Positions 1 to 64,000 of a stretch of 64,000 nt of DNA are shown here, in pieces. Position numbers and translations under genes: made by a program. Every line of letters begins with the position of its first letter. The first letter of the stretch is position 1. This stretch comes from Syntrophales bacterium (GTDB taxonomy: Bacteria > Desulfobacterota > Syntrophia > Syntrophales > UBA2210), in contig CAXXKT010000001.1 of NCBI GenBank assembly GCA_963662405.2, positions 1,152,001 through 1,216,000 of the forward strand. The letters are read 5' to 3'. The notes beneath the pieces are model-generated. The model did not search any database. It was not told where the DNA came from and was given only the letters and a program-made list of their open reading frames with translations.

Positions 1-165
1 AAGGAAACCGATCAGTTTCCTTTGATAGTGAACCAAAGATAGGAAGATGCGCAACGATGGTGCCGGGCAAGTCACCACCACCATCGCTGTGCACGTACGT
101 ACGCGAAGGTTCACACCACCATTCGTTACAACGACGGTGTGATTAGAACAGCAACCCTCGCATGG

Positions 166-375
166 TTACGACGACATGCCACCCTTCATCGTCCTCTCGA
201 ATCCAGGCATCTTCTGGGCCGGCCTCAACTTCAGATACACAACTCCCCCCAGGGCAACGAAGAATCCGACGACATTCAGCCATGGAGACCATGCGGTTAC
301 CATCATACAGAATGATACACCAACCAAAATAGTCACAATGGCTGCACCACCCTTAAGATCTCCTCTCATCTTCAT
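166..375 (-). CDS. Small hypothetical membrane protein (69 aa, two hydrophobic segments)
   Basis: ATG at 375 preceded by AAGGAGG; MKMRGDLKGGAAIVTILVGVSFCMMVTAWSPWLNVVGFFVALGGVVYLKL has two TM-like stretches; no family recognised. Confidence 0.55.
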   Translation of the reverse strand: MKMRGDLKGGAAIVTILVGVSFCMMVTAWSPWLNVVGFFVALGGVVYLKLRPAQKMPGFERTMKGGMSS

Positions 376-822
376 GGTGTGTTCCTCCTTTTTGTATTGT
401 TTCCCCCATACAATTCTGTATAGCGAAATATGAAACATACAAGCAAAAACGTTTGAGAATGGTGGAACTATTTCAAATAGAGAAAGAAGAGCAGAGAGTG
501 GCAAATCAAAGGACAACCCGCGCCACCAAACCGACCGAGAGGAGCGTGACCGCAGTAAGAATCGAAATGTAATGGGAGCAAAAACACTTCTTATTTCGAG
601 AAGCTAAACGGTACTGTACGAAGGATCAGTAAAACCACCTTACGGGATTATGCTCTGTTCAAACGTACACACCACCCTTATTACCGAAGATAACCCGATA
701 ATGATACCTTGTCAAGCACTATTAGGCCGCGAATAGCCTGGCACACCCCTTGTTTGCTATGATTTCCGGTCGCTGTTTCCTGTGGGGGCACTGTCGCGAA
801 AAGGGCTGTTTTGCCAGGACCC

Positions 823-1305
823 TCACCGATAGTCATCGTAGACCCTGACGCGGCTGAGAAAAGGTTCAACTATCAGGGTGAAGTGTCCGTCTTCGCGGGC
901 AAGATGCAGGATCGTCGGTTGAGCATACCCTTCCTTGAAAAAGGTTATTTCATATTCCCCCTCTGTTGTTACTTCACCTTTGAAACGACAGATATCTTGC
1001 AGCCGAACCTCGCGTGGGAGGTGGTAGACGTGTTTCCGGATATCCTCTATCCCTTCAGGGGTTGCGTCAGCGGGGTATGCGTAGATGATACGGTTATCAA
1101 GGCTCAAGTGAAGGATGTAATCGACCTGGGTACGGATTGCATCGCTTCTCAGCTCACCGGCCTTATTTACCAGATGATTGACTGTTGATGTCAGGTCATC
1201 ATTGAACAGGGTATCACGGACTTTCGGGACGGCGGCGAGGAGCATCAAGCCGACCAGTAAGACCACAACGGTCAGTTCGACGAGGGTAAATCCTTGATTA
1301 TTCAA
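823..1305 (-). CDS. gspH: Type II secretion minor pseudopilin (GspH-like)
   Basis: Prepilin motif [18 protein letters not shown]; probable TTG start overlapping the gspG stop; follows gspF-gspG. Confidence 0.7.
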
Positions 1306-1732
1306 TGTCCCAGCTCGTAATGTCACGGTCTTTGCCATCACCCCCCAATTCTCCGTCGGCTCCGTACGATATGATATCGTACTCACCCTTCGCTCCGGGG
1401 GAAAGATAGATATAATCGTTGCTCCAGGGGTCGCGCGGGATCTTTCCCTTTTCAAGATATCCCCCCTCCCGCCATCGCTCGGTTGGTTCCCCTACATCCG
1501 GTGGCTCGACGAGCGCCTGCAGGCCCTGTTCGGTGGTAGGGTAAGATCCGTTGTCCAGTTTGTAGAGTTTAAGAGCCGTTTCCAGGCTCTCGATCTGAAT
1601 GCGTGCCTTCGCCTGCCTCGCCTCGTCCGGGCGGCCCATGATTCGCGGGACGATAAGACCTGCAAGGATGCCAAGAATCACGATGACGACCATCAGTTCG
1701 ATCAGGGTGAATCCTTTTTCGGTGTGTTTCAT
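1298..1732 (-). CDS. gspG: Type II secretion major pseudopilin GspG
   Basis: [19 protein letters not shown] methylation site; [18 protein letters not shown] and DPWSNDY motifs typical of GspG. Confidence 0.95.
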
Positions 1733-1765
1733 GGTTGCTTTCTCCTTATCAGGTGTTGACTCTGT

Positions 1766-2995
1766 TTATCGTATCAGTTGGTTCATCTCAAATATGGGCA
1801 ACAGGATTGCAATAACGATAATACCGACGAACAAGCCCATCACGAGGATCATGACCGGCTCCAGCATTGACGTGATAAGCATGATGCCGGACTCGACTTC
1901 CGTCTCATAACTCGCAGCGATCTTTGCGAGCATCTCCTCCAGCGTTCCACTCTGTTCGCCCATGGCGATCATCTGGAGAGAGAAGGGGGGGAAAAGGGTG
2001 CTTCGAGCCAGTGCGGCGGACAGGCTCTGACCTTCTTGTACATTTTGGGCCGCTTCGTCAACTGCGTCCGCCATCAGGTTGTTGGTCACCACATTTTTGG
2101 CTATGGAAAGCGCCGTCATGAGAGGTACGCCGCTTCGAAGGAGCGTGGCGAGGGTCCGACTCAGGCGTGCCATGGCCATCTTATGGATCATCGGACCGAT
2201 CAGGGGCATCCGGATCTTGACCCGATCCCAGAGGTACTGGCCTTTCCGGGTTTTCCGGATTGCGTACCTGACACCGACGTACAAGGCAATACCGGCCAAG
2301 AGGAGCGCCGGCCAGGAAGACTTCAGGAATTCGCTCAAGGTAATCAGGAAAACCGTTATACCGGGGAGGGTCTGGTGCACCTCGTCGAATATGGTGGTGA
2401 TCTTGGGGACAATAAAGGTGGTCAGGAACAAGAGAACAAGGCTGCCGATAAGAAACATAAACAGGGGATAGGCAAGGGCGGCCTTGACTCGTGCCCTGAG
2501 GGCCTGCTGGTTTTCATTGAAATCGGCCAATCGTTCAAGCACGATGTCCAATGTGCCCGATGCTTCGCCCGCTCGGACCATGTTGATGTAAAAGGGGGAA
2601 AACGTTCTCGGATACTGCGAAAAACTCTGGGCGAGGCTGTTCCCCTCGTTAACCCCCTCCTTGATCTGAGCCAGGATCCTTTTTAACTGCGTGTTGACGG
2701 TTTGGGAAAGAATAGCGATCAGGGCGTTGACGAGAGGTATCCCGGAGCCGAGGAGTGTGGCAAGTTGCCTGGTCATGATGGATATATCGCGCTGGCTGAT
2801 CCGTTTGAATAGGGTGTCAACTGCTTTGGCATGCGGTGCGCCCTGTTTTTCTTCGGGAGTCGTTTCCCTCAGGGTAATGAGATACAGGTCGGTTTCTCTC
2901 AACTTTTGTCGTGCCGCCAAGGTGCTCTCGGCATCCACGATTCCCCGCAATCTTTTGCCCTTGCTGCTCAGGGCATCGTATTCATAAACAGGCAT
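1766..2995 (-). CDS. gspF: Type II secretion inner-membrane platform protein GspF
   Basis: RQLATLLGSGIPL, MVRAGEASGTLD, GEQSGTLEEML, LEP motifs; 409 aa; upstream of gspG. Confidence 0.95.
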   Translation of the reverse strand: MPVYEYDALSSKGKRLRGIVDAESTLAARQKLRETDLYLITLRETTPEEKQGAPHAKAVDTLFKRISQRDISIMTRQLATLLGSGIPLVNALIAILSQTVNTQLKRILAQIKEGVNEGNSLAQSFSQYPRTFSPFYINMVRAGEASGTLDIVLERLADFNENQQALRARVKAALAYPLFMFLIGSLVLLFLTTFIVPKITTIFDEVHQTLPGITVFLITLSEFLKSSWPALLLAGIALYVGVRYAIRKTRKGQYLWDRVKIRMPLIGPMIHKMAMARLSRTLATLLRSGVPLMTALSIAKNVVTNNLMADAVDEAAQNVQEGQSLSAALARSTLFPPFSLQMIAMGEQSGTLEEMLAKIAASYETEVESGIMLITSMLEPVMILVMGLFVGIIVIAILLPIFEMNQLIR

Positions 2996-3130
2996 GTGAG
3001 AGTATGGTTCCCGTTATCGTGACGTTATGTATGAAAAACTACAGATTTCCCCTTCTATCATATCGATTGTCGTATTTCAATCACGAGAGGGATGATCGTC
3101 TCTCGTGAGGATTGGGCCGCTGCGGTTCCG

Positions 3131-3172
3131 AAAAAGAAGAGGGGCACCTCTCTTCAGAGAGTGCCCCTCTTC
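3131..3172 (-). terminator. Rho-independent terminator downstream of cold-shock gene
   Basis: Stem GAAGAGGGGCAC/GTGCCCCTCTTC followed on the minus strand by a T-run (AAAAA at 3131-3135). Confidence 0.8.
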
Positions 3173-3189
3173 ATCGCATGATATCTTCT

Positions 3190-3393
3190 TTACAGAGGAA
3201 CCACGTTTGTTGCCGATAGTCCTTTCGCGCCGTCTTCGACATCAAAGCTGACGCGTTGTCCCTCATGTAAGGTCTTGAATCCATCTCCCCGTATTGCGCT
3301 GAAGTGGACAAAGACATCATCCCCGCCGTCGTTGTTTTCGATAAAGCCAAACCCCTTTTTCTCATTAAACCACTTTACTGTACCTTCTGCCAC
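3190..3393 (-). CDS. cspA: Cold-shock domain protein
   Basis: [15 protein letters not shown] and [12 protein letters not shown] motifs; 67 aa. Confidence 0.95.
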
Positions 3394-3513
3394 TTCCTCT
3401 ACCCCCTCTCATTTCTAATGATACTCAACAGGCTACCCCCTGCCGATCCCCTACGCACTTATTATTGTTGTTCCTTCAAGTCAAGAACTTTTCTGTAAAA
3501 ACGACAGGTGAGG

Positions 3514-4572
3514 CTACAATTCGCCTCGCAATTGGGCAAATTCCCTGAGCAATTTCTCCTCTTTTCTGCTCAGGCTTGTCGGCATCTCAATCATGGCTTG
3601 AACCAGTTGGTCCCCCCTCCCGAACCCCCGAACATGGGGTATTCCTTTTCCTTTCAGTTTAAAAATCTTTCCGTGAGGGGTGTGTTTGGGTATCTTGATC
3701 CGTTCCGTGCCTTCCAATGTGGAGACCTCAATATTTCCGCCGAGGATCGCCCGAGTCATGGGGATGGTCACGCGACAGACAATATCGTTTCCATCCCTCT
3801 CGAAGAAATCATGAGGTTCAATATACAGAAAGACATACAAGTCTCCCCGAGGACCTCCGAAAGTCCCCTCTTCTCCCTCGCCGCGGAGTCTCAACCGTGA
3901 TCCGGTCTCCACCCCGGGTGGTATCTTCAATTGGATGTTTTTGTTCAGTTTGACTTTCCCGGTCCCGCGGCACGCCTTGCAGGGATCCTCAATGACTTGA
4001 CCGGCTCCGTGGCACTGGGGACAGGTGGAACTGACACTGAAAAAGCCGCTTGATTTGGTTACCTGTCCCGAGCCCCGGCACGTCGGGCATACCGATGGTT
4101 GTGTCCCGGGTGTGGCACCCGTACCCCCGCATGTTGTACACCCTTCGAATCGCTCAATCTCTATCTCCGGAGATGCCCCGAAGGCCGCATCCATGAAGGA
4201 AATTTTCAGGTCGTACCGAAGGTCGGCTCCGGGCCGGGGTGCCCTTCGTGATTGCCCCCTGCCGGTTTCAAATCCGAAAATCCCTTCGAAGATATCACCA
4301 AAGCTCGAAAAAATGTCCTCGAATCCTGAAAACCCTTGGAAACCGTTTCCCCGCAAACCTTCCTGGCCGTATCGATCATAGATTTCTCTTTTCCTCGTAT
4401 CGGACAAGACTTCGTATGCCTCGGCCGCCTCTTTGAATTTTTCCTCGGCCGCCTTATCCCCCGGATTTCGGTCCGGGTGGTATTTCATGGCCATCTTGCG
4501 GTAAGAGGCCTTGAGCTCGTCGGGTGAGGCATTTCGGTCTACACCAAGGGTTGCATAGTAATCATTCTTCAT
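3514..4572 (-). CDS. dnaJ: Chaperone DnaJ
   Basis: J-domain HPD, G/F region, four CxxCxGxG zinc-finger repeats. Confidence 0.95.
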
Positions 4573-4703
4573 GGATCTACTGTATGGATTCCCGTTCGAT
4601 AGGAAAATTTACTGTTCGCACGGACCTGTGATGGAATATACGAACGGCAGATGTAAAATAGTAACTGTCCGGCACCATGTCAAGAGGAGTTCCGGGAAAA
4701 GTC

Positions 4704-5588
4704 TTAGCCGACAATACGCCGGAGGGCTTCTTGGTATTTTGCCGCCGTCCCCGCGATGACATCCGTGGGGAGAGGGGGGGCGGGAGGTTTCCTGTCCCAG
4801 GACAGGGAGAGGAGATAGTCTCTCAGAAACTGTTTGTCGAAGCTTTTCTGTGAGCGTCCTTCCTCGAAGTCGTCATCAGGCCAGAATCGTGACGAGTCGG
4901 GCGTAAGGAGTTCATCGATCAGGATCAGTTCACCGTCCACGGTGCCGAATTCCATCTTGGTATCGGCAATGATGATGCCTCCCTTCGCGGCAATATCTCG
5001 TGCTCGTGCATAGATCCTCATGCTGATATCGATGACCCGCTCCGTCATCTCACGGCCGATCAGGTCCTCCATCTCAGCTCGTGTCATGGGGGCATCATGT
5101 TCCCCCGCCTCGGCCTTGGTCGAGGGAGTGAAGATGGGTTCCGCCAGTCGCGCCGATTCTTTCAACCCGGCGGGGAGGCTCACCCCGGAGACGCTCCCCT
5201 CTGTGCAGTAATCCTTCCACCCCGACCCGCTGAGATAGCCTCGGACCACGCACTCCACCGGAAGGGCGGTCGCTTTCTTGACCAGCATGCTCCTTCCCTC
5301 CAGTATCTTCGCATACGGGGCACAGGCTGCGGGGAACGCGTTCACGTCGGTGGTGATCAGGTGATTCGTGATGACATCCTCCATCTTGCGGAACCAGAAG
5401 ACGGACATCTGCGTCAGGATTTTCCCCTTCCCAGGGATGGCATCTCCCATAATGACATCAAAGGCGGATATCCTGTCCGTTGTTACAATGAGGAGGCGGT
5501 TTTCCACTTCATAGACGTCCCGGACCTTTCCCCTGCTGAAGAATGGCAATCCATCAAGATTCGTTGTGGTCACGGCATAATTTTCCAT
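4704..5588 (-). CDS. purC: SAICAR synthetase
   Basis: [46 protein letters not shown]; start re-set to MENYAV. Confidence 0.95.
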
Positions 5589-5599
5589 GGTTTCCCCTC

Positions 5600-6229
5600 T
5601 TATCTCAGAAACGGGTTGTTGACCCGTTCGTTGTGTATAGTGGATGTGGGTGTCCTCCCGTAGTTGTGCCCCGGCAGGACAACGGTATCGTCGGGGAGGG
5701 TCAGGAGCCGCTGTGTTATCGAGGCGTGCATGACTTCCCACGATGCACCGGGAAGATCCGTCCTTCCCAGGCCTTCGACAAAGAGGGTATCGCCGGTGAA
5801 GACATACCCGGGGGTATAGAGCGCCATTCCGCCGGGGGAATGACCGGGCGTGTGTATGACGTCTAACCCCACGGAACCGACCGTAATACGATCACCGTCC
5901 ACGACGGTTCGGTCCGCCGGGGGAGATGCCTTGCCCCCGAACATGCGCAGCATCATGGGTGGCGTGGAGAGAAGCATATCGGCATCATCGCGGTGGATGA
6001 TGAGTTCCGCCCCCGTCCGCTCTTTCATGTCGGCGTTCCCGGAGGTATGGTCAACATGGCCGTGGGTATTGACGATATATTTGATGGTGAGCCCGGCAGC
6101 GTCTGCCTCCGACAGGATACGATCGGTATCCGCGGCGGGATCGATCACCAATCCCTCTCCCGCTGCCTGGTCACCCACGATATAGGCGAATACCGCCATA
6201 TGTCCCACCTGCATCTGTTTGACAACCAT
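5600..6229 (-). CDS. Metallo-beta-lactamase-fold hydrolase (glyoxalase II-like)
   Basis: [25 protein letters not shown] motifs. Confidence 0.9.
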
Positions 6230-6359
6230 GTGGAGCGATTCCTCCCGATCCTTCGACTAAAGGGTTTTGCTATATGCTTTTTGATATAAAGTCAATCTTT
6301 TTCAGGCATTCGTTCGTCGGCGGTCGCAAGGTCCCGACGAAAAGAGATTTCTTTTTTCA

Positions 6360-6959
6360 TCATTCACCCGATTCCCGGGCAAGCTCTCCCCGCAGGTCGA
6401 TTTCGTCGGCCACCTCCCGCATGCCGTTGATCGTGTCTTCGATCAGTTCGCCGATCTCGACACCCAGCATATCGGCACCTTTTTGAATGATCGACCGGTC
6501 TACACCCGCCGCGAATGCAGGAGATTTCCATTTCTTCTTGACCGATTTTACGCTCATGTCCATGACGCTCCGCGAGGGACGCACCATGGCGTTGGCCGTG
6601 ACGAGACCCGTCAGCTCGTCGATGGCGTACAGCGTCTTTTCCAGGGTGCTTTTCGGTTCCACATCCGAGCAGATTCCCCATCCGTGGGACACAACGGCGC
6701 GGATGTATGTCTCCGGCCAGCCGTTTTCCTCCAGAATCTTCCGGGTCATGGTGCAGTGCTGATCGGGAAACTGCTCGTAGTCCAGGTCGTGGACGAGGCC
6801 GATGATCCCCCATTCCTCTTCGTCTTCGCCCCTTTTACGCGCGCAGTGCCGCATGACCCCCTCCACGGCATAGGCGTGCTTGAGCAGGCTGTCGCTCTTG
6901 TTGTACTGGCGCAAAAGCGTAAGGGCATCCTCGCGGGTTGGCCTATATCCTGTTGTCAT
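6360..6959 (-). CDS. HD/HDIG-domain metal-dependent phosphohydrolase
   Basis: KH...GLVHDLDYE HD motif; SH; DELTG. Confidence 0.85.
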   Translation of the reverse strand: MTTGYRPTREDALTLLRQYNKSDSLLKHAYAVEGVMRHCARKRGEDEEEWGIIGLVHDLDYEQFPDQHCTMTRKILEENGWPETYIRAVVSHGWGICSDVEPKSTLEKTLYAIDELTGLVTANAMVRPSRSVMDMSVKSVKKKWKSPAFAAGVDRSIIQKGADMLGVEIGELIEDTINGMREVADEIDLRGELARESGE

Positions 6960-8311
6960 TTTCTATTTTCCTCCTTCTTCCGGAACACGGCCCCGAAAAA
7001 CCCGTCCGTTCCGTGACGGTGAGGATATGTCCTGAAAAGCCCCCGTTCGTCCAACAGCGCGGCCGGGAAGGTCGCGGGGCGATAAAGCTCAAAGCCACCG
7101 TTATCATGCAGAAATTCTTCGACAACCGCCTCGTTCTCCGCCGGATCAATCGTGCAGGTACTGTACACCATCAATCCTCCCTTTTTCAAGTAAGCGGCCG
7201 AACGTTCCAGGATCTCGCGCTGGAGGGGTGGGAACAGCCGAAGATCCTCTGGAGAGGTGTTCCATTTGATCTCGGGGTTTCTCCGAACCGTTCCCAGTCC
7301 TGAACAAGGAACGTCTACGAGAACTCGGTCGAACCGTTCGCACAGTTCCCCCGGCGGGGCCTGAGTCGCGTCGTGAACAATCGGCTCGATGATCGTTGCT
7401 CCCAGCCTGCGGGAGAGGTCTTGGGAGGATTCGATCTTGTTACGGTTGATGTCCATGGCAACGATCCGCCCCGTATTATGCATCAGGTGGGCGAGGTGTG
7501 TTGTTTTGATCCCATCGCCGGCGCAGACATCCAACACCGTTTCCCCCGGCCTTGGGTCCATCAGTGAGCCGATCAACTGGGAGGCCTCGTCCTGGATCTG
7601 CATGGTGCCCTCTTTGCGCCAGACCGCCTCACCAATGGGGGTGGGAAGTCCGGAGATGATCAGACCGTCGGGTGCGTAAAACGTCGGGGTCGCCGTGCAG
7701 CCCGACTCTTCGAGTCGTGCGATCAGGTCGGTCCTGGTGATCTTCAGGCGGTTGACTCGAACCGTCAGGGGAGGGATTTCGTTGTTGATCTCGCACAGCA
7801 CGCGCGCCTCTTCGATACCGATCGCATCCGCCCACAACCGGACCAGCCAGAGGGGGTGTGAGTGGAATGTCGAGATATGGGAAAGAGGATCGTCGTTAAA
7901 GGACGGATATCTAATTGTATCCATGCGCCGAGCGGCATTGCGCAAGACGGCATTGACTAGATTCGACCGTCCGGGATAGCGCCTCTTGGTCATCTCGACG
8001 GCCTCGTTTGTAGCTGCATAAGCGGGCACTCTGTCTGTTCGCATCAGTTGATAGAGTGCCACCCTCAGGATGTTGCGTATCCCCGGTTCCATTTGATCGA
8101 AGGCACCGGTGTATACGGTACGAATGATCCAGTCAAGGCGACCACGAAAGCGAAGCGTACCGTAGACCAGCCGTGTCAAGAGGCTGCGGTCCTGTGCGGC
8201 AGAGGGGATGCCGGCTGAAAGGTATGCGTCCAGGAGAGGCTGTGCAAAGGCCCCCTTCTCGACCCTGTCGAGGATCCGGACTGCCAGGGCACGGGGGGCG
8301 GCAGGCTTCAT
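6956..8311 (-). CDS. rsmB: 16S rRNA m5C967 methyltransferase RsmB
   Basis: N-terminal NusB-like domain, IQDEASQL, VLVDVPCSGLG, VYSTCT; follows fmt; start uncertain (8311 or 8341). Confidence 0.93.
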   Translation of the reverse strand: MKPAAPRALAVRILDRVEKGAFAQPLLDAYLSAGIPSAAQDRSLLTRLVYGTLRFRGRLDWIIRTVYTGAFDQMEPGIRNILRVALYQLMRTDRVPAYAATNEAVEMTKRRYPGRSNLVNAVLRNAARRMDTIRYPSFNDDPLSHISTFHSHPLWLVRLWADAIGIEEARVLCEINNEIPPLTVRVNRLKITRTDLIARLEESGCTATPTFYAPDGLIISGLPTPIGEAVWRKEGTMQIQDEASQLIGSLMDPRPGETVLDVCAGDGIKTTHLAHLMHNTGRIVAMDINRNKIESSQDLSRRLGATIIEPIVHDATQAPPGELCERFDRVLVDVPCSGLGTVRRNPEIKWNTSPEDLRLFPPLQREILERSAAYLKKGGLMVYSTCTIDPAENEAVVEEFLHDNGGFELYRPATFPAALLDERGLFRTYPHRHGTDGFFGAVFRKKEENRK

Positions 8312-8324
8312 CTCGTCGGTTCTT

Positions 8325-9266
8325 CTACTCGAGGATGTCATCCGTCGCCAGAGGGTGTCCTCTCAGAAAATCGTCGATGGACATCCGCCTCTTTCCCTCG
8401 ATCTGGACGTCCTGTAGGTAGACATGGCCGTCCCTGGTAGCCACCTGAAGCCCGGCTTCCATCAGTTTCCCCAGTTGTCCGGGTTCCTTTTCACCCGATG
8501 ATTTTTCCTTGCCCGGGACGGCGTAGAGTATCTTGAGCTTCTTGTCCCGAAAGAAGGAGTATGCCCCCGGTTGGGAAGAAAGTCCCCTGATGAGATCGAC
8601 GATTTTTCCCGGTTCGTTGTTCCAATCGATATGCCCCGCCCCTCGTTCGAGTCGAGGTGCCGCGGTGGCGAGGGACGCATCCTGCGGGACCCGCGTGATC
8701 GTCCCGTCCACAACACCGCGGACAGCCTTGACGAGAAGCTTGGTTCCCAGGGTGCACAGCGTATCGTGCAGATCGTCAAAGGTGTCATCAGGCGCAATGG
8801 AAGCCTCTTCTTGAAGCAGAATATCCCCCGAATCGACTCCTTCATCCATCAGCATGATGGTGACCCCCGTCTTCGTGTCTCCGTTGATCAGTGCCCAGTT
8901 GATCGGGGCCGCACCCCGGTACCGGGGAAGGAGGGAGGGGTGTACGTTAAGACAGCCGAAACAGGGCTGTTCAATGATAGCCCGCGGCAAGATCTGTCCG
9001 AATGCGACCAGCACCACCATGTCGGGAGCGATCGTTCTGAAGGTATCCAGGAACTCCTCATCCCGGACACGGTCAGGCTGATAGATCGGTAGCCCCAGTT
9101 CCAGCGCGCAGGTCTTGACCGGTGAAGGAATTGCTTTTCGGCCCCTTCCCTTCGGTTTGTCCGGCTGGGTAACGACTCCCACGATCAAATTGCCTTCCCC
9201 TACCAGGGCCTGCAGTGGGGGGACGGCGAATTCCGGGGTCCCCATAAACAGAATTTTTGGTTTCAT
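8325..9266 (-). CDS. fmt: Methionyl-tRNA formyltransferase
   Basis: FMGTPEFA, VTQPDKPKGRG, NVHPSLLPRYRGAAPI. Confidence 0.97.
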   Translation of the reverse strand: MKPKILFMGTPEFAVPPLQALVGEGNLIVGVVTQPDKPKGRGRKAIPSPVKTCALELGLPIYQPDRVRDEEFLDTFRTIAPDMVVLVAFGQILPRAIIEQPCFGCLNVHPSLLPRYRGAAPINWALINGDTKTGVTIMLMDEGVDSGDILLQEEASIAPDDTFDDLHDTLCTLGTKLLVKAVRGVVDGTITRVPQDASLATAAPRLERGAGHIDWNNEPGKIVDLIRGLSSQPGAYSFFRDKKLKILYAVPGKEKSSGEKEPGQLGKLMEAGLQVATRDGHVYLQDVQIEGKRRMSIDDFLRGHPLATDDILE

Positions 9267-9446
9267 GGCAGTCTCCTTCCTTCGGATGGAGTTATACCCT
9301 TTTGTTGAGCATTAATCAATCCGATCTCCTGGGGCAGAGATTTCTTCCCGGTCGTCAATGCCATTTTATATTTGACCTCAGGTGTAGTTTCCAATAAAGT
9401 ATATTTGTTATCTTCGTGTTTTTAAATCTTGTAGTGGTTTGTTGTT

Positions 9447-11210
9447 ATGTCTCAGCGTGGAGAAATCGCAAAAGGATTTTCATCACATTCGTCAATCCCC
9501 TTTCAGGCGCTCCTCGACTCCGCTTATTTTGGAATTATCGCAGTTGATTCAGAAGGATACCTCGTATATATCAATGAAGTGGCCATATCATTGTTGGAAT
9601 TTCATGAGGATATTCAGGCCCGTCCCATTCACTATTCCGAGATTAATTATGATCGCTGGCTCGACTTTAAAAGGGTTATCGAGACGCGAGAACCCCAGAC
9701 AACAGTACCTGTCGTAGCGGGTACGTATTCGCTTCTGGCCAACAGGACCCCCATTATATGGAAAGGGAAGCTGGTAGGGGTCATGAGCGTGTTTCACGAC
9801 AGGGAAGAATACGAAAAGATATCACAATACCTGTCCCGATATAAAGCGATAGTCCGAGAGGTTGAGGCAATCATAAGCTCTTCATATGATGGGATATATG
9901 TGACCGATGGTGAGGCTAATACGATACGGGTAAACAGGGCGTACGAAGACATCACCGGCATCAAGGCCCAGGAGGTTCTGGGGCGCAATATGCGGGACCT
10001 TGTAGATGAGGGGTATTTCAGCGAGAGCGTTACACTGAAAGTCTTGGAGGAGGGAACGACGGTAACCCTCTCGCAGGAGTTGAAGACAGGGAAACATGTG
10101 CTGGTAACCGGCAATCCTTTTTTTGATGATGAAGGCGCGGTCAAGATGGTTGTGACCAATGTCCGGGATATGACCGATCTGGATAGGTTAAATCAACGGC
10201 TTGAGGAATCCCTGGAAATGACCAGGGTCTATAGGGATAAACTCCAGGAACTGCAGCTGTCGTCATACAAAGACAGTGAAATCATACGGGCATCCAAGGC
10301 GATGAGCTCCGTGTATGACCTGGTGGAGCGTGTTTGCAGAACGGATGCCACCATACTTTTCGAAGGAGAGACGGGTGTGGGGAAGGACCGGATCGCCGAA
10401 GAGATACATGCCAAGTCGAACCGTGCCGAAAAGGGAATTTTTGTAAAGATCAATTGCGGGGCAATCCCCGAGACGCTTCTGGAGAGCGAGCTGTTTGGAT
10501 ACGAAAAGGGGGCATTCACGGGAGCCAGCAGAGAGGGGAAACCCGGACTGTTCGAAGTGGCAGACAAAGGGACCCTTTTTCTAGATGAAGTAGAATCAAT
10601 GCCGGTTTCTCTCCAAGGAAAGTTGCTCAGAGTACTCCAGGATTTTGAAATAACACGAGTGGGGGGAACTGTGCCGAGAAAGGTGGATGTGCGATTGATA
10701 TGCGCTTCCAATCAAGACTTGGAGGAACTGGTGCAACAAAAGAAATTTCGTTCGGATCTCTATTATCGCCTGCATGTCATCCCTGTCTATATCCCCCCCC
10801 TGCGCGAGAGGACCGAAGATATCCCTTACCTGATAAGTCTTTTTCTTAATCGTTTCAATGAGAAATATGCCAAAAAGAAGGTCTTCAGCCGTGGGGCTAT
10901 CAATGCATTGATCAAATACACATGGCCTGGCAATGTGAGAGAAATGGTCAACCTGATAGAACGACTTGTCGTCATTACCGCCGGCAATTGTATTGATGTC
11001 AACGATCTCCCAACCGAGATTCATCGGATGCCCTTATATGACACCTCACACCACGAAGAAACACTCAAAGAACATTTGCACCGTATAGAGGTGTCCTTTA
11101 TCCGTAACGCAATCGATAAATATGGCAATGCCAGGAGGGCGGCGCCGCATCTTGGGGTAGATCCTTCGACCCTGACTCGAAAACTCAAAAAGCAAGATGA
11201 TGCGACATAG
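9447..11210 (+). CDS. Sigma-54-dependent activator (2x PAS - AAA+ - HTH)
   Basis: GETGVGK Walker A, ESELFGYEKGAFTGA, LFLDEV, WPGNVRE, C-terminal HTH; N-terminal PAS repeats. Confidence 0.93.
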   Translation: MSQRGEIAKGFSSHSSIPFQALLDSAYFGIIAVDSEGYLVYINEVAISLLEFHEDIQARPIHYSEINYDRWLDFKRVIETREPQTTVPVVAGTYSLLANRTPIIWKGKLVGVMSVFHDREEYEKISQYLSRYKAIVREVEAIISSSYDGIYVTDGEANTIRVNRAYEDITGIKAQEVLGRNMRDLVDEGYFSESVTLKVLEEGTTVTLSQELKTGKHVLVTGNPFFDDEGAVKMVVTNVRDMTDLDRLNQRLEESLEMTRVYRDKLQELQLSSYKDSEIIRASKAMSSVYDLVERVCRTDATILFEGETGVGKDRIAEEIHAKSNRAEKGIFVKINCGAIPETLLESELFGYEKGAFTGASREGKPGLFEVADKGTLFLDEVESMPVSLQGKLLRVLQDFEITRVGGTVPRKVDVRLICASNQDLEELVQQKKFRSDLYYRLHVIPVYIPPLRERTEDIPYLISLFLNRFNEKYAKKKVFSRGAINALIKYTWPGNVREMVNLIERLVVITAGNCIDVNDLPTEIHRMPLYDTSHHEETLKEHLHRIEVSFIRNAIDKYGNARRAAPHLGVDPSTLTRKLKKQDDAT

Positions 11211-11501
11211 CATCATCTTGCTGTCTATTTCTTTATCCGTTTATTCCTAGAAATTCAATCTATTAAGCTAGCATCAATTGACGCGCAATCCCAAACAGTG
11301 CATTTTGGCATTATTTTGATGAAGGCACGAATCAGTTCTGATTTTAGATGGATATGATTTCTTGCTGCTGAAATAATGCACTCAGGAATTACTTCTGCAG
11401 CAAAGGAGATGCTTGAACGAGCCGTCTCTGATTCAATATTCAGCGTGCAAATACTCGGAATTAAAGAACGTTAAAACGGGGAAAAACTCATATCGGGATG
11501 A

Positions 11502-11517
11502 TGGTACGAAAATTGTA
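11502..11517 (+). promoter_or_regulatory. Candidate sigma-54 (-24/-12) promoter of the abfD operon
   Basis: TGGTACG-AAAA-TTGTA: correct GG-N10 spacing but GT rather than GC at -12; downstream of a sigma-54 activator gene. Confidence 0.45.
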
Positions 11518-11618
11518 GACTCCGTAGAGCCGTATGCATCTGAACCCTTCGATGCAGTGCTGTTGAGAGATACGGCATGAGCAAAGCGGAAGGGGCAAAA
11601 AGAGAGTTTGGTACTGTT

Positions 11619-11712
11619 GATGCGCGTAAACCGAAGCAGGGCAATGTGATGAATTTGAAACTCACGACCTGGTTGGTTGGAGAGAAAATGGAGCACATGG
11701 CCGACATCCATT
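11619..11712 (+). pseudogene. Decayed 5' fragment of abfD
   Basis: Translates KQ...NLKLTTWLVGEKMEHMAD versus AbfD KQ...KLHFNVWMFGKKVENVVD (L, W, G, K, E, D in register). Confidence 0.5.
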
Positions 11713-11975
11713 CTGTGGGGCGGGCAACAGATATGCTAGATCGGCAGATGGATGTGCCTTTTTGGTGTGCGCGCAGCACGAGATGTGCTCCCCTTCGACA
11801 CTCTGGACTTCTCATGCTGATAGCCCGATCTGCTTTATGCACAGAAAGCTTTGGATGTAAAAGGACAAACGGTATGGATAACGGAAAGTTGCCGGTAGGC
11901 GGTCGCGATATATCTGAAAGAGGAATATGCCGTTTGGGTAATGTATGAAACAATTTACAATGGGCAAAAGAGATG

Positions 11976-13639
11976 CAGGAGGATTAAGATGTCAATGATG
12001 AACGCGAAGCAGTACGAGGAGAGTTTGAGGAAGTTGCATTTTAATGTGTGGATGTTCGGGAAGAAGGTGGAGAACGTGGTGGACAATCCGATCATCCGTC
12101 CGTCGATGAACGCGGTGGCGGCGACGTATGAATTTGCCCACTATCCGGAGTACGAGGACCTGATGACGGCGACCTCTCATATTACGGGGAAGAAGGTCAA
12201 CCGGTTCACGCATATCCACCAGAGCACGGAAGACCTGGTGAAGAAGTCCAAGATGGGGCGGCTGTTGGGCTCCCTGACGGGCTGCTGTTTTCAGCGGTGC
12301 GTGGGGATGGACGCGATGAACGCCCTGTCCATGACCACCTACGATATCGATCAGAAGCACGGGACCGAGTACAACAAGCGTTTCCTGAAATACATGGAAT
12401 ACGTCCAGGAGGGCGACCTGACCTGCGACGGCGCCATGACCGATCCGAAGGGAGACCGGGGCAAGGCCCCGCACCAGCAGGACGATCCGGACATGTTCAT
12501 GCACGTGGTGGAAGAGAAGAAAGACGGGATCGTGGTGCGGGGTGCGAAGTGCCACCAGACCGGTGCGGTCAACTCCCACGAGATCATCATCATGCCGACC
12601 ATCAGCATGCGCGAGGAGGACAAGGACTATGCCATCTCCTTTGCGCTCCCCGCCGATGCCGAGGGGATCACCTACATCATGGGGCGTCAGTCGTGCGACA
12701 CGCGGAAACTGGAAGCGGGTACCATGGACCGGGGGAACCAGCTCTACGGCGGCCATGAGGCCCTGGTCGTCTTCGATGATGTCTTCGTCCCCTGGGAGCG
12801 GGTCTTCATGTACAAGGAATGGGAATTCGCCGGCCAGCTGGTGGAGCAGTTCGCCTCCTACCATCGTCAGAGCTACGCCTGCAAGGCGGGTGTGGGCGAT
12901 GTCCTCATCGGCGCGACCCAGTGTATCGCCGAGTACAACGGTGCCCAGAAGGCCTCCCACGTGAAGGACAAGATCATCGAGATGAACCATCTCAATGAGA
13001 CCCTCTTCTGTGGATCGATTGCCTGTGCGTCCGAAGGGCACAAGGAGCCGAGCGGGACGTACTACGTCAACACCCTCCTGGCGAACGTGTGCAAGCAGAA
13101 CGTGACGCGGTTTCCCTACGAGATCGCGCGTCTGGCGCAGGACATTGCGGGCGGTCTGATGGTGACCCTTCCCTCGGAAGAAGACTTCCGATCCCCCGAG
13201 ATCGGGAAATGGATTGAGAAATACTACCGGGCCAGCACGGCCGTCTCCACGGAAGACCGGATGCGGATGCTGCGTCTGATCGAGAACATCACGCTGGGGA
13301 CGGCTGCGGTGGGGTATCTGACCGAGTCGATGCACGGTGCGGGTTCGCCGCAGGCGCAGCGGATCATGATCTCACGGCAGGTGAACCTGGAGGAGAAGAA
13401 GAAGGTTGCCAAGAAACTCAGCGGTGTCACGAAGGATGAGTGAGAAGGTCCGGATCGGACTGAAATACTGTGGGGGGTGTAATCCCCGCTACGATCGTGT
13501 ACAGGCGGTAGGATACCTGCGGGAACGGTTGCAGGGCACCGTGGAACTTGTTTCGTACGAGGACCCGGATATTGCGGGTGTGCTGGTGGTTGCCGGCTGT
13601 CCTACCGCCTGCGTCGATCCGGAGCCGTTCAAAGAACGC
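11976..13639 (+). repeat. ~1.66 kb direct repeat, copy 1 (RBS + abfD + most of the CGGC gene)
   Basis: Matches 42828-44491; only four substitutions seen by eye, all synonymous. Confidence 0.95.
11989..13443 (+). CDS. abfD: 4-hydroxybutyryl-CoA dehydratase / vinylacetyl-CoA isomerase, copy 1
   Basis: CFQRCVGMD, GAMTDPKGDR, RGAKCHQTG, HRQSYACK, ESMHGAGSPQAQR; 484 aa. Confidence 0.93.
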   Translation: MSMMNAKQYEESLRKLHFNVWMFGKKVENVVDNPIIRPSMNAVAATYEFAHYPEYEDLMTATSHITGKKVNRFTHIHQSTEDLVKKSKMGRLLGSLTGCCFQRCVGMDAMNALSMTTYDIDQKHGTEYNKRFLKYMEYVQEGDLTCDGAMTDPKGDRGKAPHQQDDPDMFMHVVEEKKDGIVVRGAKCHQTGAVNSHEIIIMPTISMREEDKDYAISFALPADAEGITYIMGRQSCDTRKLEAGTMDRGNQLYGGHEALVVFDDVFVPWERVFMYKEWEFAGQLVEQFASYHRQSYACKAGVGDVLIGATQCIAEYNGAQKASHVKDKIIEMNHLNETLFCGSIACASEGHKEPSGTYYVNTLLANVCKQNVTRFPYEIARLAQDIAGGLMVTLPSEEDFRSPEIGKWIEKYYRASTAVSTEDRMRMLRLIENITLGTAAVGYLTESMHGAGSPQAQRIMISRQVNLEEKKKVAKKLSGVTKDE

Positions 13640-13735
13640 TCCGTGTGGGTTGTTACCCGCCGACAGGGCATCGATGATTTTGTGAAAACCATCATACCGA
13701 GGGGAAAAAAGAATGCACTGGAAAGAATTATATAA
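13436..13735 (+). CDS. Small four-cysteine protein (KYCGGCNP ... GCPTAC), function unknown, copy 1
   Basis: ATG overlaps the end of abfD; duplicated together with abfD; 99 aa. Confidence 0.8.
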   Translation: MSEKVRIGLKYCGGCNPRYDRVQAVGYLRERLQGTVELVSYEDPDIAGVLVVAGCPTACVDPEPFKERSVWVVTRRQGIDDFVKTIIPRGKKNALERII

Positions 13736-15008
13736 CCAAAAGATTACAACTGGTCAGGAGGCCGTGAAGCAGATCAAGTCCGGAGACCGGGTGGTCGTGG
13801 GGCACGCAACCGGTTCCCCGGAAGTACTGTTGACGGCCATGCTGGCCAACAGGGATGCGTATGAGGATGTGGAGATTGTCCACATGGTTGCGATGGGGCC
13901 TTCCGCATATTGCCTCCCGGAGAATTCTCCCCACTTTATCCACAATTCTCTGTTTGCCGGAGCGACAACGAGAAATGCCCTCCATGAGGGGAGGGCCATC
14001 TATACCGCATCACATTTCAGCCAGATCCCCCGGCTGTTTACCGAACGGATCGTTCCGGTCGATGTGACCCTGTGCATGCTCTCCACACCCGATGAGCATG
14101 GCTACTGTTCGTTCGGCATCTCAGTGGACTATACGAAACCCGCAGCGGAGAGTTCCAGGATCGTTATAGCGGAAGTAACGCCTCACATGCCGAGGACGCT
14201 GGGTGATGCCTTTATCCACATCTCGGACATTGATTATATCGTTGAGTGTGATTCCAAGCCCATCGAGCTCAGGCCCCCGCAGATCGGACCGATCGATGAG
14301 GCGATCGGGGGATACTGCGCAGAGTTGATACAGGACGGGGATTGCCTGCAGCTGGGTATCGGTGCGGTCCCGGATTCGATCCTGAATTTTCTGACCGAGA
14401 AGAAGGATCTGGGGATTCATACGGAGATGTTTTCCGATGGCGTTGTGGATCTGGTCAATGCGGGTGTTGTCACCTGCGCACGCAAGAATTTTCATCCCCA
14501 TAGGATGGTTGCCACCTTCTTCATGGGGACGGACAAGCTGTACAACTTTGTTCACAACAATCCCAAGGTGGAGATGTTCCCGGTTGATTACACCAACAAC
14601 CCTGCGATCATCTCCAGAAACGACAATGTGGTGTCCATCAATTCCTCGTTGCAGGTGGACCTGACCGGTCAGGCGGCATCGGAATCGATCGGCCCCAAGC
14701 AGTTCAGCGGCACGGGCGGGCAGGCCGATTTTGTCAGGGGCGCGGCCTGGTCGAAGGGAGGACGGTCCATAATCGCGTTCCACTCAACGGCGGCCAAGGG
14801 GAAGCTTTCACGGATCGTTTCCCATCTTGATGAAGGGACCACGGTAACAACGACCCGTACGGATATCCATTACATCGTGACGGAATACGGCATTGCCGAT
14901 ATGAGGGGCAAATCTGTTCACCAGAGAGCCGAGTCCCTGATCAATATCGCACATCCTGATTTTCGCGCGGACCTGAAAAAGGAGTTTAATAGGAAAAATT
15001 CTGCTTAA
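13713..15008 (+). CDS. cat2: 4-hydroxybutyrate CoA-transferase (acetyl-CoA hydrolase/transferase family)
   Basis: LQLGIGAVP, LGIHTEM catalytic Glu motif, SGTGGQADF; adjacent to abfD. Confidence 0.85.
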   Translation: MHWKELYNQKITTGQEAVKQIKSGDRVVVGHATGSPEVLLTAMLANRDAYEDVEIVHMVAMGPSAYCLPENSPHFIHNSLFAGATTRNALHEGRAIYTASHFSQIPRLFTERIVPVDVTLCMLSTPDEHGYCSFGISVDYTKPAAESSRIVIAEVTPHMPRTLGDAFIHISDIDYIVECDSKPIELRPPQIGPIDEAIGGYCAELIQDGDCLQLGIGAVPDSILNFLTEKKDLGIHTEMFSDGVVDLVNAGVVTCARKNFHPHRMVATFFMGTDKLYNFVHNNPKVEMFPVDYTNNPAIISRNDNVVSINSSLQVDLTGQAASESIGPKQFSGTGGQADFVRGAAWSKGGRSIIAFHSTAAKGKLSRIVSHLDEGTTVTTTRTDIHYIVTEYGIADMRGKSVHQRAESLINIAHPDFRADLKKEFNRKNSA

Positions 15009-15149
15009 AAAGATCGGAGTGGCTTTTCGGCAGAGGGAGGTTCGGATCGAATGGGCGATTTGAACCGTTCCCCCGGATGTGAATATATCGGACGCCTTTA
15101 CCATCAGGAGATGGAGGAGTCACAGAAAACAGATGGGAGGTTAAGGAAA

Positions 15150-16301
15150 ATGGCACAGATATTTACGATAACGCCTAAGATCATCATGGGGTTGGGAGCA
15201 ATCGATGCAATTGGAGATGAGATCAAGCGACGGGGTGTAAAGAAGGTCCTAATCGTAACCGACAAAGGGGTTATTGCAGCAGGGTTGACGCAGGCCATTG
15301 AGGCGTCACTCACGGCGGCCGGAGTGGCATTTGGCACCTTTGACGGTGTGGAGCCCGATCCACGATATGAGATTGTCGCGGATTGTCTTGCAAAGGTGAA
15401 AAATGAGGAGGCTGAGCTCCTGATCGGACTCGGCGGAGGGAGTCCCATCGATATCGCCAAGACGACTGCGGTTATGGCGACAAACGACGGTCCCATCGGA
15501 GCGTACTTCGGGATTGATCTGATTCCCAAGCCGGGTCTCCCAACGATTATGGTCCCCACCACGGCGGGGACGGGGAGTGAGGTCACACCGATCGCGATTT
15601 TGTCCGACGAAGGCGAAAAGCTGAAAAAGGGTGTCGTGAGTCCTTATCTCTATCCTGCTGCGGGAATACTTGATCCGGTGCTGACCGCGGGGTTGCCTCC
15701 CCATGTAACGGCAGCCACGGGGATGGACGCGCTGATCCACGCAGTGGAGGCCTACACGTCCATTAATGCCACAGGGATGACGGATATGTACTGCATCCGT
15801 GCCATTGAACTTATTTACAACAACCTGCGGACGGCCTACGCCAAAGGCGACAATATGGAGGCGCGGACGGCGATGATGGAAGGGGCACTCCTGGCGGGTA
15901 TCGGTTTTGCGAATGCAGGTGTCACGGCGGTCCATGCCTTTGCCTATCCGATCGGGGCCGAGTTCCACATCCCCCACGGAGTTGCGAATACCCTCATGCT
16001 GCCCCATGTGATTCGTTATAACGTGCTGGGGAACCTGCCCAAGTTTGCGGGGCTGGCAAAGCCCTTCGGGATTCCGACGGAAGGCCTGGATGATCTTCAG
16101 ATTGTTGACCGTGTGATCGGGGCGATCGACCGGCTGGCCGACGATCTGCGTGTCCCGCGCCATCTTGCTGATTTCGGAGTAAAGGAAGAAGACGTACCGA
16201 TGCTGGCCGAGGGTGTGATGAAGGTGACCCGTCTCCTGGCCAACAATCCGAGAACGCTGATTCTCGAGGACGCTAAGGCGATATATACGGCGGCGCTTTA
16301 A
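15150..16301 (+). CDS. Iron-containing alcohol dehydrogenase, probable 4-hydroxybutyrate dehydrogenase
   Basis: GLGGGSPID, PTTAGTGSE, DALIHAVE, H...HIPHG; substrate inferred from position between the CoA-transferase and gabT. Confidence 0.85.
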   Translation: MAQIFTITPKIIMGLGAIDAIGDEIKRRGVKKVLIVTDKGVIAAGLTQAIEASLTAAGVAFGTFDGVEPDPRYEIVADCLAKVKNEEAELLIGLGGGSPIDIAKTTAVMATNDGPIGAYFGIDLIPKPGLPTIMVPTTAGTGSEVTPIAILSDEGEKLKKGVVSPYLYPAAGILDPVLTAGLPPHVTAATGMDALIHAVEAYTSINATGMTDMYCIRAIELIYNNLRTAYAKGDNMEARTAMMEGALLAGIGFANAGVTAVHAFAYPIGAEFHIPHGVANTLMLPHVIRYNVLGNLPKFAGLAKPFGIPTEGLDDLQIVDRVIGAIDRLADDLRVPRHLADFGVKEEDVPMLAEGVMKVTRLLANNPRTLILEDAKAIYTAAL

Positions 16302-16388
16302 AGAAGTCTTGTCTGGGTGAGGATCTCATCCCAGAGATCCTCACCCGGGCCGCTATCAGGAAATATTGATTTTCAGGAGGAAGAACAG

Positions 16389-17690
16389 ATGGATAATAAG
16401 TCTCTGGTTGACAAACGATCGGCGACCCTCGCGAAATCTTTTGCGGGCGGCAAACCGGCCTTTGCGGCATATGGACAGGGTGCCATTTTGACTGACGTAG
16501 ACGGTCGTGAATATATCGATTTTGCGGGTGGAATCGGTGTCATGAATATCGGGCATTCCCATCCGAAAGTGGTCGCCGCCATTCAGGAACAGGCCGCGAA
16601 ACTGACACACTCCTGCTTCATGGTGGTGCCCTATGAACCGGCCGTCAAGCTGGCGGAGCGTCTCTGTGCCCTGACACCCGGTTCTTTCCCGAAGAAGGCC
16701 TTTTTCGTGAATGCCGGCGCCGAAGCGGTGGAGAACGCCGTGAAGATATCGCGGTATTATACCAAGAGGCCGGGGATCGTTGTCTTTGATAACTGCTTCC
16801 ACGGGCGGACCCTGCTCACCATGACGATGACGAGCAAGGCAAAGCCCTATAAGTTTGGATTCGGCCCCTTCGCCTCAGAGATTTACCATGCGCCCTATGC
16901 ATACTGTTACCGGTGTCCCTTCGGTCTGGAGTACCCGAAGTGTAATACCTACTGTGCCGATTTCCTGGCACAGGAGTTTTTTATCCGATGTCCTGCGGAA
17001 ACAACGGCGGCGGTGATAGCAGAACCCGTACAGGGTGAAGGTGGTTTTATCACACCTCCCCCTGAATATTTCCCGAAGGTTGCGCAGATCTGTAAAGATA
17101 ACGGGATACTCTTTGTCTCCGATGAAATTCAGGCGGGGATGGCACGGACGGGTGGAAAACTCTTTGCTATCGAGCACTGGGGTGTTGAGCCGGACCTGGT
17201 GACCATTGCGAAGAGTCTCGCCGCCGGTATGCCTCTCAGCGCCGTCGTCGGGAGAGAAGAGATCATGGATTCCATCCACCCCGGGGGAATCGGCGGGACC
17301 TACGGCGGCAACCCCGTGGCCTGCGCGGCAGGGAATGCCGTTCTGGACGCCTACGAGGAAGACAATATCCTCGATAAGAGTGAGGCGTTGGGTCAGAAAC
17401 TGTGGGCGGCATTCACGGAGATGCAGAAGAAGTACGAAATTATCGGCGATGTCCGTGGCAAGGGGCCGATGATCGCCCTTGAGTTGGTCGTGGACCGTGT
17501 GACGAAAGAGACCAATGCTGAGGCAGCGGGCAAGATCGCCGCCTACGCCTTTGAGAAGGGACTGATCCTCCTGAGCTGCGGACCCTATGGTAACTGCATC
17601 CGGTGCCTGATGCCGCTGGTGATTACCGATGAGCAACTCGATCGTGGGCTGGCGATTATTGACGAGGCCTTTGCCTCTCTCGAAAAGTAA
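16389..17690 (+). CDS. gabT: 4-aminobutyrate:2-oxoglutarate aminotransferase, copy 1
   Basis: YIDFAGGIGV, GAEAVENAVKI, EPVQGEGG, DEIQAG, AKSLAAG (PLP Lys), GGTYGGNP. Confidence 0.9.
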   Translation: MDNKSLVDKRSATLAKSFAGGKPAFAAYGQGAILTDVDGREYIDFAGGIGVMNIGHSHPKVVAAIQEQAAKLTHSCFMVVPYEPAVKLAERLCALTPGSFPKKAFFVNAGAEAVENAVKISRYYTKRPGIVVFDNCFHGRTLLTMTMTSKAKPYKFGFGPFASEIYHAPYAYCYRCPFGLEYPKCNTYCADFLAQEFFIRCPAETTAAVIAEPVQGEGGFITPPPEYFPKVAQICKDNGILFVSDEIQAGMARTGGKLFAIEHWGVEPDLVTIAKSLAAGMPLSAVVGREEIMDSIHPGGIGGTYGGNPVACAAGNAVLDAYEEDNILDKSEALGQKLWAAFTEMQKKYEIIGDVRGKGPMIALELVVDRVTKETNAEAAGKIAAYAFEKGLILLSCGPYGNCIRCLMPLVITDEQLDRGLAIIDEAFASLEK

Positions 17691-17998
17691 GAAATCATAG
17701 TTGGTAGTGTGTTCTTTAAAAATTCCGCGACCGGCGGAGATGATTCTTTAAAATAGTGATAATACTGCTGCCCATATCCTTTTTGGATGAGCCGGGACGG
17801 TTTCACAAAGCGTTTGTGCTCGGGGTATATGTCTGGACAGCAGTTATACGTGGTGACGACAAGATCCTGATATAGTCGGCGATGCACTCGATCATTGTGG
17901 CGCAATGACTTTGAAATGTGTAGCGCGGCACGTTCGGATCTTCGGCCTCTTCAGTGGGGAGAGGAAACCCTAATAAGCTATTGTGGAAGGAGAACGGG

Positions 17999-19255
17999 AT
18001 GAAAAAAGTAAATTGGTGGCGAAATGGATTTATCTGTGTTTTGGCCTTGGCATTTGTCTGCTTCATGATCGTATCAACGGGTACGTCAGCAGTGGCAAAG
18101 GACAAGGTCATTAAGATCGGGAACATCCTTCCTCTCTCAGGACCTTCGGCGTCGGTCGGTCTTCAGGGGAAGTATGCCCGTGAGCTGGCAACCGAGATGA
18201 TCAACAATGCAGGAGGCATCAAATCGTTGGGCGGCGCCAAACTGGAGAATATCTATGTCGACAGCAAGAGTGATCCCACCGTAGGCGTCACCGCTGCCGA
18301 ACGGCTCATCAATACGAATAGAGTTAATATCCTTTCGGGATGCTGGAACTCCGCCGTCACCTATCCGGCGACGCAGGTGGCAGAGCGATACCGCATCCCC
18401 TTCGTTGTTCCCGTGTCCGTGCGCAACACCATTACGGAACGGGGATTCAAATATACCTTTAGAATTGCGGCCAAGGACGCCTGGTGGACCCGCGATCAGT
18501 TCAAATTCCTGGAAGAGATGAAAGAAGCGACCGGGACGGAGTTGAAGACGGTTGCCTTTGTCTACGAGAATGGTGACTGGGGTGTTGGCATGGCCGAGCA
18601 GTGGACCCTTCTCGCAAAGACGTACGGCTACGAGGTGGTGCTCAATGAGCCCTATCCCAGCACCGCCAGTGACCTGACGCCTGTTGTCATGAAGATTAAA
18701 CGTGCCAAACCCGACGTCATATTGCTGACGTCGAATGCATCCGATGCAATCCTCCTGACCAACACCATGGCGGAAATGAAGGTCAAGGCCAAGGCGATTA
18801 TCGGCACGGGCGGTGGTCATGCAGACCCCATGTTCCGGAAGAACTGCGGAAAAAATGCCGAGAATATGTTTGACGTTGTCGAGTGGGAAGCGGACCTGAA
18901 CAAGCCCGGTATCCCCGAGTTGAACGCGGAATTCAAGAAACGTCACGGATTCGACCTCGCCGGTGAATCCGTGGATGCATTCGCATCGGTCTTCGTGATC
19001 GCGGATGCCCTTGAACGGGCCGGATCGACGAATCCTCAGAAACTGAGAGAGGCATTTGCCGCTACCAAGTTATCTACGGGTCCCGGCATGATCGTCTCTT
19101 ACGACTGTGTCGAATTCGACGAATCGGGGCAGAACAAGAACGCCGGTATCGTGATGGTCCAGTACCGCATGGTCAACGGAAATCTGGAACGTGTTTCCAT
19201 ATGGCCCAAGAGTGCTGCACGAACCGGCTATGAGGCCGTATTCCCAATGCCTTAG
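17999..19255 (+). CDS. ABC transporter substrate-binding protein (LivJ/K-like)
   Basis: Signal peptide; IKIGNILPLSG, INNAGGI; heads a livHMGF-like run. Confidence 0.9.
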   Translation: MKKVNWWRNGFICVLALAFVCFMIVSTGTSAVAKDKVIKIGNILPLSGPSASVGLQGKYARELATEMINNAGGIKSLGGAKLENIYVDSKSDPTVGVTAAERLINTNRVNILSGCWNSAVTYPATQVAERYRIPFVVPVSVRNTITERGFKYTFRIAAKDAWWTRDQFKFLEEMKEATGTELKTVAFVYENGDWGVGMAEQWTLLAKTYGYEVVLNEPYPSTASDLTPVVMKIKRAKPDVILLTSNASDAILLTNTMAEMKVKAKAIIGTGGGHADPMFRKNCGKNAENMFDVVEWEADLNKPGIPELNAEFKKRHGFDLAGESVDAFASVFVIADALERAGSTNPQKLREAFAATKLSTGPGMIVSYDCVEFDESGQNKNAGIVMVQYRMVNGNLERVSIWPKSAARTGYEAVFPMP

Positions 19256-19350
19256 GTGTATGACGTACGCATAACATTTATTAAAGATCGGGATTCGGAA
19301 GAGCCCTTGCATAGCTCTTCCGAATCCCGCAGAGCGAAAACGAGGTTGTT

Positions 19351-20235
19351 ATGGATGTAATTCTACAAGCAATCGTCAACGGGACATTGACTGGCTCGAT
19401 TTACGGGCTTGCTGCATTGGGACTGACGTTGGTCTTTGGTGTTATCAAGGTCATTAATTTTGCCCACGGTTCATGCCTGATGGTCGGGATGTATACCGCT
19501 TACTGGGTTGTGCAATTAACGGGAATGCACCCCTATCTTGCCTTGATTATTGTTGTTCCGTTTCTCTTTCTCTTTGGATATTTCCTGCAGGAAATCGTCG
19601 TCAAACCGGTCTTGGTTGCTCAGGCTGACGTCCGTGAACCGACCGAAGTGATTATCGTAACCACCGGTGTCTGGTATATCCTTGATAATATAACGCTGAT
19701 GATGTTTGGGGCCGAATATCGGGTTGTACAGACATCCCTGTCCGGCAAGTCGTATGAACTGGGGAACCTGATCGTCTCCACACCGAAGCTGTATGGCTTC
19801 ATCGCCACGATTCTCGTGTCCGTTGCGCTGGTATGGTTTCTGAAGAGTACAAAAATGGGGAAATCGATCCGGGCCGCAAGTCTGGATCGTGAGGCGGCGA
19901 GCCTTATGGGAATCAACCAGTACCGGGTTTACAATATTGCCTTTGGCATCGCCACCGGCATTATGGGCGTGGTGGGCTGCGTGCTTCTCCCATTCTACTA
20001 TGTCTTTCCCACCGTTGGGGTTATTTTCGATGTCAAGTGCTTTATCATTGTCGTATTGGGAGGTCTGGGAAGCATCCCCGGGGCACTGATTGGAGGAGTC
20101 ATTGTCGGTCTCATTGAATCCATCGGAGCTCAGTTTATGACATCGACATGGACTGAGTTAATCGTCTATCTGGTCTTCTTGCTGGTACTCTTCGTCAGAC
20201 CAGCGGGACTGTTTGGCGAAACGAAGGACTGGTAG
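19351..20235 (+). CDS. livH: ABC permease, LivH-like
   Basis: GLTLVFGVIKVINFAHG, VLGGLGSIPGA, RPAGLFG. Confidence 0.9.
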   Translation: MDVILQAIVNGTLTGSIYGLAALGLTLVFGVIKVINFAHGSCLMVGMYTAYWVVQLTGMHPYLALIIVVPFLFLFGYFLQEIVVKPVLVAQADVREPTEVIIVTTGVWYILDNITLMMFGAEYRVVQTSLSGKSYELGNLIVSTPKLYGFIATILVSVALVWFLKSTKMGKSIRAASLDREAASLMGINQYRVYNIAFGIATGIMGVVGCVLLPFYYVFPTVGVIFDVKCFIIVVLGGLGSIPGALIGGVIVGLIESIGAQFMTSTWTELIVYLVFLLVLFVRPAGLFGETKDW

Positions 20236-20253
20236 GAAAGGAGACAGAAAAAG

Positions 20254-21258
20254 ATGACAAAGGAAAAATTGGACAAGCTGCTCAAAATCATTCTGGTTGT
20301 GGGTGTCTTTACGCTCCCCCTCTGGATGAGGAGCCCGACATATCTCCAGATTTTGGTATTGCTCTTCTGGTACGCCTATCTTACCACCTCCTGGAATCTG
20401 GTTGGCGGATGGGCCGGCGTCCTGCCCTTGGGACACTCGGCATATATCGGCATTGGGGCGTACACATCGACGGCACTGGCCCTGCACTACGGTTTAAGCC
20501 CCTGGATCGGGATGTTCGCCGGGGGGATTCTTGCCGCAATTGTGGGGATCATTATTGGTGTTCCCACCTTGAAATTACGCGGCGCATACTTTGCGCTTTC
20601 GACGATGGCCTTCGGAGAAGGCGTACGGGTCTTTGTGGAGAACACCGATAAGATCGGCCCCTTCCTGATAAACGGGCCGAGAGGGATCTGTATTCCGCTC
20701 AAGGAATCGTTCTGGACCTTTCAGTTCATGAGCAAGGTTCCTTACTACTACATCATCCTGATTATGCTGAGCATCGCCCTTTTTATTACCTGGTATATGT
20801 CAAAGACCAAAATCGGCTACTATCTGAACGCAGGTGGTGAAGAGCCGGAAGCGGCAGAGGCGCTCGGGATCAATGTGGCGAAATATAAAGTAATCGCAAT
20901 GGCCATCAGTTGTTTTATGACAGGACTGGCTGGGACCTTCTACGCGCAACTGGCGCTTTATTTCTATCCCAAGGCTATCCTGGGACTGGATCTCTCCTTC
21001 GAAATCGCATTCATTGCCCTGATCGGAGGAAGAGGGACGATTGCAGGACCCGTGCTCGGTGCCTTAATTCTCCGGCCGGTTACCGATTTTTCGCGTATCT
21101 ATTTCAGCAGCGTATTGCCCGGTCTTCACCTCGTTATTTACGGGCTGGTTCTTATACTGGTGATGATCTATCAACCACGGGGCCTGCAGGAACCACTTAA
21201 CAGATTCTATAATTGGTTCCTCGATAAGGTGACTGGTAAGAAGGAGGTGAAGATGTAA
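20254..21258 (+). CDS. livM: ABC permease, LivM-like
   Basis: WNLVGGWAG, LRGAYFALST, IGGRGTIAGP, PRGL. Confidence 0.9.
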   Translation: MTKEKLDKLLKIILVVGVFTLPLWMRSPTYLQILVLLFWYAYLTTSWNLVGGWAGVLPLGHSAYIGIGAYTSTALALHYGLSPWIGMFAGGILAAIVGIIIGVPTLKLRGAYFALSTMAFGEGVRVFVENTDKIGPFLINGPRGICIPLKESFWTFQFMSKVPYYYIILIMLSIALFITWYMSKTKIGYYLNAGGEEPEAAEALGINVAKYKVIAMAISCFMTGLAGTFYAQLALYFYPKAILGLDLSFEIAFIALIGGRGTIAGPVLGALILRPVTDFSRIYFSSVLPGLHLVIYGLVLILVMIYQPRGLQEPLNRFYNWFLDKVTGKKEVKM

Positions 21259-21992
21259 TGGCAGCAATACTTGAGGTCAAGAACGTATCGAAACATTTTG
21301 GTGGATTGAAAGCGGTCGATCAGGTTGATCTAACGATCGAGAAAGGCCAGATATACGGACTGATCGGACCGAACGGTGCCGGGAAGTCGACACTCTTCAA
21401 CTGTGTTGCCGGGACCTATGCACCGACATCGGGACAGATTCTTTTCAAAGGACAGGACATCACGGGAACGAAACCCTGGGATATCTGCAAGATGAGAATT
21501 GCCCGGACCTTTCAGCTGGTAAAACCCTTCAAGATGAAAACGGTCCTTTATAACACCATGGTGGGAGCCTTCGTGCGATCTAACAATCCTGCCGAGGTCA
21601 GGGACATGGCCCTGGAGGTCCTCGAGATGTTGAAGCTTGCCGATAAGAAGGACGTACTGGCGAAGAACCTCACGATAGCAGACAGAAAACGCCTTGAAGT
21701 GGCTCGTGCAATGGCAACGAACCCGGAGATTCTTCTTCTTGATGAGTGTATGGCTGGCTTGAGACCGAACGAAGTCGATGCGATCCTCGATATCGTTCGA
21801 GGTATCAGAGATCGGGGTGTGACGATTTTTGTCATTGAGCACATTATGAGGGCAATTATGACACTCTCGGATCGTATTATGGTGATTCATTTTGGGGCAA
21901 AAGTGATGGAAGGAACACCCCAAGAAGTATCACAAGATGAACGAGTCATAAAAGCATACCTAGGGGAGAGTTATGTCGCTACTGGAAATTAA
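21258..21992 (+). CDS. livG: ABC ATPase, LivG-like
   Basis: GPNGAGKST, ARTFQ, LLDE, VIKAYLG. Confidence 0.92.
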   Translation: MAAILEVKNVSKHFGGLKAVDQVDLTIEKGQIYGLIGPNGAGKSTLFNCVAGTYAPTSGQILFKGQDITGTKPWDICKMRIARTFQLVKPFKMKTVLYNTMVGAFVRSNNPAEVRDMALEVLEMLKLADKKDVLAKNLTIADRKRLEVARAMATNPEILLLDECMAGLRPNEVDAILDIVRGIRDRGVTIFVIEHIMRAIMTLSDRIMVIHFGAKVMEGTPQEVSQDERVIKAYLGESYVATGN

Positions 21993-22683
21993 AAATATCA
22001 ACTGCTTTTACGGAGATGTCCAGGTCATCTACGGCGTGTCGATGCATGTTGAAGAAGGTGAAATCATTAGTATGATCGGTGCCAACGGTGCCGGAAAATC
22101 AACAATTCTCAGGTGTATTTCAGGTTTGATGAAGGCGGCCTCAGGAGAGATCTATTTTGAAGGCCAACCGATTCACAACCATCGACCCGAGAAAATTGTG
22201 GACCGCGGTGTGATCCACGTCCCCGAGGGTCGAAAACTGTTCTCCCTGATGACATCGAAAGAGAACCTCGAGGTGGGTGCACACAACCCCCGCGCCTATC
22301 CTCACATGAAGGAAAGCTTCGCAGATGTCTACAAACTGTTGCCGCGGTTGCAGGAGCGGGAGGATCAGCAGGCGATTACCATGAGCGGTGGTGAACAGCA
22401 AATGGTAGCCATTGGCCGCGGGATGATGGCCATGCCAAAGATCCTGATGCTCGACGAGCCATCACTTGGTCTTGCTCCTGTCCTGATCCAGGAAATCTTC
22501 CAGACGATCAGGAAAATTGCGGACCAGGGAACCACCGTACTGCTCGTGGAGCAAGACGTGCAGCATTCTCTCAGTCTGAGTGATCGTGGATATGTACTCG
22601 AACACGGCCGCATCGCTTATGAAGGCACGGGAAAAGAGTTGTTGGATAACCCGAATATCCGAGAGGCCTACCTCGGGATATAG
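21973..22683 (+). CDS. livF: ABC ATPase, LivF-like
   Basis: GANGAGKST, VPEGR, MSGGEQQM, LDEPSLGLAP. Confidence 0.92.
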   Translation: MSLLEIKNINCFYGDVQVIYGVSMHVEEGEIISMIGANGAGKSTILRCISGLMKAASGEIYFEGQPIHNHRPEKIVDRGVIHVPEGRKLFSLMTSKENLEVGAHNPRAYPHMKESFADVYKLLPRLQEREDQQAITMSGGEQQMVAIGRGMMAMPKILMLDEPSLGLAPVLIQEIFQTIRKIADQGTTVLLVEQDVQHSLSLSDRGYVLEHGRIAYEGTGKELLDNPNIREAYLGI

Positions 22684-22913
22684 TAGTCAACTCATGAACT
22701 ATGTAAAGAGGGTGCATTCCCGCCCCCGCCAGGGAGCGGGAATGCATGCCGGAGAATCGATGGCTTTGCAATCCTGCCCGGGTGATCACCGGGCATGGGT
22801 AAGAGGGGGAGTAGTGCGTGACAAATGCCCTGGGATGGAGACACGACAATAAAAGAGGTGCGGTTCATCCACGAGGTTTTTGTATATACTCATTTTTTTG
22901 AAGGGAGGAAGCC

Positions 22914-23660
22914 ATGAAAGTAGATCTCAATGTGGACATGGGTGAGAGTTTTGGGATGTATACCATGGGAAATGATGAGGCGTTTATGTCCTACATCACA
23001 AGTGCAAATGTTGCCTGCGGATATCACGCGGGAGATCCCACCGTGATGAAGAAGACGGTGGATCTGGCCAAGAAGCATGGCGTGCAGGTGGGTGCTCATC
23101 CCGGGCTCCCCGATTTGCAGGGCTTCGGGCGCCGTGAAATTAACATGACGATGGATGAAATCTACAGCGATATCGTCTATCAGGCCGGCGCACTGAAGGC
23201 CTTTGTCGAAGCGGCGGGCATGAAACTGCACCATGTGAAACCCCACGGTACACTGTACGGCATGGCGCACCGCAGAGAGGATGTAGCGCGGGCGATCTGC
23301 CAGGCCATCCTTGATGTGGACAAGGGCCTGTATCTCTACGCCATGAAGAAAGGGGTGATCGAGGGGGTAGCAAAGGAGATGGGCGTGAAAGTCGTCTTCG
23401 AAGTGTATGCCGATCTCGATTATGACGCGGAAGGAAATCTGGTCATCACAAGACATCATGAGGCACATAAGCCGGAAGATGTCGCCGCAAAGGTCATCAA
23501 GATGGTCAAAGACGGTCGTGTCAGCACGACCGACGGAACGGAGATCGATATCGAAGGATCGTCGGTCTGTGTTCACTCCGACAGCCCCGGCGCCATAGAG
23601 ATTGTCACCGCAGTCCGAAAGGTACTGGATAACAACGGGTACGAGATCGTTTCCCCGTAA
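22914..23660 (+). CDS. pxpA: LamB/YcsF family protein (5-oxoprolinase subunit A / lactam utilisation)
   Basis: DLNVDMGESFG, SANVACGYHAGDP, GAHPG, HVKPHGTLY, CVHSDSPGA. Confidence 0.93.
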   Translation: MKVDLNVDMGESFGMYTMGNDEAFMSYITSANVACGYHAGDPTVMKKTVDLAKKHGVQVGAHPGLPDLQGFGRREINMTMDEIYSDIVYQAGALKAFVEAAGMKLHHVKPHGTLYGMAHRREDVARAICQAILDVDKGLYLYAMKKGVIEGVAKEMGVKVVFEVYADLDYDAEGNLVITRHHEAHKPEDVAAKVIKMVKDGRVSTTDGTEIDIEGSSVCVHSDSPGAIEIVTAVRKVLDNNGYEIVSP

Positions 23661-23821
23661 TGGCTATCTATGTGTATGTGTGATCAGTCTGGAGAGGAAA
23701 TACCGGGAAAGACGGTATGGATCCCAAAGCGAATATGATGGGTTGAATGTAGAGAGGAAAGGAGGTTTTTGGGTCACCTAGGGTGTAGTTTCGAACAATT
23801 AACGAAAGGAGCTCAAATACT

Positions 23822-24808
23822 ATGGGAGAAAGAGACTATAATGTGATTCTGGACACGTTGCCTGCAACTGAGACGAGACTGGAAGTACTGTTCCGGCAGG
23901 CGGGAGATGGTTTTCTTCAGATTGAGTATGGGAGAACGCAGCGTGCAAACCTGCTCGATTCCTTCCGGATGCAGACGATCGATGCGGAGGTCAGGGAAAA
24001 GGCGCCGAAGGGGTTCATTGAAACCCTGCCGGGGGTCAGGACGAATATGATCCATTTCGACCCCGAGGTGCTCGATGTCCGTGCCCTTATCGATATGATC
24101 AAACAGTTCGAAGAAGATCTTCCCGACGTGGAGCATATCGTGATGCCGTCACGTCTGATTCACCTGCCGATCGCGTTCGAAGACAGCGAGACCAAAAAAG
24201 CTGTGGAAAAGTATGTGAAAGAAATTAGGCCCGATGCCCCCAATGTCATTAACGGTTATAACCTGGAGTACATGGCCCTCTGCAACGGGGTGACCGCCGA
24301 GGATATCAAAAAGATCCTCCTTGCCACCGAGTGGTATAACAGCGGCGGCGGTTTCTGGCCCGGCGGCGGTTTCTTCTGGCCGGTCGACCCGCGGTGCGCC
24401 ATTGTTGTCCCCAAATACAATCCGCCCCGAACCTGGACACCGGAAGGAACGGTTGGCATCGGTGGCCCCTGTGTCTTTACCTACACCACCGCAACCGGCG
24501 GCGGATATCAGCTTTTCGGGAGAACGATCCCCGTCTTCCAGTTCGCCCAGAAACACCCCCTCTTCAAGAAATCACCATTCCTGTATGTCAACGGTGACAG
24601 AATCGTATTCCACGAGGTTAGTGAGAAGGAGATCCTCGATGGGTTCGATCACGTCCACAACAAGGCCGATTACGAGTATGAGATCGAGGACGGCGAGATC
24701 GTGGTCAAGGAATACTTGGATTTCGTGAATTCTGAAGAGGTCAAAAAGGGCGCTGCGGAATTTCAGGCCAAACAGGCCGAGGGTTCAAAGACGGCCCCCC
24801 GCCTCTAA
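23822..24808 (+). CDS. Carboxyltransferase subdomain C/D protein (urea-carboxylase-type, PxpB-related)
   Basis: RQAGDGFLQIEYG, RPDAP, KYNPPRTWTPEGTVGIGG, GGYQLFGRT; 328 aa, longer than a typical PxpB. Confidence 0.85.
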   Translation: MGERDYNVILDTLPATETRLEVLFRQAGDGFLQIEYGRTQRANLLDSFRMQTIDAEVREKAPKGFIETLPGVRTNMIHFDPEVLDVRALIDMIKQFEEDLPDVEHIVMPSRLIHLPIAFEDSETKKAVEKYVKEIRPDAPNVINGYNLEYMALCNGVTAEDIKKILLATEWYNSGGGFWPGGGFFWPVDPRCAIVVPKYNPPRTWTPEGTVGIGGPCVFTYTTATGGGYQLFGRTIPVFQFAQKHPLFKKSPFLYVNGDRIVFHEVSEKEILDGFDHVHNKADYEYEIEDGEIVVKEYLDFVNSEEVKKGAAEFQAKQAEGSKTAPRL

Positions 24809-24832
24809 TCACATCTGCAGAAGGAGGACGTT

Positions 24833-25816
24833 ATGTTGAAGATATTAAAGGGTGGTATTGAATCGATGGTTGAGGATTGGCCCGGCAGGTTGGGATATCT
24901 GAGCAAGGGTATGGCCGCTTCCGGTGCTCTGGACAATATGGCTCTTCAGTTCGGAAATCTGCTGGTGGGAAACCCCATTGACGAGGCAGGCGTGGAGATC
25001 GCCGGTGGCTATTTCGAGGCAGAATTTCTGGATGATGGCGTGATCAGCGTGTGCGGAACCGACATGAAACCCACCATCAACGGCACGTCGATCCCCATGT
25101 GGGAGGCTGTCGCGGTGAAGAAGGGCGATACGTTGAACCTCGCCGTATTCGGAGAGTTCGGATTCCGCGCATATCTTGCCATTGCCGGCGGGATCGATGT
25201 CCCCAAATATCTGGGGAGCAAATCGACCTGTATGTTTGGAAGCTACGGCGGTTTTGAAGGACGGGCGCTGCTCCCCGGCGATGTCCTGAAGATCGGCGCT
25301 CCCTCAAAGAATCTGGGCGATCTCGCGGGACGGAAGCTGAAGGACGATGTGGTCCCGAAATACTCGCGAGTCTGGGAACTGCGGACCATACCGGGACCCA
25401 ACACCTGCCCCGATTACGTGACGAAGGAGGGAATGGATTATCTGTATGAGACCGAGCACAAGATACAGCATACCTCCAACCGTTCCGCCTATCGTATCGA
25501 ATCGGTCCCGGAGTATTTCTGGGCGCGAAAGGATGGGGGCGTCGGTGGAAGCCATCCGTCCAACATCGTTGATCACGGTTACGCGATTCGCGGTACCCTG
25601 AACATCTGTGGTGATACCCCCATTATTCTGATCGGGGATGGGCCCACGCTGGGCGGGTATGTCAACGTGATGCACGTAATAAATGCGGATCTGTGGAAAA
25701 TCGGCCAGGGAACCCCTGCCCGTGACAGTTTCAAGTTCAGCTATATCACCCGAGAAGGGGCGATAGAGGAACGGAAGAAACAGAAGGCCCTGTATACTGA
25801 AGCGTCAATTGCTTAA
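24833..25816 (+). CDS. Carboxyltransferase subdomain A/B protein (PxpC-related)
   Basis: DWPGRLGY, SGALD, GFRAYLAIAGGIDVP-YLGSKST, GGSHPSNI, DGPTLGGY. Confidence 0.88.
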   Translation: MLKILKGGIESMVEDWPGRLGYLSKGMAASGALDNMALQFGNLLVGNPIDEAGVEIAGGYFEAEFLDDGVISVCGTDMKPTINGTSIPMWEAVAVKKGDTLNLAVFGEFGFRAYLAIAGGIDVPKYLGSKSTCMFGSYGGFEGRALLPGDVLKIGAPSKNLGDLAGRKLKDDVVPKYSRVWELRTIPGPNTCPDYVTKEGMDYLYETEHKIQHTSNRSAYRIESVPEYFWARKDGGVGGSHPSNIVDHGYAIRGTLNICGDTPIILIGDGPTLGGYVNVMHVINADLWKIGQGTPARDSFKFSYITREGAIEERKKQKALYTEASIA

Positions 25817-25851
25817 TACATTGATCAATCAAATGAGATGAGGAGGATATT

Positions 25852-26073
25852 ATGGATTTCGCTGTGGAAGCGACGATGCCGGGATTGGTGGCACGAGTTG
25901 TTGTGAACGCGGGTGATGCGGTTGCGGAAGGTCAGGAAGTGGCTGTCATCAATTGTATGAAAACCGAGATCAGTGTTGCTGCCGCGAAGGCAGGCTCTGT
26001 CAAGACCATCAAGGTCAAGGAGTGGGATGAGGTACAGGTCGGCGATCCGATGGTGATCCTGGATGTAGCCTGA
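25852..26073 (+). CDS. Stand-alone biotin carboxyl carrier protein
   Basis: 73 aa biotinyl/lipoyl domain: ATMPG, GDAV-EGQ, NCMKTE (biotinyl-Lys), GD. Confidence 0.88.
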   Translation: MDFAVEATMPGLVARVVVNAGDAVAEGQEVAVINCMKTEISVAAAKAGSVKTIKVKEWDEVQVGDPMVILDVA

Positions 26074-26189
26074 GCGCCTCTCGACGCGTTATTCACATTG
26101 AAATTTCCGTGGGGCGACGTCATCCTGATGCCGCTCCACGGAATCCAACATCGCATCATAAAATTGCTATCGAAGGGGGTAGTATTGTT

Positions 26190-26795
26190 ATGCAAGAGGT
26201 AAAAGAGGTAAATGTGAATGTTCAAGTGGCGGATGCCGGGTCGGCCGGATGGATAGCCTATACGATCGCTACCTGGATCGCGTGGGCGTCCCTGTGCGGA
26301 TTTGTCAACAGCAAGGCCCTGCTCTTCATGGCCTGCATCTCTCTGGCCTGCACCATTCCCTATATCGGTGCCGCGATTACGCAGCTGAAGCTCGGGAATG
26401 TGTCCGGTGGAGTCACGTGGCTCTATTTCGGTGCATTCTTTGCCTTTTGTTCGGCCCTGACCTATGGTGTCAGCTATTTTGCGCCCATCTATGGATGGGA
26501 ACTGGATGCCAGGATCCTGGGATATGAGTGGGCTGTCCTGGGGTTGACACTGATCTGCTCGACACCCATATTCCTGAAGCTGGCACCGGCGGCAGCCGGC
26601 ATATCTGTTATCGGAGCCGATATAGGTATCGTTGGACTGACCCTGATATACTGGGGGATGAACGGTCCGGCCATGTGTCAGTTGAGTGGGTGGGGCTTCT
26701 TTGTGGCAGGTCTTTTCGGCCTTTTTATGACCATCGGGGGTATTCTTGAGGGTGCCGATATGAAGTTCCCCATGGGAAAACCTTTAATGAAGTAG
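26190..26795 (+). CDS. Six-TM small-solute channel, Gpr1/Fun34/YaaH (SatP)-like, divergent
   Basis: About six hydrophobic helices; ADAGSAGWIAY and GNVSGGVTWLYFGAFF resemble family signatures; C-terminal PMGKPL. Confidence 0.6.
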   Translation: MQEVKEVNVNVQVADAGSAGWIAYTIATWIAWASLCGFVNSKALLFMACISLACTIPYIGAAITQLKLGNVSGGVTWLYFGAFFAFCSALTYGVSYFAPIYGWELDARILGYEWAVLGLTLICSTPIFLKLAPAAAGISVIGADIGIVGLTLIYWGMNGPAMCQLSGWGFFVAGLFGLFMTIGGILEGADMKFPMGKPLMK

Positions 26796-26934
26796 ATAAT
26801 GAGAGATGGTAACGGGTTCCGTTAACCCTATGTAAGTGACGGAGTTCGACGTCCGGGTTGATCGGAGAAGAATCTTCGATCAACCCGTGTAACCCGTTGC
26901 CGTCCGCACTTGGTAGAGGATAAGGACAGAATCA

Positions 26935-28290
26935 ATGAAGAAGATTTTAATTGCCAACAGAGGGGAGATTGTTCTTAGGGTAATCAAGGCGGCCAGGGAA
27001 TTGGGGATACAGACCGTTGCTGTCTATTCCGATGTCGACAAGGATGCCGTCCACACACGCGCGGCGGATGAAGCGGTGAATATCGGGACTCCCCCACCTC
27101 CCTTCAGCTATCTGAGTATCGAAAATATTATCAAGGCGGTCAACGAGTCAGGGGCGGACGCAGTGCATCCGGGATATGGTTTTCTTTCTGAAAACGCTGA
27201 TTTCGCTCAGGCTGTGGTCAATAACGGTACCACGTGGATAGGGCCGTCGCCGGAGGTGCTTCGTAATATCGAATCGAAGTCGTATTGCAGAAGCCTGGGA
27301 AAGAAAGTGAACGTTCCGATTACCCCGGGGACTGTCGGGAGTGTGAAGAGTGCGGACGAGATCCGTGCGTTGTTCAAAGAACTGGGTGCTCCGCTCTTGG
27401 TGAAACTCGATAAGGGTGGGGGAGGAAAGGGGATACAGCCCATATACCGCGAAGAGGATATCGAGGCGATATTTGAATCCTCCCAAAGTATCGGGAAGGC
27501 AGCCTTTGGTTCCGGAGATTGTTACATCGAAAAACGGATACTCAATCCACGTCACATCGAGGTTCAGTTCCTCGGTGACATGTATGGAAATTATATCACC
27601 CTCGGCGAGCGAGAATGCTCGGTCCAGAGAAGGTACCAGAAGGTTGTCGAGGAGGCTCCCTCATCGATCGTGACCCCGGAGGAGCGGAAGAATCTGGCGC
27701 AATGGGCAATCAGCATAGCGCGTGAGATGGGGTATATCAACGCCGGAACCGTCGAGTTTCTGCGGGCGGACGATGGCACGTTCTACTTTATGGAAGTCAA
27801 TGCGCGGATACAGGTCGAGCACCCTGTTACCGAGATGGTGACAGGTATCGATCTCGTCAAAAGCCAGTTGCGGATTGCCTCGAATGAAAAGCTGGATATC
27901 GTCCAGGACGATATCCAGATCAATGGCCATGCCATTGAGGCCCGTATCTATGCGGAAGATCCGGAAACCTTTATGCCTTCGCCGGGAACGATCAGCATGG
28001 TAGTGCTCCCTGAAGAAAAGAATGGGATACGGATCGACCATGCCCTCGAAGAGGGTATGAGGGTGTCGCCCTTTTATGATCCCATGCTGGCAAAGGCGAT
28101 CGCATGGGGTGAAAACCGTGACGCGGCCGTTGAACGGCTGGAGGGTCTGCTGGGTGAACTGGTGATCGGGGGCGTGAAGACCACCATACCCCTCGGGCAG
28201 CTCATATTGAAGAGTGAACCCTTCAAGCAAGGAACCTTTACCACGGATTCTATGAATGATATCTTGCCGGGAGCGAAGGAGTCAAAGTAA
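26935..28290 (+). CDS. accC: Biotin carboxylase subunit
   Basis: KILIANRGEI, HPGYGFLSENA, GGGGKG, RECSVQRRYQK, FMEVNARIQVEHPVTE, YDPMLAK. Confidence 0.93.
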   Translation: MKKILIANRGEIVLRVIKAARELGIQTVAVYSDVDKDAVHTRAADEAVNIGTPPPPFSYLSIENIIKAVNESGADAVHPGYGFLSENADFAQAVVNNGTTWIGPSPEVLRNIESKSYCRSLGKKVNVPITPGTVGSVKSADEIRALFKELGAPLLVKLDKGGGGKGIQPIYREEDIEAIFESSQSIGKAAFGSGDCYIEKRILNPRHIEVQFLGDMYGNYITLGERECSVQRRYQKVVEEAPSSIVTPEERKNLAQWAISIAREMGYINAGTVEFLRADDGTFYFMEVNARIQVEHPVTEMVTGIDLVKSQLRIASNEKLDIVQDDIQINGHAIEARIYAEDPETFMPSPGTISMVVLPEEKNGIRIDHALEEGMRVSPFYDPMLAKAIAWGENRDAAVERLEGLLGELVIGGVKTTIPLGQLILKSEPFKQGTFTTDSMNDILPGAKESK

Positions 28291-28521
28291 AGATACATGA
28301 CGGACACCGGTCGTGGAAAAGGGCCCGGATTCATTTCCCCTGCGGAAACGGTCTGTGTGCGGCTGGTGCCCATACGGCGGATATCACGGAAGTGATTGGC
28401 CCCGGGCGATGTCTCTCCTTTCCTGAAGAGACATCGTCCGCAGTTGTGATGTGAGGATGTAATGATCGGGCATGAGTCACAGGATGGCACATATAGGGAT
28501 GTTTCAACGGGTTTCATGCCG

Positions 28522-28556
28522 GGCGGTTTTTCATTTTTTTGAAAAACCGCCTTTCC
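28522..28556 (+). terminator. Terminator-like hairpin between biotin carboxylase and the second activator
   Basis: 12-bp stem GGCGGTTTTTCA/TGAAAAACCGCC followed by TTTCC. Confidence 0.5.
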
Positions 28557-28600
28557 TGTTGTAGGATGGGAAGAGAAAGTGGAAGACAAGATGTGCACTC

Positions 28601-30352
28601 ATGAAGAGAGAGCCCCCCATGAAGAGACCGATGAAACTCGAACGTATCTTTAACGATTGTTCCGTCGGTTTCGTTGTTGTCGACGGTGCAGAGGAGATCC
28701 AGTTTGTGAACGACCGGGCCTGTCACATGATTGGCAGGGCGAGAGCGGATCTATTGGGCGCCGCCATCGGGGACGTCAACCCACTCCTCCGGGATATTCT
28801 CAGGTCGGATACCCCCTGTCAAAAAGGACATCATGTTATCAACAAAGATAAAAATCTTGCCGTGCACATCGCCCCCATTACCACGGACGGAAGAGCTGCC
28901 GGTTTTTTTATCTCCCTCCTGGATATACGGGAACTGAAGAGGATCACCGATGAGTTGCAATCATATCAGAACAGGATCAGCCAGTTTGATGCCATTTTCA
29001 ATACGACGTCCGACGGTATCTGGCTCTGCGACGGAGAGGGAACAATCCTGGCAATCAATAAAACATCCGAGGGGTTTAACGGTATTCGCGCTGAGGATTT
29101 TATAGGCAAAAACATTGCCTTTGCAGCGGAAAAAGGGATCTTTGACAGATCGGGAACCATGGAGGCAATCAAGGCCAGACGCGAAGTTACGATCGTCCAG
29201 AATGTAACCAAACGGAAGCATTCCCTCATGGTGACCGGGACCCCTGTCTTTGATGAGACCGGAGAGATCGCTATGGTGGTTGTAACTGAACGGGACATGA
29301 CTCAGCTGAATGTAATCCGTGATCAGCTTGCACAGACCCTCATGGTGACGGAACGGTACAAGGACGAACTGGCGAAACTCAGTATGCAGGATTTTGCGGA
29401 GGAGGGGATCGTCGCCGAGAGCGAGGAAATGCGTAAGACCCTTCGTGTCGCGAGGAGACTTGCCTACCTGAATGTATCCAATATACTTATACTCGGTGAA
29501 TCGGGTACGGGGAAGGGTGTCCTCGCCAAACTCATCCACAAAAAAAGTGTACGACAGGAAAAACCCTTCGTGCAGATCAACTGTGCGGCACTCCCGGAGA
29601 GCCTGCTCGAGGCGGAGCTGTTCGGGTATGAAAAAGGGGCCTTCACCGGTGCCCGGGAGCAGGGAAAGATCGGACTCTTTGAACTCGCGCAGGGAGGGAC
29701 CCTCTTTCTTGATGAGATCGGCGATCTTCCCCTGGCACTCCAGGCCAAACTGCTGAAGTATCTCGATGATAATGAGATCATCAGACTAGGGGGCATCAAA
29801 CCCAAGAAGATCGATTGTACCATCATTGCCGCGACAAACCGGGATCTCGAGACGCTGACGGAATCGAGACAATTTCGCGAAGATCTCTATTTCCGCCTCA
29901 ACTCGTTCGTCATCAGAATTCCTCCTCTGCGGGAACGCACCGGCGATATATTTGAACTGGTGCATTTTTTCCTCAACCGGTATAATCAGACGTATCAAGT
30001 TGACAAACGTATTACCCACCGGGCGTTATCACTTTTAAACGAATATTCCTTTCCGGGAAATGTGCGAGAACTCCAGAATCTCTTCAAGCAGGCCGTCGTG
30101 ATGAGCGAGGATGATGAGGTGGATGATTTCGTGATCCACGCCTGTGGTCGAAGGGCCAAGACCCGGAATCAGAAAGAGAGTTTTCGGAAAATCGACATGC
30201 CTTTGGCAGACACAATGCGCCTGCAGGAACGTGCCGTGCTGGAGGATGCCGTGAAACACTGCCGTTCAACCCGAGAGATGGCCCGTTTTCTGGGTATTGG
30301 TCAGACATCTGTCATTCGCAAATTGAAGAAATATAACCTTTCACTCAGGTGA
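28601..30352 (+). CDS. Sigma-54-dependent activator (2x PAS - AAA+ - HTH), second paralogue
   Basis: GESGTGKG, EAELFGYEKGAFTGA, LFLDEIG, FPGNVREL, HTH STREMARFLG. Confidence 0.93.
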   Translation: MKREPPMKRPMKLERIFNDCSVGFVVVDGAEEIQFVNDRACHMIGRARADLLGAAIGDVNPLLRDILRSDTPCQKGHHVINKDKNLAVHIAPITTDGRAAGFFISLLDIRELKRITDELQSYQNRISQFDAIFNTTSDGIWLCDGEGTILAINKTSEGFNGIRAEDFIGKNIAFAAEKGIFDRSGTMEAIKARREVTIVQNVTKRKHSLMVTGTPVFDETGEIAMVVVTERDMTQLNVIRDQLAQTLMVTERYKDELAKLSMQDFAEEGIVAESEEMRKTLRVARRLAYLNVSNILILGESGTGKGVLAKLIHKKSVRQEKPFVQINCAALPESLLEAELFGYEKGAFTGAREQGKIGLFELAQGGTLFLDEIGDLPLALQAKLLKYLDDNEIIRLGGIKPKKIDCTIIAATNRDLETLTESRQFREDLYFRLNSFVIRIPPLRERTGDIFELVHFFLNRYNQTYQVDKRITHRALSLLNEYSFPGNVRELQNLFKQAVVMSEDDEVDDFVIHACGRRAKTRNQKESFRKIDMPLADTMRLQERAVLEDAVKHCRSTREMARFLGIGQTSVIRKLKKYNLSLR

Positions 30353-30565
30353 ACCACATACGGTGCATCAATTTATTTAATCGTTTGGAATTATTCGATT
30401 TAACATCCTTCAGCCGAACCGCTCACTGGCCTGACGCTTATCTGCATAATATCATTACCACATTTAAAATTCTTTGATCCGGTATCGGTTCGCCTGTGCC
30501 GACAGCCCCCGCAGGGAGTGCCAGCATAATCTGCAATTACAATGGGTTGTGTTTTGTTGTTGCCG

Positions 30566-30581
30566 TGGTATGGCTCTTGCT
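30566..30581 (+). promoter_or_regulatory. Sigma-54 (-24/-12) promoter of gabT2-gdhA
   Basis: TGGTATG-GCTC-TTGCT, exact GG-N10-GC, 100 bp upstream of gabT2 and downstream of an activator gene. Confidence 0.75.
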
Positions 30582-30681
30582 GAAGTACGATGTGTCGGAG
30601 AACGGTGGTGAGAGTGTTTGGTCTCTCAGGTGCTTTTGCTATCAGATAGGATGATCAAGCGGACTACAGGAGGATTTTTTA

Positions 30682-31983
30682 ATGGGCAATCAGTCATTAG
30701 TGGAAAGACGGGCGGGTGCACTTGCGGCCTCGTTTAATAACGGGAAGCCGGCCTTTGCGGCATCGGGTTTTGGTGCAGCCTTTACAGATGTAGAAGGCCG
30801 TGAGTACATCGATTTCGCCGGCGGGATTGCGGTGATGAATGTGGGCCACTCGCATCCGCGGGTAGTGGCGGCGATCAAGGAACAGGCGGAGCGGTTTACG
30901 CACACCTGTTTCATGGTGGTGCCGTATGAAGGAGCGGTCCGGTTGGGTGAGCGACTCTGTGCGTTGGCGCCGGGGGATTTCCCCAAAAAGGCCTTTTTTG
31001 CCAATTCGGGGGCAGAGGCCGTCGAAAATGCGGTTAAGGTAGCGCGGTATTACACGAAAAGGCAGGGGATCGTCGCATTTGATAATGCCTTTCATGGGCG
31101 AACGCTGCTGACCATGGCAATGACGAGCAAGGCAAAACCGTACAAGTTTGGATTCGGCCCCTTTGCGCCTGAGGTATACCATATGCCCTATGCGTACTGT
31201 TACCGGTGTCCCTTTGGGCTCGACTATCCGAAGTGTGGGATATACTGTGCGGAGTATCTGAAGGATGAGATGTTTATACGGTGTCCTGCCGAAACCACGG
31301 CTGCTGTGATTGCGGAGCCTGTTCAGGGTGAAGGCGGGTTCATTACCCCTCCGCCCGAGTATTTTCCGAAGATCGCCAAGATCTGTCGGGATAATGGGAT
31401 TCTGTTCGTTTCAGACGAGATCCAGGCCGGTATGTGCCGTACGGGCGAGAAGATCTTCGCCATAGAACATTGGGACGTTGAACCTGATCTGATGACCGTT
31501 GCGAAAAGTCTTGGCGCCGGCTTACCGATCAGTGCCCTTGTGGGTCGTGCGGAGATCATGGATTCGATTCATGCGGGCGGTATCGGTGGCACGTACGGAG
31601 GTAATCCGGTGGCCTGTGCGGCGGCGAATGCGGTCTTGGACATTATCGATGAAGAGGGGCTTCCTGCGCGAAGTGAGGCCTTGGGTAAAAAATTATGGTC
31701 TGCCTTTGAGGATCTGGAGCGTGAGTACGAGGTGATCGGCGATGTGCGCGGCAAGGGTCCGATGATTGCGCTGGAGTTGGTAAAGGATCGCGAGACGAAG
31801 GAACCGGACAGCGCTTCAGCGGCGGCAGTCGCGGCCTATGCCTTTGAGAAAGGTTTGATCCTGTTGACCTGCGGTCCCTACGGGAATGTGATCCGCTGTT
31901 TGATGCCGCTGGTGATCACCGATGAGCAACTCGACAAAGGTCTTTCGATTATAGATGAAGCATTCGCGTCATTGAAGAGGTAG
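30682..31983 (+). CDS. gabT: 4-aminobutyrate aminotransferase, copy 2 (diverged paralogue)
   Basis: Same class-III PLP motifs and length as 16389-17690; many substitutions at DNA level. Confidence 0.9.
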   Translation: MGNQSLVERRAGALAASFNNGKPAFAASGFGAAFTDVEGREYIDFAGGIAVMNVGHSHPRVVAAIKEQAERFTHTCFMVVPYEGAVRLGERLCALAPGDFPKKAFFANSGAEAVENAVKVARYYTKRQGIVAFDNAFHGRTLLTMAMTSKAKPYKFGFGPFAPEVYHMPYAYCYRCPFGLDYPKCGIYCAEYLKDEMFIRCPAETTAAVIAEPVQGEGGFITPPPEYFPKIAKICRDNGILFVSDEIQAGMCRTGEKIFAIEHWDVEPDLMTVAKSLGAGLPISALVGRAEIMDSIHAGGIGGTYGGNPVACAAANAVLDIIDEEGLPARSEALGKKLWSAFEDLEREYEVIGDVRGKGPMIALELVKDRETKEPDSASAAAVAAYAFEKGLILLTCGPYGNVIRCLMPLVITDEQLDKGLSIIDEAFASLKR

Positions 31984-32127
31984 GTATTTTTTGAGAGAAA
32001 TCGATTTCTCTCTGTGACATGTCGTTCGCGGGAACGGGTACGGCTGGCTTCCAGCGGGCACTGTGCCGCACGTGAAACGAGTAATATATCAGATGAGAAG
32101 ATACAAAAATCGAGGAGGAGAGCACTG

Positions 32128-33477
32128 ATGAAGGAATTTATAAAGATGTGTGAGGAATGTAACCCCGGTGAACAGGAATTTCTCCAAGCCGTTGCGGAGG
32201 TAGCGGAATCGGTCAAACCCGTTCTTGAAAAACATCCCGAGTACCGCAAGGCAAAAATACTCGAGCGAATGGTCGAACCCGAGCGGACGGTAATCTTTCG
32301 GGTTCCATGGGTGGATGATCAGGGAGAGGTACAGATCAATCGTGGCTACCGGATCGAAATGAACAGCGCCATTGGACCGTACAAGGGAGGATTTCGCTTT
32401 CATCCGTCCGTGAACCTGAGCATCCTCAAATTTCTTGGCTTTGAACAGGTGTACAAGAACGCTCTCACGACACTGCCGATGGGTGGTGGTAAGGGTGGAT
32501 CGAACTTCGATCCGAAGGGGAAGTCGGATCTGGAGGTCATGCGGTTTTGCCAGAGCTTTATGAGTGAGATCTTCAGGCACCTGGGACCGAACACGGACGT
32601 CCCGGCTGGCGATATCGGGGTGGGAGCACGCGAGATTGGCTACCTGTTCGGTATGTATAAGAAGCTTCGGAACGAATTTACCGGCGTTTTGACGGGCAAG
32701 GGGCTCGAGTGGGGTGGCAGTCTGATTCGTCCTGAGGCGACGGGGTATGGTGCCGTCTATTTTGCGGCGGAGATGCTGGCCCGGAACAACGAAACGCTGG
32801 AGGGGAAAACCTGTCTCGTGTCGGGATCGGGGAATGTTGCACAGTTCGCCGTTGAGAAGATACTTGAATTGGGCGGCACAGTGGTGACACTCTCCGACTC
32901 GTCGGGTTATATCTATGATGAGAAAGGCATTACCCGTGAGAAGCTCGATTACGTAATGCATCTCAAGAACATTGAGCGGGGCCGCATTGCCGAATACGCC
33001 CAAAAATATCCCGAGGCGGTCTACACACCGGTTGACCCGAACCTCGGGTATAACCCGCTGTGGAGCCACAAGGCCCACTGTGCGTTCCCCTGTGCGACCC
33101 AGAATGAGATTAACGGGAAAGATGCACAGAACCTGGTTGACAATGGTATCTTCCTGATCAGCGAGGGGGCAAACATGCCCACCGTACCGGCGGGTGTTGA
33201 TATATTCCTCGAGCACAAATTGCTGTACGCGCCGGGCAAGGCGGCGAACGCCGGTGGCGTATCGGTGTCGGGTCTGGAAATGACACAGAACAGTCTCCGG
33301 TTGAGTTGGACGCGCGAAGAGGTTGATAACTATCTGAAGAGGATCATGAAAGATATTCATGCCGCCTGCATCACCGCGTCTGAAGAGTATGGCGATCCGG
33401 GCAACTATGTGGCGGGCGCGAATATCGCGGGATTTGTGAAGGTGGCCCGGGCCATGATGGCTCAAGGCGTCGTGTAA
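32128..33477 (+). CDS. gdhA: Glutamate dehydrogenase (NADP-specific family)
   Basis: GPYKGGFRFHP, MGGGKGGSNFDPKG, DVPAGDIGVG, RPEATGYG, GSGNVA, KAANAGGV. Confidence 0.95.
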   Translation: MKEFIKMCEECNPGEQEFLQAVAEVAESVKPVLEKHPEYRKAKILERMVEPERTVIFRVPWVDDQGEVQINRGYRIEMNSAIGPYKGGFRFHPSVNLSILKFLGFEQVYKNALTTLPMGGGKGGSNFDPKGKSDLEVMRFCQSFMSEIFRHLGPNTDVPAGDIGVGAREIGYLFGMYKKLRNEFTGVLTGKGLEWGGSLIRPEATGYGAVYFAAEMLARNNETLEGKTCLVSGSGNVAQFAVEKILELGGTVVTLSDSSGYIYDEKGITREKLDYVMHLKNIERGRIAEYAQKYPEAVYTPVDPNLGYNPLWSHKAHCAFPCATQNEINGKDAQNLVDNGIFLISEGANMPTVPAGVDIFLEHKLLYAPGKAANAGGVSVSGLEMTQNSLRLSWTREEVDNYLKRIMKDIHAACITASEEYGDPGNYVAGANIAGFVKVARAMMAQGVV

Positions 33478-33509
33478 CATCCCAGTAATATTTTCTGAGG
33501 AGTGAGGCG

Positions 33510-33800
33510 ATGCCATCACGAAGAGCAAAGGCTGCAGCTAAGATTCAGATTGATAATGAACGTGTCATAATCACTGAGTGGCGATTTGCACCCGGAGCAG
33601 AAACCGGCTGGCACAAACATGACTATGACTATATTGTTGTTCCAGGTATGGACGGAAACCTACTTCTTGAAACCAAAGAGGGTGAAAGCATTGTTAAGCT
33701 GAAACGAGGCCAATCGTATTACAGGCCCGTTGGGGTGGAACACAATACTGTAAATGCGAATGCTTTTGAATTCTACTTTGTAGAAATTGAGTTGCGATAA
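33510..33800 (+). CDS. Cupin-domain protein (BauB-like)
   Basis: DNERVIITEWRFAPGAETGWHKHDYDY...GVEHN cupin motifs; 96 aa. Confidence 0.8.
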   Translation: MPSRRAKAAAKIQIDNERVIITEWRFAPGAETGWHKHDYDYIVVPGMDGNLLLETKEGESIVKLKRGQSYYRPVGVEHNTVNANAFEFYFVEIELR

Positions 33801-34135
33801 CTATTAAAAGAATTGAGCAGACGGCGAAATGAATATTGCCGGATTTCTGTGGGATTTTTTACCAGACCTCGTCGGCATGCTGCATCTAAGCGACGCCGTT
33901 GCTCAACGCGGTGATCTACCGGTGGCGGTTCATCTTTCTCCTTCCGTGACCGCCGCCGGTTTTTGGGGATACGGCAGGTGTATACAGGTAAAAACCGGCG
34001 TCTCCTGCCGGAGCGGCATTTACTTGCATACACAGGGTCTCCTGCCATGAGGTCGTGACCTGTTTTTTGCACCTGTACTGATCATCCGAGACAGATGTTG
34101 GTAATGAGTACTGTTGGGTGTGTTTGGGGGTTAAA

Positions 34136-35485
34136 ATGAACGGTGTTTCTTCAACGGTTTTTGGGATTGACAGAGATCTGCATGATGCCTCCGCCGTATT
34201 GATCGTCGACGGACAAGCACACCAGATCCCCATGGTCACGGGGACCATGGGGGAGCGGGCACTCGATATCAGTCGTCTCAGGAGTGACACGGGCCTGATC
34301 ACACTGGACACGGGATTTGCGAATACGGGAAGCTGCGAAAGCGCCATCACCTATGTCGATGGCGAGCGGGGGATATTACGATACCGGGGAATCGATATCC
34401 AGGAGCTTGCCGAAAAGTCTAGCTTCGTTGAAACAGCATATCTTTTGATCAACAACGTCCTCCCCACAGCGGGCGAACTGAGTTCCTTTTCGGATCTGCT
34501 CACCCGGCATTCGCTCGTTCATGAAAATATGATCGATTTTTTCAGACATTACCCACCGCGGGCTCATCCCATGGGTATTCTTGCCTCCATGGTGAATGCC
34601 CTGAGCGCCTTTTACCCGGATCTCCAGGCTGAAACCGCTGTGGAGGGGATCAATATCACCGTGGCGCGCCTCCTGTCGAAAATGAGAACCCTCGCTGCCG
34701 TATCCTATAATATCTCTATCGGGCACAAAGTCATCTACCCCCGATACGACCTGAGTTACTGTGCTAATTTTCTCTACATGATGTTCGACACCCCCGTGAA
34801 AAACTATGTCATCGATGAAGACATAGTTCAGGCCCTTAATGTATTTTGGATACTTCATGCCGATCACGAGCAGAATTGCTCGACGACGGCAGTCCGTCTC
34901 GTGGGAAGCGCCCGGGTGAATCTTTACGCGGCAGTGGCGGCGGGTATCTCAGCCCTGTGGGGTCCGCTCCACGGTGGGGCCAATCAGGCGGTCATGGAAA
35001 TGCTGCAGGACATTGAACAGGCAGGTGGTGACATACAGCCGTTTATCGCCAGGGCGAAGGATCGGCATGATCCCTTCAGGCTCATGGGGTTCGGCCATCG
35101 TGTCTATAAAACCTATGACCCGCGTGCGACAATCATGGAAGAGATATGCGAGAAGGTCCTGGATAAATTGAGCATAAACGATCCGCTGCTCGATACCGCC
35201 CGGAGGCTGCGCGACGCCGTTGCCGGCGATTCCTATTTTGTGGATCACAATCTCTACCCGAACGTGGATTTCTACAGCGGTATCTTCCTGCGAGCCATTC
35301 GGATTCCCCTCAGCATGTACACCGTCATGTTCGCCATTGGACGGTTGCCCGGATGGATCGCCCAATGGAAAGAGAGCCTCGATGATCCCAAGCGCAAACT
35401 GGACCGGCCCAGGCAGGTGTATACGGGTATTGAAAAGAGTGTTTATGTTCCCCTGGAAAACCGCCGCGACCCGAACCGGATATGA
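34136..35485 (+). CDS. gltA: Citrate (Si)-synthase, type II
   Basis: SAITYVDGERGILRYRG, LHADHEQNCST, GPLHGGANQ, LMGFGHRVYK, YPNVDFYSG. Confidence 0.95.
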   Translation: MNGVSSTVFGIDRDLHDASAVLIVDGQAHQIPMVTGTMGERALDISRLRSDTGLITLDTGFANTGSCESAITYVDGERGILRYRGIDIQELAEKSSFVETAYLLINNVLPTAGELSSFSDLLTRHSLVHENMIDFFRHYPPRAHPMGILASMVNALSAFYPDLQAETAVEGINITVARLLSKMRTLAAVSYNISIGHKVIYPRYDLSYCANFLYMMFDTPVKNYVIDEDIVQALNVFWILHADHEQNCSTTAVRLVGSARVNLYAAVAAGISALWGPLHGGANQAVMEMLQDIEQAGGDIQPFIARAKDRHDPFRLMGFGHRVYKTYDPRATIMEEICEKVLDKLSINDPLLDTARRLRDAVAGDSYFVDHNLYPNVDFYSGIFLRAIRIPLSMYTVMFAIGRLPGWIAQWKESLDDPKRKLDRPRQVYTGIEKSVYVPLENRRDPNRI

Positions 35486-35659
35486 TCGATTCGTTGCCCG
35501 TTTTTCCCCTCTCGCATCTGACAATGAGGATTGGGGAAAGGGTGCGGCTCCTCCGATCCATTTCTTTTTTTAAATGTTTTCGCCTGAAGGACAAAGGGAC
35601 AATTGACGAAAAAGCGCGCAACGGCTATGATGCAAAAAGGTTATGCGGAGGGTGTGTGA

Positions 35660-35908
35660 TTGATGAAAAGAAAATCGTCCATAGGGGTATGGGTGTGTCT
35701 GGTTTTTGTGTGTCTCATGCTGGGAGCCACCGTGTTCCCCGATGGAGTCCTGCTGGCTGCCGACGAATCGTTGCATGTTGTTGATGCTGCGGGAGATGCC
35801 GTTGAGCAGGGTGTGACCAGCAAACAGGTGACCCTGCTGCGTATCCTCTCGGTACTTGCCATGGCTGTTTTTCTTGTATGGTATATTCGAAGAAAGATGA
35901 AGTTGTGA
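35660..35908 (+). CDS. Small hypothetical membrane protein
   Basis: N-terminal signal-like and C-terminal TM segment ending in a basic tail; fills the gap before the NimA-like gene. Confidence 0.55.
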   Translation: MMKRKSSIGVWVCLVFVCLMLGATVFPDGVLLAADESLHVVDAAGDAVEQGVTSKQVTLLRILSVLAMAVFLVWYIRRKMKL

Positions 35909-35918
35909 GGAATTGCAC

Positions 35919-36377
35919 ATGAGAAGAAAAGACAAGGAGATCAAAGATCGGGCCGCGATTAATTCGATCATTGCCCGTGCGGATGTCTGCCGTTTGGCTT
36001 TGTCCCATGATAATAGCCCCTACCTGGTGCCGCTCTGTTTCGGGTATGATGGAACCAGTCTGTATTTTCACAGTGCAAAGGCGGGGAGGAAGATCGATAT
36101 TCTTCGCCAAAATCCGGAGGTGTGCTTTGAGATGGCTGTTGATTGCGAGCCTGTAAAAGGGCCGCAGTCATGTGATTGGACGATGCGTTTTATGAGCGTC
36201 ATCGGATTCGGCAGGGTTTCATTCATCGATGACAACGAAGAAAAGAAAAAAGCCCTGAGCGCCATATGTGCACAATATTCAGATTCCCCCTTAACGGGAG
36301 ATACGAAGAAAATCGAGAAGACCCTTGTTTTCAGGGTGGACATTACGGATATGTCTGGTAAAAAATCAGGATATTAG
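35919..36377 (+). CDS. Pyridoxamine-5'-phosphate-oxidase-family flavin-binding protein (NimA-like)
   Basis: MRRKDKEI, PYLVPLCFGY, LYFHSAKAGRK, NPEVCFE, SVIGFG, SGK. Confidence 0.88.
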   Translation: MRRKDKEIKDRAAINSIIARADVCRLALSHDNSPYLVPLCFGYDGTSLYFHSAKAGRKIDILRQNPEVCFEMAVDCEPVKGPQSCDWTMRFMSVIGFGRVSFIDDNEEKKKALSAICAQYSDSPLTGDTKKIEKTLVFRVDITDMSGKKSGY

Positions 36378-36472
36378 GTTTTGTTTCCTCGCATGGCTTT
36401 CAGGGATTGTATCACTCGGACAGCAGTGCACCTTTGCTCAGAATCGGCAGCTTTTGATGAGGGAGGAGCTTC

Positions 36473-36634
36473 GTGAAGAAGTATTATCTTTTTGTCTTTG
36501 TTGTTTTAGGCACAGCGGACATGATATATGGTTTCGTCAAACCCGATCGTCTCAGTGTGCTGATCGGCGCCATCATAGCCTTTGTCGCCCTTGCGGTCTT
36601 CTATAAACGGGTGAAGGCGGAAAAAGAAGATTGA
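36473..36634 (+). CDS. 53-aa two-helix membrane protein, copy 1 (below the ORF-track cutoff)
   Basis: GGAGGAG RBS, GTG start; MKKYYLFVFVVLGTADMIYGFVKPDRLSVLIGAIIAFVALAVFYKRVKAEKED; intact paralogue at 45451. Confidence 0.75.
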   Translation: MKKYYLFVFVVLGTADMIYGFVKPDRLSVLIGAIIAFVALAVFYKRVKAEKED

Positions 36635-36796
36635 ATGACGAAGTGAAGGTGCCGTCAACAAGCGGGAAAGGCAGTCCGTGTCTTGGTACGCTGGGTGTTC
36701 GGTGAATATATGGTGCAGGAGGCAATCTCCGTCCTGTTTCTAACAGAATAAGATTTCGATATTAAACATGTTTATCATATTCACGTTTTTGCAGAC

Positions 36797-36881
36797 TCAT
36801 CAGAGCCACCGCGTGCAAGCGCATATTACGTCAACATCCTCCTGATAAAGGTCTGCACGCAGAACGTGACGCACGTCCTAC
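36797..36881 (+). pseudogene. Decayed internal fragment of abfD
   Basis: YYVNILLIKVCTQNVTH versus AbfD YYVNTLLANVCKQNVTR (12/17), preceded by a remnant of the HRQSYACK-coding DNA. Confidence 0.75.
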
Positions 36882-37589
36882 CATCCGTCTCAAGCTGATA
36901 CTCGCAAACGCCCTGTTTTGGTTGCTGTCAACTCGTAACAGGCCAAAGACATTCCTGGAACAATGCTGACGCTGGATACTGCGGATAGAGAACTCCGGAG
37001 AACGACATTTCCGAGCCCGCTTAGTATTTATTCATCCCACAAAACTCCAGGCTCCTGTATGGAGATGCAGTAAAAGCCAAGCAGGTTTAAACCTGCAATC
37101 CAACGAAGTCCCCAACTCCTGCCAAGTGAGTTTCATGTGCCGGAAAGATTTCACCGGTCGGCGTTCCCCTCTCTATAATTTCCATGTATGACAAACATGG
37201 ATACTTCTCGTTCTGCATATCGTAGGACTATCCGAAGCCTGCGATGGAAAGTTCGAAAATTATGATTGAAGAAGAGAGACTTCACATGCCGAGGGCACGT
37301 GGAGGTGCCGTTCTCTCTTATATCGAACATCGGTTAGTGTGATTCAGGGTGGCAGGGATTCGGTGCATTGGAAGGACAGTGCAATATTGCACTATAGTGC
37401 CATGCCGCATTATTTCGTGGACACGGTGCTTCCCTTTGCATTTCAAAGTGTTAGAGGGGGCCGGATCATCGGCAATGCATTTATGCAATATATGACATAA
37501 GTGGATTGCCCTCGAAGCCCTTCGGCCGAATTCCACTATCTGCCTGTTATTATAGCCCTAAAATGTCTCAAGTGCAGGGATTGACAGGG

Positions 37590-37605
37590 CGGTATGAATG
37601 TTGCG
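37590..37605 (+). promoter_or_regulatory. Candidate sigma-54 (-24/-12) promoter of the second ABC operon
   Basis: CGGTATG-AATG-TTGCG, exact GG-N10-GC, shares GGTATG with the gabT2 promoter. Confidence 0.55.
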
Positions 37606-37808
37606 TGAGGGGAGCGTGAGGTCGGTTAGAAAGCGCCCTGATTTTTTAAATCTCAAAACAAATAAAAGGAGGAGCTGAGTCAAGAAAAAGTCTGGAAAAT
37701 CCACCGTGGTACCGATGGCCCCTATCAAAAAGTAAATAACCGGTGTTGAAAGGGATGTCTTTGCTTTATTCGGATAGCATACACAACACGAAGAAGGAGG
37801 AGAGTATT

Positions 37809-39038
37809 ATGAGAGGAAAGCATATTTTTTTCATTTTCTGCCTTTTGTTATTCGCGGCAATTGGATTTATGCCCGGTTCATCCACGGCGGCCGAGCCAGT
37901 TAAAATCGGCTTTGTCTACATTATGTCGGGTCCCGCAGCGACCTATGGTCAATTTGCGAAAAAGGGAGCAGAGCTTGCCCTTGATGAGATCAACAAAGCG
38001 GGAGGAATCAATGGGCAGGAGGTCGAAGGACTCTTTGAAGATTCCACGGGAAAACCCGACGTCGGCCTTCGCGTCATGCGAAAACTGGTATTCCAGGAAA
38101 AGGTAAAGGTTCTTATCGGCCTTGATTCAAGCGGTGTTGCCAAAACGGTCGTCCCTTCGATCCCGCAGTTGAAGGTACCACTCATTATCACCCATGCCGC
38201 CACCCCGGATGTCACCGGGTCGGTCTGTAATCGGAACGTCTTTAGAATCGCCTTAAACCTCCGTCAAAATGTCAAAACCGCATCCTTGATAGCAAAAGAA
38301 AGTGGTGCAAAGAAGTGGAACACCATCGGCCCTGACTATGCTTTTGGCCACCAATCATGGGAGTATTTTCAGAAATATCTGAAGGCGGAGATGCCTGATG
38401 CGACGTTCGTATCGAGTGACCAGGCGGCCTTCCCTCCCACGAAGACAACCGATTTCAATCCTTATATCAACAAATTAATGCAATCGCATCCTGATGGGAT
38501 CCTCGTATCGCTCTGGGGCGGGAATCTGATAGATTTCATCCGTCAGGGGAAGGAGTTGGGCCTCTTTAATGGGCAGTATCAGATTCTCTGTACGCTCGGC
38601 GCGGCCACGGAGGTCTTGAGTGCTCTCGGTGACAAAATGCCCGAAGGGATATGGGTTGGAACTCGATACTGGTTCCTGGCCAATCCGTCTGAAAGAAATA
38701 AAAAGTTCGTTGAAGCATACTGGACCCGCTATAAGGAATATCCCTCGTATAATGCGCACGGGGCCTATGCCGCGGTCTACGCGTATAAGGCAGCGGTTGA
38801 AAAAGGGAAATCCACTGATACGAAGGAGGTCATAAAAAATCTTGAAGGATTGACGGTAGAGATTCCGGCCGGTGTTGTGACCATCCGCCCCGAAGATCAT
38901 CAGGCCATCACCGATGCACACTGGGGTATAACGGCCGCTGATCCGAACTATAATATCAGAATCCTCAAACCGATGAAGATCTTGAAGGGCGCGGACATTA
39001 CGCCGCCGGTGGCCGACACAGATTGCACGATGAAATAA
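37809..39038 (+). CDS. ABC transporter substrate-binding protein (Liv family), second system
   Basis: Signal peptide, PVKIGFVYIMSG, INKAGGING, PDYAFG, IRPEDHQ. Confidence 0.9.
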   Translation: MRGKHIFFIFCLLLFAAIGFMPGSSTAAEPVKIGFVYIMSGPAATYGQFAKKGAELALDEINKAGGINGQEVEGLFEDSTGKPDVGLRVMRKLVFQEKVKVLIGLDSSGVAKTVVPSIPQLKVPLIITHAATPDVTGSVCNRNVFRIALNLRQNVKTASLIAKESGAKKWNTIGPDYAFGHQSWEYFQKYLKAEMPDATFVSSDQAAFPPTKTTDFNPYINKLMQSHPDGILVSLWGGNLIDFIRQGKELGLFNGQYQILCTLGAATEVLSALGDKMPEGIWVGTRYWFLANPSERNKKFVEAYWTRYKEYPSYNAHGAYAAVYAYKAAVEKGKSTDTKEVIKNLEGLTVEIPAGVVTIRPEDHQAITDAHWGITAADPNYNIRILKPMKILKGADITPPVADTDCTMK

Positions 39039-39108
39039 GGAGCCAAAGAGGCAGAAAAAAAATCACAAAATTCATGGATGAGAAAAACTGTTCGATAGGA
39101 GGATACCG

Positions 39109-39969
39109 TTGGAAAATTTTGTCATCAATCTACTCAACGGCCTGAGCTGGGGGATGCTCTTGTTTCTGATATCGGTTGGATTGACCACCGTCTTCGGTGT
39201 CATGGGAGTGCTGAATTTCGCCCACGGTTCGTTTTTCATGCTCGGTGCGTACATGTGCATGCAGATTATGCACATCGTTCCCTCGTTCTGGATTGGCCTT
39301 ATCGTTGGTCCAGCTTCAGTTGCCCTTTTAGGCGTCGTTATCGAACGGTTTTTGCTCAGGAAAGTATATGGCAGGGAAGTTGCCTTCCAGTTGCTTCTCA
39401 CGTTTGCCATACTTCTGGTTCTGGATGACGGAGTCCGTTTGATATGGGGGCCGGGCTATCACGTTGTTGAAGCGCCTGCACTGTTAGCCGGGATATTCCC
39501 TCTTTTTGACAATTCCTACCCGGTGTATCGCTTGTTTCTGGTGATAGCCGGTCCCACTATCGGTTTGGCCCTCTGGGGCTTTTTCAGATTCAGCAAATGG
39601 GGAAAGATCATACGAAGTGCCTCTTCGGACAGGGAAATGGCCGAAGGAATCGGGATACGGGTACCGTTGCTCTTTACCTTGGTATTTGCTCTGGGTACAT
39701 GGCTGGCGGCGATGGGAGGTGCCCTCGCCGCCCCACACCAGAGCCTCGCTCCGTCAATGGGAGAACGGATTATCATAGAGAGTTTTATCGTTGTGGTAAG
39801 CGGAGGAATGGGCAGTTTCCCGGGTGCGTTTATCGGGGCACTGGTTCTCGGTCTTTTTGAATCATTCGGCACCGTCTTTCTCGGCAGGGTGCAGATGGCA
39901 GTCCCCTATATTCTTCTTGCCGTTGTCCTGTTGGTTCGTCCGTACGGTCTTTTTGGTAAGGAGGTCTGA
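39109..39969 (+). CDS. livH: ABC permease, LivH-like
   Basis: GLTTVFGVMGVLNFAHG, GGMGSFPGA, RPYGLFG. Confidence 0.9.
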   Translation: MENFVINLLNGLSWGMLLFLISVGLTTVFGVMGVLNFAHGSFFMLGAYMCMQIMHIVPSFWIGLIVGPASVALLGVVIERFLLRKVYGREVAFQLLLTFAILLVLDDGVRLIWGPGYHVVEAPALLAGIFPLFDNSYPVYRLFLVIAGPTIGLALWGFFRFSKWGKIIRSASSDREMAEGIGIRVPLLFTLVFALGTWLAAMGGALAAPHQSLAPSMGERIIIESFIVVVSGGMGSFPGAFIGALVLGLFESFGTVFLGRVQMAVPYILLAVVLLVRPYGLFGKEV

Positions 39970-39970
39970 T

Positions 39971-40942
39971 ATGGAAGGGATAAACCGCCAACGCACTCAG
40001 ATGCTGGCATGCGTCTTCACTTTGGCAGGCATGATCGTGCTATCCTTTATCTTGCCCATTTATGCGATCATGGTCATGACGGAGATTCTCATCATGGGTT
40101 TTTTCGCCATGAGTTTCAATATCATATTCGGATATACCGGACTTCTTTCATTCGGACAGGCGGGGTTTTTCGGTGTCGGTGCATATACCACCGCACTGAT
40201 CATTATGCACGGGGGACAATCACTTATCCTGGCAGTAGCGGCAGGCGGTGTAACTGCGGCAATCGTGGCTGCGGCGATTGGGTTTTTGTGTGTTAAACGA
40301 AATGAGATCTATTTCGCCATGATCACCCTTGCCTTTGGTATGATGCTCTATACGATAGCCCACAACTGGATTCAGGTCACCGGCGGAAGTGATGGGCTCC
40401 CCCTGATGAATATACCGTCCCTGCATCTATTGGGGGCTGAAATATCCCTTTTTGAGCCTCGAAACATGTATCTGTTTGTCTTGGCAGTGACATCGCTTGG
40501 CATCTACTTTATGTGGCGCATTGTCCGTTCTCCCTTCGGCCTGATGCTGACGGCAATCAGGGAGAACATGGAACGACTTTCGTTTGTCGGTTCGAACGTC
40601 AAGGGGCTGCGCCTCTGGGCATTCATCATAGCGGGTGCCATGGCGGGAGTCGCGGGGAGCCTCCTCTGTATTTTCAATTCCATGGCAACACCCGACTCCA
40701 TGCATTGGAGTGCCTCCTCGCGCCCGATTCTGATGACCGTTCTTGGGGGTTCGGGCATATTCTTCGGGCCAATGCTGGGGGCCGTTATCTTTTTTGGTCT
40801 TGAGCAGGTGATAACCAATGTGACGGAAAACTGGATGATCATTCTGGGTATTCTCCTGATCCCTGTTGTGATATTTTTCCCGCGAGGGATCTTGGGAACC
40901 CTAGTCCACTGGGTGAACAAGAAAAGGGAGTTGCGAACATGA
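39971..40942 (+). CDS. livM: ABC permease, LivM-like
   Basis: GYTGLLSFGQA, YFAMITLAF, TGGSDG, SPFG, PRGI. Confidence 0.9.
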   Translation: MEGINRQRTQMLACVFTLAGMIVLSFILPIYAIMVMTEILIMGFFAMSFNIIFGYTGLLSFGQAGFFGVGAYTTALIIMHGGQSLILAVAAGGVTAAIVAAAIGFLCVKRNEIYFAMITLAFGMMLYTIAHNWIQVTGGSDGLPLMNIPSLHLLGAEISLFEPRNMYLFVLAVTSLGIYFMWRIVRSPFGLMLTAIRENMERLSFVGSNVKGLRLWAFIIAGAMAGVAGSLLCIFNSMATPDSMHWSASSRPILMTVLGGSGIFFGPMLGAVIFFGLEQVITNVTENWMIILGILLIPVVIFFPRGILGTLVHWVNKKRELRT

Positions 40943-41709
40943 CGACGGAGCCGATACTCAGGATTGAAAACCTCGGGCATTCATACGGGAAATTCATGGT
41001 GATCCGCGACATATCTCTCCAAGTCAGCGGAGGAGCGATTTCGGCCCTTATTGGTCCCAATGGTGCGGGGAAAACAACCTTTTACAATGCCGTCTCCGGT
41101 CGATTTAAACCGACGAAAGGCAAGGTCTATTTCCAAGGCGATGAAATTACCGGCCTGCCGGCCCACAAGGTCGTGCCGCGGGGGCTGCTCAGATCATTCC
41201 AGATAACCAATATCTTCCCGGAGCTGCTGGTTATCGAGAATGTGATAGTTCCTCTCGTCGTTCACCATGGAAAAGCACTCTCCTTTTTCAGGCTCCTTCG
41301 GAAGGAGAAGGAGCTGTATCAAAAGGCGGAGGAAGTCCTCGATAAGATCGGCATCTTGGATCAAGCGTACCGGCCGGCAAAAGAGCTGGCGTATGGGGAT
41401 AAACGGCTGGTGGAAATGGCTATCGTCCTGGCGCGTGATCCCAAGCTTGTTTTGCTTGATGAACCAACAGCAGGCATGAATCCTGAGGAAACAGACCGGA
41501 TGATTTTCCTCATCAAGGAACTGGCCGAGCGATTTGGAACCACCTTTTTTATCACCGAACACGACATGAAGGTGGTCTTTTCCGTTGCATCCAATATATT
41601 TGTACTGCACCAAGGTGAATTGCTTGCGCAGGGCGATCCGGCGGCGATCAAATCCAATGCAGAGGTTCGTGAGGCTTATCTCGGAGGAACGGCAGATGAT
41701 AAAGGTTGA
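40939..41709 (+). CDS. livG: ABC ATPase, LivG-like
   Basis: GPNGAGKTT, RSFQ, LLDEPTAGM, EHDM, VREAYLG. Confidence 0.92.
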   Translation: MTTEPILRIENLGHSYGKFMVIRDISLQVSGGAISALIGPNGAGKTTFYNAVSGRFKPTKGKVYFQGDEITGLPAHKVVPRGLLRSFQITNIFPELLVIENVIVPLVVHHGKALSFFRLLRKEKELYQKAEEVLDKIGILDQAYRPAKELAYGDKRLVEMAIVLARDPKLVLLDEPTAGMNPEETDRMIFLIKELAERFGTTFFITEHDMKVVFSVASNIFVLHQGELLAQGDPAAIKSNAEVREAYLGGTADDKG

Positions 41710-42394
41710 GGATATCCACGTATATATTGGTGACAGCTATATACTCCAGGGCGTGTCATTAACGGTGAACCCGGGAGAAATCGTGTGCCTTCTCGGGAGA
41801 AACGGGGCGGGCAAGACGACCACGATGCGCAGCATCATGGGCTACACGCCTCCGGCTCGGGGGACCATAGAATTTGACGGAATGGTGATCACCCGGAAGC
41901 CCGTTTATGAAACCGTTCGGCAGGGTGTCGGGTATGTACCTGAGGATCGAAGGATCTTCCCCGACCTTACAGTCGAAGAGAATCTTGAAGTTGCCGAGTT
42001 GCCGGGGCGGACGGGACACCGAAGCTATACCAGAGAATATGTCTTCGACACTTTTCCGATGTTGAAACGTCTCAGGTTCCGGCAGGGTGGAGCTCTCAGT
42101 GGCGGGGAGCAGCAGATGCTGGCTATCGCGCGAGCACTGATGGGAAACCCGAAATTGCTCCTCCTGGACGAACCGTGCGAGGGCCTCGCGCCTGTGGTCG
42201 TTGATGAGCTGGGGGTGGTCATTTCCGATCTGAAAAAGGAAATACCTATCTTGTTGACGGAGCAGAATGCCCATTTTGCTTTCGGTATTGCCGACAGAGG
42301 ATATGTTATCGACAAAGGTCGGGTGCGTTATGAAGGGTGCATTCAGGCACTGACCAATAATAAAGAAATCCAGGACCGATATCTTGCCGTCTAA
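41696..42394 (+). CDS. livF: ABC ATPase, LivF-like
   Basis: GRNGAGKTT, VPEDRRIF, LSGGEQQMLAIAR, LDEPCEGLAP. Confidence 0.92.
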   Translation: MIKVEDIHVYIGDSYILQGVSLTVNPGEIVCLLGRNGAGKTTTMRSIMGYTPPARGTIEFDGMVITRKPVYETVRQGVGYVPEDRRIFPDLTVEENLEVAELPGRTGHRSYTREYVFDTFPMLKRLRFRQGGALSGGEQQMLAIARALMGNPKLLLLDEPCEGLAPVVVDELGVVISDLKKEIPILLTEQNAHFAFGIADRGYVIDKGRVRYEGCIQALTNNKEIQDRYLAV

Positions 42395-42827
42395 AAAAGA
42401 TATTCACCCTTTGAGCCCGTCACCCAACCCTGTCAGTACGGGCAATCGTTGCGGGTGGAAAGTATCATCCTGCTCAGCTGAAGAACGTGTAGGGCCTCGC
42501 ACGGAATGTACCCGAGGTTTGGGTTTCTGAGTTTGACAGCGCGAGCCGGGGAGGGACTGAACGGTCCCGTGGCAGCTGAGGCGTGACAGGGTGAAACCCT
42601 TCCCAAAGGAGCACTTTTCTTAATCGTCAGATTCTGTTATACATCGAAAACGCTAGGCCCTGATCGGGGTGGAGTGGCACTTCAACGAAACCACCGAGAT
42701 GAAAACACATTCTCTTTGCTCACACGATAATAGATCCAGGTGTTCAATTCAGCGGGATCTCCGGCTCTCAGAGAGCGGATTCGCTGGGATTAATCCATGC
42801 GGTTTGGGCGGTACGGCAATAAATACA

Positions 42828-44491
42828 CAGGAGGATTAAGATGTCAATGATGAACGCGAAGCAGTACGAGGAGAGTTTAAGGAAGTTGCATTTTAATGTG
42901 TGGATGTTCGGGAAGAAGGTGGAGAACGTGGTGGACAATCCGATCATCCGTCCGTCGATGAACGCGGTGGCGGCGACGTATGAATTTGCCCACTATCCGG
43001 AGTACGAGGACCTGATGACGGCGACCTCTCATATTACGGGGAAGAAGGTCAACCGGTTCACGCATATCCACCAGAGCACGGAAGACCTGGTGAAGAAGTC
43101 CAAGATGGGGCGGCTGTTGGGCTCTCTGACGGGCTGCTGTTTTCAGCGGTGCGTGGGGATGGACGCGATGAACGCCCTGTCCATGACCACCTACGATATC
43201 GATCAGAAGCACGGGACCGAGTACAACAAGCGTTTCCTGAAATACATGGAATACGTCCAGGAGGGCGACCTGACCTGCGACGGCGCCATGACCGATCCGA
43301 AGGGAGACCGGGGCAAGGCCCCGCACCAGCAGGACGATCCGGACATGTTCATGCACGTGGTGGAAGAGAAGAAAGACGGGATCGTGGTGCGGGGTGCGAA
43401 GTGCCACCAGACCGGTGCGGTCAACTCCCACGAGATCATCATCATGCCGACCATCAGCATGCGCGAGGAGGACAAGGACTATGCCATCTCCTTTGCGCTC
43501 CCCGCCGATGCCGAGGGGATCACCTACATCATGGGGCGTCAGTCGTGCGACACGCGGAAACTGGAAGCGGGTACCATGGACCGGGGGAACCAGCTCTACG
43601 GCGGCCATGAGGCCCTGGTCGTCTTCGATGATGTCTTCGTCCCCTGGGAGCGGGTCTTCATGTACAAGGAATGGGAATTCGCCGGCCAGCTGGTGGAGCA
43701 GTTCGCCTCCTACCATCGTCAGAGCTACGCCTGCAAGGCGGGTGTGGGCGATGTCCTCATCGGCGCGACCCAGTGTATCGCCGAGTACAACGGTGCCCAG
43801 AAGGCCTCCCACGTGAAGGACAAGATCATCGAGATGAACCATCTCAATGAGACCCTCTTCTGTGGATCGATTGCCTGTGCGTCCGAAGGGCACAAGGAGC
43901 CGAGCGGGACGTACTACGTCAACACCCTCCTGGCGAACGTGTGCAAGCAGAACGTGACGCGGTTTCCCTACGAGATCGCGCGTCTGGCGCAGGACATTGC
44001 GGGCGGTCTGATGGTGACCCTTCCCTCGGAAGAAGACTTCCGATCCCCCGAGATCGGGAAATGGATTGAGAAATACTACCGGGCCAGCACGGCCGTCTCC
44101 ACGGAAGACCGGATGCGGATGCTGCGTCTGATCGAGAACATCACGCTGGGGACGGCTGCGGTGGGGTATCTGACCGAGTCGATGCACGGTGCGGGTTCGC
44201 CGCAGGCGCAGCGGATCATGATCTCACGGCAGGTGAATCTGGAGGAGAAGAAGAAGGTTGCCAAGAAGCTCAGCGGTGTCACGAAGGATGAGTGAGAAGG
44301 TCCGGATCGGACTGAAATACTGTGGGGGGTGTAATCCCCGCTACGATCGTGTACAGGCGGTAGGATACCTGCGGGAACGGTTGCAGGGCACCGTGGAACT
44401 TGTTTCGTACGAGGACCCGGATATTGCGGGTGTGCTGGTGGTTGCCGGCTGTCCTACCGCCTGCGTCGATCCGGAGCCGTTCAAAGAACGC
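42828..44491 (+). repeat. ~1.66 kb direct repeat, copy 2
   Basis: Matches 11976-13639 at an offset of 30852 bp. Confidence 0.95.
42841..44295 (+). CDS. abfD: 4-hydroxybutyryl-CoA dehydratase, copy 2
   Basis: Protein identical to 11989-13443. Confidence 0.93.
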   Translation: MSMMNAKQYEESLRKLHFNVWMFGKKVENVVDNPIIRPSMNAVAATYEFAHYPEYEDLMTATSHITGKKVNRFTHIHQSTEDLVKKSKMGRLLGSLTGCCFQRCVGMDAMNALSMTTYDIDQKHGTEYNKRFLKYMEYVQEGDLTCDGAMTDPKGDRGKAPHQQDDPDMFMHVVEEKKDGIVVRGAKCHQTGAVNSHEIIIMPTISMREEDKDYAISFALPADAEGITYIMGRQSCDTRKLEAGTMDRGNQLYGGHEALVVFDDVFVPWERVFMYKEWEFAGQLVEQFASYHRQSYACKAGVGDVLIGATQCIAEYNGAQKASHVKDKIIEMNHLNETLFCGSIACASEGHKEPSGTYYVNTLLANVCKQNVTRFPYEIARLAQDIAGGLMVTLPSEEDFRSPEIGKWIEKYYRASTAVSTEDRMRMLRLIENITLGTAAVGYLTESMHGAGSPQAQRIMISRQVNLEEKKKVAKKLSGVTKDE

Positions 44492-44566
44492 CCCGTTTGG
44501 GTCGTTACCAACCGGCAGCAGATTGAAGACTTTCTTGAGCACATGCGCAAGGGGACTGGACGGTAG
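44288..44566 (+). CDS. Small four-cysteine protein (KYCGGCNP), copy 2
   Basis: Identical to copy 1 up to EPFKER, then a diverged C-terminus; 92 aa. Confidence 0.8.
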   Translation: MSEKVRIGLKYCGGCNPRYDRVQAVGYLRERLQGTVELVSYEDPDIAGVLVVAGCPTACVDPEPFKERPVWVVTNRQQIEDFLEHMRKGTGR

Positions 44567-45063
44567 CGATTATCAGTTCTCCTCCCGGTAACGCGTTCAG
44601 CGTGCTCGATTTATATGTACCATGACCAACGCCTGATGGAGGACTTCACCTGTGTTTTTTTATTGCAGTTGTGTCGCGGGATATTCGTTTCAGGTATGGG
44701 TTGAAAATGGTTGGTCGGTAAGAGGGCGTTAAGAAAACCGTTCGGTTTCGCCTGACCATGAACCGTGAACTACCCATGAACATGATCCGTCGGTCTTTTC
44801 CGTTGCCTCGGGCAGGGCAGGGGCGTCATTCATGCTCAGTCGCGGGTTACTCCATTCCGGGATGAATTCATGGTGCCTTTTTTGATTCTTTTCCCTTATC
44901 CGAATCCTGTCACTGAGTTCAGCGGATGATATGAAGGTGCGAACGGGCTGCATTGCAGGGAGATTTACCCCAAGCCAAACCGCGTACCGCAAAGGCTATT
45001 TGTGTCAAGCTGCATTGCGGGGTCACCACCGAAACACCCCTGCAGAGCGAACGGCTCGGGACC

Positions 45064-45440
45064 CGAGAAGAGCATCCCCGTTCCCATGGAAACCTCGCGC
45101 GATCTCGAGAGGATATGAGCGATTCGTTACCCGTTTCTTTTTCTTCCCCATTCGACGACACGATTTGAGGAAACGGCCGCCGCTCCACCAATTCCTGTAT
45201 TTCTTACGAGGTGTTCGCCTGAAGGGTAAAGGGACAATTGACGGAACAGTGCACAGCGGCTATGATGTGAAAAGATTGTTCGGAAGAGTGCATCACTGAT
45301 AACAAGAAGATTGTCCAGGGGATTGATCGGAGAACCGGTGACCCTGCCGTGTAATCTCTCGGTAGTTGCCAGGGTGGTGAGGAAATTTGAGATTCTTCTC
45401 AAAAATCCTGATGCCTACTTTGAGGTGACCGTCGATAAGG
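45064..45440 (+). pseudogene. Deletion-riddled relics of the gltA 3' end, the small membrane gene and the NimA-like gene
   Basis: Colinear DNA similarity to 35430-36145: GTTCCCATGGAAAC...GGATATGA, TTCGCCTGAAGG..AAAGGGACAATTGACG, GGTGACCCTGC..CTCTCGGTA.TTGCCA, ATTCTT..CAAAATCC..CTTTGAG. Confidence 0.75.
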
Positions 45441-45450
45441 GAGGAGATCA

Positions 45451-45612
45451 GTGAGAAAATATTATCTTTTTGTCTTTGTTGTCTTAGGGGCGGCAGACCT
45501 GATATACGGCCTTGTCAAACCCGATCGCCTGAGTGTCCTTATCGGTGCCGTCATGATATTCGTTTCTCTTGCGGTTTTCTATAAACGGGTAAAGGACGAA
45601 AAGAACGGTTAA
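45451..45612 (+). CDS. 53-aa two-helix membrane protein, copy 2
   Basis: GGAGGAG RBS, GTG start; MRKYYLFVFVVLGAADLIYGLVKPDRLSVLIGAVMIFVSLAVFYKRVKDEKNG; 42/53 identical to copy 1. Confidence 0.75.
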   Translation: MRKYYLFVFVVLGAADLIYGLVKPDRLSVLIGAVMIFVSLAVFYKRVKDEKNG

Positions 45613-46074
45613 CGGTGGGGAACGAAGGGAGGGGCTTCCGTTGAGCCGTTGTGCCCCTCTTCCTCGTATCAGAGGAAGCAAGGCCTGCTCCGATTGCTTC
45701 TTTTCCGTGACAAAGAAGATCACGCAACCGACTGGGTGGTAGCTGCGGACACGACAGATACCCGGTTGGAGGCCGGGTATCGAATCGACGAAAACGGGTG
45801 GGTTCCTGAAAACCGCCCGGTTCGCCCCGGGATATTGTCCCCCGTGTTCTCCACTTGAAGATATGTTGATGGTCCCCCGTAATGTCTCGGATTGTGGATA
45901 TTCCGTGACACGACCCGGAATCCCTCCTTGGGGCACCAATGGCACGAAATATACACGCAAGAGATTGTGTATTATCAAGAGAGATTGTTTATTCGGGAGC
46001 CTTTCAAAGAGGTGCGCCGGCGGTATAATGGAAGCGGCAAATGCTAATCACTGAACCGCTTCCATTCTTGCAAG

Positions 46075-46115
46075 AAAAAAGCAAGGGGCCGACCGAACAG
46101 CGTCAACCCCTTGCT
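46075..46115 (-). terminator. Terminator downstream of tRNA-Asn
   Basis: AGCAAGGGG/CCCCTTGCT stem with a T-run on the minus strand. Confidence 0.7.
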
Positions 46116-46120
46116 ATGTT

Positions 46121-46196
46121 TGGCTCCCCAGCGCGGACTCGAACCACGGACTTGGTGGTTAACAGCCACCCGCTCTACCAACTGAGCTACTGGGGA
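46121..46196 (-). tRNA. tRNA-Asn(GTT)
   Basis: Reverse complement TCCCCAGTAGCTCAGTTGGTAGAGC...CTGTTAA...GTTCGAGTCC...GGGGAGCCA; cloverleaf with CCA. Confidence 0.97.
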
Positions 46197-46264
46197 ATAT
46201 GTTTCACAAAAACGAGAGATGCTCTCTATCAGAACACCGTCTCTTTTTCAACACCTATTTTCTT

Positions 46265-46972
46265 CTACCGGCAGTCAACACAGGTGGCCAGTTCACTCAG
46301 CGGCACCCCGGTGGTCTTGCTGATGTATTTGAGCTGATCTTCCGGTGCAAAGTATCGACCGCAGGCCGGACAGGGAACCATCTTAAAGACCTTATCCCAG
46401 ATGATCCGCCGGGCCCCGTCGGTTTCCATCTTCACGTAGCCGGTCGGGCAGACGTAAGCACACGATCCGCACCCGATACAAACATTCGGGTCAAAGACGA
46501 TCTTCGGTTCATCGATATCCCGGTCGCGACCCCGGTCCTGGAAGGTGAGCGCGCCGACACCCACAACCTCGCGGCACGTCCTGACGCACAATCCGCAGAG
46601 GATGCAGTCATGGCCATCTCCCTTTTCGGAGGATACCTGTACCCCCAGTTTTTCGGCAACCTCGCGGATCGCCTGGGTCTCAGGATACTTGTAGTAGAGC
46701 AGCTCGGCGGCGGCCTTACGACTTTTCTTCGCCGCGTCGGAATCGGTTCTGATCTCCATCCCGTCCTGGACCGGGGTATTGCACGACGTGGCGATTTGCC
46801 ACTTTCCGTTGGTCTTCACCTCAACACTACAGAGGCGGCAGGCCCCGAAGGGGGAAAGTTCCTTGTGATAGCACAGAGTGGGAATATCTATTTTGAGTGC
46901 TCGGATGTTCTCCAGGACGGTTGAACCTTCCTGCGCCTTGATCTTCTTCCCGTTTATTACGATATTAAGCAT
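46265..46972 (-). CDS. Fe-S electron-transfer subunit (2Fe-2S + 4Fe-4S; NuoG/SfrA N-terminal-like)
   Basis: IPTLC..GACRLCSVE..SC (2Fe-2S), CILCGLCVRTC, CIGCGSCAYVCP, extra CPAC/CVDC; no catalytic domain. Confidence 0.85.
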   Translation of the reverse strand: MLNIVINGKKIKAQEGSTVLENIRALKIDIPTLCYHKELSPFGACRLCSVEVKTNGKWQIATSCNTPVQDGMEIRTDSDAAKKSRKAAAELLYYKYPETQAIREVAEKLGVQVSSEKGDGHDCILCGLCVRTCREVVGVGALTFQDRGRDRDIDEPKIVFDPNVCIGCGSCAYVCPTGYVKMETDGARRIIWDKVFKMVPCPACGRYFAPEDQLKYISKTTGVPLSELATCVDCR

Positions 46973-46998
46973 TCTTGTCACCTTATCCGCTTCTATTA

Positions 46999-48909
46999 TC
47001 AAGCCTGTTCCCAGACCACCACCCGGTAGCACCGCAGGCAGCGCTGAGCCTCCTGCATGGCCTTGGCGGCGCTGAATCCGCCCTCAACCTCCCCGAAGTT
47101 CCCGACCCGATCTTTCGGATCAAGGAAGGCAACATCGGTCGCCGTACTGGAAACCACGAGCCCCCGTCCCCTCTGTTTGCACAGGTCGACTCCCGCGAAG
47201 GATACTCGCTCCGCCGGGGCATTTCCACTCAGATAGGCATCAATCCCTTCCGCTGCACGGTTCCCCATGTTCAGGGCCTCGATCAGGGTCGCCGGTCCCG
47301 AAACGCAATCGCCGCCGGCGAAGACACCTTCCATATCGGTTGCCAGGGTCTTTGGATCGGCCTTGATAGTGCCCCAGTCAGTCGTACCGACCTTCTTATG
47401 CATCGCGGGAAGCTCGGGACGCTGGCCGATGGCGGCAATGATCATATCCGTTTTGACAGTGAATTCAGAACCCTTGACCGGAACCGGTCGTTTCCTGCCG
47501 CTTTCATCGGGTTTCCCAAGGGCCATCTTGATGCATTCCGCACCGACGATCTTCCCGTCCTTGGCGATGATTCTGATGGGAACGGACAGGAACCGGACGG
47601 AAACCCCTTCCTCCTTGGCTCCCTCGATCTCCTCGTCACTTGCCGGCATCTCGGCTCGTGACCGCCGGTAGATGATTTCGACCTTCTTGAACCCGAGGCG
47701 CACGCAGCTGCGGGCGCAGTCCAGGGCGACATTTCCGCCCCCAACGATCATGACCTTGTCGGCCGGCTCGATCTTTGTACCGAGATTCATATCCCGGAGG
47801 AACTTGACGCCGTCGACGAATCCTTCGTATCCCTCGTCCTCACCCTCGATACCGATCTTGTTTCCCTGATGGGCACCGACCGCGACGAAGACGGCACCGT
47901 ACCCTTCTTTCTTCAGATCCTCGGTGTTCAGTTTCTCTATCTTGGCGTTCAGCTTGATCTCCACACCCAACCGCTTGATCAAATCGATCTCATGGCTGAG
48001 GATATTCGCGGGGAGACGGTAGTCGGGGATCCCGACAGCGGCCATTCCACCGGCTTGCGGGAGGGATTCATACATGGTCACGCCATATCCCTTCAGGCGG
48101 AGCTGACATGCGGCGGCAAGTCCCGCCGGTCCCGCGCCGATAATTGCGACCTTCCCGTCTTTCTCTTTTGCGGGAGAGCCGAACGGCCTGCCGCCCTGAG
48201 CGAGGTCCGCGTCGGCGGCAGCCCGCTTAAGCAGGCGGATCGCGAGGGTTTCGTCCATACCCTTGCGCACACAGGCATCCTCACAGGGGTGGGTGCAGGT
48301 ACGCCCGATGACACCGGGAAGGACACAGTCCCGGCGGATCAGGCCGAGGGCTTCCTCAATACGGTTATTTCTGATCAGTTCGATGTAACCGGGTATGTCG
48401 AGTCCTGCTGGGCAGGCATCTATGCAGGGCGCCGTCACCGTCACCCCATATGCTCCACTCACCAGTTTCCGCTCGCCGCCGATCAGGGCGAGGAAATCGG
48501 CCTTGTAATATTTAACCGCGTCGATGACGGGGAAGAGGGCCGATTGGCCGAAACTGCACTTGCTGTTCGCCGCGACCTGCCGGGCGATCTCCTGCATCTC
48601 GGAAAGGTCCGTCCTGCTCCCTTTTCCATCTGCCATCCGCGCCATGATATCGAGAAGCCGGTCAATACCGATCATGCAGACGGCACATTCGCCGCAGGAG
48701 ATCTTCCGCGCCTCTTTCAGGTAGTTGAAGGTAAGGGATGGTATGTCGGCCTTGGAATCCGTGGCCACGAGCCCGCCCCACCCCATCATGGTCGTGACCG
48801 CGCCGCCGGGCGCGGGGAGATCGGCGACAACGTCTTTCGCCGCCTTTCCACTCCGGTTATCCACGACCTTCCCGTTCCAACTGCTAAATGCAACTTTATT
48901 CATTCTCAA
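46999..48909 (-). CDS. FAD/Fe-S NAD(P)H oxidoreductase (NuoF-type 4Fe-4S domain + GltD-like domain; SfrB-like)
   Basis: SCGECAVC, APCIDACPA, GRTCTHPCE, GAGPAG, GGGNVALD, YRRS (NADP-type), AQRCLRC; N-terminus VAFSSW..VDNR recalls Geobacter SfrB. Confidence 0.85.
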   Translation of the reverse strand: MRMNKVAFSSWNGKVVDNRSGKAAKDVVADLPAPGGAVTTMMGWGGLVATDSKADIPSLTFNYLKEARKISCGECAVCMIGIDRLLDIMARMADGKGSRTDLSEMQEIARQVAANSKCSFGQSALFPVIDAVKYYKADFLALIGGERKLVSGAYGVTVTAPCIDACPAGLDIPGYIELIRNNRIEEALGLIRRDCVLPGVIGRTCTHPCEDACVRKGMDETLAIRLLKRAAADADLAQGGRPFGSPAKEKDGKVAIIGAGPAGLAAACQLRLKGYGVTMYESLPQAGGMAAVGIPDYRLPANILSHEIDLIKRLGVEIKLNAKIEKLNTEDLKKEGYGAVFVAVGAHQGNKIGIEGEDEGYEGFVDGVKFLRDMNLGTKIEPADKVMIVGGGNVALDCARSCVRLGFKKVEIIYRRSRAEMPASDEEIEGAKEEGVSVRFLSVPIRIIAKDGKIVGAECIKMALGKPDESGRKRPVPVKGSEFTVKTDMIIAAIGQRPELPAMHKKVGTTDWGTIKADPKTLATDMEGVFAGGDCVSGPATLIEALNMGNRAAEGIDAYLSGNAPAERVSFAGVDLCKQRGRGLVVSSTATDVAFLDPKDRVGNFGEVEGGFSAAKAMQEAQRCLRCYRVVVWEQA

Positions 48910-48981
48910 GCACCTTATTCTCTAGTAGTGTAAGCACCAGAAACACCGGGAATCGCCCCCGCGTGCCGTTGTCTGCTTTCT

Positions 48982-49941
48982 CTATCCTTCCAGTTCCGAC
49001 CAGGAATGCAGGTTCTCAACCTTGTCGAGCAGTTTATTGTACTCCAGATTGACCCTTTTCTGTATCTTCTGGATAAAATCGGGGGTCAGGTGACGGAACC
49101 GGCCCTGGATTTTCAGGTAGTCCTCCACTGGCCGCAGTCCCTCCGGGGCGATGGTCATGGAGTATTTCCCGTTCTCGATCTCGTACAGCGGGAAGACTCC
49201 CGTTTCGACGGCCAGTCGTCCCGCCTTGATGCACTCATTGGTCGGGACTCGCCAACCCGTGGGACAGACCGCGAGGCAGTGGATGTAGCTCGGTCCCTCG
49301 ATCTCCCGCGCCTTCTTGACCTTGTTCATAAAATCGATGGGATAGCTGTGACAGGCCGTGGCGACATAGGGGACGTTGTGAGAGGCGATGATCTCGGCGA
49401 TGTTCTTCTTCCACTCATTCTTCCCGTCGCTCGCGGCACCGGCGGGGTTCGTGGTCGTCGATGCCCCCATCGGCGTGGCGCCGGAACGCTGGATGCCGGT
49501 ATTCATGTATGCCTCGTTGTCGAAACAGATGTAGAGGACATCGTGTCCCCGCTCCATCGTGCCGGAGAGGGCCTGGAACCCGATATCAAAGGTGCCGCCG
49601 TCCCCGCCGATGCAAACGGTCTTGATCCGTCGGTCTGCTATCTTCCCCTTCCGTCGCAGGACCTTCAGCGCGGCTTCGACACCGGCGCCGACCGAGGCGG
49701 AGTTCGGAAAGGCGACATGGATCCACGGAAGGTTCCATGCCGTCGTCGGGTACATAACCGATATGACCTCCATACACCCCGTGGCGTTCACGATTACGGT
49801 ATCCTCACCGAGGGCCTTGCACATCAGACGGATGGCAAGGGCCTCTCCGCACCCCGAACAGGCACGATGCCCGGCATTGAAGTATTCCTGCTTATCCACC
49901 AGCCGTGGAGCATATAAATCAAAGTTCTCTACTGTATTCAT
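48982..49941 (-). CDS. porB: Pyruvate/2-oxoacid:ferredoxin oxidoreductase beta subunit
   Basis: GHRACSGCG, ATGCME, GGDGG...DNEAYMNTG TPP motif, CPTGW. Confidence 0.92.
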   Translation of the reverse strand: MNTVENFDLYAPRLVDKQEYFNAGHRACSGCGEALAIRLMCKALGEDTVIVNATGCMEVISVMYPTTAWNLPWIHVAFPNSASVGAGVEAALKVLRRKGKIADRRIKTVCIGGDGGTFDIGFQALSGTMERGHDVLYICFDNEAYMNTGIQRSGATPMGASTTTNPAGAASDGKNEWKKNIAEIIASHNVPYVATACHSYPIDFMNKVKKAREIEGPSYIHCLAVCPTGWRVPTNECIKAGRLAVETGVFPLYEIENGKYSMTIAPEGLRPVEDYLKIQGRFRHLTPDFIQKIQKRVNLEYNKLLDKVENLHSWSELEG

Positions 49942-51116
49942 GATCCCCTCACTCCGTATATTTCGTACGCTTTTGCGGGTTTCTTCTCTTGCGCGCCCAT
50001 CGTCTGTTCCACCATCTTGGCGAAGTCGCCAACGACGACATCACGACCGCCGAGCCCGATGATATGATTTGTAATCACGGGACGCTCCTTCTGATCATAC
50101 AGGGCCGCCTTGATTTCCGCAGCGACCGGTCCGTTGACGCCTCCGAAGGAGACCGCTCGGTCGATCACGGCAAGCGACTTGAGCCCTTTGATCGCCTCAA
50201 GCAGCTCCTCAGTCGGGAAAGGTCGCCACAGCTTCAGTTTCAGAAGGCCCGCCTTCACTCCCTTTTCGCGCAGTTCATCGACGGCGACCTCGGCCGTGTC
50301 TCCCATCGACCCCAAGGTCAGAAGGGCCACCTCGGCACCGTCCATCCGGTATGCGCTGATCGGCTCATACTTCCGACCGAACTGTTCCTCCCACTCTTTC
50401 CACACCTCCAGGATCACCTTCTTGGAGTTGATGAGGGCATCGTCCTTGGCCTGCATGGCCTCGTTGAAGATATCCGGCATCGCGAGGGCCCCCATGGAGA
50501 CAATATTGTCCGGATGAACCGCAGCATAAGGCTTGTACGCAGGCAGGAACCGGTCTACTTCCTTCTGATCGGGGAGGAACATGGGTTCCACCACATGGGT
50601 CAGCTGGAAACCGTCCAGGTTGACATTGACGGGGAGCATAACGTCACGATGCTCGGCGATCTTGAAGGCCTGGATCATCATGTCTATCGTTTCCTGGCCA
50701 TCGGCGGCGAACAGGGATATCCATCCGGTATCCCTCTGCGACATGATATCGCTGTGGTCGTTCCAGATATTGATCGGGCCGGACAAGGCCCGATTGCCGA
50801 TTGCCATGACGATGGGAAGACGCATCGCTGAAACGATCGGAACGATCTCGGCCATGTACAGAAGACCCTGCGAACTGGTCGCGGTAAACGCACGCGCCCC
50901 CGCCCCGGATGCGCCGCAGCATGCGCTCAAGGCGGAGTGCTCCGATTCCACACAGATAAAATCGGTGTCGATTCGCCCTTCTGCGACGATATCCGACAGG
51001 TGCTCCGGTATATGGGTGTTGGGTGTAATAGGGTAGGCGGCGACAACATCCGGTTTACACAGGGCAACCGCCTCGGCAGCGGCAAGCGCTATTTCCATAC
51101 CGATTCTCTTAGACAT
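49938..51116 (-). CDS. porA: Pyruvate/2-oxoacid:ferredoxin oxidoreductase alpha subunit
   Basis: AAYPITP, ESEHSA, TATSSQGL, NRALSGPINIWNDHSD. Confidence 0.92.
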   Translation of the reverse strand: MSKRIGMEIALAAAEAVALCKPDVVAAYPITPNTHIPEHLSDIVAEGRIDTDFICVESEHSALSACCGASGAGARAFTATSSQGLLYMAEIVPIVSAMRLPIVMAIGNRALSGPINIWNDHSDIMSQRDTGWISLFAADGQETIDMMIQAFKIAEHRDVMLPVNVNLDGFQLTHVVEPMFLPDQKEVDRFLPAYKPYAAVHPDNIVSMGALAMPDIFNEAMQAKDDALINSKKVILEVWKEWEEQFGRKYEPISAYRMDGAEVALLTLGSMGDTAEVAVDELREKGVKAGLLKLKLWRPFPTEELLEAIKGLKSLAVIDRAVSFGGVNGPVAAEIKAALYDQKERPVITNHIIGLGGRDVVVGDFAKMVEQTMGAQEKKPAKAYEIYGVRGS

Positions 51117-51120
51117 ATCC

Positions 51121-51414
51121 CTATCCCTCCTCCACCATCGTTATGGCACCGGGCCAGCATTCGTGGGCACAGATCCCGCACCCCTTGCAGTAATCGAGGT
51201 TTGCCACGAAGTATCCGTCAGCATCCTGGGAGATGCATCCCTCCGGGCAGAAGATATAGCAGACGCCGCACTTGATGCACCTGTCAGTGTCGTATATGGG
51301 TCTCTCCGCCCGCCAGGTCCCCGTATGGTATTCCCGCGTACTTCCCGGTCTGAACACCATGCACCCCGGGTTCAGCTCTTGCCATTTTTCCGGCCATTCT
51401 TTCGCTTTTTCCAT
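51121..51414 (-). CDS. porD: 2-oxoacid:ferredoxin oxidoreductase delta subunit (2x 4Fe-4S)
   Basis: TGTWR, CIKCGVCYIFCP, YCKGCGICAHEC. Confidence 0.92.
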   Translation of the reverse strand: MEKAKEWPEKWQELNPGCMVFRPGSTREYHTGTWRAERPIYDTDRCIKCGVCYIFCPEGCISQDADGYFVANLDYCKGCGICAHECWPGAITMVEEG

Positions 51415-51441
51415 AAGACAATCAACCTCACGGTGTGTGAA

Positions 51442-51990
51442 CTATTTTGCTATTTTGAGCTCTTTGTAAGCTCGTTCCATCGCGTTTATGTTTTTCTGGG
51501 CTATTCTTCCAAACCTGTGTTTCAACGGCTCTTTCACCGATTCGATCTTGACTATCCCGGTCGCCTTGACGGCAGCTCCGATCATGGTGGTGTTGGTGAT
51601 CGGAACCCCCATTTCCTCCCGGGCGATTCGCGATGCGTCGACCGTGGCGACGGTGCCTGTGAATCCCGTCTCTTTTTTGATTTCTTCAGGGGGCTTGGCG
51701 GTGTTGACGACCATGGTACCGTCCGGCTTCAGGCCTTCGGCTACGTTCACCAACCCCATCAGACTCGAATCGAGAACGATGACGATGTCAGGCTCGTAGA
51801 TACCCGCTCTAACGCGTATCTTCTTGTCGTCGATGCGGTTAAACGCCGCCACGGGCGCCCCTCTTCTCTCAGGGCCGAAGCTTGGAAACCCCTGTGCATA
51901 CTGTCCTTCTCCGATAGCGGCCAGCGCAAGGGTCTCTACCGACGTGACCGCTCCCTGACCACCTCTTCCATGCCATCGTATCTCAATCAT
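51442..51990 (-). CDS. porC: 2-oxoacid:ferredoxin oxidoreductase gamma subunit
   Basis: EIRWHGRGGQGAVT, FPSFGPERRGAPV. Confidence 0.92.
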   Translation of the reverse strand: MIEIRWHGRGGQGAVTSVETLALAAIGEGQYAQGFPSFGPERRGAPVAAFNRIDDKKIRVRAGIYEPDIVIVLDSSLMGLVNVAEGLKPDGTMVVNTAKPPEEIKKETGFTGTVATVDASRIAREEMGVPITNTTMIGAAVKATGIVKIESVKEPLKHRFGRIAQKNINAMERAYKELKIAK

Positions 51991-52083
51991 GAGGAAAATC
52001 TCCCTTGTATGAATTCAGGAATCACGCACTCTAAAAAATAAAATCTCATCTGTCAACACCTCATTTACAAGAAAATGCATTTT

Positions 52084-52638
52084 TTATGCGGGGGTCACAC
52101 GCAGAACCTCTTCGTACAGGTCTCTTCCTGCGGCATCGTTGACGACAATCAGCGGAAAATCTTGTATCTCCAAGCGCATGATCGCCTCAGGGCCAAGGTC
52201 TTCGTAGGCAATCACCTCGGCCTTCGTGACACAGGCGGACATCAGGGCCGCGATTCCTCCCATGGCCCCGAAGTAGACACACCGGTTGCGGACGATGGCA
52301 TCCCTGACCCCGTTGTCCCGTTTTCCCTTTCCGATCATTCCCCGGAGCCCCGTCTCCATCAGCAGAGGGGCGTACGCGTCCATCCGGTAGCTGGTCGTCG
52401 GTCCGATGGAGCCGATGATCCGTCCCGGACGGGTCGGGGTGGGGGCCGCATAGAAGATCGTCTCGCCGTCGATGTTTACCGGGAGTTTCCCCCCCGCCTT
52501 GATGAGTTGCGCGAGTCTTTTATGCGCCATATCGCGACCGGTAATGATGCTCCCGCTCAGGAGGACCCGGTCGCCGACATGAAGACCTTCGCAGATCTCC
52601 GGGGTCAAGGGAGTATGCATTCTTCGTGGATGTTCCAT
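52084..52638 (-). CDS. Fe-S hydro-lyase (fumarate/tartrate) beta subunit
   Basis: TGRDMAHKR, GPTTSYRMD, MIGKG, DLGPEA. Confidence 0.92.
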   Translation of the reverse strand: MEHPRRMHTPLTPEICEGLHVGDRVLLSGSIITGRDMAHKRLAQLIKAGGKLPVNIDGETIFYAAPTPTRPGRIIGSIGPTTSYRMDAYAPLLMETGLRGMIGKGKRDNGVRDAIVRNRCVYFGAMGGIAALMSACVTKAEVIAYEDLGPEAIMRLEIQDFPLIVVNDAAGRDLYEEVLRVTPA

Positions 52639-52641
52639 GAC

Positions 52642-53493
52642 TCAGATGGTCGCCTCTCTGTGACGCGCCACGTGGCACTGGATGTTGACCGTCACCGGGA
52701 GGCTTGCGATATGGCAAGGTATCATCTCCACGTGGACGGCGAGTGCGGTGATCCTCCCGCCGTACCCCTGAGGTCCAATGCCGAGGGCGTTGATGTCTTG
52801 GAGCGTATCCCGTTCAAGTTGTGACAACCGGGGATCCGATCCGTTCGGCTCCCCGACGGGGCGCGCAAGGGCCTTTTTTGCGAGGAGACCCGACTTTTCG
52901 ATTGATCCCCCGATTCCCACCCCGACGATCGTCGGAGGGCAGGGATTAGGGCCGGCCTTTTTCACCAGCTCAACGATGTGTTCCCTGATCCCTTCCAGAC
53001 CCGTCGACGGAAGCAGCATGTTGGAACTACTCATGTTCTCGCTCCCCCCCCCCTTCGGCAGGGCGATGATACGGATCGCGTCCCCGGGAACGATCTCTGC
53101 ATGGATGACCGCGGGGGTATTGTCTCCGGTATTCGCACGCGTGATCGGGTCGCAGACGGACTTCCGCAGGAACCCGTCCCGGTAAGCCCTCCTGACTCCT
53201 TCCTGGATCGACTCTGTGAAGTCCCCTCCGATTACATGCACATCCTGCCCGATCTCTACAAAAAGGACGGCAAGACCGGTGTCCTGACAGAGAGGAAGCT
53301 TTTCGCTCTTCGCGATATGGGCGTTCTCGATTATTTTCCCCAGGGCGTCTTTTCCAAGAGGGGTATCTTCTCCTTGGAATGCCGTGTCGATAGCGGCCAG
53401 GACATCCTTCCCGAGATCGGTGCTTGCCTCAATGAAAAGATCCCGGACCGTATCGGTAATCATGCCGCAGGGTATCTCTCTGATAGTCTCCAT
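52642..53493 (-). CDS. Fe-S hydro-lyase (fumarate hydratase) alpha subunit
   Basis: PLCQDTG, KGGGSEN, NPCPP, CHIASLP, CHVARH. Confidence 0.92.
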   Translation of the reverse strand: METIREIPCGMITDTVRDLFIEASTDLGKDVLAAIDTAFQGEDTPLGKDALGKIIENAHIAKSEKLPLCQDTGLAVLFVEIGQDVHVIGGDFTESIQEGVRRAYRDGFLRKSVCDPITRANTGDNTPAVIHAEIVPGDAIRIIALPKGGGSENMSSSNMLLPSTGLEGIREHIVELVKKAGPNPCPPTIVGVGIGGSIEKSGLLAKKALARPVGEPNGSDPRLSQLERDTLQDINALGIGPQGYGGRITALAVHVEMIPCHIASLPVTVNIQCHVARHREATI

Positions 53494-53502
53494 ATGGTGG
53501 TC

Positions 53503-54102
53503 TCACATCCCCCGGCGGCATTCGATTGCCTTCGTCATGGTCATCCGATCGACGTATTTCAGGTCGCCCCCGATGGGGACCCCGAAGGCGATCCTGGTGA
53601 TGGATACCCCTGTTCCCTGGAGGAGTTTGGTGACGAGGAGGGCGGTCGATTCCCCTTGGACACTGGGATTGGTGGCCAGAATTACTTCCCTGACGCTGTT
53701 CGCGGCCACCCGTTCCACCAGTTCGCGGAGGCGGAGGGATTCGGGACCGATCCCGTCGGCGGGTGCGAGAACCCCATGCAGGACATGATAGGTACCCCTG
53801 AAACTCCCGCTCTCTTCTATGGCGACGAGGGAGTCCGGGTCCTCAACCACACAGATGACCTCCCGGTCCCTCGTGGGATCGCCGCATATCTCGCAGAGAT
53901 CACCCTCCGTCAGGTTGAAACAGACGGAGCAGAAACGAATCTTCCGCTTGACCTCCATGATACTCTCCGCAAGCCTTGCCGCATCCTGCTCGGAGGTGTA
54001 CAGTATGAATGTCGCCAACCGTGTGGCGGTCTTTTCTCCGATCCCGGGGAACCGAGACAGTTCCTGTATGAGACGCCGGATTGGGGCCGCGTAACCTGTC
54101 AT
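53503..54102 (-). CDS. recR: Recombination protein RecR
   Basis: PGIGEKTA HhH, C4 zinc finger, CVVE Toprim, YHVLHG. Confidence 0.97.
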
Positions 54103-54168
54103 TCTTGTAACCCTTTCACAACCAATGTCTTTTGAACCTTACGCATGGTACTGCGAACCGGCACCCGC

Positions 54169-54483
54169 TTATGTCAGGCCGGGGATATTGAGCCCGCCGG
54201 TGATTTTTGACATCTCTTCCTGTGCCATCTCCTGGGCCTTGCGCACCCCTTCATTCACGGCTGCTACGACAAGATCCTGCAGCATCTCGATATCCTCCGG
54301 GTCGACCACTTCTTTTTCGATCTTCAGCGATATCAATTCATGCTTTCCGTTGACGACGGCGGTTACCATTCCGCCACCGGAAGCTGCTTCCACTGTTTTT
54401 TCTTCCAGCTCTTCCTGCATGCGCATCATCTTCGCCTGCATCTTCTGGGCCTGTTTCATCAGCTTTCCCATATCATGTGCCAC
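54169..54483 (-). CDS. ybaB: YbaB/EbfC nucleoid-associated protein
   Basis: MKQAQKMQ, SGGGMV, EMLQDLVVAAVN; between dnaX and recR. Confidence 0.95.
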   Translation of the reverse strand: MAHDMGKLMKQAQKMQAKMMRMQEELEEKTVEAASGGGMVTAVVNGKHELISLKIEKEVVDPEDIEMLQDLVVAAVNEGVRKAQEMAQEEMSKITGGLNIPGLT

Positions 54484-56119
54484 TGTTATTGCCTCCTTGA
54501 TCCTTGATCCTCACATCCACGATCTGGGCCCCCTGAAAAACATCCATCACCTTTTGCACGAGCGGATGTCTGAGTGCCTCATTTTTGATCTCGTTTACGC
54601 TGTTCCTGCTTGTTGATGCCGCGGTACCGGAGGATGTCTGCTCCAACACCTCGATCTCCACGGCGGTGTCTCTCCCGAAACACTCTCCCGCCATTCGCGA
54701 TAAAAGCTCCATCTGCGCCGTGCTTTTAATATGGTCCAGAAAGAGATATTCCTTCGGGAACCCTACCGTCAGGCGGTCATTTTCATGCCGCAGAAAGGTC
54801 CCATTATCTATCTTGGAGCTGAGAGGCGCATGTTTCTCTCGGATGAATTCCTTGAGAGTCTGCCATGGATCGGAGATCTTGGCTTCCTCGTACCTTTGAT
54901 GGGGAGGAGAAACCGCCGGTTGGTTTTCCCCGGCGGGACGTGTCGGGGCGGCAACCGATGGCCCGCAACCTCCCACGAGCCTTTGCTCCAGTCCTTCCAT
55001 GCGGGCGATGATCTCGTCGATGGGAATCAAGGGTTCGAGATACGCCATCTTCACCACGGCGTATTCCAGGTTGATACGCGGTTGTGTGCTCCGGTGGATA
55101 TCGTTTTCCTCCGCCATCAAAATATCCAGAAGACGCTGGAGTGTGATCTCGGATGCCTTGTCGGCCAGGGCTTTCAGGCTATCCACCTCGTGATCCGGGA
55201 GGTCGGCAAGGAGCCCCGTGCCGTCCGTGACCTTTACGGTCAGCAGGTTCATGAACTGACCGAGGAGCAACTGGTAAAAATGTTCCACATCCGCGCCGGA
55301 ATAGTAAGCGTTATCGATTATTTTCAGGCAGGTACCCGCATCCCGGGCGAGGATGGCGTCGGAAAGTTCGCATACCAGGTGCCGGTCTCCCAGGTCGAGG
55401 AGTTCTTCCACGTCGGTATCTTTGATTTGCATACCGGCGTACGAGATGACCTGATCGAAGATACTCTGCGCATCCCGGAGACTCCCCTGTCCCTCGCGCG
55501 AGATCCAGGAGAGGGCGGCATCGCTGATCTCGATCCCCTCTTCCCGTGCGATATGCCCGAGGTTGTCCGCTATCTGTCTGACGGATATCCTCTTGAAATC
55601 GAAGTGCTGGCACCGCGAGAGGATCGTGGCGGGGACCTTGTGAATCTCCGTCGTGGCGAAGACAAAAACGACGTGCGCCGGCGGCTCTTCCAGTGTCTTG
55701 AGGAGGGCGTTGAAGGCGGGCTGGGTCAGCATATGGACTTCGTCGATGATATAGACCTTGTACCGTGACGAAACCGGCGAGAAACGAATGTTCTCACGCA
55801 ATTCACGAATCTCGTCGATCCCCCTGTTAGATGCCCCGTCAATCTCGCGTACATCGAGGGACGAGCCCTCCGTAATCTCCGAGCAGTGTGTGCACTGGTT
55901 GCAGGGGGTTTCCGTCGGCCCTTGGGCGCAGTTGATGGCCTTGGCGAGAATGCGGGCCACGGAGGTTTTCCCCGTTCCCCGGGGACCACTGAAGATATAG
56001 GCGTGGGCAATACGATCGAGTCTGACGGCGTTTTGGAGTGTCTTGACGACGTGATCCTGCCCGACAACATCCTCAAATACCTGAGGCCTCCATTTCCGTG
56101 CCAGGACAAGATATTCCAT
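54473..56119 (-). CDS. dnaX: DNA polymerase III gamma/tau subunit
   Basis: LARKWRPQ, GPRGTGKT, EIDGASN, IIDEVHML, LLKTLEEPP, SRC. Confidence 0.97.
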   Translation of the reverse strand: MEYLVLARKWRPQVFEDVVGQDHVVKTLQNAVRLDRIAHAYIFSGPRGTGKTSVARILAKAINCAQGPTETPCNQCTHCSEITEGSSLDVREIDGASNRGIDEIRELRENIRFSPVSSRYKVYIIDEVHMLTQPAFNALLKTLEEPPAHVVFVFATTEIHKVPATILSRCQHFDFKRISVRQIADNLGHIAREEGIEISDAALSWISREGQGSLRDAQSIFDQVISYAGMQIKDTDVEELLDLGDRHLVCELSDAILARDAGTCLKIIDNAYYSGADVEHFYQLLLGQFMNLLTVKVTDGTGLLADLPDHEVDSLKALADKASEITLQRLLDILMAEENDIHRSTQPRINLEYAVVKMAYLEPLIPIDEIIARMEGLEQRLVGGCGPSVAAPTRPAGENQPAVSPPHQRYEEAKISDPWQTLKEFIREKHAPLSSKIDNGTFLRHENDRLTVGFPKEYLFLDHIKSTAQMELLSRMAGECFGRDTAVEIEVLEQTSSGTAASTSRNSVNEIKNEALRHPLVQKVMDVFQGAQIVDVRIKDQGGNNSGT

Positions 56120-56165
56120 TCGATATTCCTGTCTGAAGCGGTGACAAATACACCCACATCAAAGC

Positions 56166-56268
56166 TGACAGCCGGGGAAACCCGCAGCAAACGTCGATGT
56201 TGCTACCGCTGCTTCCTTCCGGACCTGACGGGGTTCGCAACCCGTCGTTCCACGGGACCCGGCTGTCA
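56166..56268 (-). ncRNA. ffs: Signal recognition particle (4.5S) RNA
   Basis: Reverse complement contains TCAGGTCCGGAAGGAAGCAGC; terminal stem TGACAGCCGGG; canonical position upstream of dnaX. Confidence 0.95.
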
Positions 56269-56288
56269 TGACGGTAATGCGAAAATAA

Positions 56289-56382
<94 letters not shown>

Positions 56383-56397
56383 ACGTAGGCAATATAT

Positions 56398-56494
<97 letters not shown>

Positions 56495-56535
56495 GCGTAC
56501 GGCACACCAGATGTGCGTTCCTATTGAATTCGCCC

Positions 56536-56985
56536 TCATATCCTTTTTTCGCGGAAAAATCTACCCAAAATTTCACCGCACCGTTCTTTCATGACCCCTC
56601 CCGTTGTGGAAACGGAATGGTTCAGCTTCTTGTCGTCGAGGATTCCGTAGAGTGACAGGGCTCCCCCCTTGATATCCGCGGCGCCGAAGACGAGATGTTC
56701 TATCCGCGCCTGTACGATTGCCCCCGCGCACATGACGCAGGGCTCAATCGTGACATAGATGGTTGTCCCGGTGAGCCGGTAGTTTTTCCTGATCATTGCG
56801 GCCTTTCGAATGGCGAGAATCTCCGCGTGGGCCGTCGGGTCCTGCATCAGGATGGGGGCATTATGAGCCTTGGCGAGAACCTTACCGTTCAGGGTGATTA
56901 CCGCACCCACAGGGACCTCCCCCCGCGCTCGGGCGGCCTCGGCCTCGGCCAAGGCCATCTTCATGAAATATTCATCGGTTTGCAT
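56536..56985 (-). CDS. tadA: tRNA adenosine(34) deaminase
   Basis: EVPVGAV, DPTAHAE, EPCVMCAGA, LNH. Confidence 0.96.
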   Translation of the reverse strand: MQTDEYFMKMALAEAEAARARGEVPVGAVITLNGKVLAKAHNAPILMQDPTAHAEILAIRKAAMIRKNYRLTGTTIYVTIEPCVMCAGAIVQARIEHLVFGAADIKGGALSLYGILDDKKLNHSVSTTGGVMKERCGEILGRFFREKRI

Positions 56986-57081
56986 ATGAAAATCATATCA
57001 CAGTGAACAGGAAAAGACCATTTCCGGATGGACAACGAGTGGCAAAGTACCGTATAGAGGATAGTCGGAGTCGTGACCGAT

Positions 57082-57639
57082 ATGACCACACAGAAAATTT
57101 TTCTGACGACCATAGTCCTCTCGCTGTTGGCCCATATCATCCTCCTGACCCTCGTGGGGCTCATCGGAGGCAGTCGAGGCATGAATAGGGGCGAGGATGT
57201 CTTTACCGTTACCCTCGAAAAAAGTCCGGATAAGATCATTGAGAACGGCAGCGAGCAGAATCAAAGCGCTGGCGGTCCATTGGAGGATATCCGCTCCCGG
57301 GTCAGGGGAGATTCTGTTGATACGGTCGACCTGGACAGCACGGACACAAAATATTATCCCTACCTTGTTCACATCAAGGAACGGATCGACCGGCAGTGGC
57401 AATACCCCGACGATGCCTTTACCCGCGGCGAGGTGGGAACCACGGTGGTCCAGTTCGCGATCGAACAGGCGGGGACCCTCGCCGAGTGTCGTATGGTTGC
57501 CTCATCGGGTTTTCAATCCCTCGATGCGGAATCGGCGCGCGCCGTCCGATCGGCCGCACCGTTCGATCCGTTCTCCGAGGAATTCGGACTGGTCCGGCTC
57601 AACATCGTGGCAAAGTTCAGCTATACTCTTGCGGAGTGA
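57082..57639 (+). CDS. TonB C-terminal-domain membrane-anchored protein
   Basis: N-terminal TM with SLLAH; WQYP..A..G, SSG..LDAE..AV..AAPF. Confidence 0.8.
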   Translation: MTTQKIFLTTIVLSLLAHIILLTLVGLIGGSRGMNRGEDVFTVTLEKSPDKIIENGSEQNQSAGGPLEDIRSRVRGDSVDTVDLDSTDTKYYPYLVHIKERIDRQWQYPDDAFTRGEVGTTVVQFAIEQAGTLAECRMVASSGFQSLDAESARAVRSAAPFDPFSEEFGLVRLNIVAKFSYTLAE

Positions 57640-57675
57640 TGCCGAAAGACCCTGGAAGGGAAACAGATTGTATCC

Positions 57676-58902
57676 ATGACCAACGAACGAAAAATCATCC
57701 TTTTTACCTGCGTCGCCCATTTCTTCACACATTTCTACGAGATGATATTCCCGGCGCTGGCAATCCCTCTTATGCTTTCGCTGCAGATAGACCTTGCCGA
57801 GGTGCTGAAATTGAGCTTTCTCATGTACCTCCTGTACGGCCTGACCGCCCTCCCCTGGGGAATGGTCGCGGACCGGTTCAACAACCGATCCGCCCTGATC
57901 ATCTTCTTCATGGGGACGAGCCTCGGGGCCCTCCTGACCGCTCTCTCGGATACCTCCACGTCACTGATGCTTTCCCTTGCCGTGATCGGGTTTTTCGCCA
58001 GCATCTACCACCCGGCGGGGATGGGGCTGATATCGCTCGGGATCAGGAACCGGGGGATGGCACTCGGGATCAACGGTGTAGCGGGCAACCTGGGGCTGAT
58101 CAGCGCCCCTTTCGCGGCCGGCATCCTGAACTGGCTGGTCGGGTGGGAGGTCACCTATCTGATCATCGGGGGAGCGGGGGTCATCTGGGGGGCCATCCTG
58201 TTCCTGGTGGATATCGACGAGACGCCGGTCCATGCGGATCAGGAGAACCATTCCTCGACTTCCGGGGGCGCCAACAATCATATGCAATATTTCGTGGTTC
58301 TGTGCGTTGCCATGACGATTGCCGGGCTGGTCTACCGGGGAAACAGTATTGTCCTTCCGGCCTATCTCGAACTCAAGGCATCCTTCCTCTGGGATATCTT
58401 CAGGGGATTAGAGCTTCCCAATCTGGCCGGGGCGAAGACGGTGGCCGCGACGCTCCTGGCCTCAACCATCTACTGTATCGGTATCCTGGGGCAGATCCTC
58501 GGGGGAAGGGTCGCGGACCGGTACGACCTGCGCTGGATGTATCTGGGGTTCCATGTCTGCAGTCTTCCCTTTATCGTCCTGATGGGTCTGGTCGACCAGC
58601 AACTCCTCGTCATATCTGCGGGGCTCTACATCCTCTTCTCTCTCGGGATGCAGCCCATCGAAAACAGCCTCGTGGCGAAGTACACCCCGAACCGATGGCG
58701 GAGTACCGGGTACGGGATCAAGTTCATCCTGACCTTCGGAATCGGGGCACTCGCCGTCTATCTGGTAGGGTGGATCAAGGAGATGTGGGACCTCGCGACG
58801 GTGTACCTCGTGGGCGGCGGGCTCGTCTTCCTCCTTCTTATGACCATTGTCCTCTTGATCTGGGTATCACGCGGGACCACCTGCCGGAACAGGGAAGAGT
58901 GA
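57676..58902 (+). CDS. MFS transporter
   Basis: About 12 hydrophobic helices; GMVADRF and GRVADRY loop motifs; SIYHPAG. Confidence 0.9.
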   Translation: MTNERKIILFTCVAHFFTHFYEMIFPALAIPLMLSLQIDLAEVLKLSFLMYLLYGLTALPWGMVADRFNNRSALIIFFMGTSLGALLTALSDTSTSLMLSLAVIGFFASIYHPAGMGLISLGIRNRGMALGINGVAGNLGLISAPFAAGILNWLVGWEVTYLIIGGAGVIWGAILFLVDIDETPVHADQENHSSTSGGANNHMQYFVVLCVAMTIAGLVYRGNSIVLPAYLELKASFLWDIFRGLELPNLAGAKTVAATLLASTIYCIGILGQILGGRVADRYDLRWMYLGFHVCSLPFIVLMGLVDQQLLVISAGLYILFSLGMQPIENSLVAKYTPNRWRSTGYGIKFILTFGIGALAVYLVGWIKEMWDLATVYLVGGGLVFLLLMTIVLLIWVSRGTTCRNREE

Positions 58903-58906
58903 TGCA

Positions 58907-61039
58907 CTATCGGGGGCGGATTTCGTAGTCGGCCGTCACGACAATATCGGCTTTTCCCTTCATTCCCTGGATGACGCCGTGCTCGATCTCCAGGACCGTT
59001 TGAATAAAGGTGAAGTCCTGATCCGGGTCGCGGGCGAGGTTTCTCTCCCTCACCGCGGTGATCCTCTCGCGGTAATCCGATTCGAGAAAGACCTTCAGGG
59101 TTGCATTTTCGAGGGTCAGACCGTAGGTCAGATCGACCAGGACAACATCCGCCCCGGCCAGGGATACGGGAACGCGTGGGTAGCGTCTCGATCCGAGACG
59201 GCGGCAGTCGGACGGGACAAAGACTTCTTTAGTATCACGGTCTGCCGCTTTTCCCAGGACGGCATCAAGCCGCTCCAGGTCCACCTCCCCCGGCCCGAGG
59301 TACTCTTCCAGGGTCCCCCGCGCGTAGGCATCGAGACGCGCCTGGTGATTTTCCTCCGGCGCCAGCCGGAAAAAGGCATCCCCCGCGATCGTGACCCCCC
59401 TGAGCTTTTCACCCCTGATGAGGTATCGCAGATACTCGGCCACCTCGGTCTTTCCCGCCCCCGATTCGCCGCTCAAGACAATGATCGCCCTCTTCTTCGC
59501 CCGTTTCGCCGTTTTCGCCTGTTCAACAATATGCGGGAGGAGACCGCCCCCCGCCTTTTGATGTTGCACGTTGACCATCGGGGGGTCTCCCCGCCAGGTG
59601 AAGGCGGTCCGGTGGTAGGCCCTTTCCCGCCCCCGGACCCTTGCTGTGCAGAGGGAATCGAGGACCTCCGCCTGGCGCTCGGCGATGGCCCGCCACCGGA
59701 AGGTGTCTCGGGCGAGCTGATGGCCGTGGGAAGCGATTTGGTCCAGGGTTCCCGTCTCTTTCACGGCGTCGATCAGCTTCCGGGCGGCGCCCCGGGGATC
59801 TCCCGGATCGACGATGAGGGTGTCACGACCGTCCCGCATCCATTTCGTGATCCCCGCCTCCCGGGAGATAACGACGGGGGCACCGGTCGCCATGCTCTCC
59901 GCGACCCCCATCCCGAAGGGTTCCACAAACTGCATGCCGATATAAGCGCGGCAGTGATGGGCCAGGGTCGCCAGGACCTGCCAGGGCTGGCTGGGGAGCC
60001 TCACAACATCGGCGGCGGATAGTTGGTATTCGCTCATTACCCGGGCGATCTCTTTTTCGACGGACACCTCCTCGGGGAGGGGACGGTCGGGGGACCCCCC
60101 GACGAGAACCAGTTTCATCGCTCCCATCAGGGCAGGGTCGATCCCGCGTGCCTCGCCGAAGAACCGCACCACGCCGGGGACATTCTTTGCCTCGGAGAAG
60201 CGCCCGAAGTAGAGGAAATAGTGTCCTGCGGTCAGGTTGTACCCATCGAGCGCCTCAGGGTGAGGTTCCCGGTCGATTGCGAAGAAGGGGGTCCCGGCCC
60301 CCGCCGGCATCACGGCGTGGGGGAAGGCGGCCCCGTAGTATTCCTTCAGGATATCTGGTTCCTGGAGGGTGTTGGCGATCTCGAAATCGGCCCCCCGGAG
60401 GGCGGCCAGTTCGCAATCTTCCCGGATCCGGAAGTTGTACTGTTCGTCGAACCAGACGGCGGGATCGTCCGGGTCCAGCCCGAGGGAACGGACCTTGTTG
60501 ATCCCCAGTGAATGGGGAATCACCGTCACCGGTACCCCCAGCCGTTCTCCCACTTCCAGGGCGCCGACCATCCCGTCCGCATAGTGCCCCATCACGGCGT
60601 GGGCCCCGAAGAGGGCCGCCACGGCGACCGTACTTTCCGCCATCGGGGGGATGAGGGGATAGATCTCCTCCTTGCGCACGAACTCGCTTCCCCCCGCCCG
60701 GATGCGGATCAGCCAGAGGTTCCTGGCGAATTGCTCCACCCGGGGGTACGGGTCGAAGTGCCGCGCCACGATGATCACCTTCCGTCCCTGCCGCGCCCAT
60801 GCCTTCGATACCTCGAGGACATAGTAGGTCTGCCCCCCCGTGTCGGGGACACCGGCGGGGGGCGGGTCCCCCCAGTAGCCGTGGGTCGAGACCATGACGA
60901 TTCGCCCGGCATGTCCGGTCTTCCGTGCCCTGAGAGAGACGGGAATTCCGTGTTCGTCAAACAGGGTGCGGTATTCCCGCAGGAGTTCCCCGGTCAGGTC
61001 ATATCTGTTTCCCAGGAACTCAATACGCCGATCGCTCAT
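58907..61039 (-). CDS. GT4 glycosyltransferase (sucrose-/mannosylfructose-phosphate-synthase-like) fused to a P-loop kinase domain
   Basis: STHGYW..PDTGGQTYYVLE, GHYADG, HSLG, GRF..KN, EPFGMGVAESMATG; C-terminal LSGESGAGKT and GDAFF; ATG at 61039 has an AAGGAG RBS. Confidence 0.85.
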   Translation of the reverse strand: MSDRRIEFLGNRYDLTGELLREYRTLFDEHGIPVSLRARKTGHAGRIVMVSTHGYWGDPPPAGVPDTGGQTYYVLEVSKAWARQGRKVIIVARHFDPYPRVEQFARNLWLIRIRAGGSEFVRKEEIYPLIPPMAESTVAVAALFGAHAVMGHYADGMVGALEVGERLGVPVTVIPHSLGINKVRSLGLDPDDPAVWFDEQYNFRIREDCELAALRGADFEIANTLQEPDILKEYYGAAFPHAVMPAGAGTPFFAIDREPHPEALDGYNLTAGHYFLYFGRFSEAKNVPGVVRFFGEARGIDPALMGAMKLVLVGGSPDRPLPEEVSVEKEIARVMSEYQLSAADVVRLPSQPWQVLATLAHHCRAYIGMQFVEPFGMGVAESMATGAPVVISREAGITKWMRDGRDTLIVDPGDPRGAARKLIDAVKETGTLDQIASHGHQLARDTFRWRAIAERQAEVLDSLCTARVRGRERAYHRTAFTWRGDPPMVNVQHQKAGGGLLPHIVEQAKTAKRAKKRAIIVLSGESGAGKTEVAEYLRYLIRGEKLRGVTIAGDAFFRLAPEENHQARLDAYARGTLEEYLGPGEVDLERLDAVLGKAADRDTKEVFVPSDCRRLGSRRYPRVPVSLAGADVVLVDLTYGLTLENATLKVFLESDYRERITAVRERNLARDPDQDFTFIQTVLEIEHGVIQGMKGKADIVVTADYEIRPR

Positions 61040-61101
61040 ATACCGTTTCTCCTTATCGTGCGTGGTAACCGCCTCTTCTCGTCGCATGCCCCCTATAGTG
61101 G

Positions 61102-61932
61102 TTACAGGTAACTGTGCAGACCCGAGAGGATATAATTGACACCGAGATAGGTGAAGATGACGGCAATAAATCCCACTATGGAAATGACAGCCATCCCCGT
61201 TCCCCGCCACCCCCTGACCAGGCGGGCGTGGAGATAGGCGCCGTAGAGAAACCAGGTAATCAGAGACCAGGTCTCCTTGGGGTCCCATCCCCAGTAGCGT
61301 CCCCAGGCCGTATCGGCCCAGACGGCACCGGTCATGATCCCAACCGTGAGGAGTAGAAATCCGACCGATATGGTCCGGTAGGCAAGATCATCGAAGAAGG
61401 CCGGCGAAGGAAACCGCCCAGCCATGCGTCCTTTTGTCTTCGCCGTCACCAGGTAAAGCACCCCGGCCCCGAAGGAGAGGGCAAAGCAGGCATAGGCGAG
61501 GAAGGCACTGATGACGTGGCTGATCAGCCAGTTGCTCTGGAGGGCCGGGATCAGCGGTTGTATACGGGCATCGACCTTCCCCGAGAGGGAGGCATAGGCC
61601 AGGATTAAAAAGGCGAAGAGGGAGAGGATGGCGCCGACGAATCCATTTCCGAAACGCCTCTGGGCGAAGAAAAGGACACAGACGAGAGACCAGGAGAAAA
61701 AAATCAGGGATTCGTAGAAATTTGACAGGGGTGCATGTCCGATCCCCAGACGGTACGAGAGGACCCACCGGAGGACAATCGCGGTTGTGTGAAGAATGAA
61801 TCCGACTGTCGCCACGCCCGTGGCGAACCGCTGGATTCCCCGCCGTTCCCACACGACGGAGATAAGGAAGAGGAGGGCAACCGCGAAATAGACAAAGGTC
61901 GTTATGCTGATCAGAAAGGTGTCGTCCATCAT
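61102..61932 (-). CDS. ccsA: Cytochrome c biogenesis protein, system II (CcsA/ResC-type)
   Basis: HAPLSNFYES, PALQSNWLISHV, GAVWAD.AWGRYWGWDPKETW, GLHSY. Confidence 0.95.
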   Translation of the reverse strand: MMDDTFLISITTFVYFAVALLFLISVVWERRGIQRFATGVATVGFILHTTAIVLRWVLSYRLGIGHAPLSNFYESLIFFSWSLVCVLFFAQRRFGNGFVGAILSLFAFLILAYASLSGKVDARIQPLIPALQSNWLISHVISAFLAYACFALSFGAGVLYLVTAKTKGRMAGRFPSPAFFDDLAYRTISVGFLLLTVGIMTGAVWADTAWGRYWGWDPKETWSLITWFLYGAYLHARLVRGWRGTGMAVISIVGFIAVIFTYLGVNYILSGLHSYL

Positions 61933-61933
61933 C

Positions 61934-63247
61934 TCATCCCGTGAAGATTGTTCGGCATGCCTCATCGAGGCGTTTTTCGAAGCCTTGATTATTGTTCCCG
62001 GGGTCGGCAGCGACCGCGATTTCGGTCCCCTCCGCCGTGGGGGTGATCCTGACCCAGAGACGCCGATGGGTTCCGAAGAGACTCACCGTCAGACCGAGAA
62101 GGAGCAGGATAAACCCTGCCCAGACCAGCGGCACTCCGGGATCGCTTCCCACCTGGATTCCCGTGTAGAAGCGCGCCGTAAAATCGTGAAAGGAAAAAAT
62201 ATATCCACCGTGTTCTGCGGATTCCCCCCGGAAGAGCCAGAAGATATCATGGGGCTGACCGGGTTTGAGGAGGACACCCAGAAGGGCCGGGCCTCTCCCC
62301 TGAAAATCGGGGGCGAACCGGGCTGCGGCGAAGGATGCTTCTCCGTTCGGGAGGGGAGCCTTCTTCATCAGTGCCAGCGTCAGCGGTTTCTCCTGCCCCG
62401 TCGCGATATCCCGTACGGCAACCTTGAAATCATGCGCCTCCGCGATACCATATGTCGCCTGGCAGAACTTCACCCCCCGATATCTCAAAGGTTCGTTCAC
62501 CTTGATGGCTGCGGAGAGGACTTTTTTTTCTCCTTCCAAGACCGTCACATCGGACCGATACTCTTTGGGCATCCCATTTTCGTAGAAGGAGACGGAAAAA
62601 TCGTCGCACCCGATTGCAAAGGGAATGGTCTTCGTCCCACCGTCATACAGGGCCACGGTATTCGTTTTGGTTCCCTCGGTGATCATCATCTGCCCGGCGA
62701 ATCCCCAGATTGCCCCTATCAGCCCGCCGGCGAGAATGAAGAGGATACTGACATGAACGGCAACCGTCCCCAGCCGTGCATACCGCCCCCGTTGAGCAGC
62801 AAGGTACCGTTTCCCCTCCCTGACGGTGATGGAAGGTTCCCCCGCGAGAGAATGCATGAGCGTCCGCGTTTTTGTCTCCAATTCATCGGTGGAAACTGTA
62901 CTCCGGATAATCCTCTGTACGGAAGCGCTTCGAAAGATCCTGTCGTCTCCGTTCTGGAGAGGGGAACGAATCCGGCGAACGATCCGGGGAATCCTCCGTG
63001 CGGTACAGGTGATAACATTGACGGCCAGAAGGAGGAGCAGACCCGTGAACCACCACGAGTGGTACATGTCGAAGGCATCAAGCCACGAAAGGATCGACGT
63101 CAGGTCGGGACCGTACAGATCCACATACCGCTTCCGGGGAAGACCCTGCTGAACCAGGGTGCCGACAACGGAGGTTGTTGCCAGGAGGAGGAACAGACAT
63201 ATGGTAAGCCGTGCCGAGGCAAGGATTTTGTACATTCTTTCCATCAT
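61934..63247 (-). CDS. resB: Cytochrome c biogenesis protein ResB
   Basis: GTLVQQ, DMYHSWWF, VH.SIL, VNEPL.Y.G, DPGVPLVW.G; upstream of ccsA. Confidence 0.92.
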   Translation of the reverse strand: MMERMYKILASARLTICLFLLLATTSVVGTLVQQGLPRKRYVDLYGPDLTSILSWLDAFDMYHSWWFTGLLLLLAVNVITCTARRIPRIVRRIRSPLQNGDDRIFRSASVQRIIRSTVSTDELETKTRTLMHSLAGEPSITVREGKRYLAAQRGRYARLGTVAVHVSILFILAGGLIGAIWGFAGQMMITEGTKTNTVALYDGGTKTIPFAIGCDDFSVSFYENGMPKEYRSDVTVLEGEKKVLSAAIKVNEPLRYRGVKFCQATYGIAEAHDFKVAVRDIATGQEKPLTLALMKKAPLPNGEASFAAARFAPDFQGRGPALLGVLLKPGQPHDIFWLFRGESAEHGGYIFSFHDFTARFYTGIQVGSDPGVPLVWAGFILLLLGLTVSLFGTHRRLWVRITPTAEGTEIAVAADPGNNNQGFEKRLDEACRTIFTG

Positions 63248-63589
63248 GACAGTCGATTCGGCCTCGCTGGTTGGTGAACCAGCTCATTTTTTGGTATACC
63301 ACTCCCGAGGGATTCTATATGAAGGATATACAAAGGCTTGTCAAGAAATTCTGTCGACAGCGGCCAGGACAAAGCGAAGCGAGCAAAGGGAGTTGTTTCC
63401 CCTTTTCGCCCCGGTGTCAAGGGGGCTCGCCGTGACCTCGAAGATCAAGGTTACGCGGGCCCGATGTCGATTATCACGCCAGCTGTTTCCCTGTCAGTCA
63501 TGAAAACCATGACTGGATAACACCATGGAAACGGGAAGGGACCGCAGTCCCTTCCCGTTCACGGTCAATACTCCGGTCCACCCTCAGCC

Positions 63590-64000
63590 CTACGGTGTTT
63601 CCTTCGACAGGTTTCTTCCGCAAATCCGGCCAAAGACCAGGCAATCCGGGACCGCACAGCTCCCCAGCCTGCTCGCGCCATGCGGCCCTCCCACCGTTTC
63701 GCCGGCTGCATACAGCCCCGGTATGGGCTGTTGCGTTTCCATTTCAATGACCTGCCCGTTTGTGTTGATCAAAACACCACCCATGGTGTGATGTGTTTTC
63801 GGTACACCTTCCATGATGTAGTAGGGGGCCTTTTCGATAGGTTTCATGTTTTTATCGAGAGGTTTGCCGAACTGCTTGTCTTTCCCTGACTTTACAGAGC
63901 GGTTATATTCTTCCAGCTGGGCCTTGAAAGGTCCCAGAGGTGTCTTGAAATGCGCCGCCACCTCCTCGATCGTGTCGAATTTCAGGACTACTTTTTTGTC
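63590..64000 (-). CDS. Flavocytochrome c / fumarate-reductase-family flavoprotein, C-terminal part (truncated by window edge)
   Basis: HHTMGG, GLYAAGE, HGASRLGSCAVPDCLVFGR. Confidence 0.85.
   Translation of the reverse strand, partial: DKKVVLKFDTIEEVAAHFKTPLGPFKAQLEEYNRSVKSGKDKQFGKPLDKNMKPIEKAPYYIMEGVPKTHHTMGGVLINTNGQVIEMETQQPIPGLYAAGETVGGPHGASRLGSCAVPDCLVFGRICGRNLSKETP

Follow-up and report, generated by a model that had tools for sequence, protein, structure and literature searches.

A putative biotin-dependent lactam-opening module in one gene run with GABA-fermentation genes of a Syntrophales bacterium

The window analyzed here is a stretch of 64,000 nt from a Syntrophales bacterium (GCA_963662405.2, CAXXKT010000001.1: 1,152,001-1,216,000, forward strand) whose genome is rated 100% complete. 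It holds a run of genes on one strand in which a GABA pathway, an ABC importer and a five-protein module follow each other behind a PAS/sigma-54 activator (Table 1). All genes named in the initial annotation were recovered as open reading frames on the same strand and in the same places, and family assignments were made with Pfam and NCBIfam.

Table 1. Features of the gene run and of the adjacent second unit (positions are those of the window).
Feature	Position	Strand	Evidence
PAS/sigma-54 enhancer-binding activator	9447-11210	+	Sigma54_activat 225.9 bits, PAS, HTH_8
Bidirectional terminator-like hairpin after activator	11191-11222		
Second, weaker candidate sigma-54 element	11502-11517		consensus match only
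Candidate sigma-54 -24/-12 element upstream of abfD, TGGTAC-N5-ATGC	11608-11625	+	consensus match only
AbfD, 4-hydroxybutyryl-CoA dehydratase/vinylacetyl-CoA isomerase	11941-13443	+	HpaB_N/HpaB
Small Cys-rich protein, 109 aa (..YCGGC.., ..AGCPTAC..)	13406-13735	+	no family
4-Hydroxybutyrate CoA-transferase (AbfT-like)	13713-15008	+	Pfam AcetylCoA_hydro/_C
Iron-containing alcohol dehydrogenase (Fe-ADH)	15051-16301	+	Pfam Fe-ADH
GabT, 4-aminobutyrate:2-oxoglutarate transaminase	16317-17690	+	TIGR00700 557.6 bits, cut-off 506.65
Liv/Urt-type ABC importer	17954-22683	+	Peripla_BP_6, BPD_transp_2 x2, ABC_tran x2
ABC binding protein	17954-19255	+	
ABC permeases	19351-20235, 20254-21258	+	
ABC ATPases	21258-21992, 21973-22683	+	
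LamB/YcsF (PxpA-type) hydrolase, proposed ring-opening subunit	22914-23660	+	PF03746 324 bits
CT_C_D carboxyltransferase subunit, PxpB/KipI-like, urea-carboxylase type	23822-24808	+	PF02682 137 bits
CT_A_B carboxyltransferase subunit, PxpC/KipA-like, urea-carboxylase type	24833-25816	+	PF02626 253.7 bits
Biotin carboxyl carrier protein (BCCP), 73 aa, biotinyl-lysine motif CMKT	25852-26073	+	PF00364 54.1 bits
Six-helix membrane protein, SatP/AceTr-like channel fold	26190-26795 (ORF open from 26109)	+	predicted structure
Biotin carboxylase (BC, ATP-grasp)	26935-28290	+	Biotin_carb_N, CPSase_L_D2, Biotin_carb_C
Terminator-like hairpin closing the run	28521-28552	+	13-bp stem, then T-rich tail
Adjacent second unit	28601-33477	+	
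PAS/sigma-54 activator of second unit	28601-30352	+	
Sigma-54-like element of second unit	30567-30580		
GabT2	30682-31983	+	
Glutamate dehydrogenase	32014-33477	+	

AbfD matches PDB 1u8v over residues 19-496 (704.7 bits) and conserves the residues aligned to C99, C103, H292 and C299, which we take to be the cluster ligands; since the match begins at residue 19, translation probably starts close to 11995. The genome carries three near-identical abfD copies. The small Cys-rich protein, for which the Pfam and NCBIfam scan returned no match, travels with abfD, being duplicated along with it and kept 3' of it in another locus (L003). The best PDB matches of the CoA-transferase are all 4-hydroxybutyrate CoA-transferases (3eh7, 518 bits; 3gk7, 459.6 bits). 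Thus, the scores of AbfD, the CoA-transferase and GabT mark the enzymes of the run that would act downstream as the GABA-fermentation set. The Fe-ADH falls far under every equivalog cut-off (240 bits against 500 for the NCBIfam 4-hydroxybutyrate dehydrogenase), and its putative role as succinate-semialdehyde reductase/4-hydroxybutyrate dehydrogenase is consequently assigned by gene context. As the initial annotation had claimed for succinate-semialdehyde dehydrogenase, a six-frame search found no aldehyde-dehydrogenase-family gene within C1:1152001-1216000, the four Aldedh matches of the genome all lying outside it.

In the module, LamB and all four biotin-carboxylase parts stand next to each other, separated by 24-162 bp. 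The module is single-copy, and its LamB, CT_C_D and CT_A_B are the only ones in the genome. LamB exceeds the cut-off of the PxpA subfamily model NF003814 (327.7 bits against 226). The carboxyltransferase subunits align to the NCBIfam urea_carbox model, CT_C_D at positions 788-1097 (228.6 bits) and CT_A_B at positions 449-763 (289.2 bits), and both fail the equivalogs of their 5-oxoprolinase counterparts, with 43 bits against 145.55 for PxpB and 166.6 against 500 for PxpC. In the CT_A_B tree, the module proteins group in a clade of their own (local support 100%), separate from fused urea carboxylases and from other free-standing PxpC-like proteins. The MK of the biotinyl motif is conserved in 52/52 aligned BCCP homologues. 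Elsewhere in the genome there is one further BC, on contig C2 and 43% identical to that of the module, as well as two genes of the biotin/lipoate ligase family.

The six-helix membrane protein, termed a channel in the initial annotation, had no match in a Pfam search. Its protein atlas score to Gpr1_Fun34_YaaH clusters is 0.94, and its AlphaFold model (pLDDT 80.1) resembles the SatP acetate/succinate channels 5ys3, 5ys8 and 5zug with TM values of 0.73-0.82. Modules that contain it also occur in L002, L003 and 10 of the 71 unique metagenome loci left after de-duplication, and an ABC importer in identical arrangement occurs in L018.

Intergenic gaps across the run are 24-264 bp, and the first strong terminator-like hairpin past its start is the one after the BC gene. 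The 230-bp gap 5' of lamB contains two hairpins and no promoter was found in it, so co-transcription of the module with the GABA genes is something that we infer. The sigma-54 candidates should be read against the count of this pattern in the window, which is not above shuffles (27, shuffle mean 23). In L002, L003, L007, L009 and L011-L013, too, the module is preceded by a homologue of the activator. The second unit supplies a glutamate dehydrogenase, a gene that recurs near the module in L009, L012, L018, L052, L075 and L079; by analogy with known GABA fermentation, the enzyme would regenerate the 2-oxoglutarate used by GabT.

The linkage between module and gabT is conserved. The initial annotation had made its reading depend on synteny of the carboxylase module with gabT/abfD in other genomes, and when this was searched, gabT was found in most genome loci: a GabT homologue lies inside or beside the module within 10 kb in 9 of 11 loci, the window counted. 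Five orthologous loci came from 401 genomes of the phylum, and in four of them gabT sits between lamB and CT_C_D. The in-module GabT of L012 and the upstream GabT of L010 score 563 and 566 bits against the equivalog cut-off of 506.65, and two Lachnospiraceae loci have GabT and Fe-ADH beside the module. Two related genomes, too, have the full AbfD cluster next to the module, differently arranged. In L003, the module is followed by AbfD, the small protein, CoA-transferase, Fe-ADH, GabT and a binding protein, and in G404 the same cluster stands 8.7 kb further on the opposite strand. L002 and L007 have no gabT within 10 kb, but L002 makes a tenth locus, its whole GABA cluster lying about 9 kb past the module.

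All five module genes are present in 42 of the 71 metagenome loci, and GabT (at least 45% identity) was detected in 16/42. Among the 16 loci with wide flanks (at least 5 kb on each side), it was present in 8 and absent in 8. The metagenome loci show at least six gene orders of gabT and module, and gabT-linked and unlinked loci are interleaved in the CT_A_B tree, so gabT linkage marks no subclade. Beside the module, one gabT-less locus has a putrescine aminotransferase (647 bits, cut-off 612), likewise an enzyme of C4-amine metabolism, together with an aldehyde:ferredoxin oxidoreductase. Other neighbours in gabT-less loci are old-yellow-enzyme reductases, aldehyde:ferredoxin oxidoreductase, DUF1097 and sugar-type binding proteins, a hint of other substrates in parts of the module family.

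We propose that the module (22914-28290) is a self-contained lactam hydrolase, dependent on ATP, bicarbonate and biotin, that most likely converts 2-pyrrolidone to GABA, a reading to which we assign a probability of about 0.55. The BC would carboxylate the small carrier protein, and CT_C_D and CT_A_B, as free-standing counterparts of the carboxyltransferase domain of urea carboxylase, would move the carboxyl group to the lactam amide nitrogen (or lactim oxygen). The LamB/PxpA hydrolase would open the activated ring, and the carbamate product would release CO2 to yield GABA. GabT would then form succinate semialdehyde, Fe-ADH would reduce it to 4-hydroxybutyrate, the CoA-transferase would produce 4-hydroxybutyryl-CoA and AbfD would convert this to crotonyl-CoA. 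Uptake of the substrate (or of GABA) may fall to the ABC importer and the SatP-like channel, and the PAS/sigma-54 activator may turn the run on. This lactam reading, already put forward in the initial annotation, is supported by gabT synteny and holds under the comparative tests at the sequence level; a bacterial precedent in Pseudomonas putida (PP_2920-2922) had been missed there. The anaerobe would thus combine a candidate for opening 2-pyrrolidone, a stable ring amide, with a complete GABA-fermenting pathway in one gene run, and our search of the published literature turned up no account of a bacterial lactamase that depends on biotin, nor of a pyrrolidone pathway in anaerobes.

Several known systems share parts of this arrangement. 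In Clostridium aminobutyricum, GABA is fermented through GabT, 4-hydroxybutyrate dehydrogenase, AbfT and AbfD. The window has AbfD, AbfT and GabT homologues at high scores with glutamate dehydrogenase nearby, but joins the pathway to the putative lactam-opening module and an importer in a single run, and the genome has its three abfD copies. In Aspergillus nidulans, a LamB-family protein and LamA, which we take to be a urea-carboxylase-like biotin enzyme, are likewise genetically tied to GABA catabolism and 2-pyrrolidinone use; to our knowledge, neither protein has been assayed. Compared by description, the window differs in a carboxylase split into four proteins, in an anaerobic bacterial host and in the reductive AbfD route in place of succinate-semialdehyde oxidation. 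According to the available text on Aspergillus, lamA and lamB serve the catabolism of lactams and, like the GABA genes gatA and gabA, belong to the AmdR regulon (PMC8016842). The P. putida PxpABC paralogue PP_2920-2922 is needed for butyrolactam as a nitrogen source, according to fitness data and deletions in the part of the study available (bioRxiv 10.1101/2021.12.09.472016). Like the window, it combines bacterial LamB/PxpA and PxpB/PxpC-type proteins with an adjacent regulator; unlike the window, it is described there as three subunits, without a dedicated BC or carrier, and its host is aerobic. In supplement file 1 of a further study, a butyrolactam fitness module groups PP_2919-2922 with PP_0362, which otherwise appears in both biotin-biosynthesis modules (PMC10949508). 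This bioB co-fitness hint comes from one gene with fitness effects in many conditions.

Urea carboxylase/urea amidolyase has the same domain set (BC, CT_A_B, CT_C_D and BCCP), and the best solved matches are the Kluyveromyces lactis structures 3va7 and 5i8i (189 and 135 bits). A carboxylate-then-hydrolyse logic would be common to both systems, although the window has four polypeptides instead of one, 38-44% identity to fused forms, and LamB in the place of the allophanate hydrolase. PxpABC (YbgJKL in Escherichia coli; also in Bacillus subtilis and Corynebacterium glutamicum) opens the five-membered lactam 5-oxoproline in an ATP-dependent manner. It has the families LamB_YcsF, CT_C_D and CT_A_B in common with the window, which differs by its own BC and BCCP, by carboxyltransferase subunits that fall below the equivalog cut-offs and into another clade, and by a CT_C_D of 328 aa against 218-228 aa in solved PxpB-type chains. 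The initial annotation's statement that PxpABC lacks biotin components is correct for its genes but needs qualification, since mycobacterial homologues hold the BCCP biotin of another carboxylase in the available account of a 2026 cryo-EM study (PMC13012033). There, the BCCP-biotin held by the PxpC/PxpB homologues is so placed that its carboxyl group could be transferred, and the homologues lack urea carboxylase activity. The pair MSMEG_0435-0436, bound to the long-chain acyl-CoA carboxylase, may according to the authors be regulatory. These free-standing proteins, like those of the window, are of the PxpC/PxpB type, and their engagement with biotin supports carboxyl transfer as a chemistry of that type, as far as the account goes. 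Unlike the module, which supplies BC and BCCP itself, they borrow the BCCP of another enzyme. Bicarbonate-dependent lactam activation has also been discussed for caprolactamase (PMC8453981).

Among the alternatives, it is possible, if rather unlikely, that the same chemistry acts on another small lactam or cyclic amide (valerolactam, N-/C-substituted or unsaturated pyrrolidones, a cyclic imide), or that the family has several specificities and that of the window is not plain 2-pyrrolidone. The absence of gabT from half of the wide-flank loci and the neighbours found in its place favor this, and GabT-type enzymes take several omega-amino acids. However, the partner pathway in the window, L003 and G404 ends in the C4-specific AbfD and 4-hydroxybutyrate CoA-transferase, the scanned GabTs of L012 and L010 pass the GABA-transaminase equivalog, and the neighbouring putrescine aminotransferase likewise belongs to C4 metabolism. 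The choice of 2-pyrrolidone over another lactam is thus far putative. Since LamB passes the PxpA cut-off and is the sole LamB of a complete genome, the module could also be, or double as, a 5-oxoprolinase, a PxpABC variant with its own BC and carrier that makes glutamate. Its siting by the GABA genes would then reflect shared nitrogen metabolism through the recurring glutamate dehydrogenase. We consider this doubtful: the carboxyltransferase subunits are far under the PxpB and PxpC cut-offs and in a separate clade, a glutamate product does not explain why four genomes have gabT between lamB and CT_C_D, and glutamate dehydrogenase is expected equally as the 2-oxoglutarate recycler for GabT.

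An overlapping explanation keeps the 2-pyrrolidone hydrolase and changes its purpose from growth on external pyrrolidone to salvage of 2-pyrrolidone arising inside the cell, either from GABA mis-activated to its CoA thioester by the CoA-transferase or from oxidised pyrroline derived from putrescine. The module stands beside a CoA-transferase in the window and is paired with putrescine aminotransferase and aldehyde oxidoreductase at one locus. In its available part, the P. putida study argues that C4/C5 omega-amino acids cyclise once activated as CoA thioesters, and lactamase mutants grew slightly worse on the amino acids. On the contrary, dedicated importers and channels travel with the module (ABC in the window and many loci; SatP-like or DUF1097), which suggests an external substrate, and a five-protein, ATP-costly system that has an activator to itself is an expensive means of repair, so salvage is improbable. 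Far less credible than any of these is a split urea or guanidine carboxylase for nitrogen scavenging. The genome has no allophanate hydrolase above the cut-off (best 220 bits against 511) and no DUF1989 protein, presumably the carboxyguanidine deiminase family, and no riboswitch was found in the window; the module CT_A_B clade lies outside that of fused urea carboxylases, whose identity to it is low, and breakdown of urea or guanidine gives LamB and the gabT linkage no role. These substrates are therefore unlikely, even though urea carboxylase is the top-scoring NCBIfam model for both carboxyltransferase subunits and public annotations name homologues 'urea carboxylase' or 'allophanate hydrolase subunit 1'.

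The window holds a complete reductive GABA route (AbfD, AbfT, Fe-ADH and GabT), an importer and a putative lactamase module in a single gene run, and this combination is its contribution. The initial annotation had described such a run behind a PAS/sigma-54 activator, and the run is real, with gene families assigned by Pfam and NCBIfam (see the table). Since the complete route, the importer and the module stand together, the run is a good candidate for an anaerobic pathway from pyrrolidone to crotonyl-CoA. Within the reach of sequence comparison, the proposed lactam-to-GABA interpretation finds support. We put at slightly better than even (about 0.55) the full statement that the module would open 2-pyrrolidone to GABA in a biotin-, ATP- and bicarbonate-dependent manner, with the reductive route then leading to crotonyl-CoA. 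The narrower claim, that GabT receives an omega-amino acid from the module, is likely. In a literature search that lay mostly outside subscription journals, neither a described biotin-dependent bacterial (pyrrolidone) lactamase nor an anaerobic pyrrolidone pathway was found.

Features of the window and of related loci (positions are those of the window unless a locus or genome is named; G000 is the window's genome, L numbers are loci carrying the module)
Feature	Place	Coordinates	Strand	Basis or remark
Co-oriented run, 17 genes	window	9447-28290	+	Pfam/NCBIfam
PAS/sigma-54 activator	first of run		+	Pfam/NCBIfam
AbfD-type dehydratase	in run		+	Pfam/NCBIfam
Cys-rich 109-aa protein without family	in run		+	Pfam/NCBIfam
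CoA-transferase, acetyl-CoA-hydrolase family	in run		+	Pfam/NCBIfam
Iron alcohol dehydrogenase (Fe-ADH)	in run		+	Pfam/NCBIfam
GABA transaminase GabT	in run		+	TIGR00700, 557.6 vs 506.65 bits
Liv-type ABC importer, five genes	in run		+	Pfam/NCBIfam
LamB/YcsF, CT_C_D, CT_A_B	in run, successive		+	Pfam/NCBIfam
Biotin carrier (BCCP), 73 aa, CMKT	in run		+	Pfam/NCBIfam
Membrane protein, then biotin carboxylase (BC)	last two of run		+	BC by Pfam/NCBIfam; membrane protein without Pfam match
Second sigma-54 unit	directly 3' of run	28601-44545		
abfD and most of small Cys-rich gene, copy 1	window	11976-13657		
abfD and most of small Cys-rich gene, copy 2	window	42828-44509		
abfD and most of small Cys-rich gene, copy 3	window's genome	G000:C1:51751-53190		
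17-bp-stem hairpin	3' of binding-protein gene	19289-19329		
Two GC-rich hairpins without T tract	230-bp gap between last ABC ATPase gene and lamB	22712-22745, 22778-22795		
Sigma-54 consensus match	before gabT2	30567-30580		
Sigma-54 consensus matches	before abfD	11610, 11502		
Three tRNAs and small SRP RNA	window	46124-46196, 56167-56494		Rfam
CT_A_B gene interrupted by N run	G258 (comparison genome)	L009:10908-11366		300 N in locus; first 39 residues readable
Putrescine aminotransferase and neighbouring genes	after module	L020:13904-19150		
Old-yellow-enzyme-type flavin reductases	adjoining module	L030:8774-9877, L033:13002-14087, L037:14165-15247		
Dimethylamine methyltransferase gene	near module locus	L026:35-1057		in-frame TAG at 716-718

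The GABA fermentation set via 4-hydroxybutyryl-CoA was borne out for AbfD, AbfT and GabT by PDB matches and TIGR00700. AbfD matches the Clostridium aminobutyricum enzyme (1u8v) at 704.7 bits, with C99, C103, H292 and C299, which we take to be the iron-sulfur cluster ligands, kept in the alignment. The CoA-transferase matches 3gk7 at 459.6 bits, and every one of its closest solved relatives is a 4-hydroxybutyrate CoA-transferase. For the Fe-ADH, no equivalog (a model for one exact function) is reached: it scores 240.2 bits on the 4-hydroxybutyrate dehydrogenase model NF058672, where 500 would be required, and gene context is what points to a role as succinate-semialdehyde reductase. As the annotation had stated for succinate-semialdehyde dehydrogenase, no aldehyde-dehydrogenase-family gene occurs in the window, and the genome's four matches to that family all lie elsewhere.

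The second sigma-54 unit begins with an activator, GabT2 (77% identical to GabT1) and glutamate dehydrogenase, and also encodes a citrate synthase, a PNPOx-like protein, a second Liv-type ABC importer and the second copy of abfD. Next to the third copy lie genes for a CoA-transferase, an Fe-ADH and a sigma-54 activator, with identities of 71%, 66% and 53%, respectively, and the organism has at least three AbfD-centred clusters. The window's two copies are 99.6% identical over 1682 bp and the third is 99.9% identical over 1440 bp. These copies are near-identical but their flanking genes have diverged, which suggests that only abfD itself was recently duplicated or underwent gene conversion.

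As in urea carboxylase, all four functional parts are present in the module (BC, CT_A_B, CT_C_D and a BCCP with the biotinyl lysine, whose MK motif is conserved in all 52 homologues). Scores against TIGR02712, the urea carboxylase equivalog, are 477.6 bits for BC, 289.2 for CT_A_B, 228.6 for CT_C_D and 44.3 for BCCP, and both CT proteins score best on this model. However, that equivalog describes a single polypeptide of ~1200 aa, ordered BC-CT-BCCP and scoring >1303.85 bits, whereas the module is encoded by four separate genes. Identity to fused urea-carboxylase-like proteins is only 38-44%. Among the best 120 fused relatives listed, the named ones are nearly all urea carboxylase, all come from bacteria or metagenomes, and no fungal LamA was found. 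The closest solved relatives of the CT proteins are Kluyveromyces lactis urea carboxylase/urea amidolyase, ahead of Escherichia coli YbgK/YbgJ and the mycobacterial pair.

In the comparison with PxpABC, LamB passes the PxpA subfamily model NF003814 (327.7 vs 226 bits) and falls below the PxpA equivalog models, e.g., NF003813 (292.3 vs 392), while the CT proteins score far below the cut-offs for PxpB (TIGR00370, 43 vs 145.55) and PxpC (NF045499, 166.6 vs 500). The PxpC model is narrow: the 36 proteins scanned included 25 free-standing representatives, all of which fell short of it, and it was therefore dropped as a label for free-standing tree rows. In contrast to the three-gene PxpABC, the module brings its own BC and BCCP, both in the window and in all 42 full metagenome modules, which are defined by having all five genes. 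A search with CT_C_D returned 617 proteins at E up to 1e-10. The best 120 of these are free-standing, 326-330 aa long and 66-100% identical, and the named ones among those listed carry the labels "allophanate hydrolase subunit 1," "urea carboxylase" and "carboxyltransferase domain-containing protein."

A FastTree phylogeny of CT_A_B was built from 195 rows (131 representatives of a 50%-identity library, 53 metagenome loci, 10 genome loci and the window), with a midpoint root and SH-like support only. All 62 module-type rows fall, together with five representatives and one short locus, into a clade of 68 rows with support 100, separate from an 87-row clade of mostly fused forms (support 97) and from the other free-standing clades. 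By its CT scores and this tree, the module is a lineage of its own, distinct from typical PxpBC and not simply a split urea carboxylase.

The initial annotation had named a lack of co-transcription and of synteny with gabT/abfD among the observations that would refute its reading. Here, gabT is linked to the module in 9 of 11 genome loci and lies near it in 8 of 16 metagenome loci with wide flanks (5 kb or more on each side). The chance of finding gabT within 10 kb of a given gene is ~1 in 100, which is our rough estimate rather than a computed control and assumes one or two gabT genes per genome of a few megabases. A pattern scan of species-representative genomes yielded seven module loci. 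In a Desulfomonilia MAG (L003), the module is followed by AbfD, a small protein, CoA-transferase, Fe-ADH, GabT and a binding protein. In two Lachnospiraceae, Diplocloster modestus (L004) and the carrier of L005, the genes for BC, CT_C_D, CT_A_B, BCCP and LamB lie beside those for GabT and Fe-ADH, and with the query used, no AbfD was found in either genome. GabT is absent within 10 kb of L002 and L007, but the genome of L002 carries an ABC-GabT-FeADH-CoAT-AbfD cluster on the opposite strand, at a distance of 8.7 kb past the module.

Within the window's phylum (401 genomes sampled), a CT_C_D match occurs in 12, and five close orthologues (68-70% identity) were found besides that of the window's genome. 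Each of the five loci encodes a GabT with 58-63% identity to GabT2, and in four this gabT lies between lamB and CT_C_D. The two GabTs scanned (in the module of L012 and upstream in L010) both exceed the GABA-transaminase equivalog cut-off. CT_A_B looked absent from L009 in a first tally because an N run interrupts the gene. The module is sparse (12/401 genomes in the phylum and 2/399 in Clostridia, including the seed genome). In a genome of the same genus (G149), the module and the GABA cluster are both absent at the DNA level, and the comparison therefore defines no insertion point. The metagenome scan gave 80 loci, or 71 after removal of near-identical ones; all five module genes are present in 42 of the 71, and 16 of these 42 have a GabT of at least 45% identity. 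The two sets overlap slightly, as CT_A_B of metagenome loci L016 and L025 is identical to that of genome loci L002 and L007. Across loci, gabT is placed upstream of lamB, between lamB and CT_C_D, before CT_C_D with lamB after CT_A_B, or after BC, and at least six gene orders of gabT and module occur.

Other substrates and other physiological roles have to be weighed against 2-pyrrolidone. Urea or guanidine is unlikely: CT_A_B lies outside the fused urea-carboxylase clade, no allophanate hydrolase above the cut-off exists in the genome (best TIGR02713 score 220.4 vs 511.05), no DUF1989 protein, expected for guanidine, was found there, and no riboswitch was found in the window. Hydrolysis of 5-oxoproline is harder to dismiss, as LamB exceeds the NCBI PxpA subfamily cut-off and the module contains the genome's only LamB, CT_C_D and CT_A_B. 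However, a glutamate-forming enzyme gives no reason for a gabT inside the module, and neither the scores nor the tree identify the CT subunits as PxpB/PxpC. Salvage of pyrrolidone formed from mis-activated GABA, as argued for Pseudomonas putida in a preprint (bioRxiv 10.1101/2021.12.09.472016), is possible and differs from 2-pyrrolidone catabolism in physiology only.

For the opening of 2-pyrrolidone, a carboxylate-then-hydrolyse mechanism can be modelled on urea amidolyase. BC would make carboxybiotin, with which the CT pair would carboxylate the lactam; LamB would then hydrolyse the activated ring, and the resulting carbamate would decay to GABA and CO2 at a net cost of one ATP per ring. The module pairs a LamB-family protein with a urea-carboxylase-like biotin enzyme in split form, and Aspergillus nidulans LamA/LamB may be a comparable pair, as LamA presumably resembles urea carboxylase. 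The cluster PA0492-PA0496 of P. aeruginosa, which may include LamB and CT genes, is perhaps similar; in the literature searched, its members appear only as "probable biotin-requiring enzyme," "probable acyl-CoA carboxylase subunit" and "function unknown." The coupling to GABA catabolism, seen here as gabT linkage, has a fungal counterpart in lamA and lamB as lactam genes of the AmdR regulon beside GABA genes (PMC8016842). Among the papers searched, none combined lamA with urea carboxylase or amidolyase.

A broader and more doubtful proposal, which we hold only tentatively, is that biotin carboxyl transfer is a general lactam activation across the PxpABC/LamB superfamily, with the ring N-carboxylated before hydrolysis by LamB. 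The five-gene module would be self-sufficient, and the three-gene PxpABC systems (5-oxoprolinase, the P. putida butyrolactam hydrolase and the mycobacterial pair) would draw on the carboxybiotin of housekeeping carboxylases.

The carboxylation mechanism proposed for the module draws support from published observations. The Mycobacterium smegmatis PxpC/PxpB homologues hold BCCP-bound biotin "positioned to participate in a carboxylation reaction" and are without urea carboxylase activity (PMC13012033). Caprolactamase requires bicarbonate, and a carboxy-lactim intermediate is among the mechanisms discussed (PMC8453981). P. putida cannot do without the PxpABC paralogue PP_2920-2 when growing on butyrolactam (bioRxiv 10.1101/2021.12.09.472016). 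In the same organism, fModule_46, "butyrolactam catabolism," places PP_2919-2922 together with PP_0362, a gene whose other memberships are in the two modules for biotin biosynthesis (PMC10949508 supplement file 1); the butyrolactam module is not among six cofactor-and-pathway cases that PMC10949508 lists. This may point to a biotin need of the three-gene PxpABC-type lactamase, but the hint is weak because PP_0362 matters in many conditions.

No gabT is present in the other half of the wide-flank metagenome loci (8/16). In L020, a putrescine aminotransferase (647 vs a cut-off of 612 bits) follows the module together with an HTH-domain biotin ligase, a TetR regulator and an aldehyde:ferredoxin oxidoreductase, with BioY upstream; a biotin ligase also neighbours L016. 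The product of putrescine aminotransferase cyclises to pyrroline, whose oxidation can yield 2-pyrrolidone. This neighbour points to C4 amines, and the locus suggests a putrescine-pyrroline-pyrrolidone connection. L033 and L037 combine the old-yellow-enzyme reductases with sugar-type binding-protein ABC systems and, in one case, an aldehyde oxidoreductase, and DUF1097 membrane proteins lie directly 3' of the module in L030, L044, L086 and L094. The old-yellow-enzyme and DUF1097 neighbours hint at other, perhaps unsaturated, ring substrates. In the CT_A_B tree, gabT-linked and unlinked loci are interleaved, and many of the unlinked ones are short contigs. Given these other neighbours and the interleaving, the family may hold more than one specificity. 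Near the module locus L026, a corrinoid protein adjoins the dimethylamine methyltransferase gene, whose in-frame TAG is the known pyrrolysine position of that family.

2-Pyrrolidone serves industry as a solvent and polymer precursor, and it also arises in the chemistry of putrescine and GABA. If the proposed reading is true, this would be its first anaerobic route, leading straight into the energy-yielding 4-hydroxybutyryl-CoA pathway, with a new substrate class and reaction logic for biotin-dependent enzymes. A widespread mis-annotated set (617 free-standing proteins from public data that are closely related to CT_C_D) would gain a function, the lamA/lamB genes would gain a testable biochemical meaning, and ordinary bacterial 5-oxoprolinase might have a hidden biotin requirement. 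Were the superfamily-wide proposal to hold, carboxylation-assisted hydrolysis of lactam amides would be added to the reaction classes of biotin enzymes, and anaerobes would be able to turn pyrrolidone (or pyrroline derived from putrescine) into butyrate or acetate.

The membrane protein between BCCP and BC, which scores 0.94 against Gpr1_Fun34_YaaH clusters in a protein atlas, had been labelled a channel, which is a fair word given the superposition of its predicted model on SatP. The model (pLDDT 80.1) has the six-helix fold of the SatP acetate/succinate channels, with TM scores of 0.73-0.82 and E values of 2.4e-4 to 2.2e-3 against 5ys3, 5ys8 and 5zug. In contrast, TM is only 0.40-0.50 against the UreI urea channel, and the SatP/AceTr profile (Gpr1_Fun34_YaaH, PF01184) gave no match even at E up to 10.

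A sigma-54 consensus scan of the window allowing up to two mismatches was uninformative (27 matches vs 23 expected); it found no such element before lamB, and the only matches in sensible positions precede gabT2 and abfD. The hairpins in the lamB gap and after the binding-protein gene may be processing or stability elements, and the tRNAs and small SRP RNA are ordinary RNA genes.
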